A DNA stretch of 32,000 nt. Origin: an uncultured Desulfovibrionales bacterium. GTDB taxonomy: Bacteria; Desulfobacterota; Desulfovibrionia; Desulfovibrionales; Desulfonatronovibrionaceae. The notes under the pieces are model-generated. The model was not told the DNA's origin, did not search any database, and saw only the letters and a program-made list of their open reading frames with translations. The stretch is taken from the NCBI GenBank assembly GCA_964398785.1, contig CAYNNQ010000021.1, positions 265-32,264 of the forward strand, written 5' to 3'. The stretch's first letter is position 1; each line of letters starts with the position of its first letter. Positions 1 through 32,000 of this stretch are shown here, one piece after another. Position numbers and translations under genes: made by a program.

Positions 1-128
1 TCTATTGCTTCTTTTCTTTCCCGGGCAAAGTCTTTTACGCCCCGCCACTCTCCATGTTCAATCGATTCCATCAGATCTTTTTCTTCCTGATCGATTGGTT
101 TAAATGCTTTTGCATTTATTTTATTCAT
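1..128 (-). CDS. BrnA-like antitoxin, 5' part only (gene runs off the left edge)
   Basis: My own minus-strand translation from ATG 128..126 gives MNKINAKAFKPIDQEEKDLMESIEHGEWRGVKDFARERKEAI... The acidic E..L..S.E.GEW..V N-terminus is what I associate with antitoxin partners of DUF497 toxins. The ATG shares one base with the toxin stop (TAATG at 130..126). The toxin-first gene order is typical of BrnTA. Confidence 0.5.
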   Translation of the reverse strand, partial: MNKINAKAFKPIDQEEKDLMESIEHGEWRGVKDFARERKEAI

Positions 129-397
129 TATGCCCCCTTCAAGCCGTATTTCTTTGTGTATTTTCGGCTTGGAAAAGCTGTCTTCAAAAATATATCCTCG
201 TCAATTTCGACGTAAGGAACAATGATTGCGTAATTGTCGATTTCCAAAATATACATTTTTTGTTTTGCAAACCCGAGATTTTCCTCTATTCCAATTATCT
301 TATCCGCTTCAATTAAATAGGCGATTTCTTCAAAGGATATTCCGCGTTCTCGTTTTGAGATCTCGTTTTTATTTGAATTCCAATTCAAATATTTCAT
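128..397 (-). CDS. BrnT-like (DUF497) toxin
   Basis: 89 aa with ATG at 397..395. The N-terminus NWNSNKNEISKRERGISFEEIAYLI resembles the W-D-x-x-K-N...HG-[IV]-S-F-E-E signature of DUF497/BrnT. The C-terminal AFPSRKYTKKY resembles the family's ...SARKATKKE..Y tail. The region is AT-rich, and the stop is coupled to the downstream antitoxin start. Confidence 0.65.
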   Translation of the reverse strand: MKYLNWNSNKNEISKRERGISFEEIAYLIEADKIIGIEENLGFAKQKMYILEIDNYAIIVPYVEIDEDIFLKTAFPSRKYTKKYGLKGA

Positions 398-709
398 ATA
401 AATTATATATGCCGTTGCCTGCCTTTTGTCAACACGATCATAAACGGGGGCGAACTTGAAGCGGCTACGGTATTATCTTGGTTTTGCTCATAAGTACCAG
501 CCTGACCCTGGGGCGGGCGATTCCTTTCTTTGTAACCTAGTCCACAGTCTATCCGCGGTTCCGACTACCCGCACCAACCGGTTTTACAACCCACGCATTG
601 CCTGCTATCAATCGCTCTGTCCGCGCCGATATGCCGGAGGGGCGGGTTAAAAACTCACATTTTATAAGTGGGCCCGGTCCCATTTACGAGTATGGTGAAC
701 AGATAGGCT

Positions 710-1909
710 ATGGTCGTAGAGAAAAGAAAAGTCCTAGTCACCGGAGCGGGGTGTATCTGCAGCGCAGGGCCGGACGTCCCCTCGTGCACAGCCGCCCTTT
801 ACTCCGGGGATTTTTCCCCACCGCTCCCCCCGAAGGATTTCATGCCCGGGTTTGAGCAGGACTTCCCGGTTTTTGCCTGCAAAAAGCATTTGCACCCTTC
901 TTACCAAGACGAAAAAAACGTGTTTGTCAGCTCCTCCTTTGCCCTGCAGGCCGCCTTGGAAGCCCTGCATAACGCCCGAATCGACCCCGGGGAACTCAGC
1001 CGAAGCCGCACCGGGATATGCATCGGAACCACGGTCGGGGCCTCGCTCAACATCCTTGATTTCTACAAGCACTGGAAAGAAGGCGGGGACCCGGATCTGG
1101 AACAGATATACCGCTACATGCGCAGCAACCCCGCCCTTTTCCTGCAAAAAAAGTTCGGACTATCCGGGCCGGTGCAGACAAGCACCAACGCCTGCTCCAG
1201 CGGAACCGACGCCATCGGTGTTGGCAGGCAATGGATTCAGCAGGGCCTGTGCGATCGGGTGATCGCCGGGGGAACGGATGAATTGAACGAACTGGCCTAT
1301 AACGGTTTCATCCGGCTCATGAACTGCAGCCTTGAGCCCTGCCGCCCGTTCGATGCCGAGCGCAAGGGCCTAAATCTGGGCGAGGGAGCGGGCATACTTG
1401 TCCTGGAAGCCGAAAAAAACGCGGAAAAACACGGAGCGGACATCCTGGGGGAGGTCGCCGCGTACTCGACCGCGGCGGACGCCCATCACCTGACCGCCCC
1501 CCACCCGGAGGCAAAAGGGCTTGAAATCGCCTTTTCCCGGGTGCTTGAACAGACCGGCATACAAACCCGGGACATCGGTGTAATCAATGTGCACGGCACG
1601 GGGACCACGGCCAACGATCAGGCCGAGGCCCATCTTCTCGCCCGCGGCCCGAAATCGGTTCCCTTTTTCGGGACCAAGGGCATGACCGGACACACCCTGG
1701 GAGCGGCCGGGGCAATGGAAGCAGTGTTCTCCCTGTATTGCCTGCGGGAAAAGAAAGTTCCCCCCACGCCCGGCTTCAACACCCCGGACCCGGAACTCGG
1801 AGTCGCCCCGGCAAAGGGAGGAACCGAGTTAAGCGGTCCCTGGGCGGTTTCCCAATCCCTGGCCTTCGGCGGGAACAATTCGGTTCTTCTCCTCAAGGGG
1901 GAGGGATAG
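710..1909 (+). CDS. beta-ketoacyl-ACP synthase (KAS I/II family), cluster KS-1
   Basis: 399 aa with ATG at 710. All three catalytic motifs are present: active-site Cys in TNACSSGTDAIG, first His in DAHHLTAP, second His in NVHGTGT. The GHTLGAAG loop and FGGNN C-terminus are also present, giving a canonical Cys-His-His KS. Confidence 0.9.
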   Translation: MVVEKRKVLVTGAGCICSAGPDVPSCTAALYSGDFSPPLPPKDFMPGFEQDFPVFACKKHLHPSYQDEKNVFVSSSFALQAALEALHNARIDPGELSRSRTGICIGTTVGASLNILDFYKHWKEGGDPDLEQIYRYMRSNPALFLQKKFGLSGPVQTSTNACSSGTDAIGVGRQWIQQGLCDRVIAGGTDELNELAYNGFIRLMNCSLEPCRPFDAERKGLNLGEGAGILVLEAEKNAEKHGADILGEVAAYSTAADAHHLTAPHPEAKGLEIAFSRVLEQTGIQTRDIGVINVHGTGTTANDQAEAHLLARGPKSVPFFGTKGMTGHTLGAAGAMEAVFSLYCLREKKVPPTPGFNTPDPELGVAPAKGGTELSGPWAVSQSLAFGGNNSVLLLKGEG

Positions 1910-1911
1910 CC

Positions 1912-2787
1912 ATGTATATACTCGGAAAAGGGATAACCGGACCCTTTGGGGGATGGCCGGAATTTAAAGATATCGTCCGGGAGGGCAGACCCCTTTTCGG
2001 GACCGAAGAAAAACACGCTGAAAACCGGGATTTGAGCCGTTTTGTCTCTACCCGGTTCAAACGCCGCCTGGATCACTTCACCAAAATGATCCTCACGGCC
2101 GCGCATCTGGCCCTGGAAGACATGCAGCAGGAAGGAGGGGAAGACCCGGGACGTTTGGGGATCATCCTTACAAGCGGCTACGGGCCCTGTCAGACCACTT
2201 TCGACTTTCTGGACGGAATGATCGATCACGGCCCGAATATGGCTTCTCCCCTGGCCTTCTCCCATTCCGTGCACAATGTCCCGGCCGGAATCCTGGCCAT
2301 GTCCCTCAAGGAGAGCTGTCCGTGCACAAGCATCTGCCAGCCGCAAATGCCGGTATTCTCCGGGCTTGTCCAGGCCGGGGCCTGGCTTGAGCAGGGAGTG
2401 GCGGATACCGTTTTGCTCGGGGCGGCGGATGAGGATACCGAACTCTTGCGCTACTGCCTGGGGCGGATACATCCAGGACTTTCACGCGAGAACACCCTGG
2501 TCCAGGAAGGAGCGGCCTTTTTTTGCCTTAAAAAAACAGCAGAACACCGGCCGCAGGCCAAATTGACTCTGGCCGCCCCCGGGGAAAAAAGTCCGGCTGA
2601 AACCCGGGAGGCGAATCTTTTGGGCATACATCCTTCCTTTCCGGTCCGGGCCGCATTTGAGATGGCCGCATTTATGGCCGGGAAAAAGGATGCAAAAATA
2701 GCTTTGGCTGAAAAAAACCTCTCCGGGGACAAGGCGTTTATATGTATGCATTCACCGAATTCTGCTGATAACCATGCAAAAATATAA
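1912..2787 (+). CDS. truncated KS-like protein (chain-length-factor-like partner of KS-1)
   Basis: I chose the internal ATG at 1912, which follows GGGGAGGGA (SD) and lies 2 nt after the KS-1 stop. The track ORF start at 1738 would overlap KS-1. The product is 291 aa and begins MYILGKGITGPFGG. It has thiolase-fold N-half features (GIILTSGYGP, LLGAADE) but lacks the HxTxP, HGTGT and GHxxGAAG motifs. It is about 100 aa shorter than the real KSs. Confidence 0.7.
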   Translation: MYILGKGITGPFGGWPEFKDIVREGRPLFGTEEKHAENRDLSRFVSTRFKRRLDHFTKMILTAAHLALEDMQQEGGEDPGRLGIILTSGYGPCQTTFDFLDGMIDHGPNMASPLAFSHSVHNVPAGILAMSLKESCPCTSICQPQMPVFSGLVQAGAWLEQGVADTVLLGAADEDTELLRYCLGRIHPGLSRENTLVQEGAAFFCLKKTAEHRPQAKLTLAAPGEKSPAETREANLLGIHPSFPVRAAFEMAAFMAGKKDAKIALAEKNLSGDKAFICMHSPNSADNHAKI

Positions 2788-3961
2788 ACTCACAAAAGAG
2801 GATATTCTTCTTATCCTCAGCGGGATGATCAAGGCCGGGCTCATCGCCCGGGGAGAATACCCGGACTTTATTTTTCGTCCCGGCCCCCTTCCCCCGGAGT
2901 CCCGGATCGGCGCGCAGGGGCTTAATCTAAGCGAGTCCGAGGCAAGCAATCTGCGCCGCCGCGCGGAAGAGATGTTCGGGGGAACTCTCCCGGAAGGGGC
3001 CGCACTGGAAGAGTGGGCGGAGGTCTTGCACGCGGCCCGGAAAAGTTCCGGGCGGGAAAAAATCGTCTTTCACACCTCGGGCAGCACCGGCGAGCCCAAA
3101 CCGAACGCGCACGACTATGCCCTGCTGGCCCAGGAGATCGACTGCCAGAAAGAACTGTACCTGGGGACCGAAAGGATCGTCAGCTTTGTTTTTCCCCAGC
3201 ACATCTACGGCTTTCTGTTCACGATCATGCTCCCCAAGGCCCTGGGGTGCCCGGCGCTTTCCCATCCACCGTTCCCGTCCCGGAAAATAATCGAGGATCT
3301 GCGGGAAAACGATCTGGTGCTCGGATTTCCCCTTTTCTGGAACAAACTTCTGGAAACCGGGAAAACCGTGCCCAGAGGCGTATCCGGAGTAACCTCCACC
3401 GCACCCTGCCCCCGGGAAACAATCCTCAGACTCATGGAAAACGGATTTGAAAAAATAACCGAGATATACGGCTCCTCGGAAACCGGGGGAATCGGCACCC
3501 GGAGTCATCCGGACAAGCCATACACCCTGCTTTCCTGCTGGAACGCCCCCGGCCCGGAAAACCCCGGGCATTTAACCCGAGAGCATCCGGCAAGCAAAAA
3601 GACCCTGTCCTATCCGGTCCCGGATGCGATCACCTGGCTTGGCCCGGACACATTCCTCCCCAGGGGCAGAACGGACAGCGCGGTACAGGTAGCCGGAACC
3701 AATGTCTATCCGAAAAAAATAGAAAACATCCTTTTAAAGCACCCCGAAATCCGGGAGTGCGCCGTCCGTCTCATGCGCCCGGAGGAAGGCTCTAGACTGA
3801 AGGTGTTTATAGTCCCGCAAGGGACGAAGGACCCGGAGGAACTGCGCCGGGAACTTGCGGCCTGGATGAAAAAACACTTGACTGCGGCGGAAATTCCCAA
3901 AAAGATAAATTCGGGATGCGAACTCCCCAAAAACGCCATGGGCAAGATTCAGGACTGGTAA
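2774..3961 (+). CDS. short ANL-superfamily adenylating enzyme (acyl/aryl-AMP ligase, probable starter-unit loader)
   Basis: 395 aa with ATG at 2774, overlapping the upstream gene by 14 nt. Motifs read: FHTSGSTGEPK (A3 P-loop), YGSSETGG (A5), GRTDSAVQVAGTNVYP (A8) and the C-terminal PKNAMGKIQ (A10 Lys). Confidence 0.85.
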   Translation: MQKYKLTKEDILLILSGMIKAGLIARGEYPDFIFRPGPLPPESRIGAQGLNLSESEASNLRRRAEEMFGGTLPEGAALEEWAEVLHAARKSSGREKIVFHTSGSTGEPKPNAHDYALLAQEIDCQKELYLGTERIVSFVFPQHIYGFLFTIMLPKALGCPALSHPPFPSRKIIEDLRENDLVLGFPLFWNKLLETGKTVPRGVSGVTSTAPCPRETILRLMENGFEKITEIYGSSETGGIGTRSHPDKPYTLLSCWNAPGPENPGHLTREHPASKKTLSYPVPDAITWLGPDTFLPRGRTDSAVQVAGTNVYPKKIENILLKHPEIRECAVRLMRPEEGSRLKVFIVPQGTKDPEELRRELAAWMKKHLTAAEIPKKINSGCELPKNAMGKIQDW

Positions 3962-3981
3962 CGAATAAAGGAAAAAAAGAC

Positions 3982-4188
3982 ATGATTGCAAACAAAAACC
4001 GCATTCTTGCAGCGGCAACCGGAGTGCTGCTTTTGCCCCTTTTTTCCTGCACCCCGGTCAAAAAGGCCGGGCACGGCGTGGGCGAGGCCACGGGCAAGAC
4101 GGTCAAGACCATAAAGGAAATACCCGGGGAGATTAAGAAAGGATATAAAAAGGGCAGGACCGAAAACCCCGCCCCTGATGGAAACTAG
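3982..4188 (+). CDS. small Lys-rich lipoprotein (hypothetical)
   Basis: I chose the internal ATG at 3982 (upstream AAAGGAAAAAAAGAC), 20 nt after the ligase stop. The 68 aa product, MIANKNRILAAATGVLLLPLFSC..., has a signal peptide plus lipobox L-F-S-C. Its small size limits confidence. Confidence 0.45.
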   Translation: MIANKNRILAAATGVLLLPLFSCTPVKKAGHGVGEATGKTVKTIKEIPGEIKKGYKKGRTENPAPDGN

Positions 4189-4189
4189 C

Positions 4190-4210
4190 AAACAGCCTAT
4201 TGGGCTGTTT
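4190..4210. terminator. hairpin between convergent lipoprotein genes (possible bidirectional terminator)
   Basis: The stem aaacagcc (4190-4197) pairs with ggctgttt (4203-4210) across the loop tattg, followed by ttct. It overlaps the stop codon of the minus-strand gene. The U-run is short, so this call is weak. Confidence 0.3.
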
Positions 4211-4604
4211 TCTGCTGCATTCTGCGCATTATTGCCTGATCCAGATAATGGATCCAGCCGTTATAGCGTCTATGGATCACGTCCCCGGAATGGCGCATAT
4301 TTCGACTGTCCTTGTACTTGATGCTGTAGCTCTTGTTGTCATAATATATATCCACCTGAGCCATGAGCTTGCCATGATCCAGTGTAGCCACCATATGCCC
4401 CGGGGATTTCTTTTCCGCATGCCACCCCTTGTCCATACATCCCTTGTAGACTGCATCCGCCACCTGCTGAGTGGTAAGTTGTTCGCCGGATTTTGTTGGA
4501 ACCGGGGCCTCGTTTATGTTGTTAATCGGGGCCTCCACAATACAGGCAGTCAAGAAAAGCACTGAAACCAAAGAAATACACCAAGCGCAAAATCTGGGAT
4601 TCAT
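4197..4604 (-). CDS. lipoprotein of unknown function, last gene of the minus-strand KS operon
   Basis: 135 aa with ATG at 4604..4602, preceded by a strong SD (AGGAGG in aaactaggaggtttatATG). The signal peptide has lipobox L-T-A-C (VLFLTAC). It lies 14 nt downstream of the PlsC-like gene. The region is visibly lower in GC than its neighbours. Confidence 0.65.
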   Translation of the reverse strand: MNPRFCAWCISLVSVLFLTACIVEAPINNINEAPVPTKSGEQLTTQQVADAVYKGCMDKGWHAEKKSPGHMVATLDHGKLMAQVDIYYDNKSYSIKYKDSRNMRHSGDVIHRRYNGWIHYLDQAIMRRMQQKTAQ

Positions 4605-4618
4605 ATAAACCTCCTAGT

Positions 4619-5380
4619 TTACGATGCCTCCAGACAGGAAAGCATCATTTTTCTGACATGTCCGGACATGGCCTTTGCCGGTCTTTTCTCCCGAGCGAAA
4701 CCCTGGGGATAAACCGGGTCAAAGAAACACATCCCTATCTGTCCGGGATAAAAGACCTTCTTTCCCGGAGGAAGCAGCCTTGCTGTACCCTTTATGCACA
4801 ACGGAACCACCGGGACATCGGTGCGCTGGGAAATCTGAAACGCGCCGGTCTTGAACCCGGCTAGCACTTCCTCTTTTCTTCGGGTCCCTTCCGGAAAAAA
4901 AAGCAGGCTTATTCCGTTGTTCAACAGTTCCCTGGCCCGGGCGAGAAACGTCTCCGGATCAAGATCCGCGTCCAAATACCCGGACATGCGCATGAACGGG
5001 GCCAGAAAAGGCACCCGGAACGGCCATCCCCGGACAACCATGGAAACGGCCCAGATCGGCTGGGCCCCGAAACAGTATATATCCAGAATGGACTGGTGGT
5101 TGGCGACAAATATATATGGCGGGGAATTCAGATTCTCCTCGCCGCTCTTGTCGAAGCCCAAAAGGGGCTTGCTGGCCAGATACCAAGCTCGGCCGTAAAG
5201 CCAGATCAAAAAAAGACCAAGCCTTACCCCTTTTTTTTCGGAAAGAAATTTACCTGCGGCCAGGACAAAGGGCATGATCGCCAGGGAAAAAAGCACCAAA
5301 ACACCCTTTACCAGGTAAAGCCAGACATTGAAGACAAGCCTTAAAAGAAGGGGGCTTTGGATTCTTCCAGCCTTGATCAT
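4619..5380 (-). CDS. PlsC-type lysophospholipid/1-acyl-glycerol-3-phosphate acyltransferase (LPLAT family)
   Basis: 253 aa with N-terminal hydrophobic helices. It carries the HX4D motif (NHQSILD) and the FPEGTR motif. Its ATG at 5380..5378 overlaps the ACP stop (ATGA at 5377-5380). Confidence 0.85.
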   Translation of the reverse strand: MIKAGRIQSPLLLRLVFNVWLYLVKGVLVLFSLAIMPFVLAAGKFLSEKKGVRLGLFLIWLYGRAWYLASKPLLGFDKSGEENLNSPPYIFVANHQSILDIYCFGAQPIWAVSMVVRGWPFRVPFLAPFMRMSGYLDADLDPETFLARARELLNNGISLLFFPEGTRRKEEVLAGFKTGAFQISQRTDVPVVPLCIKGTARLLPPGKKVFYPGQIGMCFFDPVYPQGFAREKRPAKAMSGHVRKMMLSCLEAS

Positions 5381-5655
5381 TTCCCTATACCTAATCCGTC
5401 CCGCCTGTATTGTTCATATTTTTTCAGGATGTATTCATGCAAATCGCTGACAGTCCGAATTTCCTTCAGTTCTTCTCTGTTCTTGAGTTTAAAACCGAAG
5501 GCCTGCTCCAGGGCAACCACCATATCCACATAGTCCAGGCTGTCCAGTTCCAGGTCCTCGATAAAGCTCGTCTCGGGCCGGAGTTCATCCTCTTCCAATT
5601 CAAACTCCTCGGCCAGGGAGGAATTTATTGTCTGCACTATTTCCGAACGATTCAT
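5377..5655 (-). CDS. acyl carrier protein (cluster ACP-A)
   Basis: 92 aa with the phosphopantetheine attachment motif LELDSLDYVDMVVALE. Its ATG overlaps the KS-2 stop (ATGA at 5652-5655). Confidence 0.85.
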   Translation of the reverse strand: MNRSEIVQTINSSLAEEFELEEDELRPETSFIEDLELDSLDYVDMVVALEQAFGFKLKNREELKEIRTVSDLHEYILKKYEQYRRDGLGIGK

Positions 5656-6878
5656 GGATCATATCTCCTGATCAAAAGGGCCGTATTGATACCCCCAAAG
5701 GCAAAGTTGTTTTTTAATACCGTACGCACCTCCTTTGTGCAATCCTCACATATAAGATTGACTCCAGCACAGTCCGGATCGATATTTTCCAGGTTATTGG
5801 TCCCGAGGAGTAATCCCTCCTGCATCATGCACCCCACAGCAGCGACTTCCAGAGCACCGCTGGCGGCCATAGTATGCCCCAAGTGCCCTTTTAGGCTGCT
5901 CACGGGAACGGAATCACCAAAAATCCGGGCCAGAACCGCGGCCTCGTCCGCATCCCCCTGAATGGTGGAGGTGGCGTGCGCGTTTATGTAATCTACATCC
6001 CCGGGGGCGGCTCCCGCGCTTTGCAAAGCGGACAGGATGCACTCGTGCATTGTCCGCGGATCCGGGCTGACCAGGTTCTTGGCGCAGTTCATGGACCATC
6101 CGGCGATTTCCCCCAGAATGGGGACCCCGCGCTTAAAGGCGGAGGGCAGGGACTCCAGGACCAACACCCCGCCTCCCTCGGAGCAGACAACCCCGTCCCG
6201 ATCCGCGTCAAAGGGCCGGGAGGCGCGTCCGGGATCATCCCAACTTTTGACCGAGGCCGCATCCATCATGTCAAAGGTGCCCACGGTAAGGGGATGGACC
6301 TCGTCCGCCCCGCCGCAAAGCATCACATCCTGCTTGCCCGCGGCTATGGCCTCGGCCCCGAGGGCTATGGCCTGTCCTCCGGTGGCGCAGGCAGCACCCG
6401 GGGAAATGACCCGGCCGCTTATGCCCAGATACTGGGCCACATTGGCCGCGCAGCTGTGATTCATTATCTTGAAGAAATTGGTGGAGCGGATCTGCTCCAC
6501 GCCGGTACCGTGCACAAGATACTTGCGGAAAACATCCTCCAGGACGTAGGGGCTGTTCACCGTACTGGAGATACTCGCCCCGACTCTGCCGCCGCCAAGA
6601 AAGACCTCATCCAGACCGGCCATCCCAACCGCCTCCCTGGAGGCAAGTGCGGCAAATATACCCATCCTGGACATGCTACGGCGAAAGCGCCGGGGAATAT
6701 CCTTTTCCGGCAACTCGGGCACATAAACGCCTGTATTGCTATCCAGACCGGGTATATTTTCCAGTCCCGGATTGTACTCTATCCGGGTTTCCCCCTTTTT
6801 CAATCCGGACCACATACAATCCGTACCCAAGCCGTATGCGGAAACAGCCCCGGTTCCGGTAATCACGACTCTTTGCAC
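5652..6878 (-). CDS. beta-ketoacyl-ACP synthase, cluster KS-2 (atypical: Asn at the first catalytic His position)
   Basis: 408 aa with a GTG start at 6878..6876, preceded by AGGAAGG. Motifs read: active-site Cys in PGAACATGGQAI, second His in NAHATST, Lys in SSLKGHLGH and the FGGINT C-terminus. The segment that aligns with DAYHMTSP of FabF reads CAKNLVSP. Confidence 0.85.
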   Translation of the reverse strand: MQRVVITGTGAVSAYGLGTDCMWSGLKKGETRIEYNPGLENIPGLDSNTGVYVPELPEKDIPRRFRRSMSRMGIFAALASREAVGMAGLDEVFLGGGRVGASISSTVNSPYVLEDVFRKYLVHGTGVEQIRSTNFFKIMNHSCAANVAQYLGISGRVISPGAACATGGQAIALGAEAIAAGKQDVMLCGGADEVHPLTVGTFDMMDAASVKSWDDPGRASRPFDADRDGVVCSEGGGVLVLESLPSAFKRGVPILGEIAGWSMNCAKNLVSPDPRTMHECILSALQSAGAAPGDVDYINAHATSTIQGDADEAAVLARIFGDSVPVSSLKGHLGHTMAASGALEVAAVGCMMQEGLLLGTNNLENIDPDCAGVNLICEDCTKEVRTVLKNNFAFGGINTALLIRRYDP

Positions 6879-8365
6879 TTATACCTTCCTATCTGTTCCA
6901 AGAGTTTTTCTTCGCCCACTATCATTCCACAAGCGACGATTCCAGAGATAACCGTCCCCAGGATCCCCGGAGCGATAACCCCCTGTCCGGCCAGAAAAAG
7001 TCCCTCTATCTTGGTCATGGGCAAAAGGGGGTACTGATGCACAGCGCACTTCGTCCCGTAAAGTCCGCCGCAAGGATTACTACAGTAATCGCGGAAAGTA
7101 AGCGGAGTGGATGTAGCTATCGGCTGTAACCTCCCACGAATTTCGGGTATCTCTTTGTATACTGCCTGAAGAAGCTTATCCGCCAGCCTGTTTTTAAAAT
7201 CCTTATAGTCCGCCGGTCGATTGCCGGATAATGTTTCAATCCATTTTTCAAAACTGGAAAAAGAAGAAGGGGCAATTATTATCACCCCCGTCTTTCCATC
7301 CATTTCCTCGGTCATACTCAAATGCAGGCAGCTTGGCCCATTTTCATTTTCCAGGCCCACAAAGCGGAGCCAGCCTCGTCTCCGCAGGACCAGCCAATTG
7401 GGAACATTGAATATTTCTGGTTTCCTTCCCTCCAGACGGGCATAAAGCACAAAACCGGAAACAGTCTCCTGCATGCCGGAAAACCTTTTCTGCTGTGCCG
7501 GTCGCAGCCCGCTATCTCCCAAAAGCTCCGGGAGGCGGAGCGGGCTGCCGGTATAAACACAGTTTTCGGCAGCCAAGACAAGACCATCGGCCAAACGCAC
7601 GGAGCGGATGCGTCTCGAAGCGTCCAGTCCCAATTCCGTGGCCCGGCTAGAACAAAAAATATCCACCCCGTATTTCTTGAGACTGTTATGAAAAGCCCGG
7701 ACAAGACTCCGACCGCCACCTTTGATATAGTGCACCGAACGTAGATAGGAAGCAAAGATCTGGGCATGGACCTGCATAGTAGCCTCGCTAGGTTCCACTC
7801 CGGCCAGGATCGCCGGGTAGGAAAAGACCGCCCGCAATCCGGGATCGTCTACGTTCTCCCCCAAAAAATGTCCAACGCTTATGTCCTGTTGGATATACGA
7901 TTCCAGACTGTTTTTCTTACCCCCCTTGAAGGTGAGATATGGTGAGGATGTCCAGTAATTGGCGCATTCCCGAAAAAAATGCTCGACTTCCTCCCGGCGA
8001 TGGGGATACATGCGCAAAAGATCCTGTCGGAGCCGATCCGGCCCATAGGAAACAAAAAAATCATCCCCTAAATCGGGACCGCGCAATCCCAAAAATCCAT
8101 CACTGGGGAGCTCTCCTCCCTCGAGTCCATCCTTAAGGCCCAGGAACCGAAAATAGGTATCCAGGACATGTCCCTCTCCCAGCTCCCCCACATAATGCAC
8201 GCCAGTATCGAAAAATATGCCCTGCCTCTGAAACCCACGCAGGGTTGGAGCAAGCATGGATGAGGACTCCACCAGAGCAACCCGGTGCTCCATTCTGGCC
8301 AGGGCTATTGCCGTAGTCATGCCGGCCGCTCCCCCGCCGATCACAACCGTATCATAACTGGACAT
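6863..8365 (-). CDS. FAD/NAD(P)-dependent oxidoreductase, phytoene desaturase (CrtI)/CrtISO/retinol-saturase-like family
   Basis: I chose ATG 8365..8363 (MSSYDTVVIGGGAAGMTT...RVALVE, a dinucleotide-binding GxGxxG fold right at the N-terminus). This ATG shares one base with the KS-3 stop (TGATG at 8367..8363). The track start at 8419 would overlap KS-3 by 55 nt. The product is 500 aa, and its C-terminal GLFLAGQGVIAPG is typical of the family. Its 3' end overlaps the KS-2 start by 16 nt. Confidence 0.85.
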   Translation of the reverse strand: MSSYDTVVIGGGAAGMTTAIALARMEHRVALVESSSMLAPTLRGFQRQGIFFDTGVHYVGELGEGHVLDTYFRFLGLKDGLEGGELPSDGFLGLRGPDLGDDFFVSYGPDRLRQDLLRMYPHRREEVEHFFRECANYWTSSPYLTFKGGKKNSLESYIQQDISVGHFLGENVDDPGLRAVFSYPAILAGVEPSEATMQVHAQIFASYLRSVHYIKGGGRSLVRAFHNSLKKYGVDIFCSSRATELGLDASRRIRSVRLADGLVLAAENCVYTGSPLRLPELLGDSGLRPAQQKRFSGMQETVSGFVLYARLEGRKPEIFNVPNWLVLRRRGWLRFVGLENENGPSCLHLSMTEEMDGKTGVIIIAPSSFSSFEKWIETLSGNRPADYKDFKNRLADKLLQAVYKEIPEIRGRLQPIATSTPLTFRDYCSNPCGGLYGTKCAVHQYPLLPMTKIEGLFLAGQGVIAPGILGTVISGIVACGMIVGEEKLLEQIGRYKCKES

Positions 8366-9579
8366 CAAAACCCCAAAATCAAAGAACAGTTGCTTCCTCC
8401 AAAACCGGCGGAATTGCACATAACCCTTCTCGGCTTTTCCAGCACAGTTTCCGGGACTATATTCAGCCCTTCAGCCGCAGGGTCTGGAACACTGAAATTG
8501 ATATTCGGAGCAACAAAAGCGTGTCTGGCCATCAGGCAGGAATAGACAACCTGGGAAGCACCGGCCATCCACAATTCATGCCCGGTCATGGACTTAAGGG
8601 AGGAAACCATGGGAGAGCAATCCGAAAAGACCCGGCGGATATTTTCCGCCTCTCCGGCATCCCCGGCCGGAGTAGAGGTGGCATGGGCGCAGACATAGTC
8701 AATATCACCCGGAGACAGGGCAGCATCCTCCAGGGCCTTGTCCATAGCTTGGGCCAATCCCGAAAAACTGGGGACTGAAAGATGATACCCATCCGAGGAG
8801 AAGCCATAACCTATAACCTCCCCCAGTACAGGACCGCCCCGGCGTCGGACCTCTTCCCGGTCCTCCAGTATAAGTGCTGCCGCCCCTCCGCTGGGCACCA
8901 ATCCTTCCCTGGAGGCATCAAAGGGGCGACTGGCCCTTTCCGGATTTTCTGTATCCCGGGAAAATGCCCCCAGCCCGTCAAAACTACATGTGGATTCCCA
9001 GTTTATCTCCTGTGCCCCGCCGCAGACCACTTTCTTCTGTCGTCCCAGGGCAATCAGGTCATAAGCTTGGCCCACGGCGTTGCCACCGCTAGAGCATGCG
9101 GAGCTCACGGTCCAGCAGGCCCCCATGTTTCCCAAAAGGACATTCAGATTCATGGTTACAGTGGAGTTCATGGAACGGAAAATAGCCCCGCTACCGATGG
9201 ACCCGGTTGCTCCCCTCTCTCTTAAAAGATCCACCTGTTCCGCGCATGCCCCGCAGGATGAATCCACGCCGAAGATCAGGCCGGTATCCCCATTTTGCAG
9301 ATCCTGTTCTTGCAGACCGGATTCCTGCATGGCCTCAAGGACTGCGGCATACGCCTGCACCCCGAATTCGGGCAGAGTTTTCCTCTGTTTGCGATTTAGG
9401 TACGCGGCGGGTCTGAATCCTTCAATCTTTCCCGTCAAGGGACTGAAAAAACCAAGCTTCTCCCGTTCGGAATCGATCCCGATCCCGGAAAGGCCGTGAT
9501 ACAGGGATTCGGCCACGGCCTGCTTCCCGATGCCGATGCTGGAGACGATTCCCGTCCCGGTTATTACTACCCGCTTCAT
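8365..9579 (-). CDS. beta-ketoacyl-ACP synthase, cluster KS-3
   Basis: 404 aa with ATG at 9579..9577. Motifs read: active-site Cys in SSACSSGGNAVG, first His in SSDGYHLSVP, second His in CAHATSTPAGD and the FGGSN C-terminus. This gives a Cys-His-His KS. Confidence 0.9.
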   Translation of the reverse strand: MKRVVITGTGIVSSIGIGKQAVAESLYHGLSGIGIDSEREKLGFFSPLTGKIEGFRPAAYLNRKQRKTLPEFGVQAYAAVLEAMQESGLQEQDLQNGDTGLIFGVDSSCGACAEQVDLLRERGATGSIGSGAIFRSMNSTVTMNLNVLLGNMGACWTVSSACSSGGNAVGQAYDLIALGRQKKVVCGGAQEINWESTCSFDGLGAFSRDTENPERASRPFDASREGLVPSGGAAALILEDREEVRRRGGPVLGEVIGYGFSSDGYHLSVPSFSGLAQAMDKALEDAALSPGDIDYVCAHATSTPAGDAGEAENIRRVFSDCSPMVSSLKSMTGHELWMAGASQVVYSCLMARHAFVAPNINFSVPDPAAEGLNIVPETVLEKPRRVMCNSAGFGGSNCSLILGF

Positions 9580-9791
9580 GATTCCCGCTTATTTATTGCC
9601 ATATTTATCCGAACGCGGCCTAAGCCGACGACTCGGTGTTTTATAAAAATTATGCTGAATAATTACATTGCAATTACGTTTTTACAGGTGTGTTTGCAGG
9701 ACAACATTATCAAAATACGCCCCAGTTCAAGGCTCAATGCAAGCCCAACGTCTTTTTTAGTCCTTATGCCGGGATATTGAAGGCCACAAAA

Positions 9792-10520
9792 TCAGGTATG
9801 GACTCCGCCGTTAACGGAAATTACTTCTCCTGTAATGTACCCGGCCCGCTGGGAACACAAAAACGAAACCACGCCGGCCACTTCCTCCGGTTTGCCGAAA
9901 CGCCTGAGTGGTATCCGGTTTAAAATCTCTTCTTGGGACAATTCCTCAAGCATTCCGGTATCAATAAACCCCGGCGCAACAGCATTGACCAATATATTGC
10001 GTTTGGCCACTTCCACGGCCAGAGACCGCGTGGCCCCGATAAGCCCAGACTTGGCCGCGGAATAGTTCACCTGCCCCGGCACACCGGTCTCTCCGGATGT
10101 AGAGGCTATATTGACTATCCGTCCCTCTTTGCGTCTGAGCATCTTTTCCACCACCGGCTTGGTTACATTGTAGAACCCTTCCAGATGCACCTGCAAAACA
10201 TCCTTCCAGTCCTTTTCCTTCATCCATACCAAAAGTGTATCCCGATTGAATCCGGCGTTATTCACCAACGCATACGGGATGTCTTGTTCCAGACGGGGTT
10301 GAAGGGCCTCTCGCGTTTCATCCCCGTCGGCAACATCAAACCCCATAATTTCGCATTTACGGCCCATTTCCCGAATATCTGCAGCAACTTCCTCGGCTGC
10401 GGAAAGATTACTTTTGTAATTTAGCCAAATATCGAATCCATCTGCAGCCAGCGCCCGGGCTGTAGCCGCACCAATGCCCTTGCTTGCGCCGGTTATCAAA
10501 GCTATACGTTCACTTCCCAT
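9792..10520 (-). CDS. 3-oxoacyl-ACP reductase-like short-chain dehydrogenase (FabG family)
   Basis: I chose the internal ATG 10520..10518 (MGSERIALITGASKGIGAA), because the 30-codon upstream extension in the track looks non-coding. The 242 aa product has TGxxxGIG, NNAG and YSAAKSG (YxxxK) motifs. A 212 bp gap separates it from KS-3 downstream. Confidence 0.9.
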   Translation of the reverse strand: MGSERIALITGASKGIGAATARALAADGFDIWLNYKSNLSAAEEVAADIREMGRKCEIMGFDVADGDETREALQPRLEQDIPYALVNNAGFNRDTLLVWMKEKDWKDVLQVHLEGFYNVTKPVVEKMLRRKEGRIVNIASTSGETGVPGQVNYSAAKSGLIGATRSLAVEVAKRNILVNAVAPGFIDTGMLEELSQEEILNRIPLRRFGKPEEVAGVVSFLCSQRAGYITGEVISVNGGVHT

Positions 10521-10665
10521 TTTATGCCACCCCTTGACCACAGAATTTATACAATTAAAATAGAGGGATATCTGTTTATAATTGTTTATCACTTCCACTT
10601 GTAGTGACAAAAGTTTATAATACGGATAGGGTGTTTAGTCAAAATTTCAATATGAGCAACAAGAT
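10521..10665. promoter_or_regulatory. AT-rich divergent promoter region (fabG-like gene leftward, radical SAM operon rightward)
   Basis: This 145 bp AT-rich spacer lies between divergent starts. It contains a perfect TATAAT at 10616-10621, about 45 nt upstream of ATG 10666, but I found no convincing -35 element. The call is positional only. Confidence 0.3.
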
Positions 10666-11952
10666 ATGAAACTAAAACTTATTTATCCCAGCTGGCCCAA
10701 GCTGCGGAATCAAACCAAATTTGACCTTCCCCCGCACGGTCCGGTGGTTATGGCCACCACTGTCCCTAAAGAAGTACAAATCCGGTTCACTGACGAAAAC
10801 ATTCAGGATATAGACTTTGAAGAAAAAGCGGATCTGGTGGCCATTTCCGTAATGCTCACCTGCCAACTCCCCCGGGCCTTTGAAATAGCCGCGGAATTCA
10901 GGGAAAGGGGAATACCCGTTCTTTTCGGGGGGATTTCCACCACCCTGCACAAGGAAGAAGTCAGCCGGCATGCGGACAGCATTTTTCTGGGGGAAACAGA
11001 GGGGAGATTCGCGGAGGTAATCCAGGATTTCCTAAGCAATCGCCTGAAAAAAGTATACGATTATTCCCGGCAACATCCGGACATGGCTCTTGTGGAAACC
11101 GCCCGCAGAGATATCTTGCAACGGGAACTATATAATTATCGGGGTGTACAGATGGTGGATCTGGTACATGCCTCGAGGGGGTGCCGCTTCAATTGCTTTC
11201 CCTGTTGCTCCCGCTACCTGGGCGGGAAAAAACACCGCCCCCGTCCTCTATCCAAAGTTGTTCAAGAAATGGAATCCATACCCAATAACCGCCTTTTTTT
11301 GGTAGACAACTCCCTGGCCCAGAACAAAAAATGGTTGCGGGAACTCTTTACCGCAATACAGCCTTTAAAAAAGAAATGGATATCCCACCCGGTATTTTAC
11401 GACCCGGAAATAATCAATCTGGCGGCAAAGGCCGGTTGCTGGTATGTTTATCAGGCAATTATAGACACCTCGGAAAAAACCAAAGAACGTATCAAAATGC
11501 TCAAGGACCACGGAATCGGAATTGAGGGAACCATTCTCTTGGGAACCGATGACCACGACGAATCATATATAAAAAGGCTGGTCGATTTCCTTCTGGAAAA
11601 CGAATTGGACCTGGCCGAGTTCACCATACTCACCCCTTTCCCGCATACACCGATTCGCAGGCAGTTCGAAGCCGAGGGTCGGATTCTTTCCAACGAATGG
11701 ATCAAATACACCACGGACCAGGTGGTTTTCCAGCCGGCGAAAATGACCGTGGATAAATTACAGGAGCTATACGATTATGCCTGGGATACATTTTACGGCA
11801 AGGGGGGACAACAATTGAGGATGGCTCAACTCCTGAGAAAAGTTATAGAGAAGGAAAAAACAGACGGCACCTATCGCCGCTACGATCCTCCCCAAGGGAA
11901 TGCGAACTACAGTAGCCTGGACACAGAGCAAAAAACATCAGCAATGGATTAA
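10666..11952 (+). CDS. B12-binding-domain radical SAM enzyme (class B), rSAM-1
   Basis: 428 aa. The N-terminal Rossmann-like cobalamin-binding region (LIYPSWPK...LPPHGPVVMAT...ADLVAISV...PVLFGG) is followed by the CxxxCxxC cluster motif GCRFNCFPC (nt 11182-11205). Confidence 0.9.
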   Translation: MKLKLIYPSWPKLRNQTKFDLPPHGPVVMATTVPKEVQIRFTDENIQDIDFEEKADLVAISVMLTCQLPRAFEIAAEFRERGIPVLFGGISTTLHKEEVSRHADSIFLGETEGRFAEVIQDFLSNRLKKVYDYSRQHPDMALVETARRDILQRELYNYRGVQMVDLVHASRGCRFNCFPCCSRYLGGKKHRPRPLSKVVQEMESIPNNRLFLVDNSLAQNKKWLRELFTAIQPLKKKWISHPVFYDPEIINLAAKAGCWYVYQAIIDTSEKTKERIKMLKDHGIGIEGTILLGTDDHDESYIKRLVDFLLENELDLAEFTILTPFPHTPIRRQFEAEGRILSNEWIKYTTDQVVFQPAKMTVDKLQELYDYAWDTFYGKGGQQLRMAQLLRKVIEKEKTDGTYRRYDPPQGNANYSSLDTEQKTSAMD

Positions 11953-11978
11953 ACCCAAACTCCCTGCATCCTTATTAC

Positions 11979-14321
11979 ATGGACAACAAAAGAATACTTC
12001 TGGTCCATCCATTGGGCTACGATTCTATATACGCGGGCCAGGACGTGGCCAGGCTGGCCAATCTCATGCCGCCTTTGGGTCTGGCCTCTCTGGCTTCCTA
12101 TCTGGAAAACAACGGTCTGCGCGCGGATATTTTGGACTGCTTTGCCCATCCGGACTGCCTGGACAGAATGAACAGCTATCTCCGCGAATATCGCCCCAGA
12201 TTTATCGGCCTGACCTGCACTACATCGGCGTTCCCCAACTCAGTCCAAATCATCCAGAGAGCCAAACAGATACTCCCGGAAATCAGATCCGTAGTCGGCG
12301 GAGCGCACCCTTCTGCTCTAAAAGAAGAAGCCCTTCGGGACAGCCCGGATGTGGACTATGCCGTAGTGGGCGAGGGAGAAAAGCCACTAAAGAGACTGCT
12401 CCAACGGACGGAAAAAGAAGCACACCTCATTCCTGGTATATGTTATCACGGCCATAACGGTCCGGTATTTAACGGGACGCAAACAGATCTGGTCCAACTG
12501 GACGATCTCCCTTTCCCTGCCTATGATAAATTACCCGGTTTCCCGGATACCTATACTCTGCCGGTATTCAATTATCCCCGCCGCCCAAACACCAGTTGCA
12601 TATCCAGCCGCGGATGCCCGTACAAGTGCTCCTACTGCGACCGTTCCGTGTTTGGATCCAGTTTCCGGTACAACTCCGCCGGATATCTCTATGCACATAT
12701 GCGCTATCTCCACAACCGCTGGGGGATCAGACATATAAATTTCTATGACGACCAGTTCACTTTGAATCGCGGGCGGGTAGCGGAACTATGCACCATGCTC
12801 ATGGACCATCCCTTGGGTATGACCTTTAACTGTGCGGCCAGGGCGGAACACGTGGATCCGGAGCTTTTGGAGATGATGAAAGACGCCGGATGCTGGATGA
12901 TAAGCCTGGGCATAGAAAACGGCAATCAAAAACTGCTTTCCAAGCACAGGCAAAATGCCAATCTGGATATGGTCGCCCGCACTGTAAAGGATATAAAAAA
13001 GGCCGGCATAAGAGCAAAAGGCCTATTCATGCTCGGACTGCCCGGTGAAACGGAAAAGACAATCAAAGAGACCAAAACCTATGCACATTCACTTAACCTG
13101 GACGACCTAAATCTAGCCAAGTTCACCCCCTTTCCAGGCTCCCCACTTTATAAAGACATACATATCCACGGCAAATTCGAGGAAGACTATGCCCGAATGG
13201 ACTGCATGCATTTCTTATTCATACCCCAAGGACTATCGGAACAATTCTTGGAAGACAAATTCCAGGAATTTTACAAAGAACATTTCACCCGCCCCCGCAC
13301 TCTATACAACTACTTGTCCATGCTCTGGAAATCCCCGGACAGCTGGAAGAGATTCATCCTCTCTCTGCCGGATTTCCTTAAATTCGCCCATCAGGGAAAC
13401 CGGATGAGCGCGGAGGCCTCCTCACATAAGCGCAACTGGGACAGCAAAAGTCTAGGTGGAGAATGGCAGCACCGTTTCTTTTATGCCCTAATTCGGACGT
13501 TAGGTGTTCGCCCGGCCTATGCTTTTCTTTACCCGGTCACTCTGTGGTACGTTCTTCTTCACCCCAGTGTACGCCGCAGAATCAGACCTTACCTTAAACA
13601 CCGCTTCCCGGAAAAAAAAGCCATCCCCAGACTCTTCGCCACCTACCGTTTGAGTTTGAACTTTGCCCAAATATTGGTGGATCGTGCAGCTATAGGCATT
13701 CTGGGGTCCAGCAGATTCAAAATAGATTTTCCGGAAAGAGAAAAGTTCCGGGAAATAGCGCATCAGGGTAAGGGGGCGGTATTGATCAATACCCACGCAG
13801 GCTCCTGGCAGGTAGCCATAGCCGCTTTGGAACTTTTGTCCACGCCAATATCCATGCTTATGCAAAAAGACCGGAAAGATGTGGATCGCCCATACTACAG
13901 CCACCGCCAACAAGAAAGTCCGTACAGGACCATCGATCCGAGCAAAGGGAGTGAAGCCATGCTGGAGATGTTCAACTCCCTGAAAAAAGGTGAAATACTG
14001 GGAGTCATGGGCGACCGGGCCTTTGGTAATGACAAAAACCTGGTCGATGTTGATTTTTTGGGGAAAAAGGCTTGGCTGCCATTTAGCCCGTATAAGCTGG
14101 CTTCCTCCACCGGAGCACCGTGTATGGTTCTCTTAACGCACAGAACCGGATATCTGCATTATACAGTCCGATTGGCCCGGGTGATTGATGTCCCCAGGGA
14201 CCTGGGCCGCCAGCCGGGAAATTTCCGGGAATACGCCCAAGAATATACACATACCCTGGAAGAATTTGTAAAAAAACATCCTTGGCAATTCTTCAACTTC
14301 TACGACATGTGGGAAAAATAA
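11979..14321 (+). CDS. fusion protein: B12-binding radical SAM enzyme (rSAM-2) plus C-terminal LpxL/HtrB-type (lipid A biosynthesis) acyltransferase domain
   Basis: A single uninterrupted 780 aa ORF. The N-terminal half has the B12-binding region (ILLVHP...MPPLGLASLASYL) and CxxxCxxC GCPYKCSYC (nt 12615-12638). The C-terminal ~300 aa (from about nt 13420) has a hydrophobic anchor (AYAFLYPVTLWYVLL), a catalytic-loop-like NTHAGSWQ (nt 13794-13811) and the family-typical tail HPWQFFNFYDMW. Confidence 0.9.
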   Translation: MDNKRILLVHPLGYDSIYAGQDVARLANLMPPLGLASLASYLENNGLRADILDCFAHPDCLDRMNSYLREYRPRFIGLTCTTSAFPNSVQIIQRAKQILPEIRSVVGGAHPSALKEEALRDSPDVDYAVVGEGEKPLKRLLQRTEKEAHLIPGICYHGHNGPVFNGTQTDLVQLDDLPFPAYDKLPGFPDTYTLPVFNYPRRPNTSCISSRGCPYKCSYCDRSVFGSSFRYNSAGYLYAHMRYLHNRWGIRHINFYDDQFTLNRGRVAELCTMLMDHPLGMTFNCAARAEHVDPELLEMMKDAGCWMISLGIENGNQKLLSKHRQNANLDMVARTVKDIKKAGIRAKGLFMLGLPGETEKTIKETKTYAHSLNLDDLNLAKFTPFPGSPLYKDIHIHGKFEEDYARMDCMHFLFIPQGLSEQFLEDKFQEFYKEHFTRPRTLYNYLSMLWKSPDSWKRFILSLPDFLKFAHQGNRMSAEASSHKRNWDSKSLGGEWQHRFFYALIRTLGVRPAYAFLYPVTLWYVLLHPSVRRRIRPYLKHRFPEKKAIPRLFATYRLSLNFAQILVDRAAIGILGSSRFKIDFPEREKFREIAHQGKGAVLINTHAGSWQVAIAALELLSTPISMLMQKDRKDVDRPYYSHRQQESPYRTIDPSKGSEAMLEMFNSLKKGEILGVMGDRAFGNDKNLVDVDFLGKKAWLPFSPYKLASSTGAPCMVLLTHRTGYLHYTVRLARVIDVPRDLGRQPGNFREYAQEYTHTLEEFVKKHPWQFFNFYDMWEK

Positions 14322-14346
14322 TCATGTACAAAATAGCGGGGAAAAA

Positions 14347-14601
14347 ATGGAGATCAAGACTCAGCTAAAGGAAAAATTAATCGAAGGACTCAACCTGGAA
14401 GACATCCGGCCGGAGGATATAATGGATGACCAGCCGCTTTTCGGGGAAGGACTGGGACTGGACTCCCTGGATGCAGTGGAGTTGGTAGTCATAATCCAGA
14501 AGAATTTCGGGGTGGAGATAAGCGATATGGAACAGGGGAGGCAGGCATTCGCCTCGATTAACGCCCTGGCCGAATTCATAGAAATCAACCAATCCCACTA
14601 A
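14347..14601 (+). CDS. acyl carrier protein (cluster ACP-B)
   Basis: 84 aa with ATG at 14347 preceded by GGGGAAAAA. It carries the Ppant attachment motif LGLDSLDAVELVVIIQ and lies 25 nt after the fusion gene. Confidence 0.85.
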   Translation: MEIKTQLKEKLIEGLNLEDIRPEDIMDDQPLFGEGLGLDSLDAVELVVIIQKNFGVEISDMEQGRQAFASINALAEFIEINQSH

Positions 14602-14668
14602 ACCAATAAGCCACACAACTATAACATCAATTTAAATGAGGCCGGAATTTTCCCTGCCCAACCATAAA

Positions 14669-15319
14669 TTAATTCTGAAAGAGACTAGCTTTTATTTCCG
14701 GAGACATAAGAAGCACTTTCAATTTTTCTTTTAAGGCTTTGGGTACTACCGTAGTGGCATGAGATGGCGGATTTATGAAATTTCCACCCAAATCATCTTC
14801 GCCTTGAATACGTTTTTCGGCCAATTCCTTACCTTCTTTTGAAAAAACCTTGATCTCAAGATTATAATACAAGCCGACATTTACCATAGTATCGCTTTTC
14901 CATTGATATATAGTTAAAAGTAATAATCTATCGGCCTCTTTTTTCATAAGAATATTTTTTACTTCCAAGACGGTTTGGGAATGGTCCGTATAAACGGGCT
15001 TTGCCTCAAACCCTGTTTTTTGAAGAGCCTTACTAAGTGCATTTACTATATCAGAAGATAAAGGTCTTCCACTTTGAGTTTCAACATCAAAAGGATTGCC
15101 GTATCCCCCTCTCTGCAAGCCAATAAAATTAGGCTCCTTATCGCTATTTACAATAAATGAACGCTTATCCAGAGCAGCAACGCCAACTTCCCCTTCTGCT
15201 TTGGAATGCAAGTTAGGGTGAGCAGAATGCATGGCGTATTTATTGCCTATAGCACAAGCACTGATTGAGAACAGAAACATCGTGGCCAAAATATACTTGA
15301 TTATTTTTTTCAAATCCAT
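14669..15319 (-). CDS. lipoprotein of unknown function in an AT-rich island
   Basis: I chose ATG 15319..15317 (MDLKKIIKYILATMFLFSISAC, lipobox I-S-A-C), preceded by GTGGAGTGG. The track start at 15331 is a GTG inside that SD. The product is 216 aa. The gene is conspicuously AT-rich relative to both flanks. Confidence 0.7.
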   Translation of the reverse strand: MDLKKIIKYILATMFLFSISACAIGNKYAMHSAHPNLHSKAEGEVGVAALDKRSFIVNSDKEPNFIGLQRGGYGNPFDVETQSGRPLSSDIVNALSKALQKTGFEAKPVYTDHSQTVLEVKNILMKKEADRLLLLTIYQWKSDTMVNVGLYYNLEIKVFSKEGKELAEKRIQGEDDLGGNFINPPSHATTVVPKALKEKLKVLLMSPEIKASLFQN

Positions 15320-15371
15320 CTGCCACTCCACTTATCTATAAAACCACATAAACAAAATATTTCCAAAATAG

Positions 15372-15408
15372 AAAAACCCGCCTCGCCAAAAAAGCGAAGC
15401 GGGTTTTG
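15372..15408 (-). terminator. rho-independent terminator of the RRM-protein gene
   Basis: Read on the minus strand: cccgcttcgc-ttttttg-gcgaggcggg followed by tttttctatttt. The stems are plus 15377-15386 and 15394-15403, forming 10 bp with one G-U pair. It begins about 25 nt after the stop codon. Confidence 0.75.
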
Positions 15409-15432
15409 GAAACAGAATATGAAAAACGCCTC

Positions 15433-15693
15433 TTACCAGCGTTTTTGAGGCTTGGGCCGGGCTTCGTTAACCTTCAGGTTACGGCCACCCAAGTCGCTAC
15501 CGTCCAGGCTCTTGATGGCCTCTTCGGCATCGGCTTCCTCCATTTCGACAAATCCGAATCCCCGGGACCTTCCTGTTTCCCGATCATAAATAATCTTCGC
15601 GGACAGGACTTCGCCGTATTGAGCGAAGGCGTCGCGGACGTCGTCTTCCGAGGAAGACCAAGGCAAATTTCCAACATAGATGTTCTTAGCCAT
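15433..15693 (-). CDS. RRM-type (RNP-1/RNP-2) RNA-binding protein
   Basis: 86 aa with ATG preceded by AAGGAG. It has RNP-2 IYVGNL and RNP-1 RGFGFVEM, the classic single-RRM bacterial Rbp architecture. Confidence 0.9.
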   Translation of the reverse strand: MAKNIYVGNLPWSSSEDDVRDAFAQYGEVLSAKIIYDRETGRSRGFGFVEMEEADAEEAIKSLDGSDLGGRNLKVNEARPKPQKRW

Positions 15694-15975
15694 TCTAAAA
15701 CTACTCCTTTAAAAAAACAATGAAAACTTGGACTATCGAGCGAGGCGGGAAACAGCCAGGAAGGCAGAAAAATTCCGACAGGACCCGAAGACCAACGGGG
15801 CAACTGCACTCGCAGAAGCCCGGAAACCAAAATACAAACGCATCAAACCAGGCGCTGGCTTGATACAAAGCTTTCTAGAACAAACATCGAATGTCTGTCC
15901 AGCATTTTTTGGACTTTTCATGCACTTTTTACAAAAAGATCGACATTCGCTTTTGTCCGATTTAAGACAAAGGCC

Positions 15976-17256
15976 ATGGGTAACAGCCGTTCCTCCCATC
16001 TTTTAAAACGAGCCGCATTGGGGTGGTGCCTCTACGACTGGGCCAACTCCGCATTCGCCACAGTGGTCTTAGCGGCGGTCCTTCCAGTTTATTTCGTTGA
16101 TCTCGTCCCCAAAGGGGGGATGCATCTACAGTGGCTGGAACGGCCCGTTTCCGCCTCCACCCTGTGGAGTCTTGGGGTGTCTTTGTCCATGCTCCTCTTA
16201 TTTTTGGCCGCTCCTTATCTCGGGGCCTGGACGGACAGGCACGCAAAACACAGGCAAACGCTCCTTGTCCCCGCCCTGTGCGGATCAGCGGCCACGGCCT
16301 CCCTTTTTTTCGCCAAGGGGCAAATGTATATATTCGCCATTTTGGTCTTCATGCTGGCCAATTGGTGTTTTGCCGCGGCCAACATCGCCTACAATTCCTT
16401 TCTGCCCGCCCTGGCCCGAACCGGAGCGGAAAAGGACAAGCTCTCCGCCCGGGGGTTCGCCCTGGGCTATATCGGCGGCGGACTGGCCCTTTTGGCCGTA
16501 CTCATCATTACTTCCCGATTCCAGGCCCTGGGCTTTTGCACAAAAGGCCAGGCGGTACGCTTCGGCTTCCTTCTGACCGGGCTGTGGTGGGCAATCTTCA
16601 CCCTGCCCGCATATGTAATGCTTAGGCACACCCCGGTTTTTACCCGGCAGACATTCCTGCCCGGGGGCATCACCGGGTATTTGCGCATATTCGGGGAGAT
16701 CCGCGGTTTTCCGAGGCTGTTTCGTTTTTTGATAGCCTATCTTTTCTATAACGACGGCATCCAGACCATTATCGCGGTCTCCGCGGTTTTCGCCCGGGAG
16801 GAAATAGGCCTGGAGACGTCCTCCATTCTGGGCGCCTTTTTGATGGTCCAGTTCCTGGCCGCCCCGGGAGCGCTCATGTTCGGATATATCGCGCAGAGAA
16901 CGGGGGCCAAGAACGCCCTTTTACTGTCCGTTCTCGTATTCATGGGGGTCACGGTCTTTGCCTTTGTCCTTAAAACAAATCTGCAGTTCTGGATCATGGC
17001 CGGGGTTGTCGCCCTGGTTCTCGGCGGGAGCCAGGCCGCCTCCAGATCCCTGTACGCATCTCTTTTGCCCCGGGACAGGTACGCGGAGTTCTTCGGGTTC
17101 TACGCCATGAGCTCCAAGCTGTCCTCGATTTTCGGACCGTTCGTGTTCGGGGGTATGGCCTTTCTGACCGGATCAATACGGGGCGGGATATTGAGCCTGG
17201 TTCTTTTTTTTATAATCGGCGGGGCCGTTCTTCTGGGGCTTAAGACCCGGGACTGA
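15976..17256 (+). CDS. MFS transporter, UMF1 (Atg22-like) family
   Basis: 426 aa, polytopic with about 12 hydrophobic segments. The N-terminal LGWCLYDWANSAFATVV is the signature I associate with UMF1-family MFS proteins. Confidence 0.8.
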   Translation: MGNSRSSHLLKRAALGWCLYDWANSAFATVVLAAVLPVYFVDLVPKGGMHLQWLERPVSASTLWSLGVSLSMLLLFLAAPYLGAWTDRHAKHRQTLLVPALCGSAATASLFFAKGQMYIFAILVFMLANWCFAAANIAYNSFLPALARTGAEKDKLSARGFALGYIGGGLALLAVLIITSRFQALGFCTKGQAVRFGFLLTGLWWAIFTLPAYVMLRHTPVFTRQTFLPGGITGYLRIFGEIRGFPRLFRFLIAYLFYNDGIQTIIAVSAVFAREEIGLETSSILGAFLMVQFLAAPGALMFGYIAQRTGAKNALLLSVLVFMGVTVFAFVLKTNLQFWIMAGVVALVLGGSQAASRSLYASLLPRDRYAEFFGFYAMSSKLSSIFGPFVFGGMAFLTGSIRGGILSLVLFFIIGGAVLLGLKTRD

Positions 17257-17268
17257 TGGAATCCGGCC

Positions 17269-20200
17269 TCAGACCTCGCGCCAGGCGCTTATCAATGGGA
17301 AATAAAGCCCGGTTCTGACCGGCATGTCCGGCTCCATCTCCCGGAAAAGGCGGGCATAGGCCGCGAGCTGATCTTGGTAGCGCCGGACCTCGGCCCGGAT
17401 AAAGTTTTCCCGGTCCCCGGTGGGAACGGATGTCTTGTAATCCACGATCCAGCGGGTGCCTTTTGCATCAATAAAAGTCCGGTCTATGACCGCGCTTATC
17501 AGCTTGTTCTCCACAACCCCGGTCAGACCGTACTCGGACCGGGCGCTTTGCCGCGGCCGCAATATCCATTGCCCGACGGGATCATTCACGGTGTTTTCCA
17601 GGGCCCTTATTACCATACGCCCGGCCTCCTGCATCTCCGAGCCCGGGACCCCCAACGCGGCCAGGCGATTGGCGATCTTATTTCCCAGACCTTTTACGCG
17701 CTCGGCGGACCAGTTTTCCGTTCCATCCCGGCTCACGGCCTGCAAAAATTCATGGACAACCGTGCCCACATGGCGTCTGAAATCATAAAGCCCGCCTTCC
17801 TCTTCGCCGCCCGAGGACGGGGACTCCCCATGCTCTTCCAAGGCGCCGGGGGACAAGCCGGCGTTTATTTGCAAAAGACTCCAGTCCGGGGAGAGATAGC
17901 GCAGGCGGTTGGCTTTTTTTCGGTCTTCCGCGGTTTCCGTGCCTTCCCCGCAGGAAGGGCATTGCTCGGCTTCAGCGGCGAAAAACTCCTCGATCCGCCC
18001 CAGGAAACTGTCTTTTTTCCCTATGTTGCCCTTTTCCAGCTTTTCCCGCTCATTCAGGTCGAACTCGGCCAGAAGATGCAGGTTTTTTCTGGCCCGGGTG
18101 GCGGCCACATACAAAAGCCGGCCCAGTTCATTGTCCTTTTTCTGTTTTTTGATATCCCGGATGTATTCGTACACCCTGTTCTCCTCCCGGCCGGGAGCAT
18201 TCAGCGGGGCCAGAAGGAAACGAAAGCCGGGCTCCGGCCGACCGGTTCCGGATACCTCCATCATCTGCACAAGCTCTTTGTGGTCGGGCCGGCCGGTTTT
18301 GTGCATGCCCGGGATTATCACCGTATCGAACTCCAATCCCTTGGACTTGTGCACGGTCATCAAGGAGACCGGGTTGCCCTCGGTGGTCCGGGGCTGGGAA
18401 TACAAGTCGTTCAACGACTCCTCCAGGCGGCCGAAATCGGCAATATCCCCGTTTTGCTCAAAGCCTTCCAGGTGTTTTAAAAAATTGGCCGTATCAAAGA
18501 AGTCGCGCTCCTCTTCCAGACAATCCGGACCGCCCAGATTCAGCCAGACCGTTTCCACCAGCCGGGAGGCCCGCCTCCTGCCCCGCTGCATAAACCCCTC
18601 AATCAATATGGGTGCGGCGCGCGTTAGCCTTTGCCCTCCCTCCGGACTCAAATAAGAGAAATCCCCTTCGGCCAGTACGTCCGCAACGCAGCCGGATTCC
18701 GGGCACTTTTGGCAAACCCGGGTCAGATCGGCCAGATCCAGGCCGCACCACGGGGCGCGCAAGACCGAAACCCAGGCCAGATCATCGGCCGGGTTGGCCA
18801 GGGCCCGGGCCAGGCAAAAAAGGTCCAGGACAGGCTGCCTTTCCTGCAAAGGCTCGATATCCACGGCCTGAACCCCGATGCCCTCCCTGTCCAAAAGCCT
18901 GGAAATCTCCCGGAGATGGCCGCGGCTGCGGACCAAAACGGCCACGCTCCCCAGGGGATTTTCCCGCCTGCACTCGCGGATTATCTCCAGCGCCCTTTGC
19001 GCCTCGGCCCGCCCCCCGCTTTCCGGCAAGAGGTGCAGGCCCACCTCGCCTTTTTCCCGGATGTGCTCTTGCATGGCCGAATAGCGGACCGCCCCGGTCA
19101 CCGGATCCTCCAAGGCCTGGAACACGTCCGGAAAGACCCTGTTCACCCAGTCGACAACATCCCCGGCGGACCGGAAATTCACAGTAAGGTAGCGGGGCAA
19201 TGGATGCACATCCGCAATCCCGTACGCGCGGCAATTCTGGAAGATGCCCACTTCGGCATTGCGAAAGCCGTAAATGGACTGCATGGGATCGCCGACCAGA
19301 AAAAGGGTTCTCCCGTCCCCGGGCTGCCAGCCGGAAAGCAGGGTGGAAATTATTTTCTGCTGGACAATGCTCGTATCCTGATATTCATCCACCAAGAGAT
19401 GATTTATGCGGTAGTCCAATTGCAACAAAAGATCCGTGGGGTTATCCGGGTCGCCCAAAGAATCCAGGGCGAACTCGGTCACCTGGGTGTAATCCACCTT
19501 ACCCTCGGCCTGCATGACCAGATACAGATGGGCCAGGGAACGCTTGAGCACCCGGATAAGGGCGACCAGAAGCTCCCAATCCGCATCCATGTATGCGGTG
19601 TCCGGCAGTTTTTTAAGCCCATGCAGGGCCGAACGCAGGGAATGGCTATGGGCCAAATTTTCCAGCACCTTTTTGTATTCCTGCTTATATTCTTTCGCCC
19701 TTTCCTTTTCCTCTGCGGAGGTAAAACTCCCCGGAGGTGGAAAGCCCTGTTTCACATTCACCTGTTTGCGCCAGCCTCCGGACTCGGTCAGAAGAAATTT
19801 TCTCCACTTTTGCCACTCCAAAGAATTTGCGGCTGAACAGCCCGGAAAATCCCCGGTTTCCGGCATGTCCAGGTTCCTAGCCGCATAATTGTAAAGCCGC
19901 AAAAGCCGGTCGCGCAGGGAGGCATCAAGATCGGCGAACAGACCACCCACCCGGGCGAGCATATCCTCCACCTGGGATTTGAGTTCTGTTTGCAGGATTT
20001 CCCGGATGCTTTCATCCCCGTGCGCTGCCTTTAAAATCCCCATCCAATGCTCGCGCCGCGAAAGCATGGCCGCGATAAGCCCGGTCAGGCGATTCCAATC
20101 GTTGTCCAGATGCCGCAGCACCCGGGCGAGTTCGGGCCGATCCTCGCGGTCGTTCAGCTCCATGAGCGTATTCAAGGCCGCCTGCTCATACAGGATATAG

Positions 20201-20646
20201 CCGTTTTCAACCACTTCCGGGCGCTTGCCGAAGCCGGAAAGCAAGGGCATCCGCGAACTCAAATAAAAGCAAAAAGAGTCTATGGTCTGAATGCGCAGCC
20301 GATTTGGATTTTCTTGCAGATTCCACTCGAGCTCGCGGTCCCTTTTGTCCACGGCCGCGGCCAGTTCGGCGGTGCGGCGCTTATGCTCCGGGATTTCCCC
20401 GGACGGGGAAGGGTATTCATCGGCCTGGCGCAGGGCGGAGAGTATCCGGCCGCGCATCTCCGCCGCGGCCTTGCGGGTAAAAGTCATGGCCAGGATCTCC
20501 TCCGGCTTTTGGACCTTACCCAAAAGACAGAGGTAGCGCTGAATCAGAAGCTCGGTCTTTCCGGACCCGGCCGGGGCCTGAACAATAAAGCTTTCCCGCG
20601 GATCGAGACATTCCCGGCGTACGTGGGCGTCCTCGGGCTCAGCCAT
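17269..20646 (-). CDS. addA: UvrD-type helicase with C-terminal PD-(D/E)XK nuclease (AddA/RecB-like)
   Basis: I chose ATG 20646..20644 (MAEPED...) because it is preceded by GAAGGAGGAG. The track ATG at 20664 has no SD. The 1125 aa product has Walker A in VQAPAGSGKTELL, and RecB-type nuclease motifs near the C-terminus (VIDRTF...WIVDYKTS). It overlaps the upstream gene by 8 nt. Confidence 0.8.
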   Translation of the reverse strand: MAEPEDAHVRRECLDPRESFIVQAPAGSGKTELLIQRYLCLLGKVQKPEEILAMTFTRKAAAEMRGRILSALRQADEYPSPSGEIPEHKRRTAELAAAVDKRDRELEWNLQENPNRLRIQTIDSFCFYLSSRMPLLSGFGKRPEVVENGYILYEQAALNTLMELNDREDRPELARVLRHLDNDWNRLTGLIAAMLSRREHWMGILKAAHGDESIREILQTELKSQVEDMLARVGGLFADLDASLRDRLLRLYNYAARNLDMPETGDFPGCSAANSLEWQKWRKFLLTESGGWRKQVNVKQGFPPPGSFTSAEEKERAKEYKQEYKKVLENLAHSHSLRSALHGLKKLPDTAYMDADWELLVALIRVLKRSLAHLYLVMQAEGKVDYTQVTEFALDSLGDPDNPTDLLLQLDYRINHLLVDEYQDTSIVQQKIISTLLSGWQPGDGRTLFLVGDPMQSIYGFRNAEVGIFQNCRAYGIADVHPLPRYLTVNFRSAGDVVDWVNRVFPDVFQALEDPVTGAVRYSAMQEHIREKGEVGLHLLPESGGRAEAQRALEIIRECRRENPLGSVAVLVRSRGHLREISRLLDREGIGVQAVDIEPLQERQPVLDLFCLARALANPADDLAWVSVLRAPWCGLDLADLTRVCQKCPESGCVADVLAEGDFSYLSPEGGQRLTRAAPILIEGFMQRGRRRASRLVETVWLNLGGPDCLEEERDFFDTANFLKHLEGFEQNGDIADFGRLEESLNDLYSQPRTTEGNPVSLMTVHKSKGLEFDTVIIPGMHKTGRPDHKELVQMMEVSGTGRPEPGFRFLLAPLNAPGREENRVYEYIRDIKKQKKDNELGRLLYVAATRARKNLHLLAEFDLNEREKLEKGNIGKKDSFLGRIEEFFAAEAEQCPSCGEGTETAEDRKKANRLRYLSPDWSLLQINAGLSPGALEEHGESPSSGGEEEGGLYDFRRHVGTVVHEFLQAVSRDGTENWSAERVKGLGNKIANRLAALGVPGSEMQEAGRMVIRALENTVNDPVGQWILRPRQSARSEYGLTGVVENKLISAVIDRTFIDAKGTRWIVDYKTSVPTGDRENFIRAEVRRYQDQLAAYARLFREMEPDMPVRTGLYFPLISAWREV

Positions 20647-23380
20647 TTGCCGCTCCTCCTTCATGACCAGGATTGTCGCCGTCCAAATCCCCCGGGAGCA
20701 GGGATTCGTTTATCCGGCACAAGGACTTCAAACGGCAGCGCCGACAGGAAAAGGCATATCCCGAGGCCTGCACGGGATCGGCCGGGCCGTAGCCGGACTT
20801 TATCTCTTTTGCCAGCTGTTCGAGCTTCTCCTTCCAGCGCTCAAGGACTTCCTCCATGCCCTTGTATCCGAATTCGCGCACGGTTTTGATTTTCCCCCCG
20901 GGGGACAGCTCGTCCCTACTCTCCGCTATCCCGGAAAACTCCATTTTTCCGGGGTTTACCCGGGCCACGCACACGCCCGCCAGCTCCTTGCCGGACATAT
21001 TCACGGCATAAACCGGCAGTTGCGGTTCTATCATCCGCTCTTCCATCCACATGACCGAGGGCGAGGGGAGGTTCATTCCGGTTTTGTAATCAATCAGGAG
21101 CATGGCCCCGGACTCGAGTGCATCCGCCCGGTCGGAGCGCACTCTGACCCGGAGGCCGGCTATTGAGACCGTCTCCCTTTCCTCCAGGCTGTGGACCCGG
21201 AAAAAAGGCCTGCTTTTTTCCAGCTCCAGCCAATTAAGAAGAACATCCTTCAGCCGCAGGGCCTCGAGGCGCATATATTTTTTGGTCCGCACCAGGCTTT
21301 CCGGCCTAACCCAAAGCATGGCGGTCCGCTCCGCGGCTTCCAAAACCAGGCGGGAAAGCTCGTCCCCGCTCATCTCCAGAAGCTCGTCCCGGGAACTCAA
21401 ATCCTGCCACAAAGTCAAAAGCGCCCGGTGAACCATCTCCCCCCTCTCCGCGGGCCCGAGCCCCGGAACCGGAGTTTGCGGCTCTTCCGTTTTCAGGCGG
21501 GCTTGCGCGTATCCCTTGAACGGACAGACCGCCTGGGCGCTGAACATGCCCGTCCCTCCCTCCGGCGCGGACTGGGCAAGAGGAAGACCGTGGACGTCAA
21601 GGCTCTCTTCTACTGCGCCGCCTTGCCGCGCCTGCCGCCAAAGGCCGGGTTCCCGCGCATGTGCCGAAACCTCCTGCGGATCGATTTGCGGCAAATGGTT
21701 TATAAACGGGCTGGGCATGATCTGTGTATCTTCTTCGGCCCGGGGATGGGTGCAGATTATTTCCCCGGCCGCAAAGCGCATATTTTCCCAAATACGCTCG
21801 GCCATTTCCAGTTCGCGCTCCGGACATGATCCGGGCAGAAAAAGACGCCTCTGGTCCCTGACGGGGATAAACGGATCCGGGTCAGCCCTTGCGGGCAAAA
21901 CGTCCGCGCTCATACCGGCCAGCCAGATCTTGTCCAGCACCTGTCCGGCGGCCTCGAAAATTCCCATGACCTGAATCCCGGCCGAAGGGGAGCGGGGCTG
22001 AAAAATGCGCTCCGCCAGGATGCGCCGCAGATAGTCCAGGGCGCCCGGATAATCCGTGCGGGGGCAAACCGTGTCCATACCGGCCAGTTCGGACAAGACT
22101 TCCCGAAAGGCGCGAACGGCCTGATATTCCGTGCTGGTAAGCGTGCGATCCCCGGGCCAGCCCCAGGCCTGCAGGATGGAAGCAAAAACGTTTGCCCACT
22201 CCCCCGGGGCCATGCTTTGCGCAACACCTTTCAAAACCTCCCCGGCCGAGCGCATGCAGGAGGCGAATTTAAGGCATTTACCCATTTTTTCCGCCTCGGC
22301 CAGTTTGCCTTCCAGCATTGCGGACTTTATGCGGTATTCCCGCTTATCCCGGATCTCCCGGTCCAGAACGGCCCGGGCGGAGAGCTCCTCTTCCCCGCAG
22401 ATAAAGGGAGAAACAAGAATCCGGCTCACATCGGCCGCGTCCAGGTTCTTCTTATAGGAGACTTGCAGTAGAAGGCAGGCGTGATCCACTATTTGGTACC
22501 CGGCCAGGGGAGTGCCCATGGAGACATTATAGGCCGGTGCGCTGGCCGGGACATGAGAAAGCACCCTTTCCGGATGCAAAGTGCGGTCAAATATCCGCAC
22601 CACCCGGCTGCGGGCCCTTTCCAGGTCGGGAACGATCACCGCGACCTTGGATGCCCGGCCATTGCCGATCTCGTTTTTGGCCCAGGCCGCGGCCGCTTCA
22701 AGCTCTTGGTCCGGATCGGCAAAGCTAAGCCGGCTCATGTTTCCCTCTTCCCGGCTCCGGACAAGACTGTAAAGCCGACTCGATTTTTGATGGAAAACGG
22801 AAAAAACACGCTCCTGCGAGGGATCGAATTCCAGAAAGCCGCAGACAATCACCTCCTCGGGGATAAGCTCCGCTTTTTCCCACAAAAGATCGGACATGTA
22901 CCAGGCAAGCGCGCTCTGCTCCAGCCAGTTTTGCTCCGCGCATTCGGCCATGAACGCTTCCGCCCAGGAGACAAACGCCTCGCTCTCCCTGTCCCCCTCC
23001 GGGTGCATATCTTTCGGGGCGAGTCCCCATCTGCGGCAAAGCACCCAGGAGCGGCGGGCCATACGGGCCAGATCCCGGGAGGGGAAAAGTGTCCGCGGGG
23101 GGCGTTCTTCTATTATTTTTTCCCAGATGATGAGTTCCTGACCCGGAGAAAGGAGAAATGGCAGATCATTTTCCAGGCAGAGCCGGGAATAAAGCCCTTG
23201 CAGCCAGGAAGAAAGGGGCATGATGGCCGGAGTTTCCCAGGTATACGCCCCGCCGTGGCGCTTATATCCGGCATAAAGAGCGCTTAAGTCCCGGGCCAGC
23301 CGATTGTTCGAGGTCAGGACAAGGGCCCCGTTTTCCAGTTTCTCCCAAGCCTGTCTTTCTTCAATCTGGCTAAAATCCAC
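20639..23380 (-). CDS. addB: AddB-like PD-(D/E)XK nuclease subunit without helicase Walker A
   Basis: 913 aa with a GTG start at 23380..23378. The nuclease motif is LLIDYKTG. One distal Cys (AQAVCPFKGY) plus C-terminal CRRCRLKSLC (C-x2-C-x5-C) match the Fe-S 'iron staple' pattern of AddB nucleases. I saw no GxGKT motif. It is translationally coupled to the AddA-like gene. Confidence 0.7.
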   Translation of the reverse strand: MDFSQIEERQAWEKLENGALVLTSNNRLARDLSALYAGYKRHGGAYTWETPAIMPLSSWLQGLYSRLCLENDLPFLLSPGQELIIWEKIIEERPPRTLFPSRDLARMARRSWVLCRRWGLAPKDMHPEGDRESEAFVSWAEAFMAECAEQNWLEQSALAWYMSDLLWEKAELIPEEVIVCGFLEFDPSQERVFSVFHQKSSRLYSLVRSREEGNMSRLSFADPDQELEAAAAWAKNEIGNGRASKVAVIVPDLERARSRVVRIFDRTLHPERVLSHVPASAPAYNVSMGTPLAGYQIVDHACLLLQVSYKKNLDAADVSRILVSPFICGEEELSARAVLDREIRDKREYRIKSAMLEGKLAEAEKMGKCLKFASCMRSAGEVLKGVAQSMAPGEWANVFASILQAWGWPGDRTLTSTEYQAVRAFREVLSELAGMDTVCPRTDYPGALDYLRRILAERIFQPRSPSAGIQVMGIFEAAGQVLDKIWLAGMSADVLPARADPDPFIPVRDQRRLFLPGSCPERELEMAERIWENMRFAAGEIICTHPRAEEDTQIMPSPFINHLPQIDPQEVSAHAREPGLWRQARQGGAVEESLDVHGLPLAQSAPEGGTGMFSAQAVCPFKGYAQARLKTEEPQTPVPGLGPAERGEMVHRALLTLWQDLSSRDELLEMSGDELSRLVLEAAERTAMLWVRPESLVRTKKYMRLEALRLKDVLLNWLELEKSRPFFRVHSLEERETVSIAGLRVRVRSDRADALESGAMLLIDYKTGMNLPSPSVMWMEERMIEPQLPVYAVNMSGKELAGVCVARVNPGKMEFSGIAESRDELSPGGKIKTVREFGYKGMEEVLERWKEKLEQLAKEIKSGYGPADPVQASGYAFSCRRCRLKSLCRINESLLPGDLDGDNPGHEGGAANG

Positions 23381-23524
23381 GAAAAGCCCCGCCTGGTTCT
23401 GATGCCCAAAAAAATGGCCTCACATAAATCCGGGCAAAATTTTGTTGCCAGGAAGCTGCAAGTAACAATTAATGCGCTGAGTTTAAATGTTTTTATTAAA
23501 AATCATTGAGTTGCCGTTGCGATA

Positions 23525-23635
23525 ATCCAAATCGAAATCGGGATCGCTATCGAAATCCAAGGAATATGCCATTCGGTGCAGGAGGAACCCTCGGCTTATG
23601 GGGTCGATTCCGATCCCGATAGCGATTCCGACCCT
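23525..23635. repeat. two inverted arrays of a 6-nt periodic ATCG/CGAT motif
   Basis: Array A spans 23525-23558: ATC at 23525, 31, 37, 43, 49 and 55 (atccaa atcgaa atcggg atcgct atcgaa atcc). Array B spans 23603-23635: GAT at 23606, 12, 18 and 24 plus GAC at 23630 (gtc gattcc gatccc gatagc gattcc gaccc). The two arrays are in inverted orientation and about 47 bp apart. Confidence 0.55.
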
Positions 23636-23848
23636 GAACAAAGAAACCCCAAACCGATGCACCGCGCACTTTTGCTTCACGCCAGTGAACCTGCCCGTGG
23701 TTACTTTCTGGATCCCTGATCGGGGTCCGGGACAGGGATGACGGGAGGTGGGGAGGCCGGATTAGTCGGCCCATTCCTAACCGTGCGGATTTCTCTCTCC
23801 CGTCATCCGGCATCCTGGAGATTGCCATGCCGGGATGCATAATCGAAT

Positions 23849-24775
23849 TTACGCATCACCCCCGTCAAAAGTCCCCTCGTTTATCTTCTTGTCCAGGACG
23901 GAAAGCTCGAACGGCTTGCTGGCCTCGCCGAAATAGACCGTGGTATGCGGGAAGGGTATCTCGATGCCCTTTTCGTCGAAGAGCATCTTTACCCGGCGCA
24001 AGAATTCCCGGCCCACCTTCCATTGCATGATGGGCTTGGTCTTGATCCTGCCCTTGACCTCCACCCCGGAGTCACCCAGCTTGTTCAGGCCGAAGACCTC
24101 CACGTCCTCCAGGATGAGTTGTCCGTACTCCTGGTCCTGGCGCAGCTCCGAGCCCACCGTGTGGAGAAGCTCCACAACCCGATCCACATCTTCCTTGTAC
24201 GCCACCTGAATCTCGAATACATATGCCGACCATTCATTGGTCATATTGCTCAGGGTGGAAATGACACCGTTGGGGAAAATATGCACCACGCCGGACAGAT
24301 CGCGCAGCACGGTGGTCCGGAAATTGATCCGCTCCACCACTCCTCCGGTTCCGTTAACTATGGCCACATCCCCGACCCGGATCTGATTCTCCAGGGTGAG
24401 GAAAAAACCGGAAATAACGTCCCGAACCAAATTCTGGGCACCGAAGCCCACGGCCAGGCCCAGGATACCGGCACCAGCCAAAATAGGGCCAATCTTGATA
24501 CCCACCTGATCAAAGATAATCAGGATAAAGACAGCCCACAACAGGACTACCGCGCCCTGACGGATAAGGCGCATCAGGGTCTGAATCCGCTTGGAAGCCT
24601 CGGTGGGGACGTCCCCGTCCGGGACCTGTTTATGCATAAGATGCTTTTCCAGGCGGCCCAATAAACGTCGGAGCAGGAAATGGGCAACTACAGCCAGGAC
24701 AAGAGTCACTCCCACCCTAACGAGTATTTGCAAAATATCCATCCACTCCACTTGGGCAAACAAGTCATTTACCAT
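23849..24775 (-). CDS. mscS: small-conductance mechanosensitive channel (MscS family)
   Basis: 308 aa with ATG preceded by AAGGAG. It has N-terminal TM helices and the conserved pore/beta-domain stretch GAQNLVRDVISGFFLTLENQIRVGDVAIV...GVVERINFRTTVLRDLSGVVHIFPNG. Confidence 0.9.
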   Translation of the reverse strand: MVNDLFAQVEWMDILQILVRVGVTLVLAVVAHFLLRRLLGRLEKHLMHKQVPDGDVPTEASKRIQTLMRLIRQGAVVLLWAVFILIIFDQVGIKIGPILAGAGILGLAVGFGAQNLVRDVISGFFLTLENQIRVGDVAIVNGTGGVVERINFRTTVLRDLSGVVHIFPNGVISTLSNMTNEWSAYVFEIQVAYKEDVDRVVELLHTVGSELRQDQEYGQLILEDVEVFGLNKLGDSGVEVKGRIKTKPIMQWKVGREFLRRVKMLFDEKGIEIPFPHTTVYFGEASKPFELSVLDKKINEGTFDGGDA

Positions 24776-24790
24776 GATTTCTCCTTTTAC

Positions 24791-25534
24791 TCATATATCC
24801 GGCTTGGCCTCTGTCTGGAAAGCCATCAATGGGGTCTGCAAAGGTTTCTTGTTCAAGATATCCACCCGCATGCCTATGAATGCACCCATAAAAGGGGGCA
24901 AAATCACATTGCCGAGTTTAGTATTGATCCTTTTTTCGGTCCACATAATAGGGGGAGTAGCCAGAACAGACCTGGAATAGATATCCTTGACCCCCAAAAC
25001 CCGGCGCAGGAGCAAGACCATCTCCAGCCAGGTATACCAATTGGCCTGGCGTAATGTGCTTTTGGGGCTCTTTTTCCCGCGTCTTCCGGAAAGCAGATAA
25101 TGCAGGGAGTGGCGATTCAGAAAGGCTATAAACAATTCCTTGCGGCTGACCCGAAAGGCCTCGCTCAGGACAGCCTCCGGATCGGAACAAAACTCCAAAA
25201 CGGTGATTAGGGCGGAAAAATCGAACTCCTTGTCCTCAAAAGGGAGATGCTCTCCGGCCGCCAAATGCAAGTCCGCCCTCTCCCCTATTCTTTGCCTGGC
25301 CCGTGCGAGCATTTCCGAGGAATTATCCACTCCGGTAACATCAAAACCAGCCTCCCAGAACATCTCCAAAAACACCCCGGTGCCACAGCCAATCTCCAAC
25401 AGGGACTGCTTGCGCCTGGGCCAAAAGGATATAAGGTGCTGCAGCAAACGCTTTTCCCGGGCCAGGGCAAAGGAGCCCTCTGCGGACTGTACCCAACTGT
25501 CGTACCTGCGTGCAGATTCCCGGGACCAGTGCAT
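24791..25534 (-). CDS. class I SAM-dependent methyltransferase (Methyltransf_11-like)
   Basis: I chose ATG 25534..25532, which shares one base with the ilvD stop (TGATG). The track start at 25537 is a TTG one codon upstream. The 247 aa product has SAM-binding motif I LLEIGCGTGVF, with an acidic residue following at VTGVDNS. Confidence 0.8.
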   Translation of the reverse strand: MHWSRESARRYDSWVQSAEGSFALAREKRLLQHLISFWPRRKQSLLEIGCGTGVFLEMFWEAGFDVTGVDNSSEMLARARQRIGERADLHLAAGEHLPFEDKEFDFSALITVLEFCSDPEAVLSEAFRVSRKELFIAFLNRHSLHYLLSGRRGKKSPKSTLRQANWYTWLEMVLLLRRVLGVKDIYSRSVLATPPIMWTEKRINTKLGNVILPPFMGAFIGMRVDILNKKPLQTPLMAFQTEAKPDI

Positions 25535-27210
25535 CAATCCTTGAACACGGCTCCTTTGGATGCCGATGTGGTCATCCGGCTATAGCGGCGTAAAAATGGT
25601 GAACTGTCTTCCTCCGGGGCCCATTTAAAATCTTTTTTTCTGCTCTCCAGTTCCTGTTCATCAACCAAAAGATCCAACTTCTTCTCCGGGATATCGATTT
25701 CAATCCTGTCCCCATCCCGGACCAGAGCTATGGGACCTAGTTCGGCCATTTCCGGAGACACATGGCCGATTGCCGCCCCCCTAGTACCGCCGCTGAACCT
25801 CCCGTCTGTTATCAGGGCCACTTCCCGGTCCAGGCCCATTCCGGCTATCGCCGAAGTCGGGGTTAGCATCTCCCGCATTCCCGGTCCGCCCTTGGGCCCC
25901 TCTCCACGAATAACCACTACTTCACCACCCTGTATATCACCGGCAAGAATAGTCTGCACAGCGCTCTCCTCGGAATCGAAAACACGGGCCGTACCGGTGC
26001 GCACCAGCATTTCTTCGGCTACCGCGGACTGCTTGACCACCCCACCCTCCGGGGCAAGGCTCCCTTTCAGTATAGCTATGCCTCCCCGGGGACTGAAAGG
26101 GTCATCCACCCTCCGGATCACTTCCCTGTCTGTCACCCGCGGAGTCAGCTTCCGCATATTTTCCTTTAATGTCTCCCCTGTGGCGGTCAATACATCCAAA
26201 TGGAGGATGTCCGCGGAAGCCAATTCACTCATCACCGCAGGGATACCCCCGGCCTGGTCCAGGTCCTCCAGATGGGATGGTCCCGCCGGAGACAGACGGC
26301 ACAAATTGGGGGTCTTGCGGCTTACCTTATCAAATATCTCCAGACCCAAATCCAGACCTGCCTCCCGAAATATCGCCGGCAGGTGCAAAACCGTGTTTGT
26401 GGAACATCCCAGGGCCATATCCACGGACACGGCATTGGCCACGCTTTTTTCCGTAACTATATCCGAAGGCAAAATGCCAGCCTGCAGTAGATCCATAATC
26501 TTCATCCCGGCTTTTTTGGCCAGACGCATCCTTGAGCTGGCTACAGCCGGAATCGTCCCGTTACCCGGCAGCGCCAGGCCAATGGCCTCGGAAAGACAAT
26601 TCATGGAATTGGCGGTAAACATCCCGGAACAGGACCCGCATGTAGGGCAGGCCTCTTCCTCCAGGCGGGCAAGCTCATCCTCGCTCATCTGCCCGCTTCT
26701 GACCTTGCCCACCCCCTCGAAAACGGAAATGAGGTCCGCGTTTTTCCCCTCGTGTCTTCCGGACAGCATCGGGCCACCACTAACCACAATAGCCGGGATG
26801 TTCAGGCGCATCGCGGCCATGAGCATGCCAGGAACAATCTTGTCGCAGTTGGGGATAAGCACCAGGGCGTCAAAGGGATGGGCCGAGGCCATGAGCTCCA
26901 CTGAATCGGCTATAAGCTCCCGGCTGGGCAGACTGAAGCGCATGCCCCGATGGTTCATGGCCAGCCCGTCACACACCCCAATGGTGGAAAACTCCAGCGG
27001 AGTCCCCCCGCCATGCCGCACTCCGGCCTTTACCGCGCGGGCCACTTCCTGGAGGTGGACATGGCCGGGGACGATTTCGTTTGCCGAGTTGACAATGCCG
27101 ATCAGGGGCTGTTCCAATTCCTCACGGGTGAGCCCGGTGGAATACATAAGGGCTCGGTGCGGGGCCTTCTCCATACCTCCAGTCATCTTTTTACTACGCA
27201 TATTAAACAT
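25534..27210 (-). CDS. ilvD: dihydroxy-acid dehydratase
   Basis: 558 aa. Conserved IlvD blocks are [52 protein letters not shown] and [14 protein letters not shown]. The start could instead be the ATG three codons in (27201). Confidence 0.95.
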
Positions 27211-27236
27211 CCTTGTTTTCTTTGCAAAACGTTTTT

Positions 27237-27264
27237 ACTATAATTTGTTTGCCGTTCCGTACAA
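27237..27264 (-). promoter_or_regulatory. candidate sigma-70 promoter of the ilvD operon
   Basis: The minus strand reads TTGTAC (27264..27259), a 16 nt spacer, then TATAGT (27242..27237), about 30 nt upstream of the ilvD ATG. This rests on sequence match only. Confidence 0.35.
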
Positions 27265-27440
27265 AGTATAAAGAAATCCGCATGCTTGGCCTGCAAGTAG
27301 GCACCGGCCTGAGATCCCCTGTTTACAGAATCGCTCCCAGGGTAATTATTGGAGTGCCTGCCTCTGGACCCAAAATTACAAAACTCAGTATATGTCCAGT
27401 GATTGTGCAAAGAGTTTTTATCCGGGTCAAGCCCGGACAT

Positions 27441-27473
27441 AAAAAAAAGCACCCAAGGGGGTGCTTTTTTTTA
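27441..27473 (-). terminator. rho-independent (bidirectional-looking) terminator after lpxC
   Basis: The sequence is aaaaaaaa-gcaccc-aagg-gggtgc-tttttttt. The stems are 27448-27454 and 27459-27465, flanked by an A-run and a T-run. It lies 30 nt downstream of the lpxC stop on the minus strand. Confidence 0.8.
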
Positions 27474-27495
27474 TACTCTTTGGGAAAAGTTGGAG

Positions 27496-28416
27496 TTAGA
27501 CCAAGGCAGGCTCCATTTCCGGGACTTCCGAATGGCTGGGTTCCGGCCCTGAAGGAAACTCCTTCGCAGGCACCGGCTCTAGATAATCCTCCAGATGCTG
27601 GGTCAAATAGCGAAGAAAGGAATTGTTATGTGCGTGCCCCGAATAGCGGACATGAAAGTCCCCCTGCAAAGGCATGCCCATAACCGCAATGTCCCCCAAA
27701 AAATCAAGCACCTTATGCCGCACCATTTCCTCTTTGAAACGCAATCCCTCAGGATTAACCACTCCGTATTCGTCCAGCACCACCGCGTTTTCCAGGGAAC
27801 CTCCGCGAGCCAGCCCCATCTGTTGCATTTTTTCAACATCCTTTAAGAAGCCAAAGGTCCGGGCATTGGCAATCTCCCGGGTAAAGCTCCGGGGGTCCAC
27901 CTCCAGATCCAGTTCCTGGCAGCCCACCTGGGGATGGTCAAAATCTATTGTATATCGTACGCGCAGGCCGGCATAAGGCTCAGCCCGGATGGATTTTCCG
28001 TCTTGGGCAAATTCCAGCGGTTTTTTAAAACGCATTAGTTTCTTGCGTTTGTTCTGGGTCCGCAACCCGGCGCTGTGGAGCAAAAAAACAAAAGGCGAAG
28101 CACTGCCGTCCAGGATGGGGAGTTCCCTCCCGGTGACCTCTATATGCAAATTGTCTATGCCCATGGCGTAGACAGCCGCCAGTAAATGCTCAATAGTGGA
28201 GATACATGACTCCCCATCGGCAATGGTGGTAGCCAGGCCGGTGTCCCTGACTTTGTCCGGATGGACTTCAATAAGTGAGTTGCTTTCCCCGTTTTGGTGC
28301 ACAAACACCAATCCGGAATCTTCCGAACCGGGGTATAGAGTAAGATGGACTTTTTCTCCGGAATGCAACCCTATGCCGGAACAACTGATTGATTTTCTGA
28401 TGGTTTTTTGCAGCAT
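27496..28416 (-). CDS. lpxC: UDP-3-O-acyl-N-acetylglucosamine deacetylase
   Basis: 306 aa with ATG preceded by GGAGGG. The N-terminus MLQKTIRKSISCSGIGLHSGEKVHLTLYP and the motifs TTIADGE...STIEHLLAA, FLKDVE and HKVLDFLGD are characteristic of LpxC. Confidence 0.95.
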   Translation of the reverse strand: MLQKTIRKSISCSGIGLHSGEKVHLTLYPGSEDSGLVFVHQNGESNSLIEVHPDKVRDTGLATTIADGESCISTIEHLLAAVYAMGIDNLHIEVTGRELPILDGSASPFVFLLHSAGLRTQNKRKKLMRFKKPLEFAQDGKSIRAEPYAGLRVRYTIDFDHPQVGCQELDLEVDPRSFTREIANARTFGFLKDVEKMQQMGLARGGSLENAVVLDEYGVVNPEGLRFKEEMVRHKVLDFLGDIAVMGMPLQGDFHVRYSGHAHNNSFLRYLTQHLEDYLEPVPAKEFPSGPEPSHSEVPEMEPALV

Positions 28417-28728
28417 TTTACCCTCCGAAAAGTCCTAAAGCAAAAAACATACCATCAAGCTGGGAGTACATAACGTACTGATTTTAATACAAAATTAAAC
28501 ATAAAGTCTATTTTTGTAACCGTTTCTTCAAAAAACTGTTGTATTTTGACCACAGGTTGGAGAAAAAGGCAGTTACCCATTGGATCCTAGACGTTTGATG
28601 TGGATTTTCTCCGCCTTATCTTTTTTGAGGCCAAACTACCGGCCCGGTGTTTTCTAAACCCCGCCAAAGGGCCAAGAAAACGCTCGGGCCTCTCGTTAAA
28701 AGCATCCAAAAAGATCAGGAGGGGAAAA

Positions 28729-28758
28729 TAAAAAAATCCGACCCCCTGTCCAAGGGTC
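28729..28758 (-). terminator. weak candidate terminator after prmC
   Basis: On the minus strand, gaccc-ttggacagg-gggtc forms a 5 bp GC stem (plus 28740-28744 / 28754-28758) with a 9 nt loop. It is followed by ggatttttttatttt. The short stem makes this a low-confidence call. Confidence 0.3.
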
Positions 28759-28765
28759 TATCCAT

Positions 28766-29590
28766 TCACCGGCGGCGGGCATAAACATACCTGTCCCGGC
28801 CAGCGAGATCACGGAGCAAAGAGACCTCATCCCAGAAGCCAAACAGGGAAAGGACCTCCTCCCCCTGATTCGCCCCTATCTCCATGAGGATGATTCCTCC
28901 CTTTCGGAGTATGCGCTCCCCATCGCGGGCGAGAGCCGGGTAAAACTGTAGGCCCCCTTCTCCGGCCAGCAAAGCCTCTTTGGGTTCGAATCCGGACACT
29001 TCCCGGTCTAAAGAAGCGAATTCCGGCGTGGAAATATACGGGGGATTGCTCACCACCAGATCAAAACTGTTCCCGGCCAGCCCATTTCCCGTGGGGCATG
29101 CCACGAAACTCAACCGCTCGGCCACCCCATGTTTCCGGGCGTTTTCTCTGGCCACACGCAGCGCGGAAAGGCTTATATCCGTGCCTATACCCGAACAGCA
29201 CGGATACAAAAAGGCCAAAACCACCCCCAATGCGCCGCTACCCGTACCCAGGTCCGCAAAACGAAAACTTTCCCCGGAAGAGGGCAACATACGCCGGGTC
29301 GCATCTATTATCCCTTCAGTTTCCGGCCGCGGGATAAGGACATCCTCGTTGACCTGGAAATCAAGGCCGTAGAATTCCTTTTGACCGGTAATATACGCAA
29401 CCGGCAGACCATACTCCCGGTTTTTTATATATTCCCTGTAGAGTTCCCCCTCCCGGGGGGAGAGTTTTCTATGCGGATAAGTAATAAGGTCCAGGCGCTC
29501 GCAGTCGATTACATAGGCCAGGATTAGCTGGGCGGATAGGGAAGGGGAGTCCACCTGGGCACTATTCAGGATGCGGGTCGCCCAGCGCAA
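28766..29590 (-). CDS. prmC: peptide chain release factor N5-glutamine methyltransferase
   Basis: 274 aa. It has the NPPY catalytic motif (VVSNPPYI), the SAM motif ADLGTGSGALG, and sits directly downstream of prfA. The start used by the track (29590..29588) is TTG. The in-frame upstream codons (ISDPTVSTA) also look like genuine N-terminus. Confidence 0.9.
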   Translation of the reverse strand: MRWATRILNSAQVDSPSLSAQLILAYVIDCERLDLITYPHRKLSPREGELYREYIKNREYGLPVAYITGQKEFYGLDFQVNEDVLIPRPETEGIIDATRRMLPSSGESFRFADLGTGSGALGVVLAFLYPCCSGIGTDISLSALRVARENARKHGVAERLSFVACPTGNGLAGNSFDLVVSNPPYISTPEFASLDREVSGFEPKEALLAGEGGLQFYPALARDGERILRKGGIILMEIGANQGEEVLSLFGFWDEVSLLRDLAGRDRYVYARRR

Positions 29591-29616
29591 GGCGGTGGAT
29601 ACGGTGGGGTCAGAAA

Positions 29617-30687
29617 TTATTGCGCCAACTCCTCCTGCATGGCCTGAGCACGGAAATACTGGGCCAAAGGATCGATAATCTCCTCCAGATTCCCTTCCAT
29701 AATATCCGATAAATTATACAAAGTGAGATTAATGCGATGATCGGAAACGCGGCCCTGGGGGAAATTATAGGTCCTGACCCGCTCCGAGCGGTCACCGCTG
29801 CCCACCTGACTTTTTCGGTTGGCATCCTGTTCCCTTTTCTGCTCATCCTGCATTTGGTCCAAAAGGCGGGAACGTAATATCTTCATTGCCTTGGCCTTAT
29901 TTTTGTGCTGGGATTTTTCATCCTGACAGGAAACTACCATCCCGCTCGGTATATGGGTGAGGCGCACGGCCGAGTCAGTAGTGTTTACGCTCTGCCCTCC
30001 CGGCCCGGAAGCCCGAAAATAGTCGATGCGCAGATCCGAAGGGTCTATATTAACATCCACTTCCTCGGCCTCGGCTAGAATAGCTACAGTTACCGCAGAT
30101 GTGTGGATACGGCCCTGGGACTCGGTACTGGGTACTCGTTGAACCCGATGCACCCCGGATTCAAACTTGAGCCAGCTGTATACATGCTTCCCGGATATGG
30201 AGGCGATTATCTCCTTGAACCCGCCAGAATCGCTTTCCTGGACATTCAAGAGTTCCACCCTCCATCCCTTGCTCTCTGCATAACGGGAATACATCCGAAA
30301 CAGATCCGCAGCGAAAAGGGCGGCTTCCTCACCTCCGGTCCCGGCCCGGATCTCCAGCAAAATATCTTTTTCATCCATGGGATCCTTGGGGGTCAAGAGT
30401 TGTTTCAACCGCTCGGTCAGCTTTTCTTTTCTGTTTTCCAGCTCCTCAAGCTCCGCCTGAGCCAAATCCCGGATATCCTGTTCACTATCCCGCATAAGTT
30501 CTTTGTTATCCCCTATCTGGGCATCAATTTCCTTGTATTCGCGGAAGGCGGAAACGATTTCGGACAAATCGGCATGGGCCTTGGAAATACGCTTGTATTC
30601 CTCGGGATTGCTGTATATCTCCGGATTACTCAGTTCCTGTTCCAGATCCTCGAACTTCTGTTCCAGGGCCTCTAATTTTGCAAACAT
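29617..30687 (-). CDS. prfA: peptide chain release factor 1
   Basis: 356 aa. It has the GGQ motif (SGPGGQSVNTT) and a P-x-T type stop-codon recognition tripeptide (RVPSTESQGRIHTSA). This indicates RF1 rather than RF2. Confidence 0.95.
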   Translation of the reverse strand: MFAKLEALEQKFEDLEQELSNPEIYSNPEEYKRISKAHADLSEIVSAFREYKEIDAQIGDNKELMRDSEQDIRDLAQAELEELENRKEKLTERLKQLLTPKDPMDEKDILLEIRAGTGGEEAALFAADLFRMYSRYAESKGWRVELLNVQESDSGGFKEIIASISGKHVYSWLKFESGVHRVQRVPSTESQGRIHTSAVTVAILAEAEEVDVNIDPSDLRIDYFRASGPGGQSVNTTDSAVRLTHIPSGMVVSCQDEKSQHKNKAKAMKILRSRLLDQMQDEQKREQDANRKSQVGSGDRSERVRTYNFPQGRVSDHRINLTLYNLSDIMEGNLEEIIDPLAQYFRAQAMQEELAQ

Positions 30688-31601
30688 GAATCCTCTTTTT
30701 GTAGGGCACCATTAAGGGCGGCTACTGCCACCTCTATCTGACTGTCATCCGGTTCCTTGGTAGTAAGCCTCTGCAGTAAAAGTCCGGGCAGACTAAGCAG
30801 CCTGCACCACCATTTATTCCCGTGTTTTCCGGCCACCTTGATCACTTCATAAGCCGCGCCGCTTATGGGAACCATAAGCAAAAACTTGATAAAAAGCACA
30901 TAACCGTGCCGGAGGAAAAAACTCTGCGGTTCGAAAAAAAACAATAAGACAGGGACCAATACTGTAAAAAGCAAAATACTCACCGAAAGGACAAAAAGCA
31001 GAAAAGCGGTGCCGCAACGCGGGTGCAGACGACTGTACTTGCGGATATTGTCCGGGACAAGATCCTCGTTTTGTTCATAGGCATGAATCGCCTTGTGTTC
31101 GGCCCCGTGATACTGAAAGACCCTTTTTATGTCCGGCAATAGCGAAATACAGTAGATGTATCCCAGAAAAAGGGCAAACTTGAAAAGCCCGTCCCAGACA
31201 TGAAAGGACAGTTCCCGCACGTCTCCTCCCAATTCCGCGAGATGCATGCCTTCGGACAGAAAATGGGGCAAAACGACGAACAAGAGCAAGGCTAGCCCCA
31301 CTGAAGCGGCAATAGTCAAAAACATGGCCCAAGGCTTGATCTCTTCCCCGGCTTCTTCCGCGTACGCCTTTTGCGCCGAAAAATTCAGGGCCTTGATCCC
31401 GTTGACAAGAGTCTCCAAAAGGACAAAGAAACCGCGTATAAACGGCTTTTTAGTCCATTTGTAGCGCAGAAAGGTGATCCACTTCCGGCACTCCACAAAT
31501 ATATTCCCGGAAGGCTCACGAACTGCAATGGACAAGCGGTCCAGAGAGCGCATCATTACTCCTTCCATTACCGCCTGTCCGCCAACAGAGATATTCGGCA
31601 T
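30672..31601 (-). CDS. DUF1385-family integral membrane protein (function unknown)
   Basis: 309 aa with ATG preceded by GGGGAAGGG. The N-terminus ISVGGQAVMEGVMMRS is the hallmark I associate with DUF1385, and there are several TM segments. It sits in the conserved position between rpmE and prfA. Its 3' end overlaps the prfA start by 16 nt. Confidence 0.8.
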   Translation of the reverse strand: MPNISVGGQAVMEGVMMRSLDRLSIAVREPSGNIFVECRKWITFLRYKWTKKPFIRGFFVLLETLVNGIKALNFSAQKAYAEEAGEEIKPWAMFLTIAASVGLALLLFVVLPHFLSEGMHLAELGGDVRELSFHVWDGLFKFALFLGYIYCISLLPDIKRVFQYHGAEHKAIHAYEQNEDLVPDNIRKYSRLHPRCGTAFLLFVLSVSILLFTVLVPVLLFFFEPQSFFLRHGYVLFIKFLLMVPISGAAYEVIKVAGKHGNKWWCRLLSLPGLLLQRLTTKEPDDSQIEVAVAALNGALQKEDSCLQN

Positions 31602-31675
31602 AGCTTACCCTTCCCCTGTCCGGGCCTCAGTGTGCAAAACAGCCCAGCTCAATAAACGGAGTGCAAAAAAGGGCA

Positions 31676-31885
31676 TTACTTCCGGTATTCTCCGTATTTC
31701 TTCTTGAAGCGGTCGATCCGGCCTGCGGAGTCCACGAATCTCTGTTGCCCGGTATAAAAGGGATGACAATTGGAACATATTTCCACATTGATCTCCTCGC
31801 CAACCGTGCTTTTTGTCTCGAATTGATTGCCGCAGTAACATTTGACCACGGAATCGTATAATTTGGGATGGACCTCTTTTTTCAT
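31676..31885 (-). CDS. rpmE: 50S ribosomal protein L31 (Zn-binding type A)
   Basis: 69 aa with ATG preceded by GGAGG. The sequence is [27 protein letters not shown]...[12 protein letters not shown], with CxC...CxxC zinc ligands. Confidence 0.95.
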
Positions 31886-32000
31886 TACCAGTTACCTCCA
31901 TATAAATCTGTAAAACGAGTGATCCTTAATAAAGATTCCAGCAGTTGGCAAGGAAAACTCTGAAGGGCAAATCAGGGGCCATGCCCTAATCCCTCTGGGG

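Follow-up and report, generated by a model that had tools for sequence, protein, structure and literature searches.

A probable reduced and rearranged aryl-polyene-type gene cluster with CrtI-like and cobalamin radical SAM enzymes in an uncultured Desulfovibrionales bacterium

ORF calling and Pfam/NCBIfam profile searches of the window (the whole 32,000-nt stretch of DNA analysed here, from an uncultured Desulfovibrionales bacterium) revealed 14 ORFs, all intact, in three transcription units within positions 710-14601. The three-unit layout agrees with a preliminary description of the same DNA, which counted 13 genes. Its list of parts was right, except that two small lipoprotein genes (g4 and g5) had been missed, and the LpxL-type acyltransferase given there as a separate gene is instead the C-terminal domain of the second B12-radical SAM protein, a fusion of 780 aa. 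Each catalytic motif quoted in it was found in the sequence, as were the tight junctions of the minus-strand unit: TGATG at 8363-8367, a 16-nt overlap at 6863-6878, ATGA at 5652-5655 and at 5377-5380, and AGGAGG inside the 14-nt gap at 4605-4618. The account of this unit was corrected in one respect: a 212-nt gap (9580-9791) sets the ketoreductase gene g11 apart from its remainder. The features of the locus are:

655-709, plus strand: conserved motif of about 55 nt, directly upstream of g1
710-1909, plus strand: g1, active ketosynthase (KS), ApeO position, paired with the CLF g2, with Pfam ketoacyl-synt N and C domains
1912-2787, plus strand: g2, truncated KS-like protein/CLF (PF13723, Ketoacyl-synt_2, 2e-15)
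2774-3961, plus strand: g3, short (395 aa) ANL adenylating enzyme/ligase with AMP-binding and AMP-binding_C domains
3982-4188, plus strand: g4, 68-aa lipoprotein, lipobox LFSC (read in the sequence)
4197-4604, minus strand: g5, 135-aa lipoprotein, lipobox LTAC, last gene of the minus-strand unit
4619-5380, minus strand: g6, PlsC/LPLAT-type acyltransferase, ApeD position (PF01553, 3.6e-21)
5377-5655, minus strand: g7, FAS-like ACP, ApeF position, with DSL motif and PP-binding domain
5652-6878, minus strand: g8, ApeR-type (FabB-like) KS (NF006587, 319 bits)
6863-8365, minus strand: g9, CrtI/RetSat-like FAD flavoenzyme with Amino_oxidase and NAD_binding_8 domains
8365-9579, minus strand: g10, second FabB/FabF-like KS, predicted to be active (profile matches and triad alignment)
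9792-10520, minus strand: g11, FabG/ApeQ/FlxB-like ketoreductase (KR; NF053542 FlxB, 313 bits, cut-off 340)
10521-10665, no strand: AT-rich region between divergent genes, with promoter-like sites on both strands
10666-11952, plus strand: g12, B12-binding/radical SAM protein, CRFNCFPC (CxxxCxxC) (PF02310, 33 bits; PF04055, weak)
11979-14321, plus strand: g13, fusion of a B12-radical SAM protein and an LpxL/LpxM-type acyltransferase, CPYKCSYC (Pfam, AF2)
14347-14601, plus strand: g14, ApeE-type starter ACP (NF006617, 78.7 bits, cut-off 70)
14669-15331, minus strand: g15, 220-aa lipoprotein, outside the 14 ORFs

The adjacent genes g1 and g2, 2 nt apart, make up a KS and truncated-CLF pair of the ApeO:ApeC type and are predicted to form a heterodimer. 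The Cys-His-His triad is kept in g1, g8 and g10, and alignment with these three demonstrated that g2 lacks the catalytic Cys and the whole C-terminal (thiolase) half. In the PDB search, g1 matched a KS-heterodimer chain (9s5h_B, 4e-61) and AbApeO (7f28_B, 4e-41), and g2 matched 9s5h_C (1.5e-6) and ApeC (7f28_A, 0.009). On NF006618, g1 scores 243 bits; the PDB search gives ApeO no advantage over ordinary FabF as its relative, which counts against the interpretation preferred below. The structural ranking of g8 places PpApeR (4EWG, 3e-73) and AbApeR (7F27, 6e-69) ahead of FabB (5e-56) (PMC8358021), as expected of an ApeR-type KS. Two ACPs were recognised. The top PDB match of g14 is ApeE (9LS6, 9e-15; PMC12624758), with the runner-up at 1.6e-6, and the second, FAS-like ACP (g7) passes NF003757 (69 bits, cut-off 65); the PDB matches of g7 are generic ACPs, with ApeF (9l1v) at 5e-7, a further point against the preferred interpretation. 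The top NCBIfam match of g3 is the 4-coumarate-CoA ligase model TIGR02372 (244 bits, cut-off 335). Because of the parallel with ApeH/ApeE (PMC12624758), g3 is presumed to load a carboxylic-acid, probably aromatic, starter onto g14.

The flavoenzyme gene g9 is flanked by g10 and g8 and overlaps both at the stop and start codons, and its orthologues occupy the place between the same two KS genes in the canonical clusters L087 and L035 and in the Brocadiia locus L004. It scores 84 bits on crtI_fam, under the cut-off of that model, and matches CrtI (4dgk, 4e-5) in the PDB; from these similarities it is predicted to be a C-C desaturase or saturase. The KR g11 passes the FabG model NF004200 (306 bits, cut-off 273), and g6 carries the acyltransferase motifs NHQSILD (HX4D) and FPEGTR.

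No other protein of the cluster family is as conserved as the B12-binding/radical SAM protein g12 (63-85% identity across phyla; dN/dS 0.08), and no NCBIfam family matched it at or above its cut-off. In g13, the radical SAM part spans residues 1 to ~470 and is followed by an acyltransferase domain (~494-780; Pfam Lip_A_acyltrans 494-778). The AF2 model shows a confident radical SAM domain, a disordered linker (473-498) and a C-terminal domain resembling LpxM (5knk/5kn7). The best structural match of the N-terminal domain in this model is AprD4 (6fd2, TM 0.75); its top NCBIfam match is HpnJ (197 bits, cut-off 578), and in the Desulfuromonas orthologue BchE scores equal to HpnJ. Tailoring of the acyl chain by the radical SAM enzymes, as put forward in the preliminary description, is unproven, and these nearest characterised relatives of the second enzyme (HpnJ and BchE by HMM, AprD4 by structure) are non-methylating or amino-sugar enzymes. 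The acyltransferase motif of g13 reads H-x4-Q, versus H-x4-E in LpxM, which also counts against the preferred interpretation. Among the loci surveyed, the fusion is confined to Desulfonatronovibrionaceae-like MAGs; it couples the radical step to acyl transfer, a point in favour of that interpretation.

Comparison of 80 genome loci and further contigs revealed a canonical cluster, encoded on one strand and present in Desulfobacterota, Nitrospirota, Planctomycetota and other phyla. Its order is KR-KS(g10)-PD(g9)-KS(g8)-ACP(g7)-PlsC(g6)-ApeP-LolA-MMPL-ApeI-4HBT-KS-KS, continuing as B12(g12)-rSAM(TIGR04072)-rSAM(g13 N-terminal part)-GT2-LpxL(g13 C-terminal part)-ACP(g14)-KS(g1)-CLF(g2). The genes shared with the window keep this local order, in three blocks: the g1-type KS always follows the g14-type ACP in canonical clusters, the counterpart of g6 comes after KS-ACP, and the position of g10 is identical in L087, L035, L047 and L056. 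Read from its genes, the canonical cluster is an aryl-polyene (APE) type II PKS cluster with a CrtI-like flavoenzyme and B12-radical SAM genes added, and Pfam ApeI-like and ApeP-like families match the canonical relatives. As judged by this comparison, the cluster in the window derives from the widespread canonical one by deletion and rearrangement and is not a separate invention. The likeness noted earlier to both aryl-polyene clusters and the "ladderane candidate" clusters of Rattray et al. 2009 is real, and the two are one cluster family (PMC2649909). The cluster type has thus been known since 2009, when it was described as "ladderane-like" in anammox bacteria and Desulfotalea (PMC2649909); the window holds a reduced variant. 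Anaerobes from many phyla carry the family, in at least 274 species-level genomes. Such clusters are routinely flagged as "ladderane" by antiSMASH and are expressed in anoxic waters (PMC9902471).

Relative to the canonical cluster, the losses number about ten genes and comprise the block ApeP–LolA–MMPL–ApeI–thioesterase–KS–KS, the glycosyltransferase gene and the radical SAM gene of the TIGR04072 type. No homologues of the ApeI/ApeP dehydratases, 4HBT thioesterase, LolA, MMPL or GT2 were found by tblastn and Pfam in the whole 32 kb. Desulfuromonas ApeI and ApeP queries gave no tblastn match there, and both genes are also absent from the related reduced loci; ApeM (MMPL/RND) and the LolA-like ApeL likewise had no tblastn match in the window. 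Each of ApeI/ApeP, thioesterase, LolA, MMPL and glycosyltransferase is present in 32-36 of the 39 fully flanked canonical loci (ApeI in 35, MMPL in 33, ApeP and LolA in 32 each). The TIGR04072 equivalog has a cut-off of 360 bits, of which g12 and g13 fall well short (39 and 104 bits); rSAM452, their neighbour in canonical clusters, exceeds it with 686 bits, and tblastn found no orthologue of rSAM452 in the window. Of the attachment enzymes, the PlsC-type g6 and the LpxM-like domain of g13 are present, and the GT2/DUF2062 part is absent. The lack of dehydratase, thioesterase, glycosyltransferase, LolA and MMPL claimed previously therefore holds for the locus, in the window and in five related assemblies, but the precursor canonical cluster carries these genes, and the missing functions could be encoded elsewhere in the genome. 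An enoyl reductase is missing too, as stated, but this is normal for APE clusters.

The gene set is syntenic in relatives, as the earlier reading required, with the reduced layout conserved in L006, L005, L085/L003 and L088/L089. It occurs in at least three further Desulfonatronovibrionaceae-like lineages with dN/dS of 0.07-0.27 at dS of 0.35-2 over the central genes, which indicates that the reduced cluster is under purifying selection. The lipoprotein g4 is conserved in L085 (93%) and L006 (61%) and had no Pfam or NCBIfam match; g5 is conserved in reduced clusters only (70-73%; dN/dS 0.12-0.17), and its AF2 model (pLDDT 72) gave no PDB fold match at E<=1e-3. At 14 kb, with 12 genes for enzymes and carriers, the cluster is the smallest conserved form of the family seen here.

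In our view, the locus is best explained, with somewhat better than even confidence, as a reduced and rearranged APE/APEL type II PKS/FAS cluster of an anaerobe-specific branch with a CrtI-like flavoenzyme and cobalamin radical SAM enzymes. The APE/APEL clusters of E. coli CFT073, Xenorhabdus doucetiae and Acinetobacter baumannii (apeA-R) share with the window a KS and truncated-CLF pair, an ApeR-type KS, an ApeE-type starter ACP with a second ACP, a FabG-like KR, a short adenylating enzyme, a PlsC-type and a second acyltransferase, and the lack of an enoyl reductase. In contrast to them, the window lacks ApeI/ApeP, the ApeK thioesterase, the ApeJ glycosyltransferase, the ApeL/ApeM/ApeN export genes and the ApeB methyltransferase, adds the flavoenzyme, a third KS and two B12-radical SAM proteins (one fused to an LpxL-like acyltransferase), and belongs to an uncultured anaerobe.

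A pathway can be modelled on the APEL one, for which the chemistry and the roles of ApeD, ApeJ, ApeE and ApeF have been described (bioRxiv 10.1101/2020.12.19.423268; PMC8253772); from it we infer two arms with their substrates, the sequence of the steps and the final product. In the first arm, the ligase g3 would charge the ApeE-type ACP g14 with a carboxylic-acid, probably aromatic, starter, which the g1/g2 heterodimer would elongate with malonyl units. In the second, another chain would be made on ACP g7 by g11 (KR), g10 and g8 (KSs) and g9 (flavin de/saturase), and the PlsC-type g6 would put it on a lysophospholipid. The LpxM-like domain of g13 would then move the first chain to a hydroxyl of the lipid or of a lipid-borne sugar, with g12 and the radical SAM half of g13 making radical modifications on that intermediate. 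Dehydration and any glycosylation or export would occur in trans or be left out, and therefore the product is probably a simpler lipid than that of full clusters, possibly kept in the inner membrane. Characterised APE systems have ApeI and ApeP among their core genes, and the pigment is lost in most deletions of such genes (PMC8253772); thus, a dehydratase-less version may make no polyene at all.

A less probable, still serious alternative is that the dehydratases, thioesterase, GT2, TIGR04072 radical SAM gene and LolA/MMPL moved as a block elsewhere in the genome, and that the organism makes the canonical outer-membrane lipid. The missing genes are contiguous in canonical clusters and could travel together, Kuenenia and D. 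psychrophila have two loci each (PMC2649909), and modular reshuffling is seen in L047, L055, L056, L073 and L078. However, GT2 and rSAM452 lie outside the block and were each lost separately, the loss of GT2 leaving the in-frame fusion of g13. In addition, the flanks in five assemblies carry unrelated genes (a toxin-antitoxin module, an IS5 transposase, CDF and MFS transporters and AddAB), and a Desulfovibrionales ApeM-type MMPL query recovered no Desulfonatronovibrionaceae homologue in what was an insensitive search.

It is rather unlikely that the reduced cluster is self-sufficient, a minimal core of the "ladderane-like" family. It would then be a dehydratase-free anaerobic route in which the CrtI-like flavoenzyme sets unsaturation and the radical SAM enzymes, one coupled to the LpxM-like acyltransferase, carry out C-C-bond- or ring-forming or methylating chemistry on the lipid-bound chain or head group, yielding an undescribed lipid class; if so, g12, claimed by no curated family, would represent a new radical SAM function. 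Decay into a functionless remnant is less credible again. The loss of about ten genes would fit it, as would the metagenomic relative L089, in which g1 is split into two ORFs and insertion elements lie between genes, but all 14 ORFs of the window are intact, translational coupling is kept, and the layout persists across the further lineages under the selection described above.

Rattray et al. (2009) described "ladderane-like" FAS clusters in Kuenenia stuttgartiensis (kuste3335-3352), Desulfotalea psychrophila, Geobacter and Pelobacter, a type that antiSMASH labels "ladderane". These clusters resemble the window in their FabF paralogues (one inactive), radical SAM/B12 proteins, phytoene-desaturase-like enzyme, aryl-acid-type CoA ligase and acyltransferases; the window differs from them in lacking a glycosyltransferase, a membrane (MMPL) protein, a deacetylase and the TIGR04072 radical SAM protein. 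A pathway to ladderane, cyclobutane or otherwise cyclised fatty acids, in which a polyunsaturated chain from the flavoenzyme would be closed into rings by the B12-radical SAM enzymes, would accord with the antiSMASH label (PMC9902471) and with the KR, CrtI-like, KS, radical SAM and LpxL homologues shared with proposed ladderane clusters (PMC2649909) and with the Brocadiia MAG, where homologues of g11, g9, g8 and both halves of g13 are grouped together. It is nevertheless very improbable: D. psychrophila, with a syntenic cluster, makes no ladderanes (PMC2649909), the ladderane link being confined to anammox bacteria. Moreover, current opinion on ladderane synthesis favours Cluster I, which is specific to anammox bacteria and carries amxACP and amxFabZ (bioRxiv 10.64898/2026.05.19.726425), not found here, the family is spread across many non-anammox phyla, and the window lacks the TIGR04072 "ladder" enzyme. 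Ordinary housekeeping type II fatty-acid and phospholipid synthesis (fabF, fabG, acpP, plsC) is the least likely reading, since, although g11 and g7 pass the FabG and generic ACP models, the KSs stay at 250-309 bits where the FabF equivalog (TIGR03150) requires 494, and the ACPs at 59 and 39 bits where TIGR00517 requires 70, the KR alone passing a FabG model; a truncated CLF, ANL ligase, ApeE-type ACP, CrtI-like enzyme and radical SAM proteins are present; FabD, FabH, FabZ, FabI and PlsX are absent from the window; and the genes are orthologous to a specialised cluster, so that the earlier exclusion of housekeeping synthesis stands.

Flexirubin and xanthomonadin clusters share the aryl-starter type II PKS architecture, and the KR scores best on FlxB; unlike them, the window lacks DarAB (dialkylresorcinol) and halogenase genes, and the FlxB cut-off is not reached. 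We know of no radical SAM or CrtI-like genes in those clusters. Hopanoid head-group tailoring by HpnI/HpnK/HpnJ and the AprD4 diol dehydratase are the systems nearest to the N-terminal half of g13. In canonical clusters the counterpart of this half stands beside GT2, and a polysaccharide deacetylase gene adjoins the KR gene in L087, the one locus examined, which recalls the glycosyltransferase/deacetylase/radical SAM triad acting on an amino sugar; the window has neither glycosyltransferase nor deacetylase, and its HpnJ score is far under the family cut-off.

How ladderanes are made is an unsolved problem, to which the family has been linked without proof. Its recognition as APEL-like with extra redox and radical enzymes provides a template of two ACP-bound chains and of PlsC-type and ApeJ/LpxL-type transfers. 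If the window cluster works alone, it is the most tractable construct for the roles of the conserved B12-radical SAM and CrtI-like enzymes; if it does not, it shows the modularity of the family.

At the edges of the locus, the membership of g15 in the cluster is doubtful: it is absent from L085, L003 and L006, and a 40% homologue adjoins the CLF gene in the Pirellulales locus L019. Consensus matches to promoters in the divergent region lie at 10534-10561 and 10555-10582 on the plus strand and at 10610-10581 on the minus strand. The motif at 655-709, whose pattern occurs once in the window versus 0 expected, may be a promoter or leader, and it also forms the 3' end of the two insertion elements upstream of g3 and g4 in L089.

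The preliminary description placed thirteen genes in a compact cluster of three units at 710–14601. The three units stand, but ORF listing together with Pfam and NCBIfam scans gave 14 ORFs (g1–g14, numbered from left to right), and the LpxL-type acyltransferase, which had been listed as a gene of its own, is present as residues ~494–780 of g13 (Pfam).

Features of the cluster and of the left flank of the window
3–397, minus strand: left flank, BrnT-like toxin (128–397) and small downstream ORF
710–1909, plus strand: g1, ketosynthase (KS)
1912–2787, plus strand: g2, truncated KS-like protein (PF13723), the chain-length factor (CLF)
2774–3961, plus strand: g3, short ANL ligase
3982–4188, plus strand: g4, 68-aa lipoprotein
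4197–4604, minus strand: g5, 135-aa lipoprotein
3' of g5: terminator-like hairpin
4619–5380, minus strand: g6, PlsC-type acyltransferase
5377–5655, minus strand: g7, ACP
5652–6878, minus strand: g8, KS
6863–8365, minus strand: g9, CrtI/RetSat-like flavoenzyme
8365–9579, minus strand: g10, KS
9792–10520, minus strand: g11, ketoreductase (KR)
10521–10665, divergent region: promoter-like sites
10666–11952, plus strand: g12, B12-binding radical SAM (rSAM) protein
11979–14321, plus strand: g13, rSAM and LpxL-type acyltransferase
14347–14601, plus strand: g14, ACP

All of the tight junctions reported earlier were read in the sequence: TGATG at 8363–8367, a 16-nt overlap at 6863–6878, ATGA at 5652–5655 and 5377–5380, and a 14-nt gap with AGGAGG. 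The KR gene g11 is set apart from the next gene by a gap of 212 nt, while the convergent junction holds the two lipoprotein genes, g4 and g5. The Cys-His-His triad is present in g1, g8 and g10, g2 lacks both the cysteine and the entire C-terminal half, and CxxxCxxC is found in both rSAM proteins, g12 and g13. In an Rfam scan of the whole window, the cluster showed neither a riboswitch, cobalamin included, nor any other RNA family, and a tRNA scan of the window gave no hits.

Several products of the cluster resemble proteins of aryl polyene (APE) synthesis. The closest solved structure to g14, which passes NF006617, is ApeE (9LS6; 9e-15; next match, 1.6e-6), the ACP that is given a 4-hydroxybenzoyl starter by ApeH (PMC12624758). 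The top matches of g8 are both ApeR structures, 4EWG and 7F27, with FabB ranking behind (PMC8358021). The g1 and g2 proteins match the two chains of PDB 9s5h, used here simply as a two-chain KS heterodimer entry, and ApeO/ApeC (7F28) more weakly. The KR g11 is nearest to flexirubin FlxB (313 bits, under the cut-off of 340), and g3 to the 4-coumarate ligase family (244 bits, under the cut-off of 335). Since g9 resembles CrtI only distantly, and its homologues carry the JGI annotation retinol saturase, both desaturation and saturation are possible for this enzyme.

The g12 protein matches no curated family at cut-off, and no other protein of the cluster family is as highly conserved; judged by its sequence, it is a very constrained enzyme. 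It is 63–70% identical across phyla, compared with 30–46% for KS and CLF of the same clusters, its dN/dS is 0.08, and clustering of its orthogroup at 50% leaves two full-length representatives plus fragments. In the AF2 model of g13, a confident rSAM domain is connected by a disordered linker to a C-terminal domain that matches LpxM, a secondary acyltransferase of lipid A. Structurally, the rSAM domain is closest to AprD4, a radical SAM diol dehydratase, with TsrM, MgmA, TokK, OxsB and CysS next; by HMM, this half is nearest to HpnJ and BchE, both far under cut-off, so methylation is no safe default. In 40 sequences from many phyla, the rSAM domain (11979–13400) has ~130 invariant columns, and four invariant cysteines beyond CxxxCxxC (C54, C285, C305 and C409) are possible ligands of a second cluster. 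In place of the H-x4-E of LpxM, the LpxL-like domain carries H-x4-Q (HAGSWQ, 13791–13808, residues 605–610); nearly all cluster-linked homologues (60+ related loci) keep the Gln, with Glu retained instead in Brocadiia locus L004 and a few others.

Thousands of proteins of ~480 aa share ~60% identity with the rSAM half of g13; they come from Desulfobacterota, Planctomycetota (including Brocadiia), Verrucomicrobiota and Elusimicrobiota. Scanning genomes with g12 gave at least 274 relatives, the best 80 of which are 63–85% identical and belong to Desulfobacterota, Nitrospirota, Planctomycetota, Syntrophia, Geobacterales, Omnitrophota and Rokubacteria. Mapping of the window proteins and of Desulfuromonas cluster proteins onto such loci reveals one conserved cluster with all genes on a single strand, in the order KR-(deacetylase)-KS(g10)-CrtI-like(g9)-KS(g8)-ACP(g7)-PlsC(g6)-ApeP-LolA-MMPL-(unknown)-ApeI-4HBT-KS-short KS-B12(g12)-rSAM(TIGR04072)-rSAM(g13 N-terminal half)-GT2/DUF2062-LpxL(g13 C-terminal part)-ACP(g14)-KS(g1)-CLF(g2). 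The rSAM neighbour of g12 in this parent cluster matches TIGR04072 at 686 bits, and a g3-type ligase is also found in the Halodesulfovibrio cluster. When counted in 39 loci with ~10 kb on each side, 4HBT is present in 36, ApeI and the TIGR04072 rSAM in 35 each, GT2 in 34, MMPL in 33, and ApeP and LolA in 32 each. As the two small hot-dog proteins carry the Pfam names ApeI-like and ApeP-like, the parent is an aryl-polyene-type cluster in which flavoenzyme and B12-radical SAM genes are embedded. A second CrtI-like paralogue, 24–29% identical to g9, occurs in parent clusters (right ends of loci L028, L020, L041, L059 and L071; also L087, 3104–5998, minus strand), and in L087 a MaoC-type dehydratase, too, lies upstream on the opposite strand; thus, the parent cluster reaches past the 21 kb compared.

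The genes of the window are those of the parent, in unchanged local order but divided into three units. The comparison indicates that the contiguous block from ApeP to the short KS has been lost, as have, separately, the TIGR04072 rSAM and GT2. With GT2 gone, the rSAM and LpxL-like genes are joined as a single ORF, a fusion found only in Desulfonatronovibrionaceae/Desulfovibrionales MAGs. The gene set is syntenic in relatives: the reduced layout is identical in loci L006 and L005 (g12 84% identical) and in L085/L003, and partly present in L088/L089.

The absence of dehydratase, thioesterase, MMPL/LolA and glycosyltransferase genes, asserted before any search, is upheld: tblastn with Desulfuromonas proteins and Pfam revealed no ApeI/ApeP-like dehydratase, 4HBT thioesterase, LolA, MMPL or GT2 in the 32 kb. 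There is some chance, although clearly the smaller one, that the cluster is split and that the missing genes lie elsewhere in the genome. A Halodesulfovibrio ApeM-type MMPL query gave 10 matches, none from Desulfonatronovibrionaceae, in a search rendered uninformative by its word-based prefilter. That the reduced cluster is a decaying remnant is improbable, as dN/dS is 0.07–0.27 for all genes against both L085 and L006, which indicates purifying selection and a form that is maintained rather than decaying.

The resemblance to aryl-polyene and candidate ladderane clusters, proposed from the sequence, is borne out by the APE-type parent and by synteny. The order LpxL-KR-CrtI-like-KS-rSAM(g13 type)-GT2 in a Brocadiia MAG agrees with the anammox/Desulfotalea/Geobacter synteny of Rattray et al. 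2009, which comprises 'SAM radical', 'phytoene dehydrogenase', 'phenylacetyl-CoA ligase', a GT and a membrane protein (PMC2649909). Such clusters are tagged 'ladderane' by antiSMASH and have been reported without assigned function from many phyla, Desulfobacterota among them (PMC9902471). Ladderane synthesis itself is nevertheless very unlikely, given the phylogenetic spread of the cluster family, the lack of ladderanes in D. psychrophila (PMC2649909), the absence of the TIGR04072 rSAM from the window, and the current attention to a different, anammox-specific cluster. Family scores and gene content make housekeeping fatty acid synthesis scarcely credible.

A literature search found no characterised product of APE-like clusters with radical SAM genes, in line with the earlier statement that no member of the cluster type has an assigned product. 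The cluster type is not new in itself: as a pattern in genomes it dates from 2009, and it is routinely flagged. New here are the explicit identification of the 'ladderane-like' clusters of non-anammox anaerobes as being of APE-lipid type, with CrtI-like and B12-rSAM genes added, the conserved minimal variant without dehydratase, thioesterase, glycosyltransferase and export genes, and the rSAM::LpxM-like fusion within that variant. An analogy of the GT2, deacetylase and rSAM genes of the parent with HpnI/HpnK/HpnJ was kept as a weak alternative: for the orthologue, BchE scores equal to HpnJ, and the best match of GT2, PpgS, is far under cut-off.

The solved APE-lipid of Xenorhabdus carries two chains, both made by the cluster: ApeF is the carrier for the synthesis of a conjugated 3-hydroxy fatty acid, which the PlsC-type ApeD attaches to the sn-2 position of a lysophospholipid, and an aryl polyene is built on ApeE and transferred by the glycosyl/acyl-transferase ApeJ to GalNAc (bioRxiv 10.1101/2020.12.19.423268; PMC8253772). 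Gene adjacency in both the parent cluster and the window fits this scheme cleanly, and we infer that the window encodes a two-armed APE-lipid-like pathway. The first arm would comprise g3, g14, g1/g2 and the LpxM-like domain of g13, and the second g11, g10, g9, g8, g7 and g6. The flavoenzyme g9 would act on the chain of the second arm, while the substrate of g12 and of the g13 rSAM half would be the intermediate on which the g13 acyltransferase domain works. With no ApeI/ApeP, dehydration would be provided by housekeeping FabZ/FabA or skipped; in the latter case, the β-hydroxy groups left would be natural acceptors for LpxL/LpxM-type enzymes. The lack of LolA and MMPL may keep the product in the inner membrane.

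Divergence from L085/L003 is mosaic. The g1–g4 genes and the MFS/AddAB flank are 92–96% identical (dS 0.04–0.2), whereas g5–g14 are 68–86% identical, with dS mostly ~1–2 and 0.35–0.5 for g8 and g7, a distance equal to that from the more remote L006. Thus, recombination seems to have replaced the central ~11 kb (4197–15365), as happens at loci for variable surface structures. In L089, the g1 KS is present as two ORFs (183 and 245 aa; 2298–3496), owing to a frameshift or sequencing error, and two related 320–350-bp insertions (4349–4696 and 5893–6214; 73% alike, with internal palindromes) are present, one between g2 and g3 and the other past g3. A ~55-nt motif (…CACATTTTATAAGTGGGCCCGGTCCCATTTACGAGTATGGTGAACAG…) at the 3' end of each recurs at window 655–709, just upstream of g1; this element, which has no Rfam match, may be a mobile promoter or leader.

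The right flank of the window is ordinary (ATG22-type MFS transporter, AddAB, MscS, methyltransferase, IlvD, LpxC, PrmC and RF1). Relatives have an IS5-type transposase or CDF transporter on the left and an RRM protein, MFS and AddAB on the right; these unrelated flank genes set the cluster boundaries at g1 and g14 in all. The left flank is variable: the IS5-type transposase of L088 (708–2018) sits inside another gene, a CDF cation-efflux gene occupies 429–1292 of L089, and several assemblies end <1 kb upstream of g1. Beyond g14, a 220-aa lipoprotein without family match (g15, 14669–15331, minus strand) is replaced by an RRM_1 gene in close relatives, and a homologue with 40% identity to it (L019, 13382–14020) comes immediately behind the CLF gene in the cluster of a Pirellulales MAG.

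Follow-up and report, generated by a model that had tools for sequence, protein, structure and literature searches.

The aryl polyene lipid (ape) clusters of Escherichia coli CFT073 and Xenorhabdus doucetiae (apeA-R) contain a KS/CLF pair (apeO/apeC) and a gene of the GT2/DUF2062 type (apeJ). In E. coli, the genes follow the order apeC-apeD-apeE-apeF, in which apeD (c1201) is an LPLAT gene and apeE (c1200) and apeF encode acyl carrier proteins (ACPs) (PMC8253772). ApeD was proposed to move the ACP-bound polyene acyl chain to lyso-phosphatidylglycerol, and ApeJ to add a sugar (bioRxiv 10.1101/2020.12.19.423268). Another kind of cluster has been on record since Rattray et al. 2009 (PMC2649909), namely the “ladderane-like” FASII clusters of Kuenenia stuttgartiensis (kuste3335-3352 and cluster I, kuste3603-3608), Desulfotalea psychrophila (DP1853/DP1855), Geobacter and Pelobacter. 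Finally, the HpnI-HpnK-HpnJ enzymes, which form the cyclitol-ether side chain of hopanoids, are established to glycosylate, deacetylate and carry out a radical ring contraction (PMC13459092).

The window considered here is the whole stretch of DNA analysed, 32,000 nucleotides from an uncultured Desulfovibrionales bacterium. As in the ape clusters, an LpxL-family acyltransferase is directly followed by a PRK09184-type ACP, and there are a KS with a CLF and an AMP-ligase as starter enzyme; GT2/DUF2062, LolA-like, MMPL, ApeI/ApeP-like dehydratase and 4HBT thioesterase genes are found elsewhere in this genome. However, the ape clusters are devoid of radical SAM (rSAM) genes, of a CrtI-like flavoenzyme and of a PlsC arm, whereas the window locus has all three. 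Moreover, in the window LPLAT and an rSAM form a single fused gene, and the ACP stands apart from its KS/CLF. Neither an aromatic ammonia-lyase nor an ApeB methyltransferase was found in the window.

With the ladderane-like clusters, the locus shares multiple FabF-like KS, a phytoene-desaturase-like flavoenzyme, extra ACPs, a B12-type radical SAM enzyme and a TIGR04072 member, here on a second contig (C17). In contrast to these clusters, only the window's genus shows the gene fusion and the division of the cluster between two loci. The likeness to HpnI-HpnK-HpnJ concerns the second radical SAM enzyme, rSAM-2, which has HpnJ and AprD4 as its best family and structure likenesses and usually stands beside a GT2 gene; however, the window carries no hopanoid genes, and the fusion partner in this genus is an acyltransferase, not a glycosyltransferase. 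In rhizobia, a dedicated ACP, AcpXL, donates a special acyl chain to the LpxL-family transferase LpxXL. There too, a private ACP is encoded beside an LpxL-family acyltransferase and dedicated KS genes, but the chain chemistry is different, the acceptor is lipid A and radical SAM enzymes are not involved.

The three-gene unit and its radical SAM enzymes

Three genes on the + strand, rSAM-1 (10666-11952), the rSAM-2 fusion (11979-14321) and ACP-B (14347-14601), are separated by gaps of 26 and 25 nt and diverge from the KR/KS operon. The ORF check reproduced exactly the coordinates and layout given in the preliminary description. The longest KR ORF spans 9792-10610, and its start is likely a Met at about 10520, which leaves an AT-rich spacer of about 145 nt (10521-10665) with promoter-like hexamers read from the sequence. 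Sigma-70-like sites lie there on the + strand at 10534-10561 and 10555-10582, as consensus matches only. No terminator-like site was seen on the + strand between the three genes or after ACP-B, and in one relative (L001) the junction between fusion and ACP is 0 nt. Because of these short gaps, the lack of terminator-like sites and the 0-nt junction, the three genes almost certainly form one operon, in line with the single divergent transcription unit first described. A purine-rich GGGGA precedes the ATG of ACP-B; no obvious Shine-Dalgarno sequence was seen at the rSAM-2 start.

Elsewhere in the window, KS1, its CLF-like partner (1912-2787) and a short AMP-ligase (2774-3961) occupy 710-3961 on the + strand (Pfam ketoacyl-synt, Ketoacyl-synt_2 and AMP-binding). 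The − strand carries KR, KS3, the CrtI-like flavoenzyme, KS2, ACP-A, a PlsC-type acyltransferase and a 135-aa protein at 4197-10520 (Pfam, NCBIfam). This divergent operon is a “ladderane cluster I-like” arm, and the same block adjoins rSAM-2 or Ape-like genes in loci L024, L004, L062, L030 and L067.

rSAM-1 (428 aa) belongs to a conserved unnamed family. Its Pfam matches are marginal for the B12-binding domain (33.0 bits against a cut-off of 32.1) and below cut-off for Radical_SAM (22.5 against 29.5), and it reaches none of the NCBIfam models. The CxxxCxxC motif (C173/C177/C180) is nevertheless invariant among 22 orthologues, with a mean column identity of 77%; identity with the Desulfuromonas orthologue is 68%. 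The AlphaFold model (pLDDT 85.8) shows a Rossmann domain and a radical-SAM barrel, and its top PDB match is AprD4 (TM 0.73), which does not bind cobalamin (PMC12931638), followed by MgmA, TsrM and CysS.

In the 780-aa fusion, a single frame contains B12-binding (92.6 bits), Radical_SAM (86.7 bits) and Lip_A_acyltrans (PF03279, 66.3 bits) domains. The rSAM-2 part (11979-13418) is HpnJ/BchE-like and also has an invariant CxxxCxxC, but lies below every family cut-off: 197 bits for HpnJ (cut-off 577.6), 170 for BchE (cut-off 481) and 140-150 on P-methylase and C-methylase models. The class-B architecture previously assigned to both enzymes is thus borne out by domains and motif, and by the predicted fold for rSAM-1.

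The two enzymes were also described as diverged paralogues, suggesting two distinct modifications or sites. Their divergence (24% identity over 226 aa) is enough for different jobs, but “paralogues” is inaccurate: each is an orthologue within its own family, whose members keep 54-90% identity from phylum to phylum. As the two fall into separate families, out of three conserved ones, they are not recent paralogues. Neither belongs to the third, TIGR04072 (39 bits for rSAM-1 and 104 for rSAM-2, cut-off 360). rSAMx, which scores 686 bits on this “ladderane” rSAM model, follows rSAM1 in 40 of 45 loci. Here, its C-terminal 139 aa (192 bits) are encoded on C17 beside GT2/DUF2062; a 100-N scaffold gap breaks the C17 locus, so the TIGR04072 gene may not be intact. 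C17 also carries 4HBT thioesterase, MMPL and LolA genes, and ApeI-like and ApeP-like genes whose matches fall below the Pfam cut-offs (23.7 bits against 28.5 and 25.6 against 27, respectively).

The LpxL/HtrB-type (ApeD-like) domain of the fusion (13449-14321) reaches 48 bits on NCBIfam LpxL equivalogs (cut-off 248) and is 40-51% identical to standalone LPLAT genes in related clusters. Standalone rSAM-2 homologues of about 480 aa, at about 60% identity, number in the thousands. Among 80 species-level relatives, the fused frame occurs only in the window and in L001, L006 and L007, whose fusions show 71% identity. Because these three other assemblies carry it, the fusion is not a sequencing error. 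It is present in three of the four sampled genomes of the window's genus and limited to that genus; in eight Geobacter-type loci the rSAM-2 and LPLAT genes adjoin yet are unfused. In the fusion model, linker residues 447-492 are of low confidence and, at a pTM of 0.55, domain orientation is unreliable.

ACP-B and the conserved cluster

The same genes recur in a block ordered ApeP-LolA-MMPL-ApeI-4HBT-KS-CLF-rSAM1-rSAMx-rSAM2-(GT2)-LPLAT-ACPB-KS1-CLF-PagL, found in Desulfuromonadales, Geobacteraceae, Pirellulales, Rokubacteria, Lentisphaerae, Desulfatiglandales and Aminicenantes. ACP-B (84 aa; PP-binding, 42.2 bits) is an aryl-polyene-type carrier with a DSL serine motif that exceeds the NF006617 cut-off (78.7 bits against 70). 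It is the sole copy of its type, tblastn of the whole genome otherwise giving the housekeeping acpP on contig C8.

The preliminary description took the place of this ACP behind the two rSAM genes as the mark of a private carrier. Synteny across 80 species-representative loci, with 44 ACP-B orthologues of which 42 could be evaluated for the downstream gene, speaks against this argument. KS1(-CLF) lies directly 3' of the ACP in 41 of the 42 (41/44 in total); two of the three loci without it end at a contig edge, and the sole exception is the window-type L007. In the window, KS1-CLF (710-2787) is displaced from this place. The gene directly 5' is an LPLAT in 36/44 cases and an rSAM in 4/44. Because its neighbours are KS1-CLF and LPLAT, ACP-B appears to belong to an ACP-KS1-CLF triad that was split in the window's genus, and not to be private to the rSAMs. 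The LPLAT-then-ACP order is also that of the E. coli ape cluster, which is free of rSAMs (PMC8253772). Distance-matrix co-variation gave no preferred partner for ACP-B, KS1 included (residual r 0.04-0.14). Radical chemistry on acyl-ACP is possible, and gene order adds no support to it.

Possible roles of the radical SAM enzymes

We consider it fairly probable that the operon is a genus-specific condensed remnant, with an ACP placed by descent of the LPLAT-ACP pair from aryl-polyene-type lipid clusters and rSAMs acting as tailoring enzymes. The conserved core would be rSAM1-rSAMx(TIGR04072)-rSAM2-GT2/DUF2062-LPLAT-ACP-KS-CLF, part of an envelope-lipid cluster of the aryl-polyene-like (“ladderane-like”) type that is widespread among anaerobes. 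ACP-B would have become terminal because the genus displaced KS1-CLF and lost the GT2 gene between rSAM-2 and LPLAT, which would also have led to the fusion; its place behind the rSAM genes would be the inherited LPLAT-ACP adjacency. ACP-B may be an ApeE/F-type carrier. The AMP-ligase would load the starter, KS1/CLF would extend it on ACP-B, and the LpxL-type domain would move the finished acyl chain from ACP-B to an accepting lyso-lipid, in the manner suggested for ApeD. There would be three non-paralogous tailoring enzymes that work independently of oxygen: rSAM-1, rSAM-2 and the one on C17. rSAM-1 and the TIGR04072 enzyme would tailor the chain, perhaps still on the ACP, and rSAM-2 may work at the membrane surface during lipid assembly, on the chain in transfer or on a glycosylated head group. 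Substrates and reactions are assigned by analogy to the rSAM-free ape clusters because no member of the cluster family has a known product.

That rSAM-2 is instead purely a head-group remodeller, acting like HpnJ (with HpnI and HpnK) or AprD4 on a sugar installed by GT2/DUF2062 and not on an acyl chain, is conceivable but rather unlikely. The LPLAT fusion would then reflect mere shared work on one membrane glycolipid. HpnJ is the best NCBIfam likeness and AprD4, a sugar diol-dehydratase, the best PDB sequence match (86.7 bits). The gene most often directly 3' of rSAM-2 is GT2/DUF2062 (35/80 loci, between a few and tens of nt away). In sister clades at 32-37% identity, the fusion partner is GT1/GT4, GT2, a YdjC/HpnK-like deacetylase or a DegT-type sugar aminotransferase, and a GT2-LPLAT fusion (P0246) occurs in another lineage. 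However, the same clades include SAM methyltransferase fusions, the scores are far under the family cut-offs with the BchE and P-methylase models nearly as high, in Desulfobulbales-type loci rSAM-2 comes after a KS gene and lacks a GT2 in the vicinity, and the GT2 of this genome lies on the other contig, beside the TIGR04072 gene.

It seems unlikely that, as in the preliminary description, ACP-B is a dedicated carrier presenting the growing or finished chain to both enzymes, with the two radical reactions completed on acyl-ACP before lipid transfer. The tight linkage of the three genes agrees with such a role, as does the fusion of rSAM-2 to a domain from a family of enzymes with acyl-ACP donors, which means that acyl-ACP-B must dock on the fusion polypeptide. 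There are precedents for rSAMs acting on carrier-tethered substrates: CysS was crystallised with pantetheinylated substrates (PDB titles), and Jaw5 is discussed in PMC13459092. In most relatives, rSAM1 and rSAMx are flanked by KS/CLF genes. Nevertheless, descent fully explains the place of the ACP, given the neighbour counts above and the rSAM-free ape order. Moreover, ACP and rSAM-2 are in separate operons in Phycisphaerales, Pirellulales and Brocadiia-type loci, and two sets of top database relatives, the best 120 and the best 150, contained no rSAM-ACP fusion.

We regard as quite improbable that the rSAMs are cobalamin-dependent C-methylases of a finished membrane-lipid chain, like HpnP/HpnR on hopanoids. 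Methylases are the majority of characterised class-B enzymes (PMC13459092; PMC12931638), rSAM-2 has scores on methylase models and the cluster has no ape-type ApeB SAM methyltransferase, but no methylase cut-off is approached, the B12-domain match of rSAM-1 is marginal and its closest structure is the cobalamin-free AprD4. That the enzymes turn a polyene chain into ladderane (cyclobutane) or other rings, a hypothesis put forward for anammox bacteria, is very improbable: despite homology to the Kuenenia clusters proposed for ladderane synthesis, a Brocadiia MAG with a 57%-identical rSAM-2 and the TIGR04072 gene in this genome, anammox bacteria are the sole known ladderane source, the syntenic Desulfotalea cluster gave none (PMC2649909) and the cluster family is spread across many non-anammox phyla.

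Returning to the condensed tailoring operon, comparative evidence for rSAM-2 favours the lipid-assembly or head-group stage at least as much as chain chemistry. Taken as a whole, the window cluster appears to be a copy, rearranged in a single genus, of the widespread “ladderane-like” kind of lipid cluster.

The three-gene unit and its radical SAM enzymes

Three open reading frames follow each other on the + strand: rSAM-1 (10666-11952, 428 aa), the fusion of the radical SAM protein rSAM-2 with an LpxL-type acyltransferase (LPLAT) (11979-14321, 780 aa; LPLAT domain at 13449-14321), and ACP-B (14347-14601, 84 aa). In agreement with the preliminary description, the spacers measure 26 nt between rSAM-1 and the fusion and 25 nt between the fusion and ACP-B, and the KR gene is divergent. 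An AT-rich spacer of ~145 nt carrying promoter-like hexamers separates KR from the unit. No terminator-like site is found on the + strand between the three genes or after ACP-B, and this layout upholds the prediction of a single operon. The longest KR ORF (9792-10610, - strand) starts at a TTG located 30 codons upstream of a methionine in line with the KR genes of relatives, which encode 242-244 aa; this methionine, near 10520, is probably the true start. The start codon of rSAM-2 agrees with the N-termini of its orthologues. The 26-nt spacer (11953-11978) carries no recognizable Shine-Dalgarno sequence before the rSAM-2 ATG, and the ACP-B start has a GGGGA upstream. Convergent with ACP-B is a gene for a 220-aa protein (14669-15331, - strand) having no Pfam match. 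It is absent from the closest relative, and in the related locus L001 the ACP gene is directly followed by an RRM-protein gene; hence, it looks like an insertion in the lineage of the window. With this protein, tblastn gives a 42%-identical match close to the Geomonas propionica cluster (L050).

Both radical SAM proteins carry two features of class B, the CxxxCxxC motif of the [4Fe-4S] cluster and an N-terminal Rossmann-type B12-binding domain, and are candidate cobalamin enzymes. In rSAM-2, Pfam profiles recognize B12-binding (92.6 bits), Radical_SAM (86.7 bits), and Lip_A_acyltrans (PF03279, residues 494-778; 66.3 bits for a cut-off of 22.3) in a single frame. The motif reads GCPYKCSYC, and C213, C217, and C220 are invariant in 14 homologues. 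For rSAM-1, the B12-binding match (PF02310) is marginal, 33.0 bits for a cut-off of 32.1, and Radical_SAM reaches 22.5 bits for a cut-off of 29.5. Such weak scores could suggest a degenerate pseudo-enzyme, an idea rejected in view of the preserved cluster cysteines (GCRFNCFPC, with C173, C177, and C180 invariant in 22 orthologues) and of a mean column identity of 77% across these 22 sequences from several phyla. Conservation thus argues for rSAM-1 being a working enzyme. Its AlphaFold model (pLDDT 85.8) displays a Rossmann domain and a radical-SAM barrel, and matches AprD4 best in the PDB (TM 0.73), as well as MgmA, TsrM, and CysS. AprD4, also the best PDB sequence match of rSAM-2, carries a B12-binding domain yet does not bind cobalamin (PMC12931638).

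NCBIfam scores, taken as a proxy for tree placement against characterized class-B enzymes, stay below every family cut-off for both proteins. Indeed, rSAM-1 and rSAM-2 obtain 39.4 and 104.4 bits with TIGR04072 (rSAM_ladder_B12, cut-off 360), 35.2 and 197.3 bits with HpnJ (TIGR03471, cut-off 577.6), and 48.1 and 169.7 bits with BchE (TIGR02026, cut-off 481.35). Neither this genome nor any of 14 control genomes yields a true member of the BchE family. The two proteins share 24% identity over 226 residues, whereas 68% identity links rSAM-1 to its Desulfuromonas orthologue. Thus, as judged from sequence identity, they represent two ancient families rather than recent paralogues. The initial view of two diverged paralogues was right in seeing two different enzymes and wrong about their relationship; it also overlooked a third radical SAM enzyme. 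Immediately ahead of the linker, the rSAM-2 family has in its C-terminal tail an M-x-W-x-SPDSW-x-RF block that is invariant (residues ~448-459; about 13320-13355 in the window) and lies in a region of low model confidence.

The cluster family and the second locus

Standalone homologues of the fusion's rSAM half, ~480 aa long and about 60% identical to it, number in the thousands and come from Desulfuromonadales, Geobacteraceae, Planctomycetota (including Brocadiia), Verrucomicrobiota, and Elusimicrobia. Gene neighbourhoods combined with a tblastn map of 80 species-representative loci delineate a conserved block: ApeP-like, LolA, MMPL, ApeI-like, 4HBT, KS, CLF, rSAM1, rSAMx, rSAM2, (GT2/DUF2062), LPLAT, ACP-B, KS1, CLF, and PagL. 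Several lineages have a second arm (KR, KS, CrtI-like, KS, ACP-A, PlsC) joined to this block. The central one of the three rSAMs, rSAMx, belongs to NCBIfam TIGR04072, the "lipid biosynthesis B12-binding/radical SAM protein" model (686.5 bits in the related locus L002). The gene after rSAM1 is rSAMx in 40 of 45 loci and, in the lineage of the window, rSAM2. In an exploratory distance-residual (mirror-tree) comparison of six cluster proteins from 25 loci, themselves related, the strongest co-variation left once the shared signal is taken out links rSAMx and rSAM2 (r 0.66).

The second half of the system lies outside the window, on another contig of the same genome (C17:818-8572, - strand; locus L086). 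The order on C17 is SPASM-type rSAM, ApeP-like, LolA, a 998-aa MMPL, ApeI-like, 4HBT, a 100-N gap, a TIGR04072 piece, GT2/DUF2062, and MazEF, the MazE/MazF pair (185-753) standing directly beside the locus. The TIGR04072 enzyme is seen as its C-terminal 139 aa (192 bits), adjoining GT2/DUF2062. The scaffold gap (2479-2578) adjoins this fragment and could hide the rest of the gene together with a second KS/CLF pair. Because C17 carries the TIGR04072 piece and the window the other two enzymes, the predicted system thus has three B12-type radical SAM enzymes, distributed over two loci.

Clusters of this kind were described as syntenic between Kuenenia, Desulfotalea, and Geobacter (Rattray et al., 2009; PMC2649909), and genome-mining tools give them the "ladderane" label in many non-anammox phyla (PMC9902471). 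A characterized product of rSAM-containing ape-like clusters was not found in the literature, and a 2026 review indicates that essentially no chemistry is known for the family. The window locus is a genus-specific variant of this already catalogued, biochemically orphan family, with a fused gene, a distribution over two loci, and an ACP detached from KS/CLF, rather than a system of a new kind.

ACP-B and its partners

ACP-B, a PP-binding carrier protein whose serine motif reads DSL (NF006617, 78.7 bits for a cut-off of 70), is the sole ACP of its type in the genome. Its place after two radical SAM genes had been read as that of a private carrier, with radical chemistry performed on an ACP-tethered chain. 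This reading finds no support in the 44 orthologues of ACP-B retrieved from the 80 loci at a threshold of at least 55% identity. KS1 comes directly after ACP-B in 41 of them; two of the other three stop at a contig edge, and the sole real exception, L007, has the window's own arrangement. The preceding gene is LPLAT in 36/44 and rSAM2 directly in only four. Moreover, the ACP keeps with KS1-CLF in loci where LPLAT or rSAM2 sit elsewhere (L003, L031, L079, L085). In the window, KS1, its CLF-like partner, and a short AMP-ligase are encoded at 710-3961. No rSAM-ACP fusion is seen among the best 120 and the best 150 relatives. The mirror-tree comparison of 25 loci gives no preferred partner for ACP-B (residual r 0.04-0.14), a result on which no weight is put given the shortness of the ACP and the relatedness of the loci.

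A PRK09184-type ACP beside an LPLAT gene, 25 nt apart in the window, is a feature shared with ape-type clusters. Other shared features are KS1/CLF and KR in the window, and GT2-DUF2062, LolA, MMPL, and 4HBT on C17, where the ApeI-like and ApeP-like proteins score just under the cut-offs (23.7 bits for 28.5 and 25.6 for 27, respectively). An aromatic ammonia-lyase gene is present in a Desulfuromonas relative; none is seen in the window. In the Escherichia coli ape cluster, devoid of rSAM genes, the LPLAT gene apeD (c1201) is followed by the ACP gene apeE (c1200) and by apeF (c1199) (PMC8253772). ApeD is proposed to hand a polyene acyl chain over from the ACP to lyso-phosphatidylglycerol, with ApeJ adding the sugar and the aryl polyene (bioRxiv 10.1101/2020.12.19.423268). 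Since ACP-B tracks with KS1-CLF and LPLAT, and since the LPLAT-ACP order also exists in the rSAM-free E. coli cluster, ACP-B is best taken as the carrier for chain elongation and the donor of acyl chains in an ape-type system, left behind the rSAM genes by a rearrangement. As far as gene order indicates, the position of ACP-B is not evidence for radical SAM enzymes acting on acyl-ACP. On-ACP tailoring of the chain is plausible for rSAM-1 and the TIGR04072 enzyme, because of their usual position between KS/CLF genes.

The fusion and the possible substrate of rSAM-2

The relatives of the LPLAT domain are the genes in the ApeD position of related clusters. Orthology to the lipid A lauroyl/myristoyl transferases is not supported, the best NCBIfam equivalog, NF006270, giving 48.1 bits for a cut-off of 248. 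LpxL-type enzymes are expected to carry an H-x4-D/E motif with the catalytic histidine. Here, the motif is H-x-G-x-W-Q with a conserved histidine; at the fifth position, 16 of the 17 aligned members have Gln, and the remaining one, from Brocadiia, has Glu. The same alignment shows a conserved MGDR block and, at the C-terminal end, an HPxQFFNFxDMW block.

An unbroken rSAM2-LPLAT frame exists only in the window and in L001, L006, and L007, all from Desulfovibrionales/Desulfonatronovibrionaceae MAGs; among the matches listed for the rSAM half, a single relative is fused (71% identity). In a sample of 151 genomes of the order to which the window belongs, about ten have a true rSAM2 orthologue, and the fused form is confined, within that sample, to the window's genus (three of four sampled members). 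The two genes are adjacent yet separate in eight Geobacter-type loci. The simplest history would be loss or relocation of the GT2 gene between rSAM2 and LPLAT, then fusion of these two genes. The AlphaFold model of the whole protein has folded domains (pLDDT 77), a pTM of 0.55, and a linker (447-492) below 50, and is uninformative as to the orientation of the active sites. The fusion says that rSAM-2 and the acyltransferase share an intermediate or a complex; it does not tell which part is acted on.

Several observations, gene neighbourhoods among them, point to lipid assembly (GT/LPLAT) as the stage of the pathway where rSAM-2 acts. GT2/DUF2062 is the commonest gene directly downstream of rSAM2 (35/80 loci), LPLAT coming next (10 loci). 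Furthermore, the rSAM2/GT2/LPLAT trio has been fused in at least two ways, since a GT2-LPLAT fusion (P0246) occurs in another lineage. A serious rival to chain chemistry, although not a conclusion, is that rSAM-2 would remodel a lipid head group as HpnJ does. The frequent GT2/DUF2062 neighbour is in line with this role, as are the best family similarity of rSAM-2, which is to HpnJ, and its match to the sugar-modifying AprD4; however, every score is far under the family cut-offs. Among the matches listed from a library of 1.8 billion proteins, the next-closest clades (32-37% identity) have as fusion partner GT1/GT4, GT2, a deacetylase of YdjC/HpnK-like type, or a sugar aminotransferase of DegT type, which also favors a head-group role; in some, the partner is a SAM methyltransferase. 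In fused clades ~35% identical to rSAM-2 (P0153, P0172, P0184, P0202, P0162, P0243, P0168), the partner is at the C- or N-terminus. HpnI-HpnK-HpnJ provides a known head-group route of glycosylation, deacetylation, and radical ring-contraction (PMC13459092). We consider it possible, if rather unlikely, that the fusion couples radical modification and transfer of the ACP-B-borne chain to a lipid anchor on one membrane-bound polypeptide, or else that rSAM-2 is an HpnJ-like remodeller of a glycolipid head group.

The locus corrects an appealing inference, ACP adjacency not being equivalent to on-ACP radical chemistry. Its value is practical: the genus-specific rSAM::acyltransferase fusion, the pairing of ACP-B with KS1/CLF, and the tie of rSAM-2, through GT2, to the GT/LPLAT end are comparative handles that suggest concrete experiments. 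The cluster family, with its three conserved B12-type radical SAM enzymes, spans hundreds of anaerobe species without a known product. If either reading of the fusion were true, at least one of the three would serve lipid assembly rather than cyclize the chain, and the coupled step or the HpnJ-like role would offer the first experimentally tractable way into the chemistry of widespread orphan "ladderane-like" clusters.

Follow-up and report, generated by a model that had tools for sequence, protein, structure and literature searches.

A B12-binding radical SAM protein fused to an ApeJ-type acyltransferase in an aryl-polyene-like gene cluster of an uncultured Desulfovibrionales bacterium

Results

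The fusion gene and its genomic surroundings

The window analysed here is the whole stretch of 32,000 nucleotides taken from contig CAYNNQ010000021.1 (assembly GCA_964398785.1) of an uncultured Desulfovibrionales bacterium of the Desulfonatronovibrionaceae. It carries an APE-type type II PKS cluster with counterparts of ApeA, D, E, H, O, Q and R as well as a ketosynthase/chain-length-factor (KS/CLF) pair, and the fusion gene studied here lies within this cluster.

710..2787 (+): ketosynthase (ApeO-like) and chain-length-factor pair (domain searches, Ape comparison)
2774..3961 (+): aryl/acyl adenylating ligase, 4-coumarate-CoA-ligase-like and ApeH-like (domain searches, Ape comparison)
4197..4604 (-): small ApeA-like lipoprotein, 31% identical to E. 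coli ApeA (E 1e-17)
4619..5380 (-): PlsC-type (PF01553) acyltransferase, ApeD-like, 30% identity to ApeD over 119 aa
5652..6878 (-): ApeR-like beta-ketoacyl-ACP synthase, 38% identical to ApeR
6863..8419 (-): flavoenzyme of the CrtI/phytoene desaturase family (domain searches)
8365..9579 (-): beta-ketoacyl-ACP synthase (domain searches, Ape comparison)
9792..10610 (-): ketoreductase, FabG/FlxB/ApeQ-like, 47% identical to E. coli ApeQ
10666..11952 (+): divergent B12-binding/radical SAM paralogue, 428 aa (weak Pfam matches)
11979..14321 (+): fusion gene, 780 aa, B12-binding radical SAM and ApeJ-type (PF03279) acyltransferase
14347..14601 (+): ApeE-like acyl carrier protein (PF00550; PRK09184, 78.7 bits vs a cut-off of 70)
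27496..28416 (-): lpxC, 13 kb from the fusion gene among housekeeping genes

The translation of the ApeA-like gene shows a signal peptide followed by a cysteine. The divergent radical SAM paralogue ends 26 nt upstream of the fusion gene, contains the sequence GCRFNCFPC (CX3CX2C) and is 84-85% identical to the copies in relatives that carry the same fusion. The ApeE-like acyl carrier protein (ACP), which is encoded 25 nt downstream of the fusion gene and is 43% identical to E. coli ApeE, is the probable carrier of the acyl donor. The window hence unites a CrtI-like desaturase, several FabF paralogues, an ACP, an aryl/phenylacetyl-CoA-type ligase and B12-binding radical SAM proteins. Clusters of this kind are labelled 'arylpolyene' or 'ladderane' by genome-mining tools and are common in anaerobes of many phyla. 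For comparison, we used published 'ladderane-type' gene lists (PMC2649909, PMC4790861); a CrtI-type gene has been noted in the Kuenenia and Desulfotalea clusters (PMC2649909).

Counterparts of ApeI, K, L, M, N and P were not detected in the window. ApeI/ApeP dehydratases, a thioesterase, LolA and an MMPL protein were missing from the window and from the contigs of the fused clade alike, and for this reason the cluster may make a product that departs considerably from the aryl-polyene lipids described so far. Similarly, a BLASTP search (E 1e-10) with the ApeJ-N-like GT2 protein of D. carbonis revealed no homologue in the window or on the fused-clade contigs L001, L004 and L005. As the GT2 half of ApeJ is lacking, there is no ground for taking the GalNAc-phosphoglycerol lipid known from Xenorhabdus as the acceptor. 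The two radical SAM proteins of the window reached only 104 and 39 bits against the cut-off of 360 for TIGR04072 (rSAM_ladder_B12).

Domain organisation of the fusion protein

The open reading frame at 11979..14321 (+) is unbroken and encodes 780 amino acids followed by a stop codon. The following features were assigned within it.

12045..12398 (+): B12-binding domain, aa 23-140 (PF02310, E 2e-26, 92.6 bits vs a cut-off of 32.1)
12600..13076 (+): Radical_SAM core, aa 208-366 (PF04055, E 2.5e-24, 86.7 bits)
12615..12638 (+): CPYKCSYC, CX3CX2C motif of a [4Fe-4S] cluster, aa 213-220
13389..13460 (+): junction and linker, aa 471-494 (alignment to stand-alone radical SAM C-termini and acyltransferase N-termini)
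13407..13466 (+): linker SAEASSHKRNWDSKSLGGEW, aa 477-496
13461..14318 (+): acyltransferase domain with LpxM/PatA fold, aa 495-780
13794..13811 (+): HAGSWQ with the putative catalytic His606 and Gln611 (H-x4-Q; sequence alignment)
14007..14018 (+): MGDR, aa 677-680, with D679 as candidate relay acid (sequence alignment)
14277..14312 (+): conserved C-terminal tail HPWQFFNFYDMW, aa 767-778

The matches to the B12-binding, Radical_SAM and Lip_A_acyltrans families (the last one PF03279, aa 494-778, E 3.5e-18, 66.3 bits vs a cut-off of 22.3) all exceed the Pfam gathering thresholds. This bears out a preliminary description of the locus, which had proposed a single 780-codon reading frame joining a class-B radical SAM enzyme to a PF03279 acyltransferase. 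Both motifs named therein are present, with slightly shifted starts: GCPYKCSYC (aa 212-220) spans nt 12612-12638, position 12615 being the start of CPYKCSYC, and NTHAGSWQ (aa 604-611) spans nt 13788-13811, position 13794 being the start of HAGSWQ.

At the junction, the radical SAM homology ends with ...FLKFAHQGNR and is followed by the variable sequence MSAEASSHKRN, after which the acyltransferase homology starts at W-x-S-K-S-L-G. According to the alignment, the fused protein retains approximately the full length of both stand-alone counterparts. In the predicted-structure model, residues 477-487 of the linker are disordered and residues 495-575 form four aromatic-rich helices. The membrane anchor that had been suggested for this region could not be substantiated: the highest Kyte-Doolittle value of any 19-residue window was 1.13 (aa 513-531) and, by this measure, no clear transmembrane helix is apparent in the N-terminal region of the acyltransferase. 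The tail pattern P-x-Q-F-F-N-F-x-D-x-W is kept across the acyltransferase family, and its counterpart in ApeJ reads DWFNFFDFW.

The fusion is genuine, rare and maintained in one clade

A protein identical to the fusion of the window (P0001) is present in public collections, together with a fused homologue (P0002) that has the same three domains and represents a cluster of 15 members from NCBI, JGI, ENA and Logan. In total, 18 fused sequences from independent assemblies of these four sources were compared; they belong to two lineages with 71% identity between them. Reading frame, fused state and linker length are constant across both lineages despite many substitutions, and contigs L001 and L005 as well as the short contig L004 from the P0002 cluster show the gene order of the window. 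Comparison with independent assemblies for an indel, as advised at the outset, thus yielded no split frame. Since the 18 fused sequences were assembled independently and stop codons occur in both other frames at the junction, an assembly or sequencing artefact in which an indel joined two separate genes is effectively refuted, and we assign it practically no probability.

The CX3CX2C motif was found in 17 of the 18 fused sequences, the exception being a 431-aa fragment (P0126) without the N-terminal part, and every complete fused sequence retains CX3CX2C, HAGSWQ and MGDR. Among the fused sequences, dN/dS ratios were approximately 0.09-0.11 for the N-terminal domain and 0.08-0.18 for the C-terminal domain, compared to 0.6-1.0 for the linker (aa 471-488), the length of which does not change; dS is saturated between the two lineages. 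Both halves are therefore under purifying selection, while the linker drifts. This long persistence of the fused state indicates that the fusion is at least tolerated, and a benefit is possible.

Among 1.84 billion representative proteins, only one cluster with a single representative spanned both halves, which argues for a single origin of the fusion. The literature search revealed no paper on a joint B12-radical SAM/PF03279 acyltransferase architecture. The architecture is hence rare, and the fusion is limited to one small clade of relatives of sulfate reducers.

The radical SAM half belongs to class B

Based on its domains and the CX3CX2C motif, the N-terminal half is a class-B (B12-binding) radical SAM protein, for which binding of the respective cofactors is predicted. 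Its nearest relative with a solved structure is AprD4 (6fd2, E 4.9e-24). The cut-offs of curated families were all missed, namely those of HpnJ (197 vs 578 bits), BchE (170 vs 481), PhpK (143 vs 600), TIGR04072 (104 vs 360) and AprD4 (91 vs 500). As these scores are far below the family cut-offs, no function can be transferred from known class-B radical SAM enzymes. HpnJ is the top-scoring curated family for the protein of the window, whereas in the D. carbonis orthologue the score for BchE is about equal to or above that for HpnJ. Related B12-binding radical SAM proteins (approximately 33-37% identical) are fused to a YdjC/HpnK-like deacetylase, to GT2 and GT4 glycosyltransferases or to a DegT aminotransferase; these fusions to sugar-handling enzymes are distant paralogues.

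The acyltransferase half resembles ApeJ

By sequence comparison, the C-terminal half corresponds to the acyltransferase part of ApeJ from E. coli and is not an orthologue of LpxL. BLASTP aligned residues 2-303 of the acyltransferase query with residues 244-550 of ApeJ from E. coli CFT073 (E 1e-16), and hhalign returned a probability of 98.8% over 287 columns; no similarity to the PlsC-type ApeD was found. A Foldseek search with the AlphaFold2 model of the domain (pLDDT 89.8) retrieved LpxM (5knk, E 4.7e-14; 5kn7, E 9.3e-14) and PatA (E ~1e-11).

The H, G, W and Q of HAGSWQ and the M, D and R of MGDR are invariant in alignments of 28 and of 65 homologues. HAGSWQ takes the place of the H-x4-[D/E] motif of LpxL/LpxM, so that glutamine occupies the acidic position, as had been noticed before. 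This is no peculiarity of the fusion, because H-x4-Q is invariant in all 65 aligned sequences, 64 of which are stand-alone relatives. In the alignment to PatA, H606 corresponds to His126 and the invariant D679 to Glu200, described as a relay residue in PatA (PMC8519569); a candidate for the distal acid sought in the preliminary description is thereby available. These patterns mark a distinct PF03279 clade with an invariant H-x4-Q/G-D-R active site. The glutamine, which differs from the residue in ApeJ, LpxM and PatA, could indicate altered chemistry. Members of the acyltransferase family are joined to a GT2 domain in P0375 and in ApeJ of E. coli, and to the radical SAM protein in the fusion of the window, and stand alone elsewhere.

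The PF03279 match and the LpxM-like fold, together with the presence of lpxC in the same window, might suggest that lipid A is the substrate and the domain a genuine secondary acyltransferase of the LpxL/LpxM kind. We regard this as very improbable. The 'LpxL-type' assignment made initially holds at the level of the PF03279 domain, but all NCBIfam LpxL/LpxM equivalog cut-offs were missed (PRK08419, 48.1 vs 248 bits; PRK06553, 30.5 vs 273 bits) and the active site shows H-x4-Q. Furthermore, the close relatives are all located in polyketide-type clusters beside ACP, KS and CLF genes, and lpxC lies on the opposite strand at the distance given above.

Gene order in relatives

We surveyed 83 loci carrying an orthologue of the radical SAM half, covering up to 10 kb per side. 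The genes for the radical SAM protein, a GT2 protein and the acyltransferase followed each other as separate genes in 32 loci, while in nine loci the radical SAM gene was directly followed by the acyltransferase gene. In two of the relatives (L007 and L039, both Geobacter), the two genes are in one frame with a lone stop codon between them. Overall, radical SAM and acyltransferase genes were linked in 45 of the 83 loci, and in 21 loci no such acyltransferase was present within the surveyed range. An ACP gene was located 3' of the acyltransferase gene in six of the seven relatives having that pair among the gene orders tabulated. The adjacency of the two genes, twice interrupted by only one in-frame stop codon, indicates that the fusion joined operon neighbours. 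As the partners are neighbours or near-neighbours in most relatives, the fusion shows that they share a pathway, which does not necessarily include physical coupling between radical chemistry and acyl transfer.

Discussion

A possible function of the fusion protein

Our preferred reading, on which our confidence is evenly divided, assigns the fusion protein to an aryl-polyene-like ('ladderane-type') lipid cluster of the type II PKS/FAS kind, in which it would act as a bifunctional enzyme for tailoring and attachment. An acyl or polyene chain delivered by the ApeE-like ACP would be the substrate of the acyltransferase half, which would esterify it to a hydroxyl group on a lipid acceptor in the membrane, on the cytoplasmic side, with His606 as the putative general base and Asp679 possibly replacing the relay acid of PatA. 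The radical SAM half, which would be cobalamin-dependent, belongs to an uncharacterised orthologue group that seems to travel with the acyltransferase across several phyla, and it may carry out radical tailoring on the same lipid. By class precedent, the chain would most likely undergo C-methylation or a different C-H functionalisation. The fusion probably arose in a Desulfonatronovibrionaceae-related lineage, where absence of the ApeJ-N-like GT2 gene and loss of the radical SAM stop codon would have left a drifting linker of approximately 11-18 residues. The likely benefit would be equal stoichiometry and tethering of an otherwise soluble radical SAM protein to an acyltransferase at the membrane interface. 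The fusion hints that both enzymes work on the same lipid, and the earlier idea that radical modification is coupled to acyl transfer is plausible.

Spelled out, this idea is a model of direct coupling, in which the radical SAM half modifies the ACP-bound acyl or polyene chain first and the product is channelled straight into the active site of the fused acyltransferase, so that the purpose of the fusion would be the protection or hand-over of an intermediate that is reactive. The presence of both activities in one polypeptide with a short linker, the ACP gene directly downstream, purifying selection on both halves and the linkage of the two genes in 45 of 83 loci are consistent with such a model, and, for the related Kuenenia clusters, ketoacyl chains bound to ACP have been proposed as targets of radical SAM chemistry (PMC2649909; PMC13459092). 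Nevertheless, we consider it unlikely, as the 32 loci with separate proteins and an intervening GT2 gene show that channelling is not obligatory in the pathway, the acyltransferase is missing within the surveyed range at 21 of the loci, and the linker, for which disorder is predicted, is not conserved. It may further be speculated that the protein is a true bifunctional machine, performing radical SAM C-H chemistry at the membrane interface, such as methylation, cross-linking or cyclisation of a polyketide or fatty acyl chain, with direct hand-over to or from the ApeJ-type acyltransferase. Although we see only a slim prospect of this, it would be the first radical SAM/acyltransferase enzyme and a 'Rosetta stone' that assigns a pathway step to the unexplained B12-binding radical SAM proteins of non-anammox 'ladderane-type' clusters and to their anammox orthologues.

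Fusion of operon neighbours can also be selectively near-neutral. Loss of a stop codon would then have had no effect beyond co-expression, in line with the two Geobacter relatives that are one stop-codon mutation short of a fusion, the restriction to one clade, the drifting linker and the occurrence of another pairwise fusion within the same module (of GT2 with the acyltransferase, in P0375 as in ApeJ of E. coli). We judge such an accident to be rather improbable, because fused state, frame and linker length persist to 71% identity with saturated dS, and a benefit is still possible.

Finally, the radical SAM half could act on the headgroup of the acceptor, as HpnJ does on the glucosamine of hopanoids, and the acyltransferase would subsequently acylate the modified headgroup. 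The position of the radical SAM gene, most often directly upstream of an ApeJ-N-like GT2 gene (32 loci), points in this direction, as do the ranking of HpnJ among the curated families (197 bits) and the related radical SAM proteins fused to sugar-handling enzymes. However, HpnJ falls far short of its cut-off and is equalled or surpassed in score by BchE in the D. carbonis orthologue, the sugar-enzyme fusions are distant paralogues, and the neighbouring GT2 gene is gone from the fused clade, whose radical SAM half is still under purifying selection. We therefore hold this possibility to be doubtful at best.

Under the preferred reading of a tailoring and attachment enzyme, the natural fusion places the radical SAM protein and the acyltransferase at the same late stage of the pathway, close to the membrane, and offers a single protein for assaying both activities together with the adjacent ACP. 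This is of interest as radical SAM orthologues occur in those anammox clusters for which a role in ladderane synthesis has long been suspected (PMC2649909, PMC13459092). Given its restriction to one clade and its trivial origin from neighbouring genes, the fusion is a useful lead rather than a surprise.

Comparison with known systems

HpnJ, BchE, AprD4, TokK and TsrM share the B12-binding domain, the radical SAM core and the CX3CX2C motif with the protein of the window, but none of them is fused to an acyltransferase. Conversely, the mycobacterial PIM acyltransferase PatA and LpxM of Acinetobacter have the fold of the C-terminal half (Foldseek E 4.7e-14 to 8e-10; target-normalised TM-score <=0.80; 16-19% identity) with the catalytic histidine in the same place, and lack a radical SAM partner. 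PatA shows H-x4-D where the clade of the window has H-x4-Q, and its relay residue Glu200 corresponds to D679. Its acyl acceptor is a hydroxyl group on the sugar of a glycolipid, as proposed for ApeJ, and its donor is acyl-CoA, whereas an ACP would be the donor for the protein of the window.

In comparison with ApeJ (E. coli CFT073 c1194; Xenorhabdus doucetiae), the acyltransferase homology extends over the whole length, from the W-x-x-x-S region to the FNF-x-D-x-W tail, and includes the GDR motif, although identity is merely 25%. The clusters are of the same type, with counterparts of ApeA, D, E, H, O, Q and R and an adjoining gene for an ApeE-like ACP. The N-terminal partner in ApeJ is a GT2 domain, while the protein of the window carries a B12-binding radical SAM half without a GT2 gene nearby. 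ApeJ also has H-x4-E (HLGDVE) instead of H-x4-Q, and the E. coli ape cluster, unlike the window, contains neither radical SAM nor CrtI-like genes. Based on mutant phenotypes, ApeJ was proposed to acylate a sugar with the ApeE-bound polyene (preprint, bioRxiv 10.1101/2020.12.19.423268).

Another closely related system is the stand-alone radical SAM/GT2-DUF2062/PF03279/ACP module of 'ladderane-type' clusters, a family that Rattray et al. 2009 discussed (PMC2649909). This module occurs in Desulfuromonas carbonis (CP015080), Geobacter, Phycisphaerales, Brocadiia and Rokubacteria. Some of these clusters contain components that the window lacks, namely a TIGR04072 radical SAM protein (D. carbonis with 686 bits, L008 and L039), ApeI/ApeP dehydratases, a thioesterase and an MMPL protein (D. 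carbonis, L010 and L039) as well as LolA (D. carbonis and L039). The proteins are separate there, but the radical SAM protein (approximately 55-61% identical) and the acyltransferase (40-48% identical) carry the same motifs as their fused counterparts, and an ACP is encoded downstream as in the window.

A single gene joins a B12-radical SAM enzyme to an acyltransferase

The fusion gene forms one uninterrupted open reading frame of 780 codons, as the preliminary description had stated, and stop codons are present in both remaining frames at the junction. The following features were located on and next to it, with domain boundaries given in residues of the protein.

10666-11952, forward strand: divergent B12-binding/radical SAM (rSAM) paralogue directly upstream of the fusion, CX3CX2C retained
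11979-14321, forward strand: fusion gene
aa 23-140, forward strand: B12-binding domain (Pfam, 92.6 bits, above gathering score)
aa 208-366, forward strand: Radical_SAM domain (Pfam, 86.7 bits, above gathering score)
aa 494-778, forward strand: Lip_A_acyltrans domain (Pfam, 66.3 bits, cut-off 22.3)
nt 12612-12638, forward strand: GCPYKCSYC motif (translation)
nt 13407-13466, forward strand: linker
nt 13788-13811, forward strand: NTHAGSWQ motif (translation)
nt 14277-14312, forward strand: C-terminal tail

All motifs quoted previously were found, but two of them lie one or two codons away from the positions initially assigned. The sole descriptive detail that was not confirmed is a membrane anchor, as no 19-residue window in that region exceeded a Kyte-Doolittle value of 1.13. 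An internal start at Met476 (ATG at 13404, overlapping the TGA of another frame and resembling a vestigial ATGA) was rejected because the sister lineage carries isoleucine at that position and the start is thus not conserved.

The possibility that an assembly error had merged two genes was also raised initially. In a word-indexed search over 5.8 billion proteins, the best 120 matches listed comprised two fused proteins, P0001, which is identical to the fusion, and P0002 (781 aa, 71% identical, same three domains), while stand-alone rSAMs of ~480 aa with 57-61% identity make up the remaining 118. The 15 members of the P0002 cluster come from NCBI, JGI, ENA and Logan, and their annotations name MAGs of Desulfonatronovibrionaceae or Desulfovibrionales; fused relatives from such MAGs are 70-74% identical to the window protein, and a genome scan added two further fused loci (L004 and L005). 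The motifs CX3CX2C, HAGSWQ and MGDR are kept in every complete fused sequence. Among the fused sequences, dN/dS is ~0.09-0.11 in the rSAM half and 0.08-0.18 in the acyltransferase half, and it reaches 0.6-1.0 in residues 471-488, with a linker of constant length. This is the signature of a two-domain protein maintained over the long term with a free linker. Fused homologues in several data sources and constraint on both halves dispel the concern of an artefact.

In an exhaustive HMMER search of 1.84 billion representatives at 50% identity, P0001 alone spanned both halves. The fusion is therefore confined to one clade and probably arose once. Longer B12-rSAM proteins among these representatives contained no hidden acyltransferase domain and carried YdjC, GT2, GT4, DegT or methyltransferase domains instead. 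A literature search for the radical SAM–acyltransferase architecture returned nothing relevant. Several related B12-radical SAM proteins with ~33-37% identity (P0302, P0342, P0371, P0314, P0283, P0331, P0308 and P0292) are joined to other enzymes, namely a YdjC/HpnK-like deacetylase, GT2, GT4, a DegT aminotransferase or class I methyltransferases; in P0342, the partners appear to be HpnJ-like and HpnK-like.

The rSAM half and its upstream paralogue

The rSAM half of the fusion matched no curated subfamily. It scored 197 bits against HpnJ and 170 bits against BchE, both well under the cut-offs, and its closest solved relative is AprD4. Class precedent would favour methylation or another C-H functionalisation, and the substrate could be an acyl-ACP, an acylated lipid or a headgroup. 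The upstream paralogue is weak in Pfam (33 bits for B12-binding, 22.5 bits for Radical_SAM) and, with 84-85% identity in relatives of the fused clade, is better conserved than the fusion. Its counterpart in Desulfuromonas carbonis is a 421-aa ‘weak’ rSAM.

The acyltransferase half belongs with ApeJ

The C-terminal domain is 48% identical, end to end, to a 319-aa stand-alone protein of D. carbonis and 40-50% identical to about 120 further stand-alone proteins of ~310 aa each. Aligning the fusion jointly with stand-alone rSAMs and acyltransferases misplaced the acyltransferases onto the rSAM half at 14-23% identity, so this alignment was discarded and modelling was restricted to the C-terminal domain. 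The AlphaFold2 model, built from 65 sequences, reached a pLDDT of 89.8 and matched LpxM (E 4.7e-14 and 9.3e-14), PatA (about 1e-11) and, remotely, PlsC. The original label ‘LpxL-type’ holds with respect to the PF03279 domain and the LpxM-like fold, but the domain falls far below the LpxL equivalog cut-offs. The entire domain can be aligned with ApeJ (residues 244-550) from the aryl-polyene (APE) cluster of E. coli CFT073 (BLASTP E 1e-16; hhalign 98.8%), a protein labelled ‘glycosyltransferase/acyltransferase’. Identity with ApeD was ruled out, since the E. coli protein is of the PlsC type (PF01553) and dissimilar to this domain; in the window, ApeD is instead represented by the gene at 4619-5380.

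In D. carbonis, the rSAM and acyltransferase genes flank a GT2 gene whose product corresponds to the ApeJ N-terminal half (35% identity, E 4e-34). GT2 and the same acyltransferase domain occur in one protein in P0375 (543 aa) and E. coli ApeJ (558 aa, L084:41213-42889). The domain also forms the C-terminus of a 724-codon stop-to-stop frame in a Mesoterricola MAG (L080:7539-9713, reverse strand), in which the putative upstream ~430 codons match no Pfam family.

The glutamine in the H-x4 motif is present as initially described. However, H-x-G-x-W-Q and M-x-D-R are invariant among 28 and among 65 aligned family members, so the glutamine is a trait of the whole clade and not a result of the fusion. 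E. coli ApeJ, in contrast, has HLGDVE, that is H-x4-E. In an alignment with PDB sequences, H606 corresponds to PatA His126 and D679 to PatA Glu200, which reportedly adjusts the catalytic histidine in the manner of a charge relay (PMC8519569). At this level, D679 is a candidate for the distal acid sought in the preliminary description.

The fusion lies in an APE-like gene cluster

The genes from 710 to 14601 form an APE-like cluster consisting of a KS/CLF pair, an aryl ligase, an ApeA-like lipoprotein, the ApeD-like PlsC acyltransferase, two more ketosynthases, a CrtI-family flavoenzyme, an ApeQ-like ketoreductase, the divergent B12-rSAM, the fusion and an ApeE-like ACP. Gene order is identical in L005 and, as far as the contig reaches, in L001, another relative of the fused clade (61-85% identity). 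The gene combination corresponds to the cluster type of Rattray et al., in which rSAMs, a phytoene-desaturase-like gene, several FabF paralogues and a ligase are syntenic in Kuenenia, Desulfotalea and Geobacter (PMC2649909; gene list in PMC4790861). Genome miners label such clusters ‘ladderane’ in many non-anammox phyla (PMC9902471). The D. carbonis cluster (L002) contains a genuine TIGR04072 rSAM (686 bits), ApeI/ApeP-type dehydratases, a thioesterase, LolA, MMPL and PagL, whereas the window has none of these, and no GT2 resembling the ApeJ N-terminus was found in the window. The window cluster is thus a reduced version of the Desulfuromonas cluster.

A promoter and terminator scan of 10400-15400 yielded sites no commoner than in shuffles (11 vs 7.3±3.1; 10 vs 6.5±2.5). 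The listed TTG start of the FabG-like reductase (9792-10610, reverse strand) adds ~30 N-terminal residues. As the Pfam match begins at residue 36 and the L001 homologue has 242 aa, the true start is probably a Met near nt 10520. This would leave an intergenic region of ~145 nt containing two promoter-like sites (10534-10582), which are weakly suggestive of an rSAM–fusion–ACP operon.

Shortly before the cluster, in the low-GC part of the window (AT-rich stretch 1-700), is a small ORF of 89 aa beginning MKYLNWNSNKNEISKRERGISFEEI (128-397, reverse strand), which may resemble BrnT/DUF497-type toxins. Lipoproteins are predicted, from a signal peptide followed by Cys, at 3916-4188 (forward strand, 90 aa) and 14669-15331 (reverse strand, 220 aa). 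The latter has no Pfam match and is flanked by the ACP gene and a gene for an RRM-type RNA-binding protein (15433-15693). A large AddA/AddB-type helicase-nuclease pair (17269-23380, reverse strand; 1131 aa with UvrD-like and PD-(D/E)XK domains, 913 aa with PD-(D/E)XK) is syntenic in L001. The presence of lpxC (UDP-3-O-acyl-GlcNAc deacetylase; 27496-28416, reverse strand), located amid the housekeeping genes ilvD, prmC and prfA and unlinked to the cluster, indicates that the organism makes lipid A.

Origin of the fusion

We classified 83 loci according to their rSAM and acyltransferase arrangement.

Arrangement of rSAM and acyltransferase genes (loci out of 83)
rSAM, GT2 and acyltransferase as separate genes: 32
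No acyltransferase within the locus: 21
rSAM followed directly by acyltransferase, separate ORFs: 9
Acyltransferase elsewhere in the locus: 9
Locus cut by contig end, or rSAM and GT2 followed by something else: 8
Fused: 4

In two Geobacter MAGs (L007:7800-7870 and L039:12480-12560), the adjoining rSAM and acyltransferase ORFs share a frame and are separated by a single stop codon, so that one point mutation would recreate the fusion. In the fused protein, the rSAM is complete except for, at most, a few residues at its usual C-terminal end, and the acyltransferase is present from the conserved W-x-S-[RK]-S-[ILV]-G motif at its start onwards. Judging from these sequences, the fusion would have needed no more than the disappearance of a single stop codon in a locus that lacked, or had lost, the GT2 gene.

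Possible function and comparison with known systems

Xenorhabdus ApeJ was proposed to transfer GalNAc onto a phosphoglycerolipid and then to acylate this sugar, with the aryl polyene on ApeE as donor (bioRxiv 10.1101/2020.12.19.423268), and late, unattached intermediates accumulate in E. coli apeJ mutants (PMC8253772). Based on homology and gene order, the acyltransferase half may take a chain from the adjoining ApeE-like ACP and esterify a hydroxyl of a membrane lipid; with no GT2 nearby, the acceptor may differ from the GalNAc lipid of Xenorhabdus. The modelled helices that open the acyltransferase domain (aa 495-575) are aromatic-rich and have no clear transmembrane segment. Together with cytoplasmic substrates for both halves, this would fit an interfacial membrane anchor as described for PatA (PMC8519569), and the fusion might thereby tether the rSAM at the membrane surface.

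The original observation is confirmed, and its interpretation as radical chemistry coupled to acyl transfer is partly supported. The fusion offers a useful Rosetta-stone link and an experimental handle. Within a cluster family that is known but biochemically uncharacterised, it adds a new variant by domain fusion and does not amount to a categorically new system.
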